Shown here piece by piece: positions 1 to 64,000 of a stretch of 64,000 nt of DNA (position 1 is the stretch's first letter; every line of letters starts with the position of its first letter). The DNA comes from Azolla caroliniana. Lineage: Eukaryota > Plantae > Polypodiophyta. A program made the position numbers and the translations under genes. Location of the stretch: NCBI GenBank assembly GCA_043228905.1, contig JBHGNT010000012.1, positions 15,500,001-15,564,000 of the forward strand, given 5' to 3'. The notes beneath the pieces were generated by a model. The model ran no database searches and had not been told where the DNA came from. It worked only from the letters and a program-made list of their open reading frames with translations.

Positions 1-306
1 TTAGAGAAGATGGTCAAGGATTTTGCTGAGCTAACGACTGCATCCTTGTGGAGGATAGTTGTCTTTCATAGTATGGACCAAGGGTACTCGGTAGCTCAAG
101 CTTTGAGATCTCGTTGCCATGGCATCGAGAACCTTGCACGATGAACCTTTTAGGTTCAAACAATTAGAGAAGATGGTCAATGATTTTGCTGAGCTAACTA
201 TTGCATCCTTGTGGAGGATAGTTGTCTTTCATAGTATGGACCAAGGGTACTCGGTAGATCAAGCTTTGAGATCTCATTACCATGACATCGAGAACCTTGC
301 ATGGTA
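1..306. repeat. Tandem repeat, ~163-bp unit, ~2 copies (may continue left of window)
   Basis: TTAGAGAAGATGGTCAA...GAGAACCTTGCA starts at 1 and again at 164 with few substitutions. Confidence 0.85.
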
Positions 307-310
307 AGGA

Positions 311-1250
311 TTATTGATAAGAGACATCCTTGCCTGTCCACACTCTCTGTGCAACATCACCCTTTAATGGTACTGAGGGAGACCTGTTGATCAGATAAAC
401 ATATGTGTACATCGCCTTGGCCCAATAGGATTTCAGCAGTTTTGCATGAGAGAGCATGCTCCTTACCCTCTCCATGATCGTTCGATTCATCCTCTCTGCA
501 AGCCCGTTCAACTCTAGGGTCTTTCGCACTGTGTATTCGATCCGAATACCTTGGCACTTGCAGTACTCGTCAAACTACCCTCTATATTTGCCACCGTTGT
601 CGGTTCGGACAACCTTCAACTTCCGACTCGACTCTCGTTCAGCTGTAGCGTGGAACTCCTTGAAAACTGACAATACTTGATCCTTCGACTTCAGTACGAA
701 GGCCCATGTCTTCCGACTATAGTCGTCAATAAACGTCACAAAGTACTGTCCACCTCGATGCGATTGAGCATCTACATAGCACACATCCGTGTGTACCAGT
801 TGCAGTGGCACTTCTCTTCTTCTCGGTGGTCTTGTGTGGAAAGCTGCTCTGTTTTGCTTTCCGACTAAGCAGTCGACACACTTCTCCAGGTGCACTCCCT
901 TGACTTCTGGTAGAAGCTTTTGGTCGGATAGTATGTGCATTCCTTTCTCACTCATGTGGCCTAGTCTCTTATGCCATACCTCTCCTGCCGAGTTGGCTGC
1001 CACATTTACTTCAAATTTGCACAGTTGGGCATGCATCATATATAATGTGCCTTCTTTCTGTGCTCAGGCCACTATAAGATTCCCTCGGCAGAACTTCCAC
1101 TTGCCATTCCGAAAACTACCACTATAGCCTTCGCCATCTAACCTTCTAGTCGATATCAAATTCAATCTTATATCAGGGACGTGTCGAATATCCTTCAGAG
1201 TTAGTCGACACCCTGTCGACGTCGTCAAGCAAACACTTCCGACTCCGGTG
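311..1250 (-). pseudogene. Truncated Tork-like Ty1/Copia pol fragment (post-protease, GAG-pre-integrase, integrase core)
   Basis: ORF pieces WHKRLGHMSEKG, LVHTDVC, FIDDYSRK, RTDNGG, NGLAERMNRTIMER, very similar to the 5700-9773 polyprotein; interrupted by stops. Confidence 0.9.
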
Positions 1251-1689
1251 GAGCTAGACCAGTGAGTTATTACGCTTTCTTTGAAGGATGGCTGCTTCCA
1301 AGCCCAACCCCTTGTTATCATCGCTTGATCACCTCCTTTTCCACTAAGTGATTGCTTAAGGACCTTAGTGTACGATCTAGGTTGTTTCCATCTCGACTTT
1401 GGATCTTAGCACTTGAAGTCTGTCTATACAAACCCTTCGCGCGTGTGTGTTACTTGGGTGGGACCATCGGGGTCTTGGACTAGGGAGTACGAATGGATAG
1501 AGAAAATCCGAGGTTTGCTTTACGACAATACTACTTCCCGACCCCTTCTTGAGCAAGGGCTCATTGCCCCTTTTGTGGGGCCGGTGGCTTTCGTTCATCA
1601 CGAGTTTTTGAGTTTTCAAGATCACCGCATGAGCCAACTGATCAAATGGGTACAAGCAAAGATGAGCACGCCAAATGAACACACAAGGG

Positions 1690-3195
1690 GATGAGAACAC
1701 AAACACGAATGCCCGTACATCTTTATCAGGAGGAGAGGTGCATGGGCACGCCCAAACCCTCCCTTGTCACAAGACGTCGAACGTACAAGGAAGACGCAAA
1801 ACACATGCACAAATGCTCGTACACCTTTAGGAGGAGAGGTGCATGGGCAAGCCCGAATGCTCCCTCATCACAAGACGACCGAACGTACAAGGAAGACACA
1901 AACACACACACAAATACTCGTACGTTTTTATGAGGAGGAGAGGTGCATGGGCATGCCCGAAACGCTCCCTCGTCACAAGATGGCCGAACATACAAGGAAG
2001 ACACAAAATACATGCACAAATGCTTGTACGCCCTTATGAGAAGGAGAGGTGCATGGGCATGCCCAAAACGCTCCCTCGTCACAAGACGGCCGAACGTACA
2101 AGGAAGACACAAACACACACACAAATGCTTGTACGCCTTTATGAGGGGGAGAGGTGCATGGGCACGCCCAAAACGCTCCCTCCTCACAAGACGGACGAAT
2201 GTACAAGGAAGACACAACCACATGCACAAATGCTCGTACGGCTTTATGAGGAGAAGAGGTGCATGGGCATGCCCCAAACGCTCCCTCGTCACAAGACAGC
2301 TGAACGTACAAGGGAACGAGAACAAAGAAAGAAAGAAAAACACGAATGATATTGGTTAAAGAAATAAATGTGTTTGATTCCAACGCAAGAGGGCCCTTTA
2401 TAAAATAGGGTTTGATTACAAAGTGGTGACTTCTAGTTAGCCACAAGTTCAACAAAACACGAATAGTGAATGCCCTTCGAGACATGAGTAAAGCCGAACA
2501 CCGAGAACGAACATGAAGAAGTCGAGCACATGAGCACACTGCACCACAAAAATGCTGACCCCAACGAACCACAAACCACCAGAACGGCAAGCACATTGGC
2601 TCGCAATGACGAATGGGGGAGCAACACCTATCCAACGAGGCTCGAGCTCAGGAGCACTGTAAACAACCCGAGCACTTCAAGCATCAACATGAAGAAGACA
2701 AGCACGTGGGGATAAGGGGATGAAGGGGTATAAGATGAAGAAAAATGGAGAAGATGAAGATGAAAAGCTCGGAAAGAAAAATGGCGATAGTATACTCCTC
2801 CCAAACGTCCTCCCAAATGAGCCCCCCTTGACCTCCTTTTATAGGAAAACAGGAAGGGGGGTCTCCACATTTGTCTTCAATGTAAAAGGAATAAAATTCC
2901 TTAAATCATGCACCTTTAGCTAGAAGTCAATATGTCTATCCACTAGCCCATTAACTCTCTATTATATAATATATAATTCTATGCCTAGAAATTCATAACG
3001 TGTCTCCTCTCTACTTTTCATCTCTCCTCTCTCTTACTTTTTACAGGAATTTCTATACCTCTTTTCCACCCTTTCTTTTCCCTTTTCTTTTGCATGTGCA
3101 CAATTAATTGTCCTTGTGTGCACACATGGCATATGCACATTTTGACCCCCCCTTTCGCCGGTTTTTCCTACACTCGAGCTCGCCACATCACGACA
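1690..3195 (-). mobile_element. Truncated LTR-like segment of the TGTCGTG...CACGACA Gypsy group (left end not found)
   Basis: Ends CACGACA at 3195 followed by CCGT; carries the GAGAGGTGCATGGGC repeat and the same repeat/AG-rich/reverse-TATA layout as 33908-35661. Confidence 0.55.
1720..2315. repeat. Tandem repeat, ~103-105-bp unit, 6 copies
   Basis: Core GAGGTGCATGGGCA recurs near 1735, 1835, 1940, 2045, 2150, 2255; explains the overlapping repetitive ORFs. Confidence 0.9.
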
Positions 3196-4589
3196 CCGTA
3201 TTCGGAGTTTCCTCAGGATTGGTCACGCTTTGGACTACCTTAGCCCATTGAGTGCCCTACCTCAAACCATGAACATTATACACTCTACTTCAATAGATTT
3301 CTTGGAAAACCATCTATTGTTGATCTTGGTTAGACTTTCCAAGCCACTCTATCTTTCAATTGAGGTTAGAATATACGTTTTTCTCATCTTCAATTTAGGT
3401 CAACTAACGGACACAAGTGCAATATTTTCATTTTGGTGTGGTTCTTGGCTGGAGAAGGCCACATCATAGTTGGTCTCTTGTCCATAAGCCAGACCGCCAA
3501 TGTCAAGGCAAGATCACATTGGTCCAATCCCCGCATAGCCAATGGAAGGGTGATGTGGCCAGCATGGGGAGGTCGAATGATTGCGGCCACGTCAATCCGC
3601 TACTTTTCTTTTCTTGTTGGGCCAGTAGCAATTGTTTAACTTCTGCGTTTAGTTTTTCTTTCGCGCTGGAACAGGTATGATGAACCGGTGCATATAGCTT
3701 GAGAACCAACCTTTGGTTCAAGATGGATTCGGCCTTCCCTGACGTCGTGTTCATGGCCTTGCATTCCAATGATCACTACACTTCACTTCGCTCTAGATAG
3801 CAAGAAGGCCTAGCTAGAACAACAATCTCAGTGACAAAATTGACCTCAGCTAGAAGGTTACATAAGTGAATTTTAGTCGAGCCAACAACAATATTCACAT
3901 GTTCATAGATGCTCCAATGAAACTGCATAAACATCACGAAACTCGTCTAAAGTTTAGTTTTTTTCTACGCTGAAAAGCAGCAGCTCTCGATACACTAGTG
4001 CATATGGCCAGAGAACCAACCTTTGGTTCGAGCTGGATTCGGCCGAAGGGAGTGAGAACCAACGTGTTGACATTAACAATCATGCTCTTATCTTTCGAAT
4101 CAGTCATTACGGGGTCAATGAGCTAGCTAGTAGCTATGAGAGAGATTCCCTAAGAAACAAGGTGGTTCTGGGATACAAAATAAAGCAACGAGGACAGTGT
4201 GAACAAGAGCTTTTGGTGGTGGGACCCTAGACTATTTAAGTGTTGGCCCCGGGGCACCCATCATGGTGCATTCTTGATTGCTTATTGAACCTGGGTTGGT
4301 GTTAGCTAATCGCCTACCAAACTTGACCTGCCTTCATCTTGGGGCCTGAACTTCTTTATTCCTTGTCATTGAGTGTGTGCTTGCTTGCTTGTTGAGGCAC
4401 TCAACCCTAATAAAGAGAGAGAAGATTTCACAACTTCCCATGGTCTGGCCATTACACTCAAAAGCTTTTATAATTATTCTATATGACAATTGGCTATCTT
4501 AATGGTTGGGTTTTCAATTATGTATTACGAGGTCTTGAGTTCAAGTCCAAGTGATGCCATGATGTTCATGTGTTCATGACACTATTCCT

Positions 4590-4858
4590 CCATTGAGAAC
4601 GACGAGTGAGTGGAAGTCGACATTAACAATGTATTTCCGGGTTCTCGACGAGGGTGATGAAGTTGTTGACAAGAGCTTCAACATTACAAACATTATTGAC
4701 AAGTGACCGCACTGACAAGTTCCCAAGTGCGGTCACTTGGAGGATAGCCTACCCAATCAACCAGATAATAGAGCTTATTATACATAATCTTAGAATCGGG
4801 AATAGTAGCTACCTTGTATTTAGGGCCATCAGCAAGTTCAAGAGAAGGCGGAGGTGGC
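4590..4858 (-). pseudogene. Chromodomain of Gypsy integrase
   Basis: Minus strand reads PPPPSLELADGPKYKVATIPDSKIMYNKLYYLVDWVGYPPSDRTWELV, followed by a purine-rich tract and LTR start TGTCATGA. Confidence 0.85.
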
Positions 4859-5080
4859 ATAACATGATTATCTATTTCAAGTTCTAGGAGTTTTTAGAAA
4901 GTTCTAGAGCCAGAAGGTTTAGAGGGTTCTAAAATATTCTCCCTAATATTCTCTAGAATATTGTAATGCATGTACTTCAACTCGCAGTATAAATACTTGT
5001 AACCTCCTTAGTCCCTTTCAAGGGATTCAATGCCAGTCATTGACACATCAATCTAGTATCCTTGTTTAGCCCCACCTTCT

Positions 5081-5689
5081 TGTTGCGAATCACCTGTTTG
5101 ATTCACCTTCTCCGCTCGGCCACAACCGAGTAATCGCGGATCTATGCAGCAGAAAATAGGAAATACAGAGAAAGACGCGATACACAGGGATTAACGTGGA
5201 AAACCCTATACGGGAAAAACCACGGGAGTGCGAGACTCCAAACCAAACTATGCACAGAGAAATATACAATGGCGAGCTGCAAGGCGACGACCTTGAGCTC
5301 GCTGTCCTCGCCACAGGCGGCGGTATTACACAGAGGCGTCGACCTCTTCGTTTCTCTCTCTCTCTCTCTCTCTCTCGGCTACTCTCACTCTGCTCTCTCT
5401 TCGCAAAAAATTGAGCAACAACATAAACTGTTTGCCCTAAGTCATATTTATACACATATGACTTTCGGGCTATTTACAAATATAGCCTCAAGGGCTCTTG
5501 GCAAACATATTCACAAATATGTCCCCGCATCCGGATCTCTCTCCGGGTCTTCGTCATCCGGCTCCGTAACCGGGGTCTCTTCATCCGGCCACATGCCGGG
5601 TACTATTCATCATCCGGTTCCGTAACCGTAACCGGGCTTGCCGTCATTCGTCTCCGGACATCCCATCCGGAGGGACCGATATCCCAACA
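5081..5689 (-). repeat. 3' LTR (609 bp) of intact Copia
   Basis: Matches 9805-10438; adjacent PPT GAAGGGGGAG on minus strand (5692-5701). Confidence 0.95.
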
Positions 5690-5699
5690 AACTCCCCCT

Positions 5700-8600
5700 T
5701 CACTTCGGCATGGGATGTCTCTCCAATCCGATCCTCTTTCGGCATGCTTCCAGCTTGTCGGGTGTGAGCACCTTGGTCAGCATATCCGACCCGTTCTCGT
5801 CCGTGTGGATCTTCGTCAGCACGAACTCCTGGTCTTCTATCCTTTCCCGGATCCAGTGATATCTTCGCTGGATGTGCTTCGTCCGGGAGTGATAAGCTGC
5901 GTTCTTCGCAAGGTGGATGGCACTCTGACTGTCGCAGTAGAGTCGGTACTCCTCCTGCTGGATACCGAGCTCTCTAATGAAGTCCTTCATCCATATTATT
6001 TCCTTGCCGGCTTCAACAGCTGCCATGTACTCCGCCTCCGTGGTTGACAACGCAACCGTCTTCTGCAGCCTCGACTGCCATGAAACAGCTCCCCCTGCAT
6101 ACGTCATCACATACCCTGATGTGGACCGGCTGGTATCTGCATCAGCCGACATATCCGAATCGGTGAAGCCGTCGAGTTCGGGCTTACCGGAGCCGAATCG
6201 GAGGCACACGTTTGCCGTGCCCTTCAGGTATCGGAGTATCCACTTGGCCGCGTTCCAATGCTCTTTGCCGGGATTGCTCATGTACCGGCTCACCACTCCG
6301 ACTGCATATCCTATGTCCGGTCTCGTACACACCATGGCGTACATCAAGCTCCCGACGGCTGAGGCATACGGCACTTTCATCATATCCTCCTTTTCAGCCT
6401 TTGTCTTGGGACTTTGCTTGCTGGACAGCTTGCAGTTTGCCGGGAGGGTTGATCCGACCGGTCTTGCTTCCGACATGTTGAACCGTTGAAGCACCTTTGT
6501 CACGTACTTCTCTTGTGACAGCCACAACTGCTTCTTGCTCCGGTCCCGGATGATGTGCATCCCTAGTATTTGTCTCGCCGGACCCAAGTCCTTCATTGAG
6601 AAGGTTCGGTGAAGAGCCTTCTTCAGCATCCGTATCTTGACCTGGTCCCGTCCGACGATCAACATGTCGTCCACGTACAGGAGGAGTATTAGAGAGTCTC
6701 CTCCTTCGAACTTCTTCACAAACACGCAGTGATCAGACTGCGTTTTGTGGTACCCTTCGTCGGTCATGAAGGAGTCGAACTTCCGGTACCATTGCCGGGG
6801 AGCCTGCTTCAGTCCGTAAAGGCTCTTCTTCAACCGGCATACCAGGTGCTCCTTCCCTTTCTTCTCGAATCCTTCCGGTTGCTGCATGTAGATCTCTTCT
6901 TCGAGGTCACCGTGAAGGAATGCCGTCTTCACGTCCATCTGTTCTACCTCGAGGTCCATGCTTGCCGCTATGCTCAGCACCGTCCGGATGGAGGTCATCT
7001 TCACTACCGGGGCAAATATCTCGTCGAAGTCGACGCCCTTCTTCTGCTGGAACCCCTTCACCACGATCCTGGCTTTGTATCTTGGGGGGTTTCCGGCATC
7101 TCCCGGTTTCAGCTTGAACACCCACTTGTTACGGAGTGCCCGTTTTCCTTTCGGCAACTCCACAAGTTCATATGTGTGGTTCTCATGCAGGGAATCCATC
7201 TCCTCCTGCATGGCACTTAACCACCTGCGGCTATGGGTGTCATGCTTCGCTTCTTCAAAGCTCTCCGGCTCCCCCTCGTCGGTTAGCAGCACGTGCTCTG
7301 GTTCCGGAAATCTCCGGGGGGCCCTTCTCTCTCTTAGAGGATATCTCCGTTCGGGAGCTTCGGTAACCGGTTCTTCCGATTCTTCTTCATCCGAATCCAT
7401 TTCGGGATCGGGACCGGTTCCGGTATCATTTTCATCTTCTTCGGCCGGTTCTGTTTCTTCACCGTCTTCGGCCGGATCCTCGAGTGCTAACCGGTCCCTT
7501 GCCGGTCGGGACTGCTCCTCGTAGAGTTGATCCTCACCGGTCGACTTGGAGCTCTTCATCTTCTTCTCCGACTCCCAGTCGGCGAGTGTCTTGTCCTCCA
7601 TGAAGATGATGTCTCGACTCCTGAATATCTTCTTGTCGACCGGGTCCCATACTCGGTAGCCGAACTCATCGTTGCCGTAACCGAGGAATATGCATGGCCG
7701 GGTCTTTGGATCTAGCTTTCCTCTCCGGTCCTTTGCCACATGCACGTATGCGAGACACCCGAACACCTTCAGATGCCGGTAGGACACTTCCTTACCGGTC
7801 CACACTTTTTGCGGCGTGTCTCCGTCCAAAGGTACTGAGGGTGATCTATTTATCACATATGTCGCCGTCGACATTGCCTCAGCCCAAAATCCCTTGGGTA
7901 ATTTCGCATGCGCCAGCATACTCCGGACCCTCTCCATTATGGTCCGGTTCATCCTCTCGGCCAGCCCGTTCAGTTCCGGCGTCTTCGGCACAGTAAACTC
8001 GAGCCGGATTCCCTTCGAGCGACAGTACTCCTCGAACTGCCCCCGGTATTCCCCTCCGTTATCCGCTCGTATCGCTTTCAGCTCCTTGCCGGATTCCCTT
8101 TCCACTCTCGCGTGAAGTTCTTTGAAGATGGACAATACTTGGTCCTTTGTCTTTAACGGTGCCGTCCACAGCTTCCGGCTATGGTCGTCAATGAATGTTA
8201 CGAAGTACTGGGCTCCGCCATGTGACTTCGTTTCTACCTGACACACATCAGTATGCACCAGCTCCAATGGTGCGCTACGTCTCGTCGGTGGCCTTGAGTG
8301 GAAGGAGGTTCGGTTTTGCTTACCGGCTAGACAGTCGGTGCACTTCTCCAGGTGCACATGCTTCACTGGAATAAGGTTGTCTTCTGCAAGCCTCTTCATC
8401 CCCTTCTCACTCATGTGGCACATTCTCTTGTGCCACAGCTCACCGGCAGTGTCGGCTGCCACATTCAACTCTTCCGGACATAACCGGGCATTCATCAGGT
8501 ACAGTGTGTTGTCTTTCCGGGCCCGAGCCACTATCAGGCTCCCCTTGCTGAACTTCATTACGCCGTTCCGGATGCTACCTGTGTAGCCTTCATCGTCTAG

Positions 8601-9773
8601 CCTCCCGGCCGAAATCAGGTTCAATCGAACCTCCGGAACGTGTCTGACATCCTTCAGCAGCATTTTGCATCCGGTCGAGGTTGTCACCCACACGTCTCCT
8701 ATGCCGGCAATCCGGCACGTACCTTCATTTCCCATCCGAACACAGCCATGCTCACCGGCTGTGTAGGATGAGAAGTATCTTCTCTCCGGGGTCAGGTGGA
8801 ACGATGCTCCGGAATCGACCACCCAGGTCGTCTCATCGCCGGCAATGTTTAGCTCACCTTCTTCGGTGATGAGCATGATTTCTTCCTCACTTGCCGCGAG
8901 TGCCGTCGTTCCTTTCCGGTCCTGCCCTCGCCGATCCGGACCTCTCCGGTCCGTGGCTCCCCGGTATGCACCGTTTCTCTCCGGTGACTTCTTCAAATCG
9001 GTATCGTCGGCTCCGTTGTCCTTTCGGTAATGCCGACAATTCTTCCGGAAGTGCCCCGGCTTCCCACAGTGGAAGCATGTAGGCCTTCCTCTTGACTGCG
9101 ACCGGGTCCCCGACTTCTCCCGTCTTTGCGGACTCCGGTTCCATTGTCTTCCCCGATCCGATTCGGTAAGCAGCGCCTTCGTGTCGGAGGCCGGTTCTTT
9201 ATCTCTCCGACGCGCTTCTTCGTTCAAAATACTTGTCTTTACCGTTTGTAAGGACAGGTTATCTTCGGTGCACGAGGTGCTGAGAGTCACCACCAAGTTC
9301 TCCCAGCTTTCCGGCAATGTGCACATCAGGATGATGGCTTGCATTGCATCCTCCAACGGGAACTTAATCGCCGCAAGCTGGTTCACGAATCCCATGAACG
9401 TGCTTACGTGTTCCACCATACTCTCGCCGTCCCGGTACTTGAGATTCACTATCTTCCTCATCAGGGAGGTCCGGTTCAACGCATTCTTCCTCTCGTAGAG
9501 GCCCGACAGCTTCTTCCACATCTCGTATGCGTTGGTGTCGTTCGCCACGTGTTGTAGGACGCTTACATCAACATATTGTCGGATCGTTGCTACGGCTTTC
9601 CGGTTCAGGAGCTTCCACTCCGACTCAAGTACCCCTTTCGGTATTTCCGACCTGTCAATCGGTTCGTACAGGTCCCGAACAATCAGAAGATCCTCCATCT
9701 TGATCTTCCAGTCGGCGTAGTTCTGCGCATTCAGCACCATCATCCCCGGCTGCCCGCTGCTGCCGCCTTCCAT
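5700..9773 (-). CDS. Copia Gag-Pol polyprotein (~1357 aa: Gag, CCHC knuckle, protease, integrase, RT, RNase H)
   Basis: Open ORF 5700..9830, likely ATG at 9773 just after PBS; CFHCGKPGHFRKNC, WVVDSGAS, VHTDVC/RADNGGEY, LLYVDDML, FTDSD/LSTTEAEY. Confidence 0.95.
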   Translation of the reverse strand: MEGGSSGQPGMMVLNAQNYADWKIKMEDLLIVRDLYEPIDRSEIPKGVLESEWKLLNRKAVATIRQYVDVSVLQHVANDTNAYEMWKKLSGLYERKNALNRTSLMRKIVNLKYRDGESMVEHVSTFMGFVNQLAAIKFPLEDAMQAIILMCTLPESWENLVVTLSTSCTEDNLSLQTVKTSILNEEARRRDKEPASDTKALLTESDRGRQWNRSPQRREKSGTRSQSRGRPTCFHCGKPGHFRKNCRHYRKDNGADDTDLKKSPERNGAYRGATDRRGPDRRGQDRKGTTALAASEEEIMLITEEGELNIAGDETTWVVDSGASFHLTPERRYFSSYTAGEHGCVRMGNEGTCRIAGIGDVWVTTSTGCKMLLKDVRHVPEVRLNLISAGRLDDEGYTGSIRNGVMKFSKGSLIVARARKDNTLYLMNARLCPEELNVAADTAGELWHKRMCHMSEKGMKRLAEDNLIPVKHVHLEKCTDCLAGKQNRTSFHSRPPTRRSAPLELVHTDVCQVETKSHGGAQYFVTFIDDHSRKLWTAPLKTKDQVLSIFKELHARVERESGKELKAIRADNGGEYRGQFEEYCRSKGIRLEFTVPKTPELNGLAERMNRTIMERVRSMLAHAKLPKGFWAEAMSTATYVINRSPSVPLDGDTPQKVWTGKEVSYRHLKVFGCLAYVHVAKDRRGKLDPKTRPCIFLGYGNDEFGYRVWDPVDKKIFRSRDIIFMEDKTLADWESEKKMKSSKSTGEDQLYEEQSRPARDRLALEDPAEDGEETEPAEEDENDTGTGPDPEMDSDEEESEEPVTEAPERRYPLRERRAPRRFPEPEHVLLTDEGEPESFEEAKHDTHSRRWLSAMQEEMDSLHENHTYELVELPKGKRALRNKWVFKLKPGDAGNPPRYKARIVVKGFQQKKGVDFDEIFAPVVKMTSIRTVLSIAASMDLEVEQMDVKTAFLHGDLEEEIYMQQPEGFEKKGKEHLVCRLKKSLYGLKQAPRQWYRKFDSFMTDEGYHKTQSDHCVFVKKFEGGDSLILLLYVDDMLIVGRDQVKIRMLKKALHRTFSMKDLGPARQILGMHIIRDRSKKQLWLSQEKYVTKVLQRFNMSEARPVGSTLPANCKLSSKQSPKTKAEKEDMMKVPYASAVGSLMYAMVCTRPDIGYAVGVVSRYMSNPGKEHWNAAKWILRYLKGTANVCLRFGSGKPELDGFTDSDMSADADTSRSTSGYVMTYAGGAVSWQSRLQKTVALSTTEAEYMAAVEAGKEIIWMKDFIRELGIQQEEYRLYCDSQSAIHLAKNAAYHSRTKHIQRRYHWIRERIEDQEFVLTKIHTDENGSDMLTKVLTPDKLEACRKRIGLERHPMPK

Positions 9774-9789
9774 TTTCTGCACTGCCGTC

Positions 9790-9801
9790 GCTCTGATACC
9801 A
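9790..9801 (-). promoter_or_regulatory. Primer-binding site, tRNA-iMet
   Basis: TGGTATCAGAGC on minus strand 3 nt from the 5' LTR. Confidence 0.95.
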
Positions 9802-9804
9802 GTT

Positions 9805-10438
9805 TGTTGCGAATCACCTGTTTGATTCACCTTCTCCGCTCGGCCACAACCGAGTAATCGCGGATCTATGCAGCAGAAAATAGGAAATACAGAGAAAGAC
9901 GCGATACACAGGGATTAACGTGGAAAACCCTATACGGGAAAAACCACGGGAGTGCGAGACTCCAAACCAAACTATGCACAGAGAAATATACAATGGCGAG
10001 CTGCAAGGCGACGACCTTGAGCTCGCTGTCCTCGCCACAGGCGGCGGTATTACACAGAGGCGTCGACCTCTTCGTTTCTCTCTCTCTCTCTCTCTCTCGG
10101 CTACTCTCACTCTGCTCTCTCTTCGCAAAAAATTGAGCAACAACATAAACTGTTTGCCCTAAGTCATATTTATACACATATGACTTTCGGGCTATTTACA
10201 AATATAGCCTCAAGGGCTCTTGGCAAACATATTCACAAATATGTCCCCGCATCCGGATCTCTCTCCGGGTCTTCGTCATCCGGCTCCGTAACCGGGTCTT
10301 CGTCATCCGGCTCCGTAACCGGGGTCTCTTCATCCGGCCACATGCCGGGTACTATTCATCATCCGGTTCCGTAACCGTAACCGGGCTTGCCGTCATTCGT
10401 CTCCGGACATCCCATCCGGAGGGACCGATATCCCAACA
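9805..10438 (-). repeat. 5' LTR (634 bp) of intact Copia
   Basis: Same as the 3' LTR except one fewer TC unit and one extra 27-bp repeat unit. Confidence 0.95.
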
Positions 10439-10689
10439 CTTCTCTCCTTGATTTACATCTCTATCTTTATGCTCTTGTATGGTTCCTAACGTTTTAAGTT
10501 CCTCATCTCTTCGCTCCCAACTTCCCAACGAGTTTCTAGCCTCATCAGATCGAGTTCCACATTTGTAACCTTATTGGTCGTTGCCTCGTCATCTGTGCTT
10601 TGTTGTACTCTAGGGTTGGTGTGTCCGTGACAGCAAGAGATTTTGAGGCTGGCCCACAAGTGCTTCCGAAAGTGAGATATAAATTGAGG

Positions 10690-11540
10690 ACCGCTATCGC
10701 GAATTATATCATCTAGAGAAAACCATGATGTCGAAACACTTCATGCATAATGATATTTGCAATTCCTCGACTACTGATGTTCTTTACGCATGGCAAAAAA
10801 TGCACCATCTTGGCAATGTGATCCACAACTGTTAAAATAGTATCAAAGCCTTTTGAAGGTGGTAGATCCATAATGAAATCCATACAAATAGACTGTCAGG
10901 GCTTGCTTCGAGGCGGCAGTGGTTGTAACAAGCCATAAGGATGATGTCTAGGTATTTTGGCTCGACAACAGGTGTCACATGTTCGAACGTAATCGTCGAC
11001 AAAGTTTTGTAAATGAGGCCACCAAAATTTCTAGCTCCATGGTCTTGGCAACACCAAAATTTCTAGCCATAGCGGCATCGTGATAGTGCTTGAACACTTG
11101 AAGGCGGGGTGATCTATCAGGGGCATAAAGGATATTCTTGTAGAAGAGTAAGCCATCTTGCCACTAGAATTCTTGATAACGTCAAGATGACTCTTGCGAT
11201 GTGGAGCAAGATTCATGGCTTGCACCAAATTTGTGGGCTAAGACATTCTTACCTAAATCATAAGAGTGAAGTTGTTGACGAATAGTATCAAGAAGGATTG
11301 AAACAAGTGGTGTGGCATAAACTGTCGTTGCCTATAACTTTGATGGTCCTTGTTGTTTCCTTGGCCAGAAAATGAGCTTGAAATCGAAACGAGTTAGAAA
11401 TTGTGCCCACCGAGTTTGTCTCCTATTTAACACTCGAGTCATTTGAAAATATGTAAGATTTTTGTGATCATTATAAATGTTGATTTGATGAGGTGATCCT
11501 CCCATGAAATGTCGCCATTGTTCGAAAGAGTCGACCACAA
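10690..11540 (-). pseudogene. Degenerate Tcn1-like RNase H and integrase fragments
   Basis: VDSFEQWRHF...DHKNLTYF...RWAQFLTRFDF; integrase CDTCCRAK and SICMDFIMDLP readable on minus strand. Confidence 0.8.
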
Positions 11541-11806
11541 CTAGTTGTCAAGAATAGTACTGATACAAAGAAGAAATTAGTACTAAGAGGAATAGAGGGT
11601 GTAGAACACTTGAGAGAAGGAGAGAGAGTGTGTGTGGAAGCGAGAGAGAGAGAGAGAAAGAGAATGATGATGACAACGATATATTATGTGAGAAAAATAT
11701 ACAAGGAAGGCTAGGAGGCTTAAGACTTGCGTTGAACCGATTTGGAAGCTTCTAGAATGTTCCAGAGAAATCTAGAATATATATTAATTTTTTATATTAG
11801 AATAGA

Positions 11807-11861
11807 TAGTGTAATGGTCAAGAGCTCGACCCATGTAACGTAAGGTCATGGGTTCGAGTCT
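11807..11861 (+). promoter_or_regulatory. tRNA-like Pol III A/B-box module in LTR U3 (second copy ~18403-18457)
   Basis: A box TAGTGTAATGG at 11807, B box GGTTCGAGTCT at 11851; 44-nt offset as in tRNA genes. Confidence 0.6.
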
Positions 11862-11876
11862 TGCCATATCATGACA

Positions 11877-14800
11877 CTATCCCCCCTTTAAAACGAGTGT
11901 CAGGAGCCGTTTTGGATTGAGAACCCGGTTTATCTGGATATTGACGATGGAAGTCTTCAAGAAGAGCATGAGCATTGGTCACATTCACTATTGGTTCCCA
12001 AGTACGCTCGCTGGGACTATATCCTAGCCAATCGACTAAATAGTAGAGCTTGTTGTGAATAATCTTGGAATCGAGGATGGTGGCAACCTCGTACTCAGGT
12101 CCATCTTCAAGTTCGATTAGGGGTGGAGGTTGTGGAATAAGTCCTAGGATGATGCTGTCTTGATAGAATTCGAGGAGAGAACTATGAAACACCGGATGTA
12201 TGCAAAGTTGCGGGGGTAGATCGAGACGAAAAGCGACATCATTAATCTTTCCAATAATACGGAATGGACTTAATCGCCGATAATCCAACTTCTCACATTG
12301 GCGAATAGTCTTAATGTGTCGTCGTAGTAGCCATACCCGATCTCCAATGTTAAAACTAGATGGAAGCCGATGACAATCTGCGTAAACCTTGTGTGTTTGT
12401 TGAGCTTGTTGTAGATGAGTAGATAAATCTGCTTGTATCTTGCGTAACCGCTCCAAATGATCCTCTATGCAAGGATTTGTGGGTAAATCTGGCTTTCAAA
12501 TACACACCACAGGGGGTGACAACCCGTATAAGCATAAAATGTTGTAACTTTAGTCGATGAGTGGACAAAGTTATTATAGGCAAATTCGGCGAAGTGGAGA
12601 ATATCTGCCTAGTCATCCTGATGATAGCTTAGAAAGCACCGAAGATACTGCTCCAGCATTTGATTTGTTTGTTCTGCTTGGCCATCGGTTTGCAGGTGGT
12701 AGTCAAAGGAGAGGTTACAAGTGACCTTGAGCATTTTAAAAAGGTGCTTCCAAAATTTCAAGACGAACTAGGGTCCATGGTGTCGTGTAGTTTTTCACAC
12801 ACAATATAAAAACTATGTAAAAAAATAATGAAATAATTATTTTTTATTAGATTAGTAGCTTGTTATAGAAATATGGATGTACTCAAGAGTTTCAAAACGC
12901 ATTTTACTACATACAAAATAGACAACTACATATCAAGTTAGGTGGACATGAAGCTTGAGAAGATAGGGAAAATAGAATTTTGAAGTATCCCACATAGAGA
13001 GGAAACTTAAGGCCTTGACTATATAAGCACATTCAGATCCCTCATTTTTCATTTGTGCTAAGAGCACTTTGACCACTTTGTCTAGATGGATGAATGTGGC
13101 CAAGTTCCCAAAAACCGACTGGCAATGAAATGGAACCGGTTGGTAATAAAATGGAACCAGAACCGGCCGAAAAGCAAACAGGAACCGGCCAGTAAGAAAA
13201 TCGGAACCTGTCGGTAAGCAATCTGAAACCGGCCGGTAAGCAAGCCGGAACCGGTCGGGAAGCAAACAGGAACCTACCGGTAAGCAAATTGGAACCGGCG
13301 AAATCGGCAATCGGATAGTGTCGGAAACCGGGCGGATCTGACAACCGGTGATCGGGTGGAACCGGCGACCGGACGAGGCTGGACGCGGACCGAACGGATT
13401 GGATGGGCGGCGATCGAGACGGACAGATGATAGGATCATGTGGCTAATTAAAGTAAAGTAAAGAAAACTAAAGTAAAGGTCATGTGGACGGTCGCATGCA
13501 ACTAAAATTAGATGCAACTAAAAGTAGAGGCCATGCGACTAAAAGTGGACATTCAAAGTAACATGGAAGGCTATGATCAACGGAGAACTCCATATAAAAT
13601 TCCATTTTTTTTCCTACACTCACTCTCTCTCCATATTATTTTCTTTTCCTTCTTAGCTCCCTTATCTTATGGAAGCCATAACTCTCATAAACCCTACATT
13701 TCCTTACGGAAGCCATAAACCCTAAATTTCCTTACGAAAGCCAAGATCCCTAAATTTCCTTACGAAAGCCATAAATACTAAATTTCCTTACGGAAGCCAT
13801 AATCCTTAATTTTCCCTACGGAAGCCATATCTCTCAAAATCTAAAATCTCTTATCAAAGCCAAAAACCCTAAATTTCTATTGAATCCATATTTAATTTCT
13901 TGTAATCTATTATTCTAGTAATCTCCATAAGCTAAACTTTTGTAATCCCAATCTTGGGATTGATTGTAATCTTTCTTTTCGTTTGTTAATGAAATTTGTC
14001 AATCTTTCTTATTTCTATTAATTGTTTAATATAAACATATGAATCTGATATCCTCCGGTCGGACGCCTCGGGATCCTGCCTTAAGTTCGCGTGTCCTCGT
14101 CGTATTTTTCACGACAACGGTCGCTGATGATATTATCGGGAAGGCCATGATGTCGACATACTTCACGCATGACAGTTTCGATAGTTTCTTCACTGGAGAT
14201 TTCCTTAGTACATGGTAGGAAATGAGCCATCTTCGTATATCGATCTACTAATGTTAAAATCGCATTGAATCCCTTAGAAACTAGAAGATCTGTGATGAAA
14301 TCTAGAGCAATGGATTGCCATGGCTGGCTTGGAATTGGTAATGATTCTAATAAACCATATGGATGATGCCTTGGCATTTTTACTCTGCAACATGTATCAC
14401 AAGTCTGAAAAAAATCTTCAATAAATTGTCGCATACAAGGCCACCAGAATGATCGTTGTACTAAATCTAATGTCTTAGTACTACCAAAATGCCTAGTTGT
14501 ATATGTGTCATGACAGTTTTGGACAACTCAAAGGAGACAAGAACCATTAGGAACATACAAGAGATTGTTAAAGAATAGTAATCCATCATGACATTCGAAT
14601 TGTCGATAGACGGTACCTAGTTGTTGCGATTGTGAACAAGATGCTCTAGAGGGATCAATTTGTGCTTGAATGGCTTGGATGAAAGTATATGTCTTCAAGT
14701 CCTCACATATGGTATAAAAAACGTGGGAATCCAAGGGCATGCCGAAGACCTGTGTTGCTTGCAGTCATGCCCGTCCCAAGATTACTTGCTTTTGGTTATC

Positions 14801-17800
14801 GAAAGTTGGCTCACCGGGACAGAGTGCTAGATACGAACGCCGTGATAATGCTTCTGCCTTCCCTTGGTGCTTCCCCGAACTATATGTAATTTTGAAGTCG
14901 AAACGCGTGAGGAATTGGGCCCACCGAGCTTGACGTCGATTTAACACACGAGCACTCTGAAAGTAGGCAAGGTTTTTGTGATCACTAAATACAGTGACTT
15001 GATGAGAGCATCCCTCTAGAAAATGCCTCCATTGCATAAAAGAGTCCACTATTGCTGATAACTCCTTATCATGAATTTCATAGTGGATTTCGGCGACGTC
15101 AAACTTGCGTGAGTGGAAAGCCACAAGATGTAGCTTTTCATCATTACCATGTTGTGACAGAATGCTACCCAACGCGAAATCCGACGCGTCCACTTCCATG
15201 ATGAATGGTTTTTCCAGATCAACGTGATCTAGAATAGGAGCCGATGTAAATGCCTTCTTAAGATTCTCAAAAGCCATGTCCGCTTCTTCAGACCAAACGA
15301 ACGATTGTCCCTTCTTAGTAAGTTGTGTGAGAGGCAAAACAAACTTTGAGTAATCCTATATAAAGTTGCAGTAGAAATTGGCAAAGCCTAAAAAGCATTG
15401 CACATCTCACAACAAATGCGGAGTTTGCCACTCTACCACCGTTTTGACCTTAGCTGGATCCATGGAGATGCCTTCCGAGGAGATGACATAGCCCAGAAAT
15501 TCCACTTGGTTGCACCCAAAACTACATTTTTCCAGCATTGCATAAAGTCGTGTTCTCGAAGTTGTTTTCGTACTAACAGTACATTAGAATCATGTTCTTC
15601 TTGGGTCTTCAAATAGACTAGTAGATCATCCAAATAGATGATCAAACAAACATCAAAGAGATATCGGAATATACCATTTGCCATGTGCTGGAAGACTGTT
15701 GGTGCATTAGTGAGGCCGAACGGCATGACCGTATACTCGAAGTACCTATATCTGGTGCGAAACGCAGTCTTCCATTCATCTCCTAGTCGGATCTGTATGA
15801 GGTTATATGCTCCCCGTAAGTCGATCTTCGTGAAGAACCTTGCACCATTGATCCATTCTAAAGTACTTGAGATAAGGGGAAGTGCATACCTATTTCTAAT
15901 GGTAACCTTATTCAAGCCACGGTAATCTACAACGAGACGAAGTGATCCATCCTTTTTCTTGACGAAGAAAATGGGTGCGCGGGCTGGAGATTTTGAATGC
16001 CGAATGAAACCATTTTCCAAATTCTCCTCTATATAGGCTCGACGGACTTCTAGTTGGTTGCTGACAAATTGTAGATCAGTCCCCATGGTGGCTCTTTTCC
16101 CGCTTGTAAATCGATGGGGCAATCATACGGTCGATGGTGAGGAAGCATATTGGCTTGTACTTTATCGAACACATCGGCATAATGATGATACTTCTTTGGA
16201 AGTTGAGCATTGGACTCCTCTTTAGTGGTGTCGGAGGGTTTTACTTATATTGCGAAGAGAAACATTTCTTCCTTGCGTCCTTCCCGCAACTAATGTAGCG
16301 AAATGGTTGCAATCTTATGAGTAGATCCTCGAGCTTGTTGATACCGAATTTCTCTTGTTCTCCAATCTATGTCTGGGTTATGTAATGCGAACCATGGTAA
16401 TTCTAAAACAATGGGATGTTCTGGGATACTAATTATATTAAATGATACTACACACGCTAGATTATCTAGGACAATATTAACAGGCTCTAACTCTTCTATG
16501 ATATTTCCGGAAGCAATAGGACGACCATCAATGACTACTACAAAGGCTGGACATGGTAGTTTTCTGAGAGATATATGATGAGCTTGGGCAAAATTCCTAT
16601 CCATGAAGCAAGAATTAGCTCCGGAATCTAGAAGTGCTAAGACATGTATTGGAGGGGTACTTTTAGTACTAACTATTACTTGGGCTACGAACACATTTCT
16701 AACTTGTTTAGAGGGAATGGAACCACTAATGGGCTGCACAGATCTAGGGATGTCCAACCAAACGGCTCCTATTTTGGCTAGACTTAGTCATTTAACTCTT
16801 CTTCTAACTGACTAAGGACATCAAATTTGTTCGCTAGATTTGGGCTATTAATACTATTAGGACTATCAGATATTCCTATTGAAATATACTCAGGTTTAAT
16901 ACAATTAGGACTAGCAACTATTTGGTTTACCTGTATCCTTGGCCTATGGGGAGGATTTACTGCAATATGTCCTGGTCCACCGCAATAAAGATATAGTCGA
17001 TTTGCTCGGCGTCGCTGCTTTTCTTCTTCCGATAATGGTCCGCGACGAAGTGTAGTGTCAATCTCCATTGGAGTTGGAATATTCACTAGAGACGCATTAT
17101 ATGACTCCATTGGAAAAGGTTTCGCTACCACTGAGGCATAGGTGGGCTCTAATCTTGCCCTCGACATTTGGAATTGCCGTTTCGAACGTCGTTTGAAAAG
17201 GTGGTTGTCGCATCTCACCGTGCGACTGATTGCTTCTGTTAATGACTTTGGTTATTCGGGGAAGATCAAGAGTATATCCTCGACACTGTTGCATAAACCA
17301 TAACAAAATTGCTCCATCAATGCTTGATCAGCCCAAGGGATATCAACGGCAAGTAGGCGGAAATCTGCAACCTATGCGGAGGCTAGACGATCACCTTGGC
17401 ATAATCGCCGGATTTTGTTGATTGTTGTCCTTATGTTGTTAGTATCTCCAAAGCAGGCTTTAAACTCACTTATAAATTCTTCAAATTTGTTTAGTAATGG
17501 AGATTCCTTTTCTAACAACAGAGCGAACCATGCCAATCCTGAGCCACTAAGTAGAGTGCCTACTAGTCCCACTCATGATGCATTGGTGGGATATCGAGAA
17601 GGATGCATTTGAATCACTTAACGTACCTGATTTAGAAAACCTCTAAACTTCGATCGGGTCCCATCAAATTTTGCAAGAAGACCGATCTTGGGTTCTTTGT
17701 GAATCCCTTGAGTGCTTGATCCTTGTTGTTGTAGTGATACAATAGTTGCTTCAAGTTGTTGTACACGTAAAGTCAGCTCCCCATGTTGTTGTTGTTTTTC

Positions 17801-17926
17801 CAGCGCTATTTGTTGAAGATCCCCCAACAAACGGTGATTTTCTTGTTTTAGTGCTACAAATTTCTCTTTTAAGCTCTGGAGCTCCGAGAAAACAAATTGG
17901 TATTCCTGAGCACTAACAGTTTCCAC
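11877..17926 (-). pseudogene. Disrupted gag-PR-RT-RH-IN-chromodomain
   Basis: gag KFDGTRSKFRGF, PR LLDSGANSCF, RT YLDDLLVY, RH VDASDFALG, IN IALDFITDL, chromodomain YEVATILDS...YLVDWLGYSPSERTWEP; many stops and frameshifts. Confidence 0.92.
12781..14116 (+). mobile_element. Solo LTR, TGTCGTG...CACGACA family, inserted in integrase
   Basis: 4-bp TSD ATGG/ACGG (12777-12780, 14117-14120); removal restores integrase SDRGP; internal GGAACCGG repeats and ~31-bp tandem repeat at 13670-13870. Confidence 0.88.
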
Positions 17927-18477
17927 TTTACTAGGGAGGATAAGAGGATTAGTATGAAGGGAAAAAAGGGGTAAGAAGATGAGGGAAACCGGAAAGAAGA
18001 CCGCAAAAAAGGGGATATGTAAGAAGATAAATGGAAGAGGAGGAAAGGAGGAGACGGAAGGAGGAAAATTAGTTCAAACTATAAGGAATAGTACTGAGAT
18101 GGAGAAGAAATCAGTACTAAGAGGAATAGAGGGTGTAGAACACTTGAGAGACGGAGAGAGAGAGAGAGAGAGAGAATGATGATGACAATGATATATTATG
18201 TGAGAAGAATATACAAGGAAGGGTAGGAGGCTTAAGATTGGCATTGAACCGATTTGGTTCGAAATAATGCCTTGTGCCTCCTTTTATAATGTTCTCAAGA
18301 GTAGTCCTGAAGCTTATAGAATGTTCTAGAGAAATCTGGAATATACATTAATTTTCTATAGTAAAACTTAAATAAAGATAATATCTTACTAATTACAATA
18401 GATAGTGTAATGGTCAAGAGCTCGACCCATGTAACATAAGGTCATGGATTTGAGTCTTGCCATATCATGACACTAGT

Positions 18478-19062
18478 AACTCCTTGTCATGCACGTCGTA
18501 GTTGATCTCCGAAACAGTAAATTTTCTAGAGTGAAATGCGATTAGATGGGACTGCCCATCCCCGCTTGGTTGGGATAGGATACTACCCAACGCAAATTCT
18601 AATGCATCCACCTCAATGCTAAATGGATTTTTAGGATCAATGTGATCCAAGATAGGAGCTGATGTGAATGCCTCTTTTAGTTGAGTAAAGGCTTTGTCTG
18701 CTTCAATAGTCCAAACAAAGGCTTGATTTTTCTTGGTGTGTTGGGTGAGAAGCAACACAATCTTTGAATAATTCCATATAAATTTGCGATAGAAGTTGGA
18801 AAAACCAAGGAAATGCTAAACATCTTAGACAAAACGTGGGGGTTGCCATTCCAATATTGTTTGGACTTTTGCAGGATCCATGAGGATACCCTTGGAAGAA
18901 ATTGTATAACCCAAGAATTCAACTTGGTTGTAGTCAAAACTACACTTCAAAAGTTTAACATATTGACAGTACTTTCGTAAATGTTCAAGTACTTTCCGCA
19001 CATTTATATCATGCTCCTCCTGTGTTTTAGAGTAAATCAACAGATCATTTAAATAGATGATG
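18478..19062 (-). pseudogene. Tcn1-like RT/RNase H fragment (host of 11546-18472)
   Basis: IIYLNDLLIYSKT, VDALEFALGSIL, EINYDVHDKELL, continuing at 11540 across the TSD. Confidence 0.85.
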
Positions 19063-22000
19063 AGAAAGATGGTATTAGAGCGTGAGGGTTGAGAATCCTT
19101 TGATGCCGGCAAGCGACTTGTCAAAGACAAACCCTATCACCCGGTAAAGAACAGGAAGGAAATAATGGACAGAGGAATGGATAGCTCGCTCCCGACGGAG
19201 AAGGTCGACAGAACCAACTACACATCTTGGTCGTAAAAGATTCACCAGTACCTACTCGAGCATGGCTACTAGAGTTATGTCGACGAAGATAACGATGCAA
19301 CACACAAGGACTTTCCGGCTTTGGAACAAGCGGCAAGTAAGGTAATGTACTGCTTCATGGCTAGTGTTAGTGACCAGCTACTCAGCCATATCCAGGATGC
19401 CAAGATGCCAAAGGAAGCGTGGATGAACCTGAAAATGGTTTTCGCTGCAAGCACCACGGCCCGGAAGCTGCAACTCTAGACTGGAGTTGAGCAATGTCCG
19501 GCAAAAAGGCAAGTTGGTGGCCCTCTACACAACCTGGATCAAGGAGATCTGTGACTCTGTTGCCTCCATCAACGTGATCGTCAAGGAGGATGAAATGGTG
19601 TAGGTCTGCCTCGGGTGGTTGGTGTCGACGTTCGGAGCATTCCAAATGACGGTATGCACGAGGGAGAATATCTCTTTGTTTTTTGACTTACAGACGACGC
19701 TCCTTGTAGAGGAGAACCATGCGGGTACGTGGACGAGTACGCACGCCGACAGGAAGATGTTGTACATGAAAGAAGGTAGGCCCCGTGGTCATGGAGGACG
19801 AGGCGGGTCAGCACACAATGGAGGTAGCTAATAGGAGCAAAACCGAAGGCATAATCGAAATGGTGATAGGAATTCCAGACCCTCCGGAAATAGGGGGATT
19901 CAAAGTGGCGTCGAAAACTGGCAAGGAAAGGCTCACACGGAATGCTGGTACTGTGGCCGGAAGGGCCATAGAGAAAGCGAGTGCTAGAAGAAAAGGGATG
20001 ATTCAGACAAAGTTGGATCAAGCCGGAGAGACGCAGATACACGTCACCAATCGCACTTCGTTGAAGGCTCAAAAGGAGCTAGATCAGGATTTACCCTCGT
20101 AATGAAGCATGAGGCCAACCGGATGGGAGTATCCACCTCGAAGTCGGAAGAGGCATGCTATGTGGACTCTGGCACTTCCAATTACATGACGAACCACAAA
20201 GAGTGGTTCACCTTTCTTGAGAAGCCGGAGAAGCCGGGGGTGGTCGAAACTGGAGACAACACCCCACATCCCATCGAGCACATTGGAGATGTCCCTCTGA
20301 GCCATGTCGGTCAGAGACGAATTATGAGGAACATCTTGCATGTTCTGACGATCACCAAGAACCTAGTGTCAGTCGGCCAGATAATGGATCAAGGAATGCA
20401 GGTCTTGTTCACTCATCACAGATGCTTCATTCAGGAGGAAGGAGAATAATTGCTCAAGGGTGTCGGGATGGAAGAATGTTCATCCTCAAAACCAATGATA
20501 TTGTCACCGCTATGTTCGTGAAAGGGCAAAAGGTCGAGTCAGACATCGACCTATGGCATAAACGGATTGCCACATCAACTTTCGGAAGCTTTAGGAGATG
20601 CAATCGAAACATCTAGTTTCCGGACTGCCAAAGTTCAATGGCCAAAAAGGCTAGATCTGTGAAACTTACTAGCTTGGGAAGTAGCATAGGCTTCAGTTCC
20701 CGAATGAGAAGAATTGGGGCCGGAACCAGCTCGATCTCATCCATTCGGATGTGTGGGGACCGGCACAAAATGTGAGTATTGGTGCGAGTCAATATTTAGT
20801 CTCCTTCGGCACAAAAGGCCAAATCTGTGAAACTTACTAGCTTGGGAAGTAGTTTAGTCTTCAGTTCCCGAATGAGAAGAATTGGAGCCAGAACCAGCTC
20901 GATCTCATCCATTCGGATGTGTGGGGACCGGCACAAAATGTGAGTATTGGTGGGAGTCAATATTTAGTCTCCTTCATCGACGATTTCAGGCAACACACTT
21001 GGATCTATTTGATCGAGAAGAAGAGCGAAGTCTTCTCGCGCTTTGGGGACTTAAAGAATCATGTAGAACAAGAAACCGGAAGGAAGATCAAGTGTTTGAG
21101 ATTGGATGGCGAAAAATAGTATTTTTCCAGCCATTTCACAAGTTATCTACAGACCAAGGGAATCTGATGTGAATTCTCCTATAGATACACGCCAAAGCAA
21201 AACTGTGTGGCCAAATGTCAGAATCAGAAGTTAATAGAAGCGGCAAGGGCAATGCTAGAGGAGAAGAGTATGCCCCAGATTTATTGGGCCAAAGCAATTC
21301 GGACAGCCCTCTACATACAGAATTGGATATCTTCCTCAAGGACAAAGGTGTCGCCGCACAAAATGTATTTCGCGCGGAAGCCGAATTTGGCACACCTTCG
21401 GGTATTCAGCAACATTGCATATGTGCATGTGCAGGATGAGAAGCGGAAGAAGCTAGATGCCAAGGCTAAGAAGTGTATCTTGGTTCGCTACTCCGACGAG
21501 TAGAAGGGGTACAAGTGTTACAACCCCCGGGCGAAGCAAGTCTGAGTTAGTCGTGATGTCACTTTCGACGAATCAGCATCCATGTACATCGCACCACCTG
21601 AACCCCAGCCAATTGTTGCGGATGAGGCAACCAACTCTGGAATAGAGGGAAGCGTTGCAGAATCTGAACTACCATATAGTCCGACTTCCCTCTGGATCAA
21701 TGGACCGAATCTAGATTGGTTGAGCCGGAGCGGACAACGGGATGACGAACTAGCAAGTAGTGGAGACTCGGCCATGATCTCCCCACGCAAGGAACTGAGG
21801 AGACGGTTCACACGTAAAGAGAAGGGGAAGAAGAAGATGCCAAAGTATGGCACGGAAAAGGACGAGTCGGATCGGAGTGAATCTAACTCCGGAAAGGAAG
21901 AAGACGTGCCTCTTGAGAGGAGGTTAGAGTCGTCCAAGAGGGCATGAAATCAACAGAGAAAAAATTGTCCCTATCTACCCACCAAAAGCTCCCCGTAGTT

Positions 22001-23391
22001 TGATACGGATACAATGAATACATGGCGCATCACTTTGCATACATGATAAAGGTGGCAGAAGTGTGTTAGCCAGAGAGCTATGCAGAAGCGGCAAAGAATG
22101 CAAATTGGCATGCTGCTATGGAGGAAGAGATGCAAGCTCTCACGACGAACGACATATGGGACCTAGTTGATGTTCAAAAGGGAGTGAAGTCGATCGGATG
22201 CAAGTGGGTCTACAAGGTGAAGTACAACACCGTTGGTTCCGTCTACCGGTACAAGGCCCAATTAGTGGCAAATGACTATGTGCATTAACACGGCATCGAC
22301 TACAGTTGCAAAGATGACGATCGTCTATCTCCTGCTTGCGGTAGCCGCAACAAAGGGGTGGCACTTACATAAAATGAATGTAAAGAATGTGTTCTTGCAA
22401 GGTGAGCTTGAGGAATAGGTGTACATGGTACATCCCCCTGGATTTCAGTCCGGAATGAACATGTCGGTTGTTTGCCGACTGAAGACATCCCTCTATAAAC
22501 TAAAGCAAGCCTTGCGTGTCGGGAACACGAAAATCACGCAGCGACTACGTCAGATGGGGTTTACCACGTCGAAGTTAGAATCCTCACTATTCATTCTGCA
22601 AGGTCCAAACGAGCTGGTTAGTATTTTACTTTATGTTGATGATTTAGTCATCACCAGTGCCGATCAAGGGGAATCAGTCATGTCAAGTCCCAACTAGCGG
22701 CATCATTCAACATGAAGGATCTAGAGGACCTTCATTACTTCCTCGAGATCTAAGTGAGCTGCACCCTTGAAGGCATACTGATCAGCCAACAACATTATTT
22801 GTTGAGATACGCTCTTCAAGTTCAGGATGACAGAGTGCAAGTCAGTCTCAACTCCTTTAGATAGGAATGTGAAGCTTCACCCTGAATCTTGAATGGCATG
22901 CGATCCAAAATGTGTCATCATATAGCATGGTATGGATTCAAAAGGATTTGAACCCATGATCTTGTGTCACATTAGTTGAAGCCTTACCATTAAGTTATAC
23001 ATTGTAATACAATATTTTTATTTATTATTTCACTTAGGAAATCCACGTATATTCTAGATTTCTCTAGAACATTCTAGAAATGTCAAAAGTATTCCTAAGC
23101 CACTATAAAAAGAGGCACATGGCATTATTGAGAACCAAATTGGTTCAATGCCAGTCTTAAGCCTCCTAGCAATCTTTTTTTAGCATCGTTCTCTCTCTCT
23201 CTCCCTCTCATGAACGGGTAAATGTCCCCTCTTTTGTTGTAAACCATTTGTCTCATGGGCCAATCTTTGCCTTAGAAGACGTTAATATATCTTTCTTTCT
23301 TTCTTTTCTTTCTCTCTCTACACCCCTCTTAGTACTAATTCTCATCTTTTAGTACTAATTCCCTCTCTGTCTTAGTACTATTCCTGACAGT

Positions 23392-23403
23392 TTGAACCGA
23401 TTT
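23392..23403 (+). promoter_or_regulatory. Putative self-priming PBS
   Basis: TTGAACCGATTT, 2 nt after LTR end, complementary to AAATTGGTTCAA (23137-23148, one G-U pair) ~33 nt downstream of TATAAAA. Confidence 0.7.
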
Positions 23404-24123
23404 TGTCCTTCCTTCTATCTTCTTACTTATCCCGCCTTGCTCTAATACTATGGCAACTGTTACTGCTCAAGAATATCAATCCGTTTTCCCAGAGTTACAA
23501 TGTTTGAAAGAGAAGTTTCTCACATTGGAACAAGAAAATCAACGGTTGTTGGGGGATCTTCAACAAATCTCCTTAGAAAAGCAACAAACGTAACAACATG
23601 GGGAACTAGTGTTACACGTGCAACAACTTGAAGCAACCATTGTAGCGTTGCAACAACAAGGACCAAGTACGCATGGGGTTCATAAAGAACCCAAGATCGG
23701 CCTTCCTATGAAATTTGATGGAACGCGATCATGGTTCAAAGGATTCCTTAATCAGGTACGATTAGTCATTCAAATGCATCTTTCCCGATATCCCACTGAT
23801 GCATCACAAATGGGTCTAGTAGGCACATTGCTAAGTGGCTCAACTTTGGCATGGTTTGCTTCATTGTTAGAAAAGGAATCTCCATTACTAAATATTTTTT
23901 AGGAGTTTATAAGCAAGTTTAAAATGATATATTCCAAGATCTCTTGGATATTTGTTTGATCATCTATTTGGATGATCTACTTGTTTATTCGAAGACTCAA
24001 GAAGAACATGATTCTCATGTACTATTAGTACTAAAACAACTTCGAGAACATGGTCTTTATGCAAAACTAGAAAAATGTACTTTCGAGTGCAACCAGGTGG
24101 AATTTCTAGACTATGTCATTTCC

Positions 24124-24814
24124 TGACAGGAATGCACGCTCCCTTTCCACACTTCTCGGCCACAACCGAGTCTAAAATCGAACACAGAAAACTGATAATG
24201 AAACGCACGACACAAAGGAGAGAAGAGTACACAGGATGTTTAACGTGGAAAACCTTGAGAGGGAAAAACCATGGGAGTCCACAGACTCCAAACTATCACT
24301 ATATCACAATGATTACAACAGTGAGCTCACGGAGTCAACGACCTCGTGCTCACGATCTTCGCCACAGACGGCAGTTACAACAGAGGCAACGACCTCTTCC
24401 TCTCTCTCTCTCTCTGTACACTGTTACGCGCTCTCTAGTCTTGCACCAACAAGAATGACAACCCATAATTAGTTTGCCCTAAGTCATATTTATACTAATA
24501 TGAATTTTCGGCTATTTACAAATATAGCCCCTTGATGGACTCTCAGAAACATATTTACGAATATGTCCCTTCATCCGGTGAGCACTCCTCACCAAGCCTG
24601 CATCATCCGGTTCTTGTCGGGCACTCATCATCCGACTCTCGCCGGGTCTTCCGTTGCCGGGTACTTGTCATCCGGCGCTTGCCGGGTCTTCCGTAGCCGA
24701 GTACTTGTCATCCGGCGCTTGCCGAGTACACCACATCCGGTTTCAGCCTCGGCCGAGTTTGCTCATCAGTACTGTTCTTCTCATTTCCCATCTGGAGGGA
24801 CCTATTTCCTAACA
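24124..24814 (-). mobile_element. Solo LTR of Tork-like Copia
   Basis: TG...CA ends, TSD TTTCC (24119-24123, 24815-24819), similar to LTRs 5081-5689 and 61571-62300. Confidence 0.92.
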
Positions 24815-25913
24815 TTTCCTTGGAAGGCATCTCTATGGATCTAGCTAAGGTCAAAACGATGGTAAAGTAGCAGAGTCCACGTTCGTTGCGAGATGTGTAA
24901 TGTATTTTGGGCTTCGCTAATTTCTATTGCAAGTTTATATAGGATTACTCAAAGCTTATTCTACCTCTCACATAATTTACCAAGAAGGGACAGTCGTTTG
25001 TTTGGTCTAAAGAAGTGGACACGGCTTTAAAATGCTCAAGGTCACTTGTAACATCTCCTCCGACTACCACCCACAAACAGATGGACAAGCAAACCGAACA
25101 AATCAAACGTTGGAACAGTATCTTCGGTGTTTTCTAAGCTATCAACAAGATGACTAGGCACTTTGCCAGTTTTGCATATAATAACTCTGTCCAGTCATCT
25201 ACTAGGGTTACACCATTTTATGCTTATACAGGCTATCATCCTCGGTGGTGTGTATTCGAGACTCCGTAGTTACCGAAAAGTCCTTGTGCAGAGGATCATT
25301 TGGAACGGCTACACCAGATACATGCAAACTTATCTACTCATTTACAACAAGCTCAACAAACATAGAAGGATTATGCGGATCGTCATTGGCTTCCATTCAG
25401 TTTTAACATTGGAGATTGGGTATGGTTATTATGACGACATATGAAGACTACTCGCCCATGTGATAAATTGGACTATCAACGATTAAGTCCTTTCCGTATT
25501 ATCAGAAAAATTAATGATGTCACTTTTCGTCTCGATTTACCTCTACAACTACGGATACATCCGGTTTTTCATAGTGCTCTTCTCAAACCATATTAGGACA
25601 ACCCTATTCCGAATCGTATTACACCACCTCCACCCCCGATCGAGCTTGAAGCAGGACCAGAATACGAAGTAGCTGCCATCCTCAATTCAAAGATTGTTTG
25701 CAACAAGGTCTACTATTTGGTCGATTGGCTAGGCTATAGTCCAAGGGAGCATACTTGGGAACCAATTGAGAATGTGGTAAATGCTCGAGCTCTTGTTGAC
25801 AACTTTCATCGGCAATATCCCGACAAGCCAAGTCCTCCATCTAAAACAACTCGTAACACTCGTCATCTTAACGGGGGGGTAATGTCATGATATAGCATGG
25901 TATGGCTTCAAAA

Positions 25914-25967
25914 GAATTTGAACCCATGACCTTGTGTCACATGGGTTGAAGCCTTACCATTAAGCTA
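25914..25967 (-). promoter_or_regulatory. tRNA-like A/B-box module in LTR U3 (second copy ~22944-22997)
   Basis: Minus strand TAGCTTAATGG ... GGTTCAAATTC, 43-nt offset. Confidence 0.6.
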
Positions 25968-27268
25968 TAGATTATAATACAAAACATATTATTTCCATTT
26001 TTTATTTCACTTAAGAAATCCATGTATATTCTATATTTCTCTAGAACATTCTAGAAATGTCAAGAGTATTCGAGAGTTCCACACCCCTCTTAGTACTAAT
26101 CCTCATCTTTTAATACTAATTCCCTCTTTCTTAGTACTATTCCTAACAAAACAATTCAGATAGATAGTCGGAAGCCTTATCTACTTGAGCATCACCCGCC
26201 TGGACCTCGCCTAGAGTAGCAAGAAGCATCCAACAATTGCACTATCTAGCATGGAGACCGAGGAGCAGTTGTCACAACATGCGAAGCCATCTGGCTCAAA
26301 CGGCTATTGAAGGATCTCCTGTTGGAGGTGTTTGATTCGACAATGATCTACTGCAACAACCTCAACAACATCCAACTAGCGAAGAACCCCATCTTCCATG
26401 CCTGAACAAAGCACATTGATGTGCATTACCATTTTGTCTGAGAACGAGTCCTCTCCAGTGAACTAATGTATGTTCAGACGGATCGGCAAACTGCTGACAT
26501 CTTCACCAAACCCTAAGGTCTTGACAAGTTGTGGCTTTCTTGGTTTCCAGCACTTCGATGTGCCGAACTTGAGGGGGAGAGGTAGATACAGAAGGGAAGA
26601 TGATGTCCAAAAAGCCAAAGCAGATGACGAATTCGATCTCGGACCAACTGAAGAATTTGGAATGTTCGGATTGGCTAAAGAAGCCGAAGACTAAAGGAAA
26701 TGTGTAGGAAGATGGGAAAAGTGAGACTCGTCAAAAGAAAGCCAGAACCAGAGCCAACCGAGCTAAGGGATGGAAAAGCCGAGAAGCTCAAGAGAGGCGG
26801 TAGAGTCGAAAAGGACAGAGTCAATTGAGCAAAGGCCAAGACCAAGACATGGGCAAATGTGGTCAAGGGCCTGAAGGAGGTCGAGGTGCGTGGGACCAGA
26901 CGGGTCAAGGAGCGCGAGCAAGGTGTGAAGATGATAGGAGAAGCCGAGAGCAACAATCGGGAAAGACAAACACGAAGATCCGACCTCAAGTTGAGCTTCA
27001 AGGGGAGTGTTGAGCGGACAAGCTCAACCTGATCTGGATCAGCTGAGTAAACCAAAGCTGGATCGGTATCCGGAAAGAAGAACTGGATCACGAGAAATAT
27101 ACACTGGAGAAATATCACGAGAATATACCCGTTTAGAATATACCATATAAAAATTCAAGAATATACTAATGACTAGAATATTCTCGAATGTACTATACTT
27201 TAGACTCTACAATATATACAAGTTCACAATCGAATCTGGACAGTTCACAGGAGTTTCGATATGGTTAA

Positions 27269-30200
27269 TGTTGAGCGAGCAAGCTCAACCGGATCCGGAT
27301 CGGCTGAATAAACCTGAGCCGAATCGGCATCCAGAAGGATGAGTCGGATCGGTATCCAAAAACAACCGGCTGGATTGGAGAGCCGGATTCGAGCAGGAAC
27401 CGGAAGCCTAGTAGTAGCCTAGACTACTAGGTAATCATTGTCTTGTAGTTAGTGTAAGTCACACCTATGAGCATTGAAGTACTTGTCAATACTTCTATCA
27501 GTTCTTTATGGACTTTGTATAAATAATGTTGTTATAGCACATTGTATGTATAGAGTTTTTAGAGTCATTTTTTGAGCCCGGTAACAACAAACAAAGAGGA
27601 GATATGGACAAAGGAATGGCGATTTCACTTCCAATAGAGAAGCAAGACCGGAGCAACTACACGTCCTGGTCATACAAGATGCACCAGTACCTGTTGCGGC
27701 ATAGATATTGGAGCTTCGTGGAATGAACGAACGAGGTAGCACCGGAGCCGACACACAGTGACTTCCCGATATGGGAGCAAGGAGCGAGCCGAGTATTGTA
27801 CAACCTTGTGTCCTGTGTGCACGATCAGATGCTCCGCTACATCAAGGATGCAAAGACGCCAAAGAAGGCCTAGGGAAATCTGAGGAAGATTTTCGCCGCG
27901 AGTACCACACCTCGTAAGTTGCAACTCCGGCAAAGAGATATGTAGGTTACGGATTACACCACCAAGATAAAGGAGATTTGCGATGCACTCGGGTCCATCA
28001 ATGTGACAGTGGACGAAGACGAGATGGTACGAATCTGCCTGGGTGGTCTAGTGCAAAGGTACGGGCCAATCCGGATAGCAATATGCATTCGGGAGAAACC
28101 ACTGTCTTTCTTCGACTTGTAATCGATGCTGATGGTCAAAGAAAACCACACAAGTGGGTCAAGGACCACTCAATCGGACGGCCGGATGTTGTACACGGAG
28201 AAAGATCGGCCCCATGGACGTGGTGGACGAGGTGGGTCGGCACGCAATGGAGGCGGCCGACAAGAGCAAGAACGGAGGCACAAAAGTTGCGCCGACAACA
28301 GTTCCGGACCCTCCACATGTAGGGGGAGTCAATGCGGCGCCAGGAACCGGCAAGGAAGGGTCGACACAGAATGCTAGTATTGTGCCAAAAAGGTTCATAG
28401 GGAAAGCGAGTGCTGGAAGAAGCGTGCTGATTCGGACAAATCCAGATATGGAAAAATCGGTCGGGAGAACCGGCAAAGCTCGCACTACGCAGAAGGATCG
28501 GAAGGATCCGGAACCGGGAAAACCGGTAAAAGGCTAGCCTTCGTGATGAAGCACAAGGCTAACTCGATGAAGAAGACTACTTCCAACATCGGAGGAAGTA
28601 TGGTACGTTGATTCCGGAGCGTCCAACCACATGACAAGCCATGAAGAAGCCGGAACAAACGGGGATTGTCGAAACCGGAGACGACACCCCTCACCCGATT
28701 GTGCATGTCGGAGAAATCCCTTTAAGCCATTTCAGACAAAAGGGGAAGGTGATGAACGTACTACACATTCCGACTATCACAAAGAACCCGATGTCCGTTG
28801 GACAAATTGTCGACCAGGGGATGCAGGTGCGGTTTACGCACCTTAGGTGCTTCATCAAGGAAGAAGGCCAGATAATTGCGCAAGGGCGTAGAGAAGGGAG
28901 GATGTTCATCCTCAACACCAATGACGTCGGCACCGCCATGTTTGCCAAAGGACAGAAGATTGAATCGGACATCGATCTCTGGCACAAGCGGATCGGCCAC
29001 GTCAATTACCAGAGGCTTCAAGACCTACCATCGAAACAAGTTGTGTTTGGATTGCTGAAATTTAGTGGCTAGAAGGCCCAAATATGTGAAGCCTGCCAAC
29101 TTGGGAAGCAACACCGGCTTCCATTCCCCACTGAACAAAACTGGAGCTGTAATAAGCTCGATCTAATCCATTTGGATGTATGGGGACTGGCACAAAATGT
29201 TAGTCTTGGCGGGAGTCAGTATTTCGTCTCCTTCATCGACAGCTACAGCCAGCACATGTGGATCCACCGCATCGAGAGGAAGAGCGATGTCTTCGAGTGT
29301 TTCCGGAACCTTCAAAGCTTAGTTGAACGGGAAACGGAGAGGAAGATCAAGTGCCTACGGCCGAATGGCAGGAAAGAATACTTTTCCGGTCAATTCAATA
29401 GCTATCTGCAGCAAAATGGAATTCGGAGGTAATTTAGCTGCAGATACACACCGGAGCAAAACAATGTGGCCGAAAGGAAGAACCGGTTGATTGTCGACGC
29501 GGCAAGGGCAATGTTGGAGGAGAAGAGCATGCTCCAATTCTACTGGGCTGAGGCAGTCCGGACGGCCATCTACATCCAAAACCGGATTGGTAACAAGATG
29601 TCAGCACATGAGCTATATTTCAGGCGAAAGCCGAATTTGAGACACCTTCGGATATTCAGTAGCATAGCATATGTGCATGTACCGGATGAGAAGCGGAGGA
29701 AGCTGGATCCGAAGTTGGAGAAATGCATCCTAGTCGGCTACTCGCATGAGCAAAAGGGTTATAAGTGTTATAACCCCCGGACTAAGCAGGTCCGAGTAAG
29801 CCGAAATGTCGAGTTTGATGAGACGGCATCATGGTACTCCCTACCGACTCCAACTCCCAACGAAGACCCGATTACGAAAGCTAAGGCTCATGAGCCCGAG
29901 GAGGTCCATATAGAAGATGACGAGCTTGAGACTCTAGAAGAGAGTCCGGACTCGTTTCGGTTTAGCGGACCGAATGAGCGACTTGGTCAAAGTGACCAGT
30001 TAGATGAAGAACCGGCGAGTAGTGGAGTCACTGCCGTGCTCTCCCTGCGCAAGGAACCGAGGAGATGGTTCACGCGCAAAGAGAAGGGGAAGAAGAAGAT
30101 TTCGAAATCCGAAACCGGCAATGTTGAGTCGGATCGGAGCGAATCCAACTCTGGAAAGGATGAAGGAAGATCTTCGGGATCGAAGTCTGTACTGGCCAAG

Positions 30201-32924
30201 AAGGGCCCCAAATCGGGTGATGGAAAGTTATGCCGGTCTTCCTGCCTGAAGAACCCCGTTACGTGATACGGGCACAATGAGTACATGGCGCATCACTATG
30301 CATACATGACCAAAGTGGCAGAAGTGCGTGAGCCAGAGAGCTACGCCAAAGCAGCAAAGGACGCAAATTGGCGTGCCGCTATGGAGGAAGAAATGCGGGT
30401 ACTCGATGCCAACGACACATGGGACCTCATTGATCCTCCCCGACACTGTAAACCGATTGGCTACAAATGGGTGTACAAGGTAAAGTACAATGCTGACGGT
30501 TCGGTTAATTGGTCCAAGGCCTGGGTAGTGGCGAAGGGATACACACAGACCCACGGAATTGACTACGACGAGACCTTTGCTCCAATACTAGGATGACGAC
30601 GGTTCGTGTGGTACTGGCGGTTGCTGTGGCAAGGGGGTGGAATCTTCACCAGATGGACGTCAAGAATGTGTTTCTTCAAGGTGATCTTGAAGAACGGGTC
30701 TATATGTTCCAACCTCCCGGATTTCAGTAAGAGATGAACAAGTCGGCGGTGTGCCGGCTTAAGAAGTCACTTTACGGTCTGAAACAAGCCCCCCGAGCTT
30801 GGAATGCGAAGATCACACACCGGTTGCATAAGATGGGGTTTGTGACCTCTAAATCCGACTCCTCGTTGTTCATCCAGCAAGGTCTGAATGGTCCGGTTTG
30901 CATCCTACTATATGTTGATGATGTAATCATCACCGGACCCAGACTCAATGAAATCGGACGAGTAAAGTCCCAACTGTCAGACGCATTTGAAATGAAGGAC
31001 CTAGGGGACCTTCATTATTTTCTTGGGATCGAGGTGATCCGAACCCCCGACAGCATATTGTTCTCACAACGACACTATGTGTTGCATATGTTGTACAAGT
31101 TCGGCATGTCGAAATGCCGACCTATTTCCACACCCCTGGACCGGAACTAGAAGCTTCGTCCCAACTCTGGACTGGCCTACGATGAGAAATTGTTCCGACA
31201 AATTGTCGGAAGCCTGATATACTTGATAATCACCCGACCCGACATCAGTTATCCAGTCGGTTTGATCAACCAATTCATGCAGACGCCAACCGAGGAGCAC
31301 CTTTAGTGCGCGCATCGAATATTGCGGTATGTGAGCAACACGAAGGACCGAGAACTGTTATACTGGCATGGTATAACTGAAGAGCTAGTCGGATACACAA
31401 ATGTCGACTCGGCTGGTGATGCGTCAAATCGCTAATCCACCTCCAATTACATGTTTTCTCTAGGTAGCGCGGTTGTTGCATGGAGCAACAAAAAGCAGCC
31501 AACAGTGGCTCTATCGAGCACTGAAGCTGAGTACCTGTGTGTTACCAATGCCACCTGTGAAGCCATCTAGCTTTGGCGACTACTGTGTGACCTCTAGATC
31601 GAGGTACCAACCCTGATCCTGATCTACTATGACAACATGAGCAGCATTCAGCTCGCCAAGAACCTCGTGTTCCATGCTCGGACGAAGCACATAGAAGTAC
31701 ACTATCACTTTGTGCGTGAGTGGGTTTTGAGCTGTGAAGTTGAACTTCGGTATGTTCAGACAGATCGGCAAGTTGCTGATATCTTCACCAAACCACTCGG
31801 ATCGGACAAGTTGCAACACTTCACCAAAATTCTTGGTGTTCAGCATCTCGACGTGCCGCACTTGAGGGGGAGAAATGGAAAGGGAACGGATGGCACCGGA
31901 CAAGGAGCCGGAGAGGAAGAAAGAACCAACAAAGGGGGAGACAAAGGGAAAAAGGAAGCAGAGTTGATGAAGGATGTCAGCACATCCGAACAAGCCAGAG
32001 CAAGCGACAGCGACGGTAGAGTCAAGAAGGATAGAGCCGACCGAAAGAAGAAGGCCAAGACCCGGACATGGTCTGATGTGGTGAAGGGCCTAAAACCAGA
32101 AGACGAGTTGGAGAACACTGACTCACGCAAGAGCGGGAACAAATCAGAGATAGCCAATTCGCTCCAACAGTTGGATTCGGAGGAGAAGGATCAACTAAAG
32201 GCCAAGCAGACACGGATGTAGTGGAAGTCGACGCCAACACGGAGACCGGTCGACAAGCACCGAAGTCGCAGTAGCAAGGGAGCTTAAATGGGCCTGTTGA
32301 GCAGATAAGCCAACCGAGGAGGTCGAGGTGCACAAAACCAAAAGGGTCGCGACAAACAGGACCGAACCGGACGAGGAGCGCAAGGCTGAGCGACGCCAGA
32401 AGGAGCTGGGTAGAAGAACCGGCTGCCACAGACACTAACACCACGATCCGACCTCAAGTTGAGCTTGAGGGGGAGTGTTGAGCGAGCAAGCTCAACTGGA
32501 TCCGGATCGGCTGAATAAGCCTGAGCCGGATCGGCATCTGGAAGGATGAGTCAGATCGGTATCCAGAAACAACCGGCCGGATCGAGGAGACAGATCGGAG
32601 AGTCGGATTAGAGCAGGAACCGGAAGCCTAGTAGTAGCCTAGACTACTAGGTAATCATTGTCTCGTAGCTAGTGTAAGTTGCACATATGAGCATTGAAGT
32701 ACCTATCAGTACTTCTGTCGGTCCTTTATGGACTTTGTATAAATAGTGTTGTTATAGCACATTGTATGTACAAAGTTTTTAGAGTCATTTTTTGAATCTA
32801 CGTTTACGTTCTGCTCTCTCTGTCTCTCCCGTGTATTAAGCTTCTCTATTAAACCTTCATCTTATTCTCTGTTGCTATCCAATTGAGCCGGTTTGTCTAA
32901 CGCTTCCGCACGATAACATTTATA
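27269..32924 (+). mobile_element. Bryco-like Copia copy B
   Basis: TSD GTTAA (27264-27268, 32925-32929); 5' LTR 27269-~27575 with U5/PBS deleted; 3' LTR 32476-32924; PPT GAGGGGGAG. Confidence 0.92.
27604..32221 (+). pseudogene. Disrupted Copia gag-pol of copy B with charged extension after RNase H
   Basis: LWHKRIGHVN, AERKNR, LYGLKQAPRAW, LYVDDVII, HARTKHIEVHYHF, ADIFTKPL; stops and frameshifts. Confidence 0.92.
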
Positions 32925-33114
32925 GTTAACATAACACAATGTACTTTGTGTGTTAAAAGTCAGAGGTTCGACTCTAGAATGTGACATTATCCCCCTTCCT
33001 ACGTCGCCTTCCCAAAATCGGTCCTTGGCTTAAGTTGATATTGTTGATGAAAATCTTAGACCACCTCCAAAGTATTTTATAAATCCTAGACAAGGAGTAA
33101 CCCTTCAAGAAGAC

Positions 33115-33903
33115 GAGGTAGTGAACACCAATAGGCATGAGCGACCATGTGCGGTCCTTGTCGGGAACTGGAACACGAATACCAACAGGCGTGAGCGACC
33201 ATGTGTGGTGCTCATGGGGAACATGAACACCAATGGGCATGAGAGACCATGTTGGTCCTCGCCGAGAGTGGGAGCACGACCATCAACAGGCGTGAGCGAC
33301 CATGTGTCATCCTCATTGGGAACTGGAACATGAACAACAGGAGGCATGAGCGACCATGTCGGTCCTTGCCGTGATCTGGAACACGAACAATAGTTGGAGT
33401 GAGCGACCATGTGCGGTCCTCACAGGGAACACAAACACCAACAGGCATGAGAGACCTTGTCGGTACTCACCGAGAGTTGGAACACGAACACCAACGGGTG
33501 TGAGCGACCATGTGTAGTCCTCACAGGTATCTGGAACATGAACAGCAGCAGGCATGAGTGACCATGTCAATCCTCATCAGGATCTGGAACACAAACAATA
33601 GCTTGAGTAAGTGACCATGTGTGGTCCTCACGAGGAACATGAACAGCAACGGGCATGAGAGACCATGTCCGTCCTCGCGAGAGTCGGAACACGAACAATA
33701 GCTGGAGTGAGCGACCATGTGTGGCCCTCATCAGGAACGGGAACGTGAGCGACCATGTGCGGTCCTCATAGAAAACACGAATGGGCATGACCGACCATGC
33801 GGCCCTCACCGAGAACTGGAACACAAATGGACGTGAGCGACCATGCATCCCTCACTGAGAACTGAACACGAATAGGCCTGAGCAACTACGGTCCTCACCG
33901 AGA
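33115..33903. repeat. Degenerate ~57-60-bp tandem array (GAGCGACCATGT core), resuming at 35666-~36140
   Basis: Core recurs more than 10 times; array continues after the 33908-35661 insertion. Confidence 0.85.
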
Positions 33904-33907
33904 ATGG

Positions 33908-35661
33908 TGTCGTGAAAATCCATCACTATGTGCAGATCGTGAGGCGGAACCACCGGGGTTATGAACGGGAAGAAAATAGGGCTTACACGCACAACACAAG
34001 GAAGGCTTACACAAACAAGGCATGAGTATTCGAACATGTTTGTGAAAAGGAGAGGTGCATGGGCAAGCCCGAATCAACCCCTAGTCACGAGGCAAATGAA
34101 TGCACGTGAGGAAGGCTTACACACGGACACACAAGGAAAAGGCTTACTTACACACACGAGAGACAGAGTTTCGAATGCCTTTGTGAAAAGAGAGGTTCAT
34201 GGGCAAGCCCGAACGCTCCCTTGTTACAAGACACACGAACGCACAAGGAAAAGGCTTACACACACGAGAGACAGAGTTTCGAATGCCTTTATGAAAAGAG
34301 AGGTGCATGGGCAAGCCCGAACACTCCCTTGTTACCAGACATGCAAACACACAAGCAAGGTTTACACACGGGAGACACAATTTCGAACGCCTTTGTGAAA
34401 GGAGAGGTGCATGGGCAAGCCCGAACGCTCCCTTGCCACAAGTCGCATGACCACACAAGCCAGGTTTACACACGGGAGACACAATTTCGAATGCCTTTGT
34501 GAAAGGAGAGGTGCATGGGCAACCCCGAATGCGCCCTTGCCACAAGTCGCACGAACACACAAGAAAGACTTACACTAACACACAAGACACGATTTTGAAC
34601 GCCTTTGTGAAAGGAGAGGTGCATGGGCAAGCCTGAATGCTCCCTTGCCACAAGTCCCACGAACACACAAGCAAGATTTACACTAACACGCAAGACACGT
34701 AAGTTTGAATGCCTTTGTGAAAGGAGAGGTGCATGGGCAAGCCCGAAACGCTCCCTTATCACAAGACACACAAACAAATAAGCACAAACGAAGATAACAT
34801 ATAAGACACGTAGGTTTGAATGCCTTTGTGAAAGGAGAGGTGCATGGGCAAGCCTGAAAAGCTCCCTTGTCACAAGACACACAAATAAATAAGCACAAAT
34901 GACGATAACAAATAAGCACAATCAAGATTTACACATAAGAAAAGTAGATGAAAGAAAATATTATTTTATATCAATATAATAGAGTCTTTTATAATATAAG
35001 AATCATGTTACAATGGGTTGGATGCGAATATGAAGGATTGTTTAGAAATGAATGGGTGAAGAGAGGTGGAGGAAAGAAGAGAGTGGAGTATAGAAGGAGT
35101 TTCTTTGTTGATGATGCCTCTCGATGTTGTTGATCCTTCTTCTTCCACTTTCCAATTGAGTAGAGCTTCTGTGTTCCTTCTCTCTCGCCCCCTTCTTCAC
35201 TAGAATAGGCTCTTATTTATAGGTTTAGGATTGCTTGCCTTTTTCCCCTAAAAAAAGCTTGTCTATATGAGTCGACTTTTATTTTACTCACTATTTCTAT
35301 TTTCTAGCCCCCAATTTCACATGCAAGATATTTTTGGAAAGCTCTTTGGGTTAGCTTTCTTATGAATCTTTTCTTTTCTAATTTGGGTATCTGACGAGGA
35401 AATTATGAGCTTTTTTCTCTACTGTGCTCCTCATATCCACGCGTGCTTCTTTTTTCTCTGCATCTTTTTCTCTACTTTTGAAAACCGCCTCTAACTTAAT
35501 ATTCATCATTATTTATTGTAAGGTTCAATACTTTGACCATTTATTTATAAGGAATTATCTTTGGAAAATGAAAAAGTATTTTTCCTAGGTCCAATAAAGT
35601 TGACTTCACAATACTAGTTTATTTGAACTACTATTTTACTTCTTTTCGAGGTGGTTTCACA
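33908..35661 (-). mobile_element. Solo LTR-like insertion of the 4-bp-TSD group
   Basis: Starts TGTCGTGAAAATCC (reverse of the U5 end of LTR 49007-50041), ends TTTCACA; flanks ATGG (33904-33907) / ACGG (35662-35665). Confidence 0.75.
34040..34900. repeat. Tandem repeat, ~105-115-bp unit, ~8 copies, related to 1720-2315
   Basis: GCCTTTGTGAAAGGAGAGGTGCATGGGCAAGCCCGAA recurs. Confidence 0.88.
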
Positions 35662-36146
35662 ACGGAACACGAACGGGCATGAGCGACCATGCGTCACTCA
35701 CCGAGAACTAGAAAACAAACGGACGTGAGTGACCATGTGGTCCTCACCGACAACTGAACACGAACAGATGTGAGCGACCATGAGGCCCTCACCAAGAACT
35801 AGAACAACAACGGGCGAAGGAGTGAAAGTGAAGTGATCGACTCGACTTCTTCTATTATGAGAAGGTAAATAGTCGAGGTTGACCCAAGAAATGGCACAAA
35901 CGGTAGCGCTAGCGAGAAACCCACGCGATCCCCACTAGGAAAGTGAGTGGTTGTGACCCCCACCGAAACTAGAAGGTGAGCGATCGAAATCGGTCCTCAC
36001 CAACAAAAAGTGGCGCGAGACTTGAACTATAACGAAAATGCATTGCAAGCGAGAAATGATCTGATCCCCACCAGGAAAGTGAGCGGTTGTGGACCCCACC
36101 GGAACTGGGAAGCTGAGCGATTGAAAACACTCCTCACCAAAACCGT

Positions 36147-37212
36147 TGTCGTGAAGATCTTCGGCAATAGTGTGAAAATCCTATAAAACCTACGAAATCG
36201 AGTATAAATCACATAGTACAATAATTGTGAAGATAACATTTTAAATAGATTTAATATCTAAGTACAAAATGATGGAGGTTTCGAATGCACTTTAATACAC
36301 GAGAAACGGACAACTAAATGTCAAGATATGAGGGTATAAAGTTTGTAAAAGGAAAGGAGAAAATTGTGAGATATCCCACATAGGCACGACAAATACAGCT
36401 CTCATCATATATAAGGTGGAGCAAAAGATATTATCTTTGTGTCTATGTGTGGAGCATAGAGAGTTCAAGGTAACTTGAACTAAGAGTGGAGGTGGGCTAG
36501 CTACTCATAAAGGGTTTTGGCCAACCAAAACCGGACCGGCGATGGAGCCGGTGATCCGGCGGCAATCCGGCGGCATCCGGCGAGGCACCGGTATCCGACG
36601 GTGCACCGGTAACCGACGGTATCCGGCAAACCGGCGTCTGACGACTAGATAAATAAATATATAAATATATTTACATATTTACATATACAAGGAGAGCAAG
36701 TAAGGATTCGAACCTTGCACCTCCAAGTTAGGAGTCAATTGGCTTACCATTAAGCCATGCTATTTAGTTGAAATTATATTTCTATCATTGTACTTTTACA
36801 TGTAAATTCTCATACATGAGAACTAAAATGAGTGACATGGTTATCATGCACCACATGTAATACATAAGCGCCAAATGGCAAACATGCAATTTATGTATGT
36901 CTTGTACCCTCACATGCATCATATGCATGAGAGCATCTATAAAAGAGGGAAGGGGGAGGAGAAAAAACACGGTTTTTTTTATGAAAATTAAGAGGAAGAA
37001 ATTCGTTATCAAATTGATGGTGTAACTTGTTTCTTAAATCCAAAGATAAAACTTCAATCAATCTTTCTCAATCGTTTAATCTCAACTTCTCTCTTTCCCA
37101 ATCTATCTTAAGTACTTTCTCGCCAAAGCTTGTATCGACTCTAAATCCTTCTGGTCCAAAACCCCGGCAGTTCCGCCTCACGATCCGCGCTTAGTGACGG
37201 ATCTTCACGACA
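36147..37212 (+). mobile_element. Solo LTR of the 49007-56908 Gypsy family
   Basis: Near-identical to 49007-50041; TSD CCGT (36143-36146, 37213-37216). Confidence 0.95.
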
Positions 37213-37980
37213 CCGTGATTCAAAATGTTACCTAAAAATGATGACAAGTAGTGTTGATGACGGCGATGGTTGGGTGAAGAGGTGCTGAAAATGATGACAT
37301 CGAAGACAAGGATGTTGATGATGGTAACTCCAGAAGCAAGGATGGTGATGATGGTAACTCTAGAAGCAAAGGCGATGACGAGGATGGGTGGTGCTTCCAG
37401 TTGGAAGGGATTCAAACTGTCACAAACACACCAAATGCGGACTAGGACGGATGAACTTGCAGCTAGATGTGGCAAGGCTAGGAACTCTAGATGTTGTGAG
37501 CGACATGAGAGCATGAAGACAAAAATAAAGATCAAGGAGACAAAGATGAGGCGAAACGAGAATACTATATTGATGTGTCAATGACTAGTGTTGAATCCCT
37601 CGAAAGGGACCAAGGATGTTACAAGTATTTATACAATTTCCGAGATTGAATTTCTCTCGAATATACTCGAGAAATATCTTGAGAATATAGCTATTTAGAA
37701 TATACCACATAATAATTCAAGAATATACTAACGACTAGAATATTCTCGAATGTACTATAAACTAGACTCTACAATATATACAAGTTCACAATCGAATGTG
37801 GACAATTCACAAGAGTTTCGATATGGTTAACATAACACAATGTATTGTGTGTGTTAAAAGTCAAAGGTTCGACTCTAGAATGTGACACTGTGTATCTTAA
37901 GCTTTCCATTAAACTTGTGCATTTTCTGTTGCTATCCAGCTAAACCGGTTTGTCTATGCTTCCGCACACTAACATTTACA

Positions 37981-39292
37981 GTTTCCCTTGGAGATGATTG
38001 TGTCATTACTAGCGCATAAGTTGGTGTGAATCTCGATTTTGTTATTTGTTGTTGCCGCTCACATCGACGCTCAAAAAGGCGATTATCACACTGTATTTCT
38101 CAACTAATAATTTTTGTAAGTTATTTTGGATCCTCAGGGAAGGTAAGAAGTAAGCCTTTCACATCATTACGAAGGCCGGAATGAAATTGATCCATTAGGG
38201 CTTGTTCATCCCAAGGAATATCACTTGTGATGAGACGAAAATTCGCAGCGATGAGACAGAAATTGGCTGTGTTATGGGCATGACCATATAATATCCTGTG
38301 GTAAGAATTTACCGTAGTATTCTATACACATGGATAAGTGTGAGGGTTAAACAAGAGTGTAAAGAAGGGGAGGATTACTTTTAATCCTCAGGATTGAGAC
38401 AACCCATTAGGCCAAGTGTGAACATGGCTAGGGGCCTTGGGTATCACTATAAATAAGAGGCCTAGCTACCCTCATTTCATTATCTTGTTGACTATGTCGA
38501 GACTCTGTCTTGTGGTGGGTCAACTCTTGTAGCGAGCACGCCAGCACCAGGTACGACTCGACGCCATGGCAGTGGTATGGGACGCCGATCGAGGCTGGAG
38601 TCCGTCTCGATCCCTTCGCTCGGGGGTGGTTGGGTGGATCGGCACCCTTCTTTCTCTCTCTCCTTTCTAGATTTATCTATTCATTTATATTCTATCCTTA
38701 TCTAATGCTTACATTAGTGTATGTCTCTAACAGGCTGCATACGTCGATGTTGGTTGATCACCTTGAAGCAATGTACGAATCTTGTTGATTGTTGTTCTTG
38801 CCCCACCTGTATCTCCGAAGCAAGCCTTAAATTCTTTGATAAATTCCTCGAAGTTATTTAGTAGAAGAGAGTTGTCTCTAATAATGGAGCAAACCACGAC
38901 AATGCTATGCAAATCAATAAGATGCCCACTAACCCGACTCGTGATGCATCTGTCGGATAACACGTGGGATGTGTTTGAATTACCAACCGTGCTTGATTCA
39001 AGAAACCCTGGAAATGCACCCTTAAACCATCAAATTTATTTGGGAGGCTGATTTTGGGCTCATTGATAATTCCTTGACCTTCTACCCTTTGTTGTTGTAA
39101 AACTACGATTTTCGACTCTAACTGTTGAACCCGTCGTGTAAACTCTTCTTCTTGTTGTTGCTTCTCCATTGTAACATTTGGTAGGTCTCCAAGTAGACAT
39201 TGATTCTCTAATTCAAGAGATGCGAACTTGGATTTAAGATTCTCCATTTCTGCAACAAGGGTAAGATATTCTTGTGAGTTGCTAGTGACCAT
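37981..39292 (-). pseudogene. Tcn1-like gag fragment
   Basis: EPKISLPNKFDG...YPTDASRVGLVG, FKACFGDT, homologous to 17230-17926. Confidence 0.85.
38270..38732 (+). mobile_element. Solo LTR, family not otherwise seen in the window
   Basis: TGTTA...TAACA ends, TSD GGCTG (38265-38269, 38733-38737), TATAAATA near 38448. Confidence 0.85.
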
Positions 39293-39346
39293 GGTTTCCT
39301 AATGTTTATAGAAGAGGATCAATGGGAGAGAAAATTTGAATCAAAC

Positions 39347-39761
39347 GGTCCGAACGAAGTGTAAAAGATAGAGTGCTGGAAGAAGGATATAAAGGGAACA
39401 AAAGAAGAAAGTAATCAAATGATAAGAGAAGAATGGGCATATTAAGATAGACAGAGAATGGGTACAAGATAGGCAATGAGAGCTTAAGACTAGTGTTGAT
39501 TCGAATTGATTTGAAAAGACTTATATGTCTCTATTTATAGGTTCCTATAGAATAACCTAGAGATTTCTATAATGTTCTAGAATATTCTAAGATGTTCTAA
39601 GTTATTCTAGAATGTTCCAGAGTTTTTATAATAATCAATATATTATAAAAAGTAGCTTTTATTATTTTAGATGACAATTGGTTATCTTAATGGTTGGGTT
39701 TTCGATTATGTATTATAAGGTCTTGAGTTCAAGTGCAGGTGATGTTCATGTGTTCATGACA
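39347..39761 (-). repeat. 5' LTR of the outer Tcn1-like element
   Basis: Ends TCATGACA; reverse TATA at ~39532; right part matches 4463-4581. Confidence 0.75.
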
Positions 39762-39769
39762 GTTATAGT

Positions 39770-40800
39770 GGTGGTTCACCATTTGACCAACATGGTCCTT
39801 TTGCACTAAATACACTGCGAACCTATTCCTCAAGTCCATTGACTGGTTATATGGTGGTTGACCATTTGACCAGGATGGTCCTTTTCCACTAAATACACCA
39901 CGAACCTATTCCTCAAGTCCATTGACTAGTTATATGACCTTCTTGATTCAATTGTGTCTAGTCGTGGCCCACAATTCATGTTGCAGCTCTTGCTTCAACT
40001 ACTTGGTAGCCTAGGATCTGAGAATCTCCTCTCGTCAAGGTATCAACCAAGTGGTTGGGGCAATGCCTAAGCTCTTTTGTAGACTATGACCAAGCCAATT
40101 GGCCCAAGCTCATGTCATTTTCTACTTTTGCATACAACAATAATCATGAGTTGATTAGCATGTCGCCAGTCACAATCAACTACAATTTCCAACCATGCTC
40201 ATTCTTGACACATCCACCCCCAACATTCATAAATCTCACTATTGAAGCACACATCCACCAAATTCATGAAATTTCCATGACACTCTATGGTTATCTACAA
40301 GAAGCTCAAACATGTTAAAAGAAGCATGCAAATGCTTGTCTCTGCCTCAAAACCATGTTAAAGACTTACGAAAAGGTATGTTTGATAAGCAACAACATCA
40401 AAATAACACACCCATAGAGCAAGCATGACTATACCAAAATTATACCTCAAGAACATCATCAACATTGTGCTTTAAAAGCTTGAGTTTCTTCCCACCATAA
40501 TGCAACAACCTATGTTTTACATTGTCAGTAGAAACTTTGCACATCTCACATTTTCTAGGTCATACCGAAGCCCCAACCTATGGAAGTTGACAGCCATGAA
40601 GAGTAAGAACTTAAGCACATCTTAGACATGCATCACCAGCAAAACTAATTGTAGTAATTCGCCAAGCGGTTGGTCTACCCCTACTTAGATTGTACATGGG
40701 AGCATGTTGCCAATGTCACAAACACAATAGAGGGGGTCATGCATTTCTATCTGCAATACTCGAGCAAGCTTGGCTAAATACAACTAAGATGCTACTTCAT
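39770..40800 (+). pseudogene. Highly decayed Gypsy integrase relic
   Basis: QCLSSFVDYDQANWPKLMSFSTFAYNN; SIVSSRGPQF. Confidence 0.6.
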
Positions 40801-41016
40801 AAGGTTGAAGTATCGGGTGGTAGATCCCTAAGTTCACTTGGAAACTATTTGAAAATGTCCAACCATAACTGGTTACACGTTCGTATTCGGGTGCAGAAAA
40901 CAAGAGAGTACACAGACAGAAAAACATGAAGACATGGAAACCCGAACTGGGAAAAAACAAGTACAGAGAGACACTGGATGTTTAATGTAGAAACCCGAAC
41001 TAGGAAAACCACATGG

Positions 41017-44000
41017 AACATCAGGTCATTTGAAACAAGTAATATGTCGCATTCTGTTTTTCATATCTTAGTGAGATGTTAAAAAATGCCTTATTTAAGC
41101 AGAATTTCCAAAAGGCATGACGCATGTGTATGTGGTTTATGAAAACATAGCAAAAAATAGAACTAACTAATATCACGTCAACAAAATCATCCGATGTATA
41201 TTCTATCTACCATGTTTTTGTCCAAATCTTAGACAGGGGTATATTCGTCAACGCAAGTATAATAGTAACACGAGTCCTGGATATTCTAAAAAGCATACCC
41301 CACCGAATAAGTGACTTCTTCTAATTATGTGTGTATATTTATATATAATATATCTTAATGCAAATTGTGAACCTTGCAATTTAGAGATACTACTATGTCA
41401 GGAGAAAATTTTCATTGACACATGATACATGACACCGTCAATGTATAAATAAACTAATCTACAATAACATTCCAATCATACGAGTAAATGATAGAGTATA
41501 ATTTTATCTCCCATATACCCGAAATGATAAATGAGACTTTAGACAACATGTACACATACAAATTATACTTAATCTCTAAGTTCAATGAGTGTTACACAAA
41601 AATTATAAATAAGCTCAACTTATATATTACGTCAAAATTTAACAATTCATATTGTTCAAATTTTACGATAATCCATATCCATTCAATCAAATAATAAGTC
41701 TGGTAATGCCGTCTCTTCAGGATTAGCTCTTTTATCAAGATTGTCCTCATTGGCTTCGTCGGTACGCTAAGTTGAATCATTAGTATATTCAGACTCTAAC
41801 ACGTCTTCTAATTCAACAAAGTCCCCTGCTTCTTCATCTATAAGTTTCATAGGTTCTCTAAAAGTCATCTGGAACATCTCAGTTTCATTGATATGCTTTC
41901 CCCCAACTTCTTGGTCTTGATCAGGATAGTCCCAAATACCTTGGATCCTCATTTTGATGAAATTAACCTGCTCAAGGTCCTTCTCTAATGCAACTAAGTT
42001 CTTGAACATCTTTAAGGCGCATGTTGTAATAGTACATGACACTAGAATGAAATTACACATGTAACATCAAATTGAAGAATAGACTATAACGTTAATCTAA
42101 ATTGATGTGACAAGTTTTATATACCTGTGTCGGAAAACAAATCTAAAACCGATTGAAATTTGAAAAAATAAAAAATCTTGGATTTTCAACTAGAATCCAA
42201 TGCAATACACTAGATTCAGTTCAAAATCCAAGATTATTTCAAATTTTGTAATTTTTTAAAAACTTTCTAGAACAAAATAATAAATGGATTTTCAGCTAAA
42301 ATACGATGCACTACATTGTATTTTACTCTATACAGCTAGAATCCAATGTGATGCATTGGATTACAATCGAAGATCCTTTTTTCTTTTTCCTTTTTTCTTT
42401 TTTCTTTTTTCTTTTTTCTTTTTTCTTTTTAAATGTTACTTATTAATTTATATTTTTTTCTATATAAAATAATAATAATAAATGGCTTTTCAACTGAAAT
42501 CCGAAGCACTGCATCAAATTGTAGTCTATACAGCTAGACATCGATGTAGTACATCAAATTTTAGATCACAATCCTTTTTCTTTTCAATTGTTTTTCATTT
42601 TTTCGAAAAATAAATAAAAATATTTAAAAATATTGATTTCCAAATAAACTCTAATGCACTACATTGGATTTCAATTGAAAATCCAGATTTCTTTTAGTTT
42701 TTTCATAAAACAATAAAATAACAATAAAAAATTTGCATTTTCAATCGAAATCTGAAGTAATGCATCGGATTTCATTTAAAAATCCTTGATAAATGAAAAA
42801 AGTATACATTATTTTAAATGGCCAAAATGCATGATTTTTTTATTTTTAACATTTTTTTATGGAAAAAATAAAGAAAATCAGAAAATTTGAAAAAAAATAA
42901 GAAAAAGTGGATTTTAAACTGAATTTTTCCATTGAAAATCCATTTTCTCAATTATTTATTTATTTATTTATTTATGGGAAAATTTCAAAATTTCAAAAAA
43001 TAAGAAAATTTGGAAACAAATAAGAAAAAGTGGAATTTCCGTTGAGAATCCATTTTTTCAATTTTTATTTATTTATTTATAGGAAAACTAAAAAATACAA
43101 AAATAATCCAAAAATAAGAAAATTCGGAAACAAATAAGAAAAAGTGGAATTTCAACCGAAATCCATTGCATTGCATCAGATTTATGTTGAAAATACATTT
43201 TTTCAATTTTTATTTATATATTTATGGGAAATTAGAAAAAGTGGACTTTCAACAGAAATCCGATGCAGTGCATCGGATTTCCATTGAAAATCCATTTTAT
43301 AAATTTTTATTTATTTTTTTATGGGGAAAATAAAACAAATTTTAAAAAAACACAAACAAATTTCTAAAAATAAGAAAATTTGGAAACAAATAAGAAAAGG
43401 TGCACTTTCAACCGAAATCCAATGCAGTGCATCGAATTACCATTGAAATTCCATTTCTTCAATTTTTATTTATTCTTTTATGGGAAAAGTAAATAATAAT
43501 AATTCAAAATTCAAAAAAAATTTCAAAAAATAATAAAATTTGGAAAAAAGTAAGAAAAAGTGGACTTTCAATCGAAATCCAATGTATTGCATCAGATTTC
43601 CGTTGAAAATCCATTTTATCAATTTTTATTTATTTATTTATGGGAAAAATAAAACAATTCAAAAAAAATACAAAACAATTTCTAAAAATAAGAAAATTTG
43701 GAAACAAATAAGAAAAGTGGATTTTCAACTGAACTCCAATGTACTGCATCGGATTTGCTTTGAAAATCCATTTTTTAAATTTTTATTTATTTATTTATGG
43801 AAAAAATAAAAACATTTTAAAAAAATAAAAAATTAGGAAATTCGGAAACAAATAAGAAAAAGTGGACTTTCAACTGAAATCCGATGCAGTGCATAAATTA
43901 TCAAAGTACATAATTAAATATCATAACCAAAAAGTGAAGAAAAAAGAATGCATCAAGCACATGTACTCCTAAATTGGATAATGTATACTACTATATAACT

Positions 44001-44547
44001 TCTCTCTGACCAAAACAAGTTATTTGCGACAAACCACAATGAAGATACTAAAAGTGGATCTCGAATGTGGCTTCAAATACAACACAAGGAAAAACAAGAA
44101 GCATGACTCCTAACCTCGATGAGGTTGGATTGCAATTAGATGAAGACAATGCATTAGTTGCCATTAATGATGAGGATGAGACCTCATAAACTCTTACTAG
44201 TTCATCTAATGGGTATGAAGATGATGGCATAAACTTGGGAAACGATGGTCCTGATACATTAACTATAAATATTGTATTGTACATCAAGATTTGGATTCAT
44301 GAATTGCTATAAATATTGGTGTTGGTCATTTTGGACATTCATTTGTAATTTTGGCATGTCCATTATTTAGGCATTTTTTTGAACACCAAAATTTCCATAC
44401 ATTCTAGGAATCAATATTTTTTGGGTCATTTTTTAAAATCCTTTACGCATGCGGCACCCCTTTTTGTGAATCACCCTATTTTGTTTCATTTTTTGATAGA
44501 CAGTTCTCAAAATGCGACATATTACCTGTTTGAAATGTCCCGGTGTT
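41017..44547. mobile_element. TIR DNA transposon derivative, superfamily unassigned
   Basis: 40-bp imperfect TIRs 41017-41056 and 44508-44547 (34/40 match); 4-bp flanks ATGG/GTGG; removal rejoins the host LTR. Confidence 0.8.
42175..43895. repeat. AT-rich array of ~12-14 long palindromes with A/T-tract spacers
   Basis: e.g. 43242-43294 TGGACTTTCAACAGAAATCCGATGCA-G-TGCATCGGATTTCCATTGAAAATCCA. Confidence 0.85.
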
Positions 44548-44934
44548 GTGGAGTCCACAAACTCCAAACATATCACTATGATAGAGAAGAAGTACAATGA
44601 GGAACTCGAAGGCAACGACCTCGAGTTCTCCTTCGTCTGACAGACGGCTATAGAGTTGCACTCTCTTTGTCTTACGCAGTTATAGAGGCCACTACCTTCT
44701 TGTAACTCACAACCTAAACATACAACAATGTTCTACCTCTCTTTCCTAAAGTTTGCCCTAGTTGTATTTATACTTATACAACTTGATGGGTATTTACATA
44801 CATAGCCCTCATGGGCCACATTTCGACTATTTACAAATATAGTCTCCCGAGTTACTCATCAACTCAGCTCTTCTCTTTCCATCCGGAGGGACCTGTTTCC
44901 CAACAGAAATATGGGGTGGTGGATCTCTATATAT

Positions 44935-45720
44935 GCTTGAAGATGGGTCGGGGATGACTCATCAAACGTTGATGAAGTGGATCGAGAAGAAGGGGAAGAA
45001 CATGAACACATCGGGAGTGTACACCGAATTTGACCAAATGTACAACTATCTCCCGAGAACCGAGCAAACACTTCTCGAAGGAGATAAAGTTTTGTACTTC
45101 TTAAAGGCGGTGGATGCAAAAGATAGACAAGAACTAGGTAGTCTATTAGAGGACGAAGCACAACCCAATGGTCTCATAACGGATTAGGTTGCGGTAAGAA
45201 GAGCATGTGATCGATTTGACAAACGTCGACATGGCAGGCCCGGTAGTCCAAAGAAGGAAGGCTCCAATATCAACTAAGATGACAAAGCAAAGCGAGCCAA
45301 CCGAAAGAGCGATGGAGAACTCTGTCATTGAAGAGTTGGCACGAAAATTCAAAGAGGTTTCGTTAGCTAATATGAGTCATAGAGGGCCGAAGGGGAAAGA
45401 CCCATATAGATGTGTATGGTGTGATAGTGATGATCATGCAAGGAAAGAATTTCCTAGCCTTCATGAGGCAATTTGACAAAAACCTCATTTACATGGAAGG
45501 CAACATTATACACTCAAGTGAAACTCGAAAGCCCTTGCAAGTGAATTTCAGTAGGGGGGGTCTAAAGGAAATCATGGATGAGGCCGATACGAGCCATGTC
45601 GAAGCTATACACTAAGCCGCATCCACCAATATAAGAATCGGGAAGGAGAAGCTTGGAATGATTAGACCGGGAATGAGGTTTTGGCCGACAGTCCTCGAAT
45701 ACGAAAAAAAAGGGAAGATT
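44935..45720 (+). pseudogene. Gag relic related to the 49007-56908 Gypsy
   Basis: MTHQTLMKWIEKK...LYFLKAVDAKDRQELGSLLED and YRCVWCDSDDH align with ORF 50109-52307. Confidence 0.85.
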
Positions 45721-46479
45721 AATTGCATTTTGGACATACCCTGGCCGTCTAGAGGAGATTTTGAAGGTATCTGACATAGTTTTTTTTAGTAGAAACACAT
45801 CAGAGCCCAAATCGAGGACTACCACGAGTTCACGGTTTTCATTGGGAATCTGTCTTTAGACAAACCTCATGTCGACATACTACTAGAGGGTCTGGAGGGG
45901 TTGCGATACTATTTTGAAGAGAGATACATAATCGGATAGAAATACTAAAGAAAGACCAAGAAGACCGTTTTATGTAGTGAAAGTCCTCACTGGCAAGGAT
46001 CACGCAATATTTATCACCGTGTGTTACTTCCCCCCGAAAGGATCCCGGTATAATATGGCTGGAGAGGGGAGTATAGTTGATGAAGGAACACTGCATGGGC
46101 CTTCGCGATACGAACCTTTATCAGATGACATAATCTGATATTCTTCTCAAGGGGAATTCTTCCTTGTAGGAGATTTCATGCAAGAACCCAATCCCAACAA
46201 TGCACAATATTTCAGATGGATAGAAACCTTCAAATGGTGAATGTCGACCATTTAGACTTAGACATAATGCGTACATCAAAGGATCACAGTGCGGACGCCA
46301 CAAGCTTTGGCCATCATCTGCTTGAACTTGGAAGCCGACACCAGATGATCATATATAATGGCTTAGCCAAGTGGCCGAGCTCGGAAGCGCTCACCTGTTT
46401 CCCACATGGAGGAGGGGAAAGCACAGTTGATTACCTAATAGGACACCCTGAAGCTACCCACATGGTTAACTCCTTCCGG

Positions 46480-48287
46480 TGTCGTGAAAATCCATCACTA
46501 TGTGCGGACCGTGAGACGGAACTGCCGGGGTTCTGGACTAGAAGGATTTAGTGCAACACGTAAAACATAAGCAAGTTTTAAGCATAAGACAAGTGGGAGA
46601 GACAAATCATTAGTTTATTACAAAAGAAAATCGATTCTTTATAATTTCAGAATCGTGTTACAATGGGTTGGGTATGGAAATAAGAGATTAATTTTTCAAA
46701 GAAAGGAGCCAAGAACCATGCAAGGAGTGGTCCGATATGAGTACGAGAGATATATTTTTGACAAGAAAGATCGAGTCAACAAAGCTAGGAGTTTGATATC
46801 AATATGTGAGATAATTTGTTTCTCGAAACCGAGAGGGGAGAAGAAGGAAGAAAAAAAAACTAGGAGGGAAAAAATGGGACATATATCGAGCTCCTTGTTG
46901 ATCCTCCTTCCCAATGTTACTTTGCATGCCCACTTTTAGTTGGATGGTCTCTATTTTTAGTTGCATGGCCTCTACTTTTAGTTGCATGCTTCTATTTTTA
47001 GATGCATGCCTTTTTACTTTTAGTTACATGGTCTTGGCTTTTGGTTGCATGCAACTGTCCGTATAATTCGACCAAATGACACAATCATCCATAAAGTTTA
47101 GCTCGTGCACAATCCGTACGTGCATTGCAACCAAACCATAGACGCGTCTGCGCACAAAAGTCCCGACCGCGTAGTGTACGCATCCACGCGCGCGCACGTG
47201 TCCAACCCGCACCGTGTACACATCCGCGCGCAAAAGTCTCGACCACGCCGTAGTGTACGCCTGTGTGCAAAAGTCCCGACCGCGTAGTGTACGCATCCAC
47301 GCGCGCGCGCGTCCAACCCGCACCGTGTACGCATTCGCGTGCAAAAGTCTCGACTGCGTTGTAGTGTACGCATCCACGCATGCACGCGTGCACACACACA
47401 CGTCCGCGCGCTCGTCCGCACACATGCATCCATCCGAAACATCCACACGTACGCCTGAAACTTGCACACGTGCGTACATCCAAAGACATCCATGCGCGCG
47501 TATGTCCGAAAACGTCCACGCGGCCATGCACACACGCATACACCCAAAGCGTCGACCGCGTTGTAGTGTACGCATCCACGCGTGCACGCGTGCACACACA
47601 CACGTCCGCGCGCTCGTCCGCACACATGCATCCATCCGAAACATCCGCGTACATCCAAAGACATCCATGCGCGCGTATGTCCAAAAACGTCCACACGGCC
47701 ATGCACACACGCGTACACCCAAAGCGTCGACCGCGTTGTAGTGTACGCATCCACGCATGTGTGCGTGCACACACACACGTATGCGCGCTCGTCCGCACAC
47801 ATGCATCCGTCCGAAACATCCACGGGTACGCCCGAAACTTGCACACGTGCGTACATCCAAAGACATCCATACGCGTGTATGTCCGAAAACGTCCACGCAG
47901 CCATGCACACGCGCGTACGCCCAAAGCATTAACACAGTCGTGCATACACGCGTATGCCTGAAGCGTGCACACCACACAGTGTAGCCCAAGTCACCTTGAA
48001 CATTCTGTGCTCCACACATTGATAGAATGAATATGTTTTGGTTTCGCTTATATATTCTGGGTTCCAATGTTGTCCTATCTATGTGGGATATCTCACAATT
48101 TTGTCTTTTCTTTTCTTTTCTTCAAACTTTACACTCACATAACTTGATACTTGTTTATCCATTTTATGCGTAGTAAAATACACTATGAAGCTCTTGAACA
48201 CATCTATCTTTCCATATCAATATATTAAGCTAATCATAAATAATTATTTTACTAGTTTTCATATCGTGTGTGAAAAATCACACGACA
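46480..48287 (-). mobile_element. Solo LTR, TGTCGTG...CACGACA family
   Basis: TSD CCGG (46476-46479, 48288-48291); ends related to LTRs 49007-50041 and 12781-14116. Confidence 0.9.
47130..47975. repeat. CG-rich alternating purine/pyrimidine repeat inside solo LTR
   Basis: Recurring GTAGTGTACGCATCCACGC and CATCCAAAGACATCCATGCGCGCG units. Confidence 0.85.
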
Positions 48288-49528
48288 CCGGGGGTGGCCC
48301 CATGCCCCATTGGTGCAGACCATAGCTTCCTATACTTTGAGCTAAAATATGACACCTCCCACGCCACCAACTTTAGTCAACCAAACCATCACACCATAAT
48401 ACATTTCACGCATGAGCTCGCTGACATCTACTCCCAACATGTTCAAGCCCATCTCTCCTCTTTTGATTCTTCCTTGCCTTTAGAGAACCTCACTACAGAA
48501 CTCACACACACCCTTCACTCAGCAGCAATTAGTAGCTTCCCATACACGAAACACTTCAATCATAGTAGAATAGGGTCTATGCCACAGAACAAGTGGTATG
48601 ACGAGGATTGTAGAGAGTTGTATAAACAACTTAAAGTGTCGCGACTTAGTGGTACTATTTCCTCAGTACAAGCTCGAAAAGAGATGCGCAAGATGACACG
48701 TCGTAAAAGACGAGCTTGGGAAGCATCCCAATATTGGGAACTCTACCATATGCTCATGAGTAGGGATTGTGCCCTTGCATGGAAGAGACTACAAGAATCG
48801 CGACCACAAACACCCATTGAGGAGCCCAATATTTGGCACACATATATTGTTGGGAGACAGGTCCCTCCGGATGGGAAGGAAGAAGAACAGTGCCGACGAA
48901 CAAATGGTATGAGGAGTACCCGGCTACGGAGAGCCGGATGATACAGACCCCGTGAGGACCAGATGAGGAGTACCCGGCTACGGAGAGCCGGATGATACAG
49001 TCCCGGTGTCGTGAAGATTTTCGGCAATAGTGTGAAAATCCCATAAAACGTACGAAATCGAGTATGAATCACGTAGTACAATAATTGTGAAGATAACATT
49101 TAAAATAGATTTAATATCTAAGTACAAAATGATAGAGGTTTCGAATGCACTTTATTACACGAGAAACGGACAACTAAATGTCAAGATATGAGGGTATAAA
49201 GTTTGTAAAAGGAAAGGAGAAAATTGGGAGATATCCCACATAGGCACGACAAATACAGCTCTCATCATATATAAGGTGGAGCAAAAGATATTATCTTTGT
49301 GTCTATGTGTGGAGCATAGAGAGTTCAAGGTAACTTGAACTAAGAGTGTAGGTGGGCTAGCTACTCGTAAAGGGTTTTGGCCAACCAAAACCGGGGCCAA
49401 CCAAAATCAGACCGGCGATGGAGACGGTGATCCGACGACGGCACCGGTAACCGACGGCATCCGGCGACTAGATAAATAAATATATAAATATATATATACA
49501 TATTTACATATACAAGGAGGGCAAGTAA

Positions 49529-49582
49529 GGATTCGAACCTTGCATCTCCAAGTTAGGAGTCAATTGGCTTACCATTAAGCCA
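49529..49582 (-). promoter_or_regulatory. tRNA-like A/B-box module in LTR (copies at 36704-36757 and 56397-56450)
   Basis: Minus strand A box TGGCTTAATGG and B box GGTTCGAATCC, 43-nt offset, with D-arm and T-arm-like stems. Confidence 0.72.
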
Positions 49583-50108
49583 TGCTATTTAGTTGAAATT
49601 ATATTTCTATCATTGTACTTTTACATGTAAATTCTCATACATGAGAACTAAAATGAGTGACATGGTTATCATGCACCACATGTAATACATAAGCGCCAAA
49701 TGGCAAACATGCAATTTATGCATGTCTTGTACCCTCACATGCATCATATGCATGAGAGCATCTATAAAAGAGGGAAGGGGGAGGAGAAAAAACACGGTTT
49801 TTTTTAATTATGAAATTAAGAAGAAGAAATTCGTTATCAAATTGATGGTGTAACTTGTTTCTTAAATCCAAAGATAAAAAGTTCAATCGATCTTTCTCAA
49901 TCGTTTAATCTCAACTTCTCTCTTTCCCAATCTATCTTAAGTACTTTCTCACCAAAGCTTGTATCGACTCTAAATCCTTCCGGTCCAGAACCCCGGCGGT
50001 TCCGCCTCACGATCTGCGCGTAGTGACAGATCTTCACGACATAATTAAGTCGTGAACCCGACGTGAAAGAGGCGGTAGGAAGGATCAAGTCGAGATTAAT
50101 ACTTGGAG

Positions 50109-52307
50109 ATGGCGTCCTCAAGCAACCAAGTAGGAGAGCTCGAAAGGATGATGTTAATCGTCAAGCAAATGATGAGATCTCGGGACAACGACGCGAGCGT
50201 GGAGAAGGCTGTCGATCGTGTCGTAGAGCTCGAGGGCCAATTCGATGGAAGGAACGTTACGAAGTTCCTTGATGCATATAGAAGGGAGATGAATCAGAGG
50301 GGCGTGTCCAAGGCACGTCAAATCGCAAGCTTCAAGAGAGTTGTCGCCAACAAGATCCAAAGACGCGTCATCGAGCTTCAAGAAGGTAAGACAACATGGT
50401 CCGAGTTCGAGAAAACGATACTAGCGGAGTTCGTGACTGAAGACTCAACGAGGATGACTCGACATGCCCTAATGAAGTGGATAGAGAAGAAGAATAAGAA
50501 GATGAGCGTCTCGAGGGTGTACGACGAATTCGACCAGATGTTTAGTCGTCTCCCCAATACGGACCAAGTGTTGCTTGAAGAGGACAAGACTTTGTACTTC
50601 TTGAAGGCCGTGGACATAAAGGATAGACGGGAGTTGGGGACTCTTCTCGAAGATGATACCCAAGCAAATGGGCTCGTAGCGGACTGGATCGCGGTGAAGC
50701 GGGCATGCAATAGGCTCGACAAGCGTCGCCAATGGGTTGATGACACCGACTTGACGGGACCGACTACCACGGAGAAAGCAAGACCGCCGAAAGTAGCTGA
50801 GTTGCTAAGACAAAGTAACGTGGAAGAAAAGAAGATTGATGACGACATCATTGAAGAGCTAGCGAAGAAGTTCGAGAAGGTCACGCTAGCCAACATGAAT
50901 CGTCGGGGCCCTAAAGGAAAAGAACCCTTTAGATGCATGTGGTGCGATAGCATGGACCGCATGAGAAGGGATTGTGCGAGCCTTCGAGAGGCGATTCTAC
51001 GAAATATCGTATACATAGAGGACAACATGGTCTGCTCAAGCGAGACTAGAAGACCCCTACGGGTGAATTTCGGAAGAGGAGGAATGAAGAAATCTATGGA
51101 GGATGCCGATGCGACTCATGTGGATGCGATGCACTATGCTGCGTCGGCTAGAATAAGAGTCGGGAAAGACAAGACTGAAGCTGCTAGAGCGGGAGCAAAG
51201 TTTTGGACTTCCGTTCTCGAATATGAGAAGAAGGGAAAAGTCACATCGAACGAGGTAGAGCTTGCGGACCGAAACGTGCAAACCATAACCGGGTGGTCGG
51301 ATCTGGTGGACGACAACACCATACTCGCAGAGGTGATGTGCGACAACCACGAGGTGTTCGTCGAAGAAAAGAGAAAGAGAATAGAAGAGCAAGGCCCATC
51401 AAAAAGACATGAAACAAGGAACGCGAAAAAGAAGGACGATGCGGAGACGAGTCGACCTTTACAAATGGAGGAACGAGAATCAAGCCGAAAAGGGGAGCCG
51501 AGCATAAGAGTTGAAGAAATGGTTCAGCCCGTGAAGGTTGGTGTCGAAGACCCCGCTCGGAGGACAAGGACTATACCTACCTATAAGCTAAGGTCGGACA
51601 TAGAGCAGACGACGGACCTAAAGAAGATTCTCGAAGAACGAGTTCTTGATAGCCACGTAACTTTGTCCTTGAGGGAATTGCTTGGCATTACGAAGAAGGA
51701 GTTCCATGACACGATCGTGGACCTTGTAAAGAGAAAGAGACAACAATCGGACGAGGAAGAAGAGAAGCCGCAAAAAGCAAAAACGAACGCCATAACGATG
51801 GCAAGAGACGAAGTCGATGAAGATATGGTGGACAGCCACTATACTCGACCTCATTGGGCACGAGCGACAATGGAGACGCCGGTGAAGATCGGGGAGAAGA
51901 AAGAGACCGTGGTAGCCTTGATCGACCACGGCTCGGAGATCAACCTCATGTCAACCGACTTCTACAAAAAAGGAAGATGGCCAATTAATACAAACCACAG
52001 ATGGAAGATTCGCGCGGCAACAAAGTCTACGGAGGACTTGTACGGAGCTTGTCTCAATATCAAAGTCACGATCGGGGATGTGGAGATGGAACAACACTTC
52101 TTCGTACAAGAATCGGCGTCACATCCTGTCATCCTAGGGCAACCTTATATCACATCATCTCGGATGGAGACCAAAGTATTCGATAATGGAGCAGCCTTCA
52201 CACGAATAAAGAGTCTTGAAAACCAAAGATCGGTCCAATTCCTAACGGTGCGAGCCAATCATGAAAGGAATCGAGATAGTCTCGGAGGCGAATCCTCGGA
52301 TTTTTAG
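50109..52307 (+). CDS. Gag plus aspartic protease (~732 aa)
   Basis: Open ORF; FDGRNVTKFLD, knuckle-like CMWCDSMDRMRRDC, protease ALIDHGSEINLM...VILGQPY. Confidence 0.88.
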   Translation: MASSSNQVGELERMMLIVKQMMRSRDNDASVEKAVDRVVELEGQFDGRNVTKFLDAYRREMNQRGVSKARQIASFKRVVANKIQRRVIELQEGKTTWSEFEKTILAEFVTEDSTRMTRHALMKWIEKKNKKMSVSRVYDEFDQMFSRLPNTDQVLLEEDKTLYFLKAVDIKDRRELGTLLEDDTQANGLVADWIAVKRACNRLDKRRQWVDDTDLTGPTTTEKARPPKVAELLRQSNVEEKKIDDDIIEELAKKFEKVTLANMNRRGPKGKEPFRCMWCDSMDRMRRDCASLREAILRNIVYIEDNMVCSSETRRPLRVNFGRGGMKKSMEDADATHVDAMHYAASARIRVGKDKTEAARAGAKFWTSVLEYEKKGKVTSNEVELADRNVQTITGWSDLVDDNTILAEVMCDNHEVFVEEKRKRIEEQGPSKRHETRNAKKKDDAETSRPLQMEERESSRKGEPSIRVEEMVQPVKVGVEDPARRTRTIPTYKLRSDIEQTTDLKKILEERVLDSHVTLSLRELLGITKKEFHDTIVDLVKRKRQQSDEEEEKPQKAKTNAITMARDEVDEDMVDSHYTRPHWARATMETPVKIGEKKETVVALIDHGSEINLMSTDFYKKGRWPINTNHRWKIRAATKSTEDLYGACLNIKVTIGDVEMEQHFFVQESASHPVILGQPYITSSRMETKVFDNGAAFTRIKSLENQRSVQFLTVRANHERNRDSLGGESSDF

Positions 52308-52360
52308 AGCGGACTATTGAAGCATGGGGCACAAATAGTCCGAGCAATCACAAGACCCCA
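52298..52360 (+). promoter_or_regulatory. Putative -1 ribosomal frameshift signal (G_GAU_UUU plus pseudoknot)
   Basis: Heptamer 52298-52304 just before the TAG; -1 frame open into pol; stems CGGACTATT/AATAGTCCG and TGGGG/CCCCA. Confidence 0.75.
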
Positions 52361-55300
52361 CAAGAAAGAAAAGTGCGTGGATTGCAAGGAGAAGCAACAT
52401 GTGTCACACCTAGTGGCGCATGTAAACTAGTACTACCCGACAAGAAGCACAAGCACCGGATACATAAATTCGAGAAGATGCTGAAAGAAGAGAACATAAT
52501 AGAAGAAGGGGAGTTCGTGACTCATATTATGGAAGAAGCCTCATTTAACGACACCATCGGCGAAATCGAGGACGTCGTGGACTTGAGCTATCTTCACAAC
52601 CAATGCGTGATTTCGGTTAACTCCGTCAACATGTACGCTATCATCGATGAATACCGTCGTGGCATCTCGATGAAGGAAGCTGACATCAACACGAAATATA
52701 AAACGGTGGATAAGAAGATCGAGCCAGTTGCGGTTCCGCTACCGGAAGATAGCTGGCAAAAGATGAAGGAAGTCGCTAACGATCCAAGCTTAAGAGATCC
52801 GAAGAAAATAGGTCATGTCTTCACCAAAGAGACGAAGGGGAAGCTACGAGTTGGAAAGGAGAATTTCCTTCTCCCTGAAGAGGACCGAATGTTTCGCGAT
52901 ATGCTTGAGAGACATGGGAAGGCTTTCTCATTCTTCCCACGAGAAATCGGATGCGCCGACCCAAAGGTTATAGAGCCGATGGTGATCTTCACGGTGCCTC
53001 ATGTGCCTTGGAACTTGAAACCGATACCGGTTCCGAAAGCACACCTTCCGAAGCTGATCGAGCTCTTAAAGGAGAAGGTGAGTATGGGAATTCTAGAACC
53101 GTCGAATGCTCCTTATTCCAATAGGTGGTTCACGGTGCCAAAGAAGAATGGATCATTGCGATTCATCCAAGATCTTCAACCCGTCAACAAGGTGACAATT
53201 CGAAATGCCGGAATCGGTTCGAGCGTGGACGACTTTGCCGAAGCGTTTGCGGGCCGGTCCATCTACTCCATTGGCGATCTCTACTCCGGATATGACCAAT
53301 TCCAATTGGCGATTGACAGTCGGGACATTACAACCATGAGGACTCTGATTGGGCTTGTGCGGATGTGTACCTTACCCCAAGGCGCAACAAACTCGGTGGC
53401 TCATATGGTGAATGCCATGAATAAAGTCTTGAAGGATTGCATTCCGGACTTCACGATGCCATTCTTGGATGATATTCCGATAAAAGGATGTTCGGATGAG
53501 GAGAAAGATGAATCGAAAGATAAGGAAGGTTGTAGAAAGTTTGTTGCGGATCATATGAAAGATTGCGAGAAGGTGCTTCAAAGGCTCGAAGATGCGAATT
53601 TGACATTTTCGGGAGAAAAATCCGCATTCGGGCAACCGGAGATCTTGGTGGTAGGTCACTTGTGTGGAGCATACGGCCGGAAGCCCTCGCCATCCAAAGT
53701 GAACGCAATCCAAGACATGAAAGAAGAATGCGAAAACCAAACGGAGGTTCGAAGGTTCCTTGGAGCGTGCGCGTTTTATCATATATGGATTCCTCACTAC
53801 GCTCATGTCGCCGAACCGTTATATGGACTACTAAAGAAAAGAATAAAGTTTGAATGGCGAAACGAGCACACAGAGGCGATGCGAAGATTAAAGAAACTGC
53901 TTCTTGAAGCTCTGGCACTAATGAAGGCCGACTATGCCGAAGGGAAACCAATTTACGTGACCGTAGATACGAGCCCAACCGGAATCGGTTGGGTCATCAA
54001 TCAAGAAGGTGAAGATAATGCGCGATATGCCGTCCGGTTCGGAGCAAAGGTTCTCAGCGAACGGCAACAAAGATATGCCCAAGTCAAGCGGGAACTTTGG
54101 GGTATTGTGTCGGCAGTGAAGACGGACAAAGATTACCTGATCGGGTCAAAAGTGATAATAGAGACAAATTGTCTCCCAATTCTCGGAATGGTCTCGGGAT
54201 GTGCGACCCCAGATCTTGCTATGCTAAGGTGGATCGCCTACATCAAGTCTTTAAACCCAGAGATCCGTCACATCGCGGGGAAGAAGAACGCCATGGCTGA
54301 CATGCTATCGAGGGCAAGATTTTCAAATGGAAGTAACATGGTTTCGGAAGATGAAGATGTCGCCCTCGACTTCTTCAAGATGGCTCGATTGTCGGCGGAA
54401 GACCAGGACACGCAAACCCTCCACGCCTTCAACGAGAACGAGTACGAAGGAGAATGGTTACTCATCGGTAGATTCCTAAGAACATTGACGATAGATGCTT
54501 CGTTGACAAAGGAGGAGGCCCTACGAATCCGAAAGAAAGCTTACCGATAGTTCTTGAAGGGAGGATTCCTTTGGCGACATCCAAAAAGAAGGACAGGAAT
54601 ACCACGTCGAGTGGTGGTAAAGAAAGAAGAGCAAGAGACGCTGATGACCGAATTCCACGAGAGTGCTTGGGCAGGTCATAGAGGAACATGGGCGACGTTC
54701 GAAAAATTGAAGGAGAAGTATTGGTGGCCAAGCATGTACAAAGATGTACTCCATTTCGTGTCCACATGTGAAACTTGCCAAATATATTCAAATATATGTC
54801 ATCGTGATGAGTTAAAGCTGACATACCCACTCACCATTCACTTCAAATGGATGGTGGATCTGGTCTCGATGCCAATGGGAGTGGGACAAATGAAGTACTT
54901 AGCGCTGGCAAGAGAAGACTTGACAAATCAAGTGGAAGGACGAGCCTTGACAAATAAGACGACTTCAGCCGTTTGTAAATTTTTACTTGAAGATGTTGTT
55001 TGCCGATATGGATGTGTAGGGAAGATAGTGGCCGACTGAGGGGAGTTGGACGCGCACGAAGCGACGGAGCTCTTCGAAAGACTAGGCGTGAAGCTCTCCC
55101 TCACGACTGCCTATAATCCGGAAGCAAATGGGAAGATCGAGCGAGGGCATGGACCTATCGTTAAAGCCATCGTACGGGCATGCAACGGTCGAGTCAGGAA
55201 TTGGCCACGACTATTACCCTATGCCTTGTGGACCGATAGAACGACCCATAGCTCGGTGACAGGGTATATGCCGACGGAGCTTATGTATGGACAAAAGCCG

Positions 55301-55765
55301 ATTATGCCCATCGAAAGGACGATCGCCTCATGGGTAGCGATACCGTGGGAGAACGAGATGAGCCGAGAAGAGTTATTAGCGGCGCGGATAAGGCAACTTG
55401 AAAGAAGACTTGAAGATTTAGAAAAAGCGCGAAAGATGATGAAGGCAGCCCGAGTAAAGAACAAAGTTCGGTTTGACAACACGCATCAACTTCGTCCCAA
55501 GAAGATTGAAGAAGGGGATTGGGTTTTGGTTTACGACAGCACCCTTGACAATCAACACAGTACAACAAGGAAGTTCGCAAGAAGATGGTTCGGGCCGCAT
55601 GTGGTGACAAGTGCCAACGATAATGCCACATACCACCTTGTAGAACTAGACGGATCAAGGTTGGCCGTACCCATTGCGGGAAAAAGAGTAAAGATTTTCA
55701 AGAAAAGACAAGACAAGGATCCTGACCTCGATTACCTCGACGATGAACATAATAGGCCGGATTAA
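52298..55765 (+). pseudogene. pol (RT, RNase H, integrase) with two in-frame stops (54548, 55037)
   Basis: DLYSGYDQ, LPQGATNS, FLDDI, VDTSPTGIG, H..WAGH...CETC, WMVDL, YNPEANGKIER, WFGPH. Confidence 0.92.
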
Positions 55766-57513
55766 AATGAAGACATGGAGGAATCTAATTGATCATTGTA
55801 GCCGAAATCTCACTTCTTCTCTTCTTGGCACGTACCGGAGGACGTGCGGTTTGGTGGGGGTGGATGTCGTGAAGATTTTCGGTAATAGTGTGAAAATCCC
55901 ATAAAACGTACGAAATCGAGTATGAATCACGTAGTACAATAATTGTGAAGATAACATTTAAAATAGATTTAATATCTAAGTACAAAATGATAGAGGTTTC
56001 GAATGCACTTTATTACACGAGAAACGGACAACTAAATGTCAAGATATGAGGGTATAAAGTTTGTAAAAGGAAAGGAGAAAATTGGGAGATATCCCACATA
56101 GGCACGACAAATACAGCTCTCATCATATATAAGGTAGAGCAAAAGATATTATCTTTGTGTCTATGTGTGGAGCATAGAGAGTTCAAGGTAACTTGAACTA
56201 AGAGTGTAGGTGGGCTAGCTACTCGTAAAGGGTTTTGGCCAACCAAAACCGGGGCCAACCAAAATCAGACCGGCGATGGAGACGGTGATCCGACGGCATC
56301 CGACGACGGCACCGGTAACCGACGGCATCCGGCGACTAGATAAATAAATATATAAATATATATATACATATTTACATATACAAGGAGGGCAAGTAAGGAT
56401 TCGAACCTTGCACCTCCAAGTTAGGAGTCAATTGGCTTACCATTAAGCCATGCTATTTAGTTGAAATTATATTTATATCATTGTACTTTTACATGTAAAT
56501 TCTCATACATGAGAACTAAAATGAGTGACATGGTTATCATGCACCACATGTAATACATAAGCGCCAAATGGCAAACATGCAATTTATGCATGTCTTGTAC
56601 CCTCACATGCATCATATGCATGAGAGCATCTATAAAAGAGGGATGGGGGAGGAGAAAAACCACGGTTTTTTTTTATGAAATGAAGAAGAAGAAATTCGTT
56701 ATCAAATTGATGATGTAACTTGTTTCTTAAATCCAAAGATAAAAAAAGTTCAATCGATCTTTCTCAATCGTTTAATCTCAACTTCTCTCTTTCCCAATCT
56801 ATCTTAAGTACTTTCTCGCCAAAGCTTGTATCGACTCTAAATCCTTCCGGTCCAGAACCTCGGCGGTTCCGCCTCACGATCCGCGCGTAGTGACGGATCT
56901 TCACGACACCGGTGAAGACCGGATGAGGAGTACTCCGCTACGGAGAGCCGGATGATACAGGCCCGGTATGAACCGGATGAGGAGTACCCGGCTACGGAGA
57001 GCCGGATGGTGCAGAACCGGTGAGAACCAGAGGAAGAGACATATTCATAAATATGTTTCTGAGAGCCCATCGAGGCTATATTTGTAAATAGCCGAAAAGT
57101 CATATTAGTATAAATATGACTTAGGGCAAACTTTTAGTTGAGGTTGTCGTTCTTCCTTGTTGGTGCAAGAAGAAGAGAGAGCACGTAATAGTGTAGAGAG
57201 AGAGAGAGAGAAAGAGGTCGTTGCCTCTGTTGTAACCACCGCGTGTGGTGAAGATCTGTGAGCACGAGGTCGTTGCCTCAGTGAACTCACTGTTGTACAT
57301 TCTCACATAGTGACAGTTTAAAGCCTGTGGGCTGCCGTGGTTTTTCCCTCTTTGGGTTTTCCACGTAAACCTCCTGTGTATCTTCCTCTCCTTTGTGTCG
57401 TGTTTTATTTCCCGTTTTCTGTGTATCATTCTACGCTCGGTTGTGGCCGAGCGTCGCGCATAAGGAACGTCGGGTTCCTGTCAAGTGGTATCAGAGCAAA
57501 ATCGACACAGAAA

Positions 57514-60500
57514 ATGGACGAATCATTTGGCGGCATGTTCAAGCTCACCGGCTCCAACTATTCAGTATGGAAGTCGAAGATGAGGGACATGCTCGTTGTT
57601 AAAGACCTCTGGCTGCCGGTTCAGTTCGGGGACAAGAGACCGGACAAAATCGACGCCGCGATATGGGAGGTGATGCACATGAAGACAACGACGTACATAC
57701 GGTGCTTCATCGACATGAGCCTGTACAACAACTTCAATGAAGAGAGCAAGGCTCATGAGCTATGGGAGAAGATCGGCAGAATGTTTCAAAACAAAAATGA
57801 TGTTAATCAGGTTTCGGTATTCCGGAAGCTAGTAAGACTCTGGTACCAAGATGGCTCCAGCATGGCGGAGCACATGAATGCCTTCCAGGGGCTGATACAC
57901 CAGGCAACGTCATTGGAAGTACCTCTTGCCGATGAGGTACTAGCGCTACTCCTGCTCGGTTCCCTCCTGGATAGCTGGGAGACGTTGGTTGTCACTTTGG
58001 GCAACGCCGGGCCGGAAGGAAAACGGTTATCCCTAGCAAGAGTAAAGTCGAGCTTGCTAGATGAGGAGGCGCGTCGGAAAGACAAAGATGCGAGCTCCGA
58101 CTCCAAAGCACTTCTTACCAAATCGGAACGCGGAAGACATAGAAACCGTAGTCCCCAGAACCGGGAGAAGTCGGGGACACGGTCAAAGTCAAGGGGGAGG
58201 CCTACTTGCTTCTATTGCGGCAAGACGGGACACTTCCAAAAGAACTGTCGGCATTTCCGTAAAGACAAGGAAACCGACGGTACCGATTCGAAACAAACCC
58301 CGGACCATAACGGTAAAGACCGGAAGGGGCCGAACCGGAAGGGAACGACGGCAATCGCGGCAAGTGAAGAGGAGTTGATGCTCATCACCGAGGAGAGTGA
58401 GATAAACCTTGTCGACGACGAGATGACCTGGGTGGTAGACTCCGGAGCATCGTTCCACCTTACCCCGGACCGGAAATGCTTCTCATCCTACTCAGCCGGT
58501 GATCACGGCTGTGTCCGGATGGGGAATGAAGGTACATGCTGAATTGTCGGCATAGGAGACGTGTGGCTGACAACACCAACTGGATGCAAGATGCTGCTGA
58601 AGGATGTCCGACACGTTCCGGAAGTTCGTCTGAACCTGATATCAGCCTGTCGGCTAGATGATGAAGGCTACACGGGTAGCATCCGGAATGGTGTCATGAA
58701 GTTCAGCAAAGGGAGCCTGATTGTGGCTTGGGCCCGGAAGGTAAACACATTGTACCTGATGAATGCCCGGTTATGTCTGGAAGAAGTGAACATGGCATCC
58801 GACACTGCCGGTGAGTTGTGGCACAAGAGGCTATGTCATATGAGCGAGAAGGGGATGAAGAGGCTTGCAGACGACAACCTCATTCCAGTGAAGAACATGC
58901 ACTTGGAGAAGTGCACTGATTGTCTGGCCGGTAAGCAGAACCGGACCTCCTTTCGATCAAGGCCACCGATGAGACGTAATACACCACTAGAGTTGGTGCA
59001 TACGGATGTGTGTCAAGCACACACGAAGTCACATGCCGAAGCGCAGTACTTCGTGACGTTCATAGATGACCACAGCCGGAAGTTGTGGGCCACACCGTTG
59101 AAGACAAAGGATCAGGTGTTATCCGTCTTCAAAGAGCTCCACGCGAGAGTGGAAAGAGAAACCGGCCGGAAGCTGAAGACGGTTCGAGCAGATAACGGAG
59201 GAGAGTACCGGGGGCAGTTCGAGGAGTACTGCCGCTCGAAGGGAATCCGGCTCGAATTTACCGTGCCGAAGACGCCGGAACTAAACGAACTGGCCGAGAG
59301 GATGAACCGGACCATAATGGAGAGGGTCCGGAGTATGCTAGCGCATGCAAAACTACCCAAGAAGTTTTGGGCTAAGGCACTGTCGACGGCGACATACGTG
59401 ATAAATAGATCACCCTCAGTACCCTTGGACGGAGACATGCCACAGAGAGTGTGCACCGGTAAGGAAGTATCCTACCGGCATCTAAAGGTGTTCGGGTGTC
59501 TCGCGTACGTGCATGTAGCTAAGGACCGGAGAGGAAAGCTAGATCCAAAGACCCGGCCATGCATATTCCTCGGTTACGGTGACGATGAGTTCAGCTACCG
59601 AGTGTGGGACCCGGTCGACAAGAAGGTATTCCGGAGTCGAGATATTATCTTCATGGAGGACAAGACGCTCGCCGACTGGGATTCGGAGAAGAAGATAATG
59701 AACTCCGAGTCGACTGGGAAGGATCGACTCTACGATGAGCAGACCCAACCAGCGAGAGACCGGTTAGCACTCGAGGAACCAGCCGGTTACGGTGAGGATA
59801 CCGAACCGGCAGAAGAAGAAGTAGAGGAAGCTGAGACCGGAACCGGCCAAGACCCCGAATCGGATTCGGATGAAGAGAAAATGGAGGAGCCGGTTACCAA
59901 AGCCCGAAGACGTAGATATCCTCTCAAAGAGAGAAGGGCGCCCCAGAGATTTCCGGATGCAGAGCATGTTCTGCTGACCGATGAGGGGGAGCCGGAAAGC
60001 TTCGAAGAAGCGAAGGAAGACACCCACAACCGAAAATGGTTAAGTGCCATGCAGGATGAGATGGATTCCCTGCATGAGAACCATACGTACGAATTGGTGG
60101 AGCTGCCGAAAGGAAAGCGGGTACTCCGAAACAAGTGGGTGTACAAGTTGAAACCGGGAGATGTCGGCAACCCCCCGAGATACAAAGCCAGGATCATGGT
60201 GAAGGGGTTCCAGCAGAAGAAGGGCATGGACTTCGACAAGATATTTGCCCCAGTAGTAAAGATGACCTCCATCCGGACAGTGCTGAGTATAGCAGCAAGC
60301 ATGGACCTCGAGGTAGAGCAGCTGGACGTGAAGATGGCATTCCTTCACAGCGACCTCGAAGAGGAGATCTACATGAAGCAACCAGAAGGATTTGTGGAGA
60401 AAGGGAAGGAGCACCTGGTATGCCGGTTGAAGAAGAGCCTGTACGGACTGAAGCAGGCTCCCCGGCAATGGTACCGGAAGTTCGACTCCTTCATGACCGA

Positions 60501-61560
60501 TCAAGGGTACCACAAGACGCAGGCCGATCACTGCGTGTTTGTGAAGAAGTTCGAAGGAGGGGACTTCCTGATACTCCTCCTGTACGTGGATGACATGTTG
60601 ATCGTCGGACGAGACCAAGTAAAAATACGGATGCTGAAGAAGGCTCTCAACCGGACCTTCTCAATGAAAGACTTGGGTCCGGCAAGACAGATGTTGGGGA
60701 TGCACATCATCCGGAACCGGTCAGCGAAGCAATTATGGCTGTCACAGGAGAAGTATGTGACAAAGGTGCTTCACCGGTTCAACATGTCAGAAACGAAGCC
60801 GGTCGGATCAACACTTCCGGCAAACTGCAAGCTATCCGGCAAGCAAAGCCCAAAGACGAAGGCAGAGAAGGCGGAAATGATGAAGATCCCATATGCCTTT
60901 GCCGTCGGGAGCTTGATGTACGCAATGGTGTGTACCCGACCGGATATAGGATACGCAGTCGGGGTGGTGAGCCGGTTTATGAGCAATCCCGGCAAGGAGC
61001 ACTAGAACGCGGTGAAATGGATACTCCGGTATTTGAAGGGCACTTCAAATATGTGTCTCCGATTCGGCTCCGGAAAACCTCAACTGGACGGTTTCACCGA
61101 TTCGGACATGTCAGCTGATGTGGATACCAGCCGGTCTACATCCGGGTATGTGATGACATATGCAGGGGGAGCTGTTTCGTGGCAGTCGAGGCTGCAGAAG
61201 ACGGTTGCATTGTCAACCACAGGGGCGGAGTACATGGCGGCTGTGGAAGCCGGCAAGGAAATTTAATGGATGAAGGACTTCATCGGAGAGCTTAGTATAC
61301 GGCAAGAGGAATACCGATTCTATTGCGACAGTCAAAGTGCTATCCACCTTGCTAAGAATGCGGCCTACCATTCCCAGACGAAGCATATCCAGCGGAGGTA
61401 TCACTGGATCCGAGAAAGAGTAGATGACCAGGAGTTCGCACTGACAAAGATCCACACGGCCGAGAACGGGTCAGATATGCTGACCAAAGTGCTAACACCC
61501 GACAAGCTGGATGCATGCCGAAAGAGAATCGGACTGGTAAGACACCCCATGCCGGAGTGA
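57514..61560 (+). pseudogene. Copia gag-pol with three premature stops (58540, 61003, 61264), no frameshift
   Basis: Consecutive same-frame ORFs colinear with the 5700-9773 protein. Confidence 0.93.
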
Positions 61561-64000
61561 AGGGGGAGTTTGTTGGGAGACAGGTCCCTCCGGATGGGAA
61601 GGAAGAAGAATAGTGCCGATGAACAAACGGTATGAGGAGTACCCGGCTACGGAGAGCCGGATGATATAGACCCGGTGAGGACCGGATGAGGAGTACTCGG
61701 CTACGGAGAGCCGGATGATACATTCCCGGTGAAGACCGGATGAGGAGTACTCCGCTACGGAGAGCCGGATGATACAGGCCCGGTATGAACCGGATGAGGA
61801 GTACCCGGCTACGGAGAGCCGGATGGTGCAGAACCGGTGAGAACCGGAGGAAGAGACATATTCGTAAATATGTTTCTGAGAGCCCATCGAGGCTATATTT
61901 GTAAATAGCCGAAAAGTCATATTAGTATAAATATGACTTAGGGCAAACTTTTAGTTGAGGTTGTCGTTCTTCCTTGTTGGTGCAAGAAGAAGAGAGAGCA
62001 CGTAATAGTGTAGAGAGAGAGAGAGAGAAAGAGGTCGTTGCCTCTATTGTAACCGCCGCGTGTGGCGAAGATCTGTGAGCACGAGGTCGTTGCCTCAGTG
62101 AACTCACTGTTGTACATTCTCACATAGTGACAGTTTGCAGCCTGTGGGCTGCCGTGGTTTTTCCCTCTTTGGGTTTTCCACGTAAACCTCCTGTGTATCT
62201 TCCTCTCCTTTGTGTTGTGTTTTATTTCCCGTTTTCTGTGTATCATTCTACGCTCGGTTGTGGCCGAGCGTCGCGCATAAGGAACGTCGGGTTCCTGTCA
62301 TATATCGAGAGACTCTACCATGTCCCGAACCAACCACCTAGATTCCAATGCCTTACACACCCCGACCTAACATGGGGACACTTTTCACGACCTCTAGGGT
62401 CAAGAAGGTCATAAAAAAATTACAACATAGGAAATCCATGGACCACACAGAATTGCGAGTTGAGCACATCATATATGCTCGAGAGTGCCTAGCCCCCTTT
62501 CTCACTCTAATCTTCAACCGCGCCCTCGCCGAGGGTTTTCCACCACAATGGACCATGAACATAGTGGCCCCAATACATAAAGGAGGGGACCCAATGGACC
62601 TAAATACATATAGGACCATTATGATAGGTCATATGCTCGCTAAACTATATGGTGTAGTAATGGAAGCGGAGCTCAGCGATTATATGGAAACATTAAGTCT
62701 TTGAACACCTGAGCAAGTTGGCTTTAGACGAGCCTTCTCTAGTATTGACCATATCTTCACACTTAGGTGCTTAATTGACCAAACAAAGGCTCGTAAGAAG
62801 AAATTATATTGTTGATTTGTGGACTTCGGCAAAGCCTTTGACAATTCCCAGGGAGAAGTTGTTTGATAGACTTAAGAGCTTGGAGATACCAAATGACATG
62901 ATCTGGGCCATTTATGCCCTATATCAACAAGTCTCTGGGTGCGTAAGATGCCCAAGTGGCCTATCCGATTGTTGGTTGCCCCCTATCACCGACTCTTTTT
63001 GGGATCTACATTGATAAGATCACTGATTTTATTGCTCGTAAGGGAGGCAAGGGAGTAGCTATTAGGGATACGCAAGTTGGTCTCTTACTCTACGCAGACG
63101 ACATTGTCTTGCTCTCGGAGTCGGAACACGACCTACAAAAGCATCTTAATGCCCTAGATGACTTTTGTACACTACGAGGACTAGTAGTGAATCTAGTGAA
63201 AACTAAAGTCCTTATCTTTCATACATCGTCCCGAGTTAGGAATAAATGTCACCTAATCCTCTCTCATAAACTAGTTGAGGTAGTTGGATCATATGTATAC
63301 TTGGGAGTCACTTTTAGTGCTTGCTCAGGTAAATTCTTGATGACCCAGGCAGCCAAAGATAGGCTAACGAGAGGGTATGCATCCCTCTCACTCTTAGAGA
63401 GACAATCCACCAAGCATACTTTCAAGAGCCACGGACTAAGGGATGGCTCTTCGACTCATTAGTGACCCCTTCCCTCATGTATGCATCAGTAGTATGGGCT
63501 CTAGGTCTACCATCTTTCATGTGGACACAATTAGCCAACCACAAGATAGGTTTTATTACACGACCAAGATATCTAGATACATTCTTATCAAATGCACTAA
63601 GGGTGGCCATTGGACAACTTAGGATATCATCTCACCAACTTGAGATTGAGAATGGTCGGGCTAATAGAGTTCCTAGGGAGGAAAGGCTATGTAGGTTGTG
63701 CCACATAGAGATAGAGGATGAGTGTCACTTCACATGCAAGTGCCCAACTTATGCCGAGATACGAGTGGAATACCAAGACATATTAGTACCCTCTCCCACC
63801 CTCTCCAAACTATTAGATACCCTGGATGTAAAGAGACTAGGTAGGTATATCTTAGAGCTAAAACAACATAGGGAGAATAAATTACAAAGTGTTAACCATA
63901 ACCCTTTTACTATTCATCAACTTGTAACTAGTGTAATTTTTCAGGAACAAGGGGAGACGATGAATGTGGATACACTTACGCTGCTCGGCCTCTCTCTTGA

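What the first reader, a model, noticed from the sequence alone, without database searches (positions are those of the whole stretch)
12777..56912. Gypsy LTR family with 4-bp, CGG-containing target sites
Seen: every insertion of the TGTCGTG...CA LTR group with two readable flanks has a 4-bp TSD: ATGG/ACGG (12777/14117), ATGG/ACGG (33904/35662), CCGT (36143/37213), CCGG (46476/48288), CCGG (49003/56909). The truncated copy ending at 3195 is also followed by CCGT. Allowing CpG decay of ACGG to ATGG (supported at 12777 by the restored host SDRGP), all read [A/C]CGG on one strand, in different hosts and both orientations. The other LTR families here have unrelated 5-bp TSDs. Known: plant LTR elements usually make 5-bp TSDs with weak preference. 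Inference: a sequence-specific integrase that steers the family into CG-rich transposon DNA, possibly tied to methylation state; I recall CGG/CCGG being reported as hypomethylated in Physcomitrium, which needs checking.
Basis: partly seen in the sequence, partly recalled or inferred. Interest (0 to 1): 0.85.

Follow-up and report, generated by a model that had tools for sequence, protein, structure and literature searches.

The report
Phygy-type retrotransposon that inserts at CG
These jumping-gene copies do sit in 4-base duplicated target sites centred on CG, but this is likely the already published habit of the Phygy group of moss and fern retrotransposons, and related copies elsewhere show that the target is CG in general, not CGG.

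Summary
All five two-sided insertions have a 4-bp duplication (three exact, two with one C>T change), whereas three copia insertions have 5-bp TSDs. The one full element (49007-56908, 7,902 bp) is a Ty3/gypsy without chromodomain, with a tRNA-type PBS. This matches the Phygy clade, published with a 4-bp TSD in 100% of 186 elements, motif NCGN (Neumann 2019, PMC6317226). The narrower CGG claim fails outside the window. Of 48 distinct flanks of related LTRs in metagenome contigs, 34 are NCGN (background 3.4%) and 47 are CG or a deamination product of it. Only 16 of the 34 are [A/C]CGG on either strand, and CGG as such is not enriched (19/34, p=0.11). The fuller motif is about [A/C]-CG-[not A]. 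CGG-context targets decay as often as the others (9/28 vs 4/19), and flanks are not CG-rich, so the hypomethylated-CGG idea has no support. Likely mechanism: an integrase with a 4-bp stagger that bends the target at a central CG step. Placement against REXdb could not be run. Verdict: ordinary member of a known kind; methylation sensing remains untested.

The parts
49007..56908 (+). Full-length non-chromovirus Ty3/gypsy element, 7,902 bp, inserted in the 5' LTR of a copia element
   Evidence: LTR pair 97.4% by BLAST, 12 substitutions in 1,032 columns, K2P 0.012; Pfam RT, RNase H, integrase H2C2
49003..49006 (+). TSD CCGG, left copy (right copy 56909-56912); empty site seen in the host's sister LTR at 61708-61747
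49007..50041 (+). 5' LTR, TGTCGTG...CACGACA
50042..50067 (+). 8-nt spacer (50042-50049) and 18-nt primer-binding site (50050-50067); one mismatch to the commonest PBS of relatives; tRNA-Trp identity recalled
   Evidence: 11 of 12 internal junctions carry it, 6 exactly; complement equals a CCA-ended 18-nt small RNA in PMC5846777 Table 3
50100..52307 (+). gag ORF with a protease-like motif near its end (motif read by eye)
   Evidence: Pfam gives only DUF4100 below cut-off
52280..55765 (+). pol (RT-RNase H-integrase) in an overlapping frame, broken by in-frame stops at 54548 and 55037; no chromodomain
   Evidence: best solved integrase match of the 92%-identical homolog P0001 is PFV integrase, E 7e-23
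55846..55864 (+). G-rich polypurine-tract-like stretch before the 3' LTR
   Evidence: similar stretch before the LTR in L005, L008, L027, L046, L049
55865..56908 (+). 3' LTR
36143..37216 (+). Solo LTR 36147-37212 (92% to the full element's LTR) with TSD CCGT/CCGT
46476..48291 (-). Solo LTR 46480-48287 of a sister subfamily with TSD CCGG/CCGG, in a LINE-like remnant (host identity from a recalled motif)
12777..14120 (+). Solo LTR 12781-14116 of a more distant subfamily, TSD ATGG/ACGG, in the integrase of a chromodomain-bearing (Tcn1-like) gypsy
33904..35665 (-). Solo LTR 33908-35661 with internal tandem repeats, first 23 bp missing, TSD ATGG/ACGG, in a tandem-repeat host
1696..3199 (-). Truncated LTR-like copy ending at 3195, followed by CCGT; left end not defined; membership weaker
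44930..45720 (+). Isolated gag fragment of a sister subfamily (46-63% aa to the full element; 92% DNA to L047)

Best explanation
These are one full copy and several solo LTRs of a group of Ty3/gypsy retrotransposons, likely of the Phygy clade, that duplicate 4 bases on insertion and sit on a central CG, likely because their integrase selects that step. Shown: 4-bp TSD, CG centre, edge preference of about [A/C]-CG-[C/G/T], non-chromovirus structure, tRNA-type PBS. Inferred by analogy with the PFV intasome: cuts 4 bp apart need a sharp bend at the central dinucleotide, which favours pyrimidine-purine steps; extra base contacts would narrow this to CG. Inferred: after insertion the duplicated CGs are methylated and deaminate, giving the TG, CA and TA variants and the mismatched TSD pairs. 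Because CG is self-complementary, both orientations occur. Whether the integrase senses methylation is untested.
For: Phygy in Neumann 2019: n=186, TSD 4 bp (100%) (NCGN), 7,656-9,968 bp, PBS tRNA-Trp 81%, no extra domain (supplement file 3; text passage). This element: 7,902 bp, 4-bp TSD, no chromodomain, coding region filling the interior. Outside flanks: 34/48 NCGN vs 3.4% background, p=5e-39; 47/48 CG/TG/CA/TA; position 1 A or C 29/34 (p=8e-6), position 4 not A 33/34 (p=3e-6); positions 5-14 show no strong bias by eye. Six 5' flanks: CCGT x4, CTGT, GCGT. In runs X1, X4, X9 the majority letters after the LTR end are ACGT (85, 90, 75 contigs). Phygy and Tcn1 are reported together in ferns (PMC13477047 passage) and in Physcomitrella; the window holds both types. 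Central YR preference of 4-bp-TSD retroviruses: PMC4422553 passages; PFV is the best solved integrase match.
Against: No phylogenetic test against REXdb Phygy sequences was possible (the FASTA and per-element table were too large to read); no homolog is named from Physcomitrium. tRNA-Trp identity is recalled; scans for the tRNA gene found nothing. TatI also has 4-bp TSD and tRNA-Trp. Outside flanks are mostly one-sided; of three two-sided cases only L029 matches, while L058 (CCGT/CCGG) and L061 (CCGT/ACGC) do not, possibly chimeric contigs. The loci are 67-94% identical relatives, apparently from one series of assemblies, not shown to be this genome. Under the outside distribution 5 of 5 [A/C]CGG in the window has probability only 0.014-0.023. 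The read-based majorities have agreement of only 0.38-0.40 and include PBS junctions, which can inflate T at position 4.
Confidence: 0.82

Rival explanations
1. One reading: the integrase reads [A/C]CGG specifically and so targets a CGG context that is under-methylated.
For: 5 of 5 two-sided window sites and the 3195 flank fit; probability 0.014-0.023 under the outside distribution. The set ACGG/CCGG/CCGT is enriched among outside NCGN sites (16/34 vs 16.5% background, p=3e-5). Ginger1 transposases, related to gypsy integrases, use exactly CCGG 75% and CCGT/ACGG 24% (PMC2836005 passage).
Against: 18 of 34 intact outside sites are not in the set; CGG trinucleotide is not enriched (19/34 vs 43.9%, p=0.11); the count of 20/47 equals the 19.8 expected from independent edge preferences. 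CGG-context sites decay no less than others. The recalled moss report was not found.
Confidence: 0.07
2. The integrase accepts any flexible pyrimidine-purine centre (CG, TG/CA, TA) with CG merely preferred, so some TG/CA/TA sites are original and not decay.
For: 47 of 48 centres are YR steps; general YR preference of 4-bp-TSD retroviruses.
Against: CG is the rare YR step (3.4% background) yet makes 34 of 48; in both window cases one TSD copy keeps CG, and at 12777 the host codon shows CG was original; young Phygy elements are reported as NCGN.
Confidence: 0.15
3. The group is not Phygy proper but an unnamed sister lineage of non-seed plants, with fungal relatives, that shares the CG target.
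For: Nearest named proteins are Riccia (56-62%), Smittium (39-41%), Chara and Adiantum (about 30%); Phygy was defined from Physcomitrella only.
Against: Size, TSD length, TSD motif, lack of extra domain and (recalled) primer all match Phygy; Phygy labels are since reported in a liverwort and in ferns.
Confidence: 0.15
4. The CGG-type flank is part of the element's own inverted termini or a chance pattern, not a target duplication.
For: CCGG is palindromic and the LTR ends are inverted repeats.
Against: CCGT/CCGT at 36143 is a direct repeat; internal LTR ends are followed by spacer/PBS or preceded by the PPT; the empty site has one CCGG; p=5e-39 outside.
Confidence: 0.01

Closest known systems
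Phygy clade, non-chromovirus Ty3/gypsy (Neumann et al. 2019, PMC6317226; passages and supplement file 3 read)
   Same: 4-bp TSD, NCGN motif, size within 7,656-9,968 bp, no chromodomain, coding region fills the interior, PBS recalled as tRNA-Trp type
   Different: Host is probably not Physcomitrium (earlier unchecked notes suggest a fern); edge preference [A/C]..[not A] and an 8-nt LTR-PBS spacer are not stated in the parts I could read; tree placement untested
Ginger1 DNA transposons (Bao, Kapitonov, Jurka 2010, PMC2836005; passages read)
   Same: Gypsy-related integrase, TGT termini, 4-bp TSD centred on CG (CCGG 75%, CCGT/ACGG 24%), GPY/F motif
   Different: Cut-and-paste elements of animals with TIRs and no RT; much narrower motif; the YPYY motif is only partly matched here (aromatics conserved, no conserved proline)
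Prototype foamy virus and gammaretroviral intasomes (Serrao et al. 2015, PMC4422553; passages read)
   Same: 4-bp TSD with a central pyrimidine-purine step that takes the bend; closest solved integrase
   Different: Weak YR bias there, near-exclusive CG here
Drosophila gypsy, 412 and Idefix clades (Linheiro and Bergman 2012, PMC3276498; passages read)
   Same: Gypsy-superfamily elements with 4-bp TSD and clade-specific target motifs
   Different: AT-rich palindromes (TATA, ATAT)
Selgy and TatI (PMC6317226, supplement file 3)
   Same: Non-chromovirus, 4-bp TSD; TatI uses tRNA-Trp
   Different: Selgy is 4.4-6.7 kb with tRNA-Ala; TatI is 8.9-9.4 kb with an extra aRH domain; no TSD motif reported for either

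Membership tests
Ty3/gypsy LTR retrotransposon | TG...CA LTR pair, PBS, PPT, order RT-RH-INT | tested here: met
Phygy | RT-RH-INT cluster with Physcomitrella Phygy in a tree (primary definition) | not testable with these tools
   REXdb FASTA too large to read; no named Physcomitrium homolog returned
Phygy | 4-bp TSD | tested here: met
   5 of 5 window sites; 1 of 3 two-sided loci match
Phygy | TSD motif NCGN | tested here: met
   34/48 intact, 47/48 with deamination products
Phygy | PBS complementary to tRNA-Trp | tested here: inconclusive
   Conserved 18-nt PBS, complement of a CCA-ended plant small RNA; Trp identity recalled; no tRNA gene found
Phygy | Size 7,656-9,968 bp, coding region spans nearly the whole interior, no extra ORFs | tested here: met
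   7,902 bp; ORFs 50100-55765 within interior 50042-55864
Phygy | No chromodomain and no extra domain in the polyprotein | tested here: met
   Pfam scan of the four ORF pieces; no PF00385 among listed homologs
Tcn1 / chromovirus | Chromodomain after integrase; 5-bp TSD; self-priming | tested here: not met
TatI | Additional aRH domain; 8,950-9,421 bp | tested here: not met
   One RNase H region only by Pfam; 7,902 bp; no aRH-specific profile was available
Selgy | 4,432-6,724 bp; tRNA-Ala PBS | tested here: not met
   7,902 bp (size only)
Ginger1 | TIRs of 40-270 bp, transposase only, no RT | tested here: not met
   Direct LTRs and RT present

The most novel reading that the evidence does not exclude
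The integrase of this lineage reads the methylation state of the central CG (most likely favouring methylated CG, which would send copies into already silenced repeats without a chromodomain) and docks with a fixed orientation, giving the asymmetric motif [A/C]-CG-[C/G/T] (ACGC 6 vs GCGT 1, CCGC 5 vs GCGG 1, TCGT 4 vs ACGA 0; p=0.02-0.04 uncorrected, post hoc). CG targeting would then be an old trait shared with Ginger1 transposases and fungal relatives.
Probability: 0.15. Interest if true: 0.65.

Novelty: new member of a known kind. Interest (0 to 1): 0.2.

Why it matters
The headline trait is published: Phygy is the one plant LTR lineage that Neumann et al. report with a target motif (NCGN). 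What this adds is small: the trait holds in relatives outside Physcomitrium (probably a fern), with an edge preference of [A/C]..[not A] and a weak hint of orientation bias. A CG-centred integrase is a clean system for asking whether a retrotransposon can read DNA methylation directly; nothing here shows that it does.

Tried and rejected
No own genome is held, so no genome-wide logo. LTR-end and integrase scans of viral contigs and genome contigs found nothing. Scans for a tRNA gene matching the PBS found nothing; a paper search for the PBS string found none, its complement 17 small-RNA papers; PMC12877858 did not identify the tRNA. Laying contigs on the LTR end gave only majority letters, no per-site counts; in X16 the majority read ACAT (28 contigs). 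CGG hypomethylation in moss: searches and passages of PMC6453930 (0 'CGG'; CCG dependence on MET/CMT only) and bioRxiv 2020.03.04.971267 (0 'CGG') did not show it; subscription papers are not in the library, so it may exist. Rfam found an LSU rRNA fragment at 1203-1474 but nothing at 3100-4600, so my early note that the 3195 copy sits inside rRNA is not established. YPYY motif test inconclusive (110 of 161 sequences aligned). PMC7466625 (RLG families), bioRxiv 2022.02.23.481133 and PMC6839031 (GingerRoot, 6-bp TSD) added nothing on target motifs. Rows dropped before the count of 48: 12 internal PBS junctions, 5 duplicates, and L001 (no LTR-like upstream sequence; it is itself NCGN). Dropping also L007 and L039 gives 33/46. 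No tree was built, for lack of reference Phygy sequences.

Full report
Observation. For the five two-sided insertions I compared left and right flanks at 3 to 6 bases; 4 fits best every time, with three exact pairs (CCGT, CCGG, CCGG) and two pairs with one C>T difference (ATGG/ACGG). Two host checks support this. The copia LTR interrupted at 49003 has an intact sister at 61708-61747 with a single CCGG. The chromovirus integrase interrupted at 12777 reads IISDR then GP only with ACGG. A third host, at 46476, is not restored in frame and gives no support. Three copia insertions have 5-bp TSDs CTTCT, TATAT and TTTCC. NCGN is 4.4% of window 4-mers, so five of five is about 2e-7. One correction: the 35661 end lacks the first 23 bp found in relative L029 and starts at an internal TGT.

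What the elements are. 49007-56908 is a 7,902-bp element with LTRs 49007-50041 and 55865-56908 (K2P 0.012), a gag ORF with a protease-like motif, and an overlapping pol with RT, RNase H and integrase and two in-frame stops. There is no chromodomain. The others are solo LTRs of the same (36147; 92%) or sister subfamilies sharing 5' or 3' ends. After the 5' LTR come an 8-nt spacer and an 18-nt PBS, present in 11 of 12 internal junctions among relatives, 6 of them exactly. Its complement is a CCA-ended 18-nt plant small RNA listed as miR894 and mapped to gypsy repeats in PMC5846777 Table 3. That this is the 3' end of tRNA-Trp is my recall; no call showed it. The nearest named proteins are from Riccia (56-62%), then Smittium, Chara and Adiantum. 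The host is a non-seed plant by inference; earlier unchecked notes on this genome say probably a fern.

Is the motif CGG? No genome was held, so I scanned metagenome contigs for the conserved last 21 bases of the LTR: 66 loci, whose LTRs are 67-94% identical to window copies. Twelve continue into the PBS side; 54 are external, 49 distinct, 48 without L001. Of these, 34 begin NCGN against 3.4% background (p=5e-39) and 47 have CG, TG, CA or TA in the centre. Among the 34 intact: CCGT 6, ACGT 5, ACGC 5, ACGG 5, CCGG 5, CCGC 3, TCGT 2, TCGA, GCGT and GCGC 1 each. So [A/C]CGG on either strand covers 16 of 34. That is enriched over background (p=3e-5) but fully explained by independent preferences for A/C at position 1 and not-A at position 4 (20 observed vs 19.8 expected of 47). 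CGG as a trinucleotide is not enriched (19/34 vs 43.9%; p=0.11). In three runs that hold about half of the element's sampled words, the majority letters after the LTR end are ACGT, with low agreement and PBS junctions mixed in. Against my reading: the window's five of five has probability 0.014-0.023 under the outside distribution, the loci are not shown to be this genome, most flanks are one-sided, and two of three two-sided loci have unequal flanks.

Methylation. Thirteen of 47 centres are deamination products, which by inference means these CGs are methylated at least after insertion. Decay is no rarer in CGG context (9/28) than elsewhere (4/19; p=0.51), and both decayed window TSDs are CGG-context. 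Flank CpG observed/expected is 0.49-1.05 against 0.88 for the window. I did not find the recalled report of CGG hypomethylation in Physcomitrium (searches; passages in 29, 33). None of this tests the state of a site before insertion.

Mechanism. Shown: 4-bp duplication, CG centre, edge bias. Inferred: integrase cuts 4 bp apart and needs the sharp central bend described for PFV and other 4-bp-TSD retroviruses, which favours pyrimidine-purine steps (PMC4422553 passages). PFV integrase is the best solved match of the close homolog P0001. Bending alone does not explain why the rare CG step beats TG and TA, so base-specific contacts, or methyl reading, are needed; neither was tested. A weak orientation bias (G at position 1 in 3/47, C at position 4 in 12/47; p=0.02, post hoc) may be noise.

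Comparison. Neumann et al. 2019 state that Phygy elements have an insertion preference for NCGN and are the exception among plant LTR elements; their table gives 186 elements, 4 bp (100%), 7,656-9,968 bp, tRNA-Trp 81%. PMC6911290 also reports 4 bp as commonest for Phygy and Phygy nested in Tcn1, as at 12777 here. Phygy is reported in a liverwort and in ferns. Every Phygy feature I could test is met or inconclusive; the defining tree placement could not be run because the reference FASTA and the per-element TSD table were too large to read, and that table may already contain the edge preference. For all papers I saw search listings and the passages returned, plus supplement file 3 of PMC6317226; none was read whole.

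Verdict. A real feature, correctly seen, but a known one: new member of a known kind, interest 0.2. The open point is whether the integrase reads methylation (probability about 0.15).

Noticed in passing
window 50042-50049; L003, L008, L010, L015, L023, L032, L038, L044, L045, L047, L056: A conserved 8-nt, nearly palindromic spacer separates the LTR's CA from the PBS. PMC6317226 methods treat 0-5 bp as the usual distance. It implies a long overhang on one cDNA end for the integrase to trim; unexplained.
   Followed up: partly
window 35661; L029:1056-1130: The LTR lacks its first 23 bp, bounded by TGT at both ends, with the TSD copy still adjacent: a microhomology deletion or integration from an internal TG.
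   Followed up: partly
window 1203-1474: Fragment of a bacterial-type LSU rRNA on the minus strand, probably organellar DNA in the nucleus.
   Followed up: partly
window 5081-10438: Copia element on the minus strand with an uninterrupted 1,404-aa polyprotein frame, LTRs 95% alike and a 5-bp TSD.
   Followed up: no
window 1696-2313, 34045-34916, 46900-47930, 33113-36146, 42830-43900: Several tandem arrays: a ~105-bp unit inside two LTR subfamilies, ~175-200-bp repeats inside the 46480 LTR, a host array hit twice by this group (33904, 36143), and an AT-rich ~160-bp array.
   Followed up: no
window 44930-45720: Orphan gag fragment of a sister subfamily, 92% identical to L047, directly after a copia-like LTR end.
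   Followed up: partly
L058:122-761 and L061:200-1293: LTR-length stretches whose two flanks are both NCGN but differ: chimeric assembly or recombination between copies.
   Followed up: no
P0263 (Smittium culicis), P0242: A fungal pol is closer to this element (39-41%) than the Chara and Adiantum hits (about 30%); one distant relative carries PF00628.
   Followed up: no
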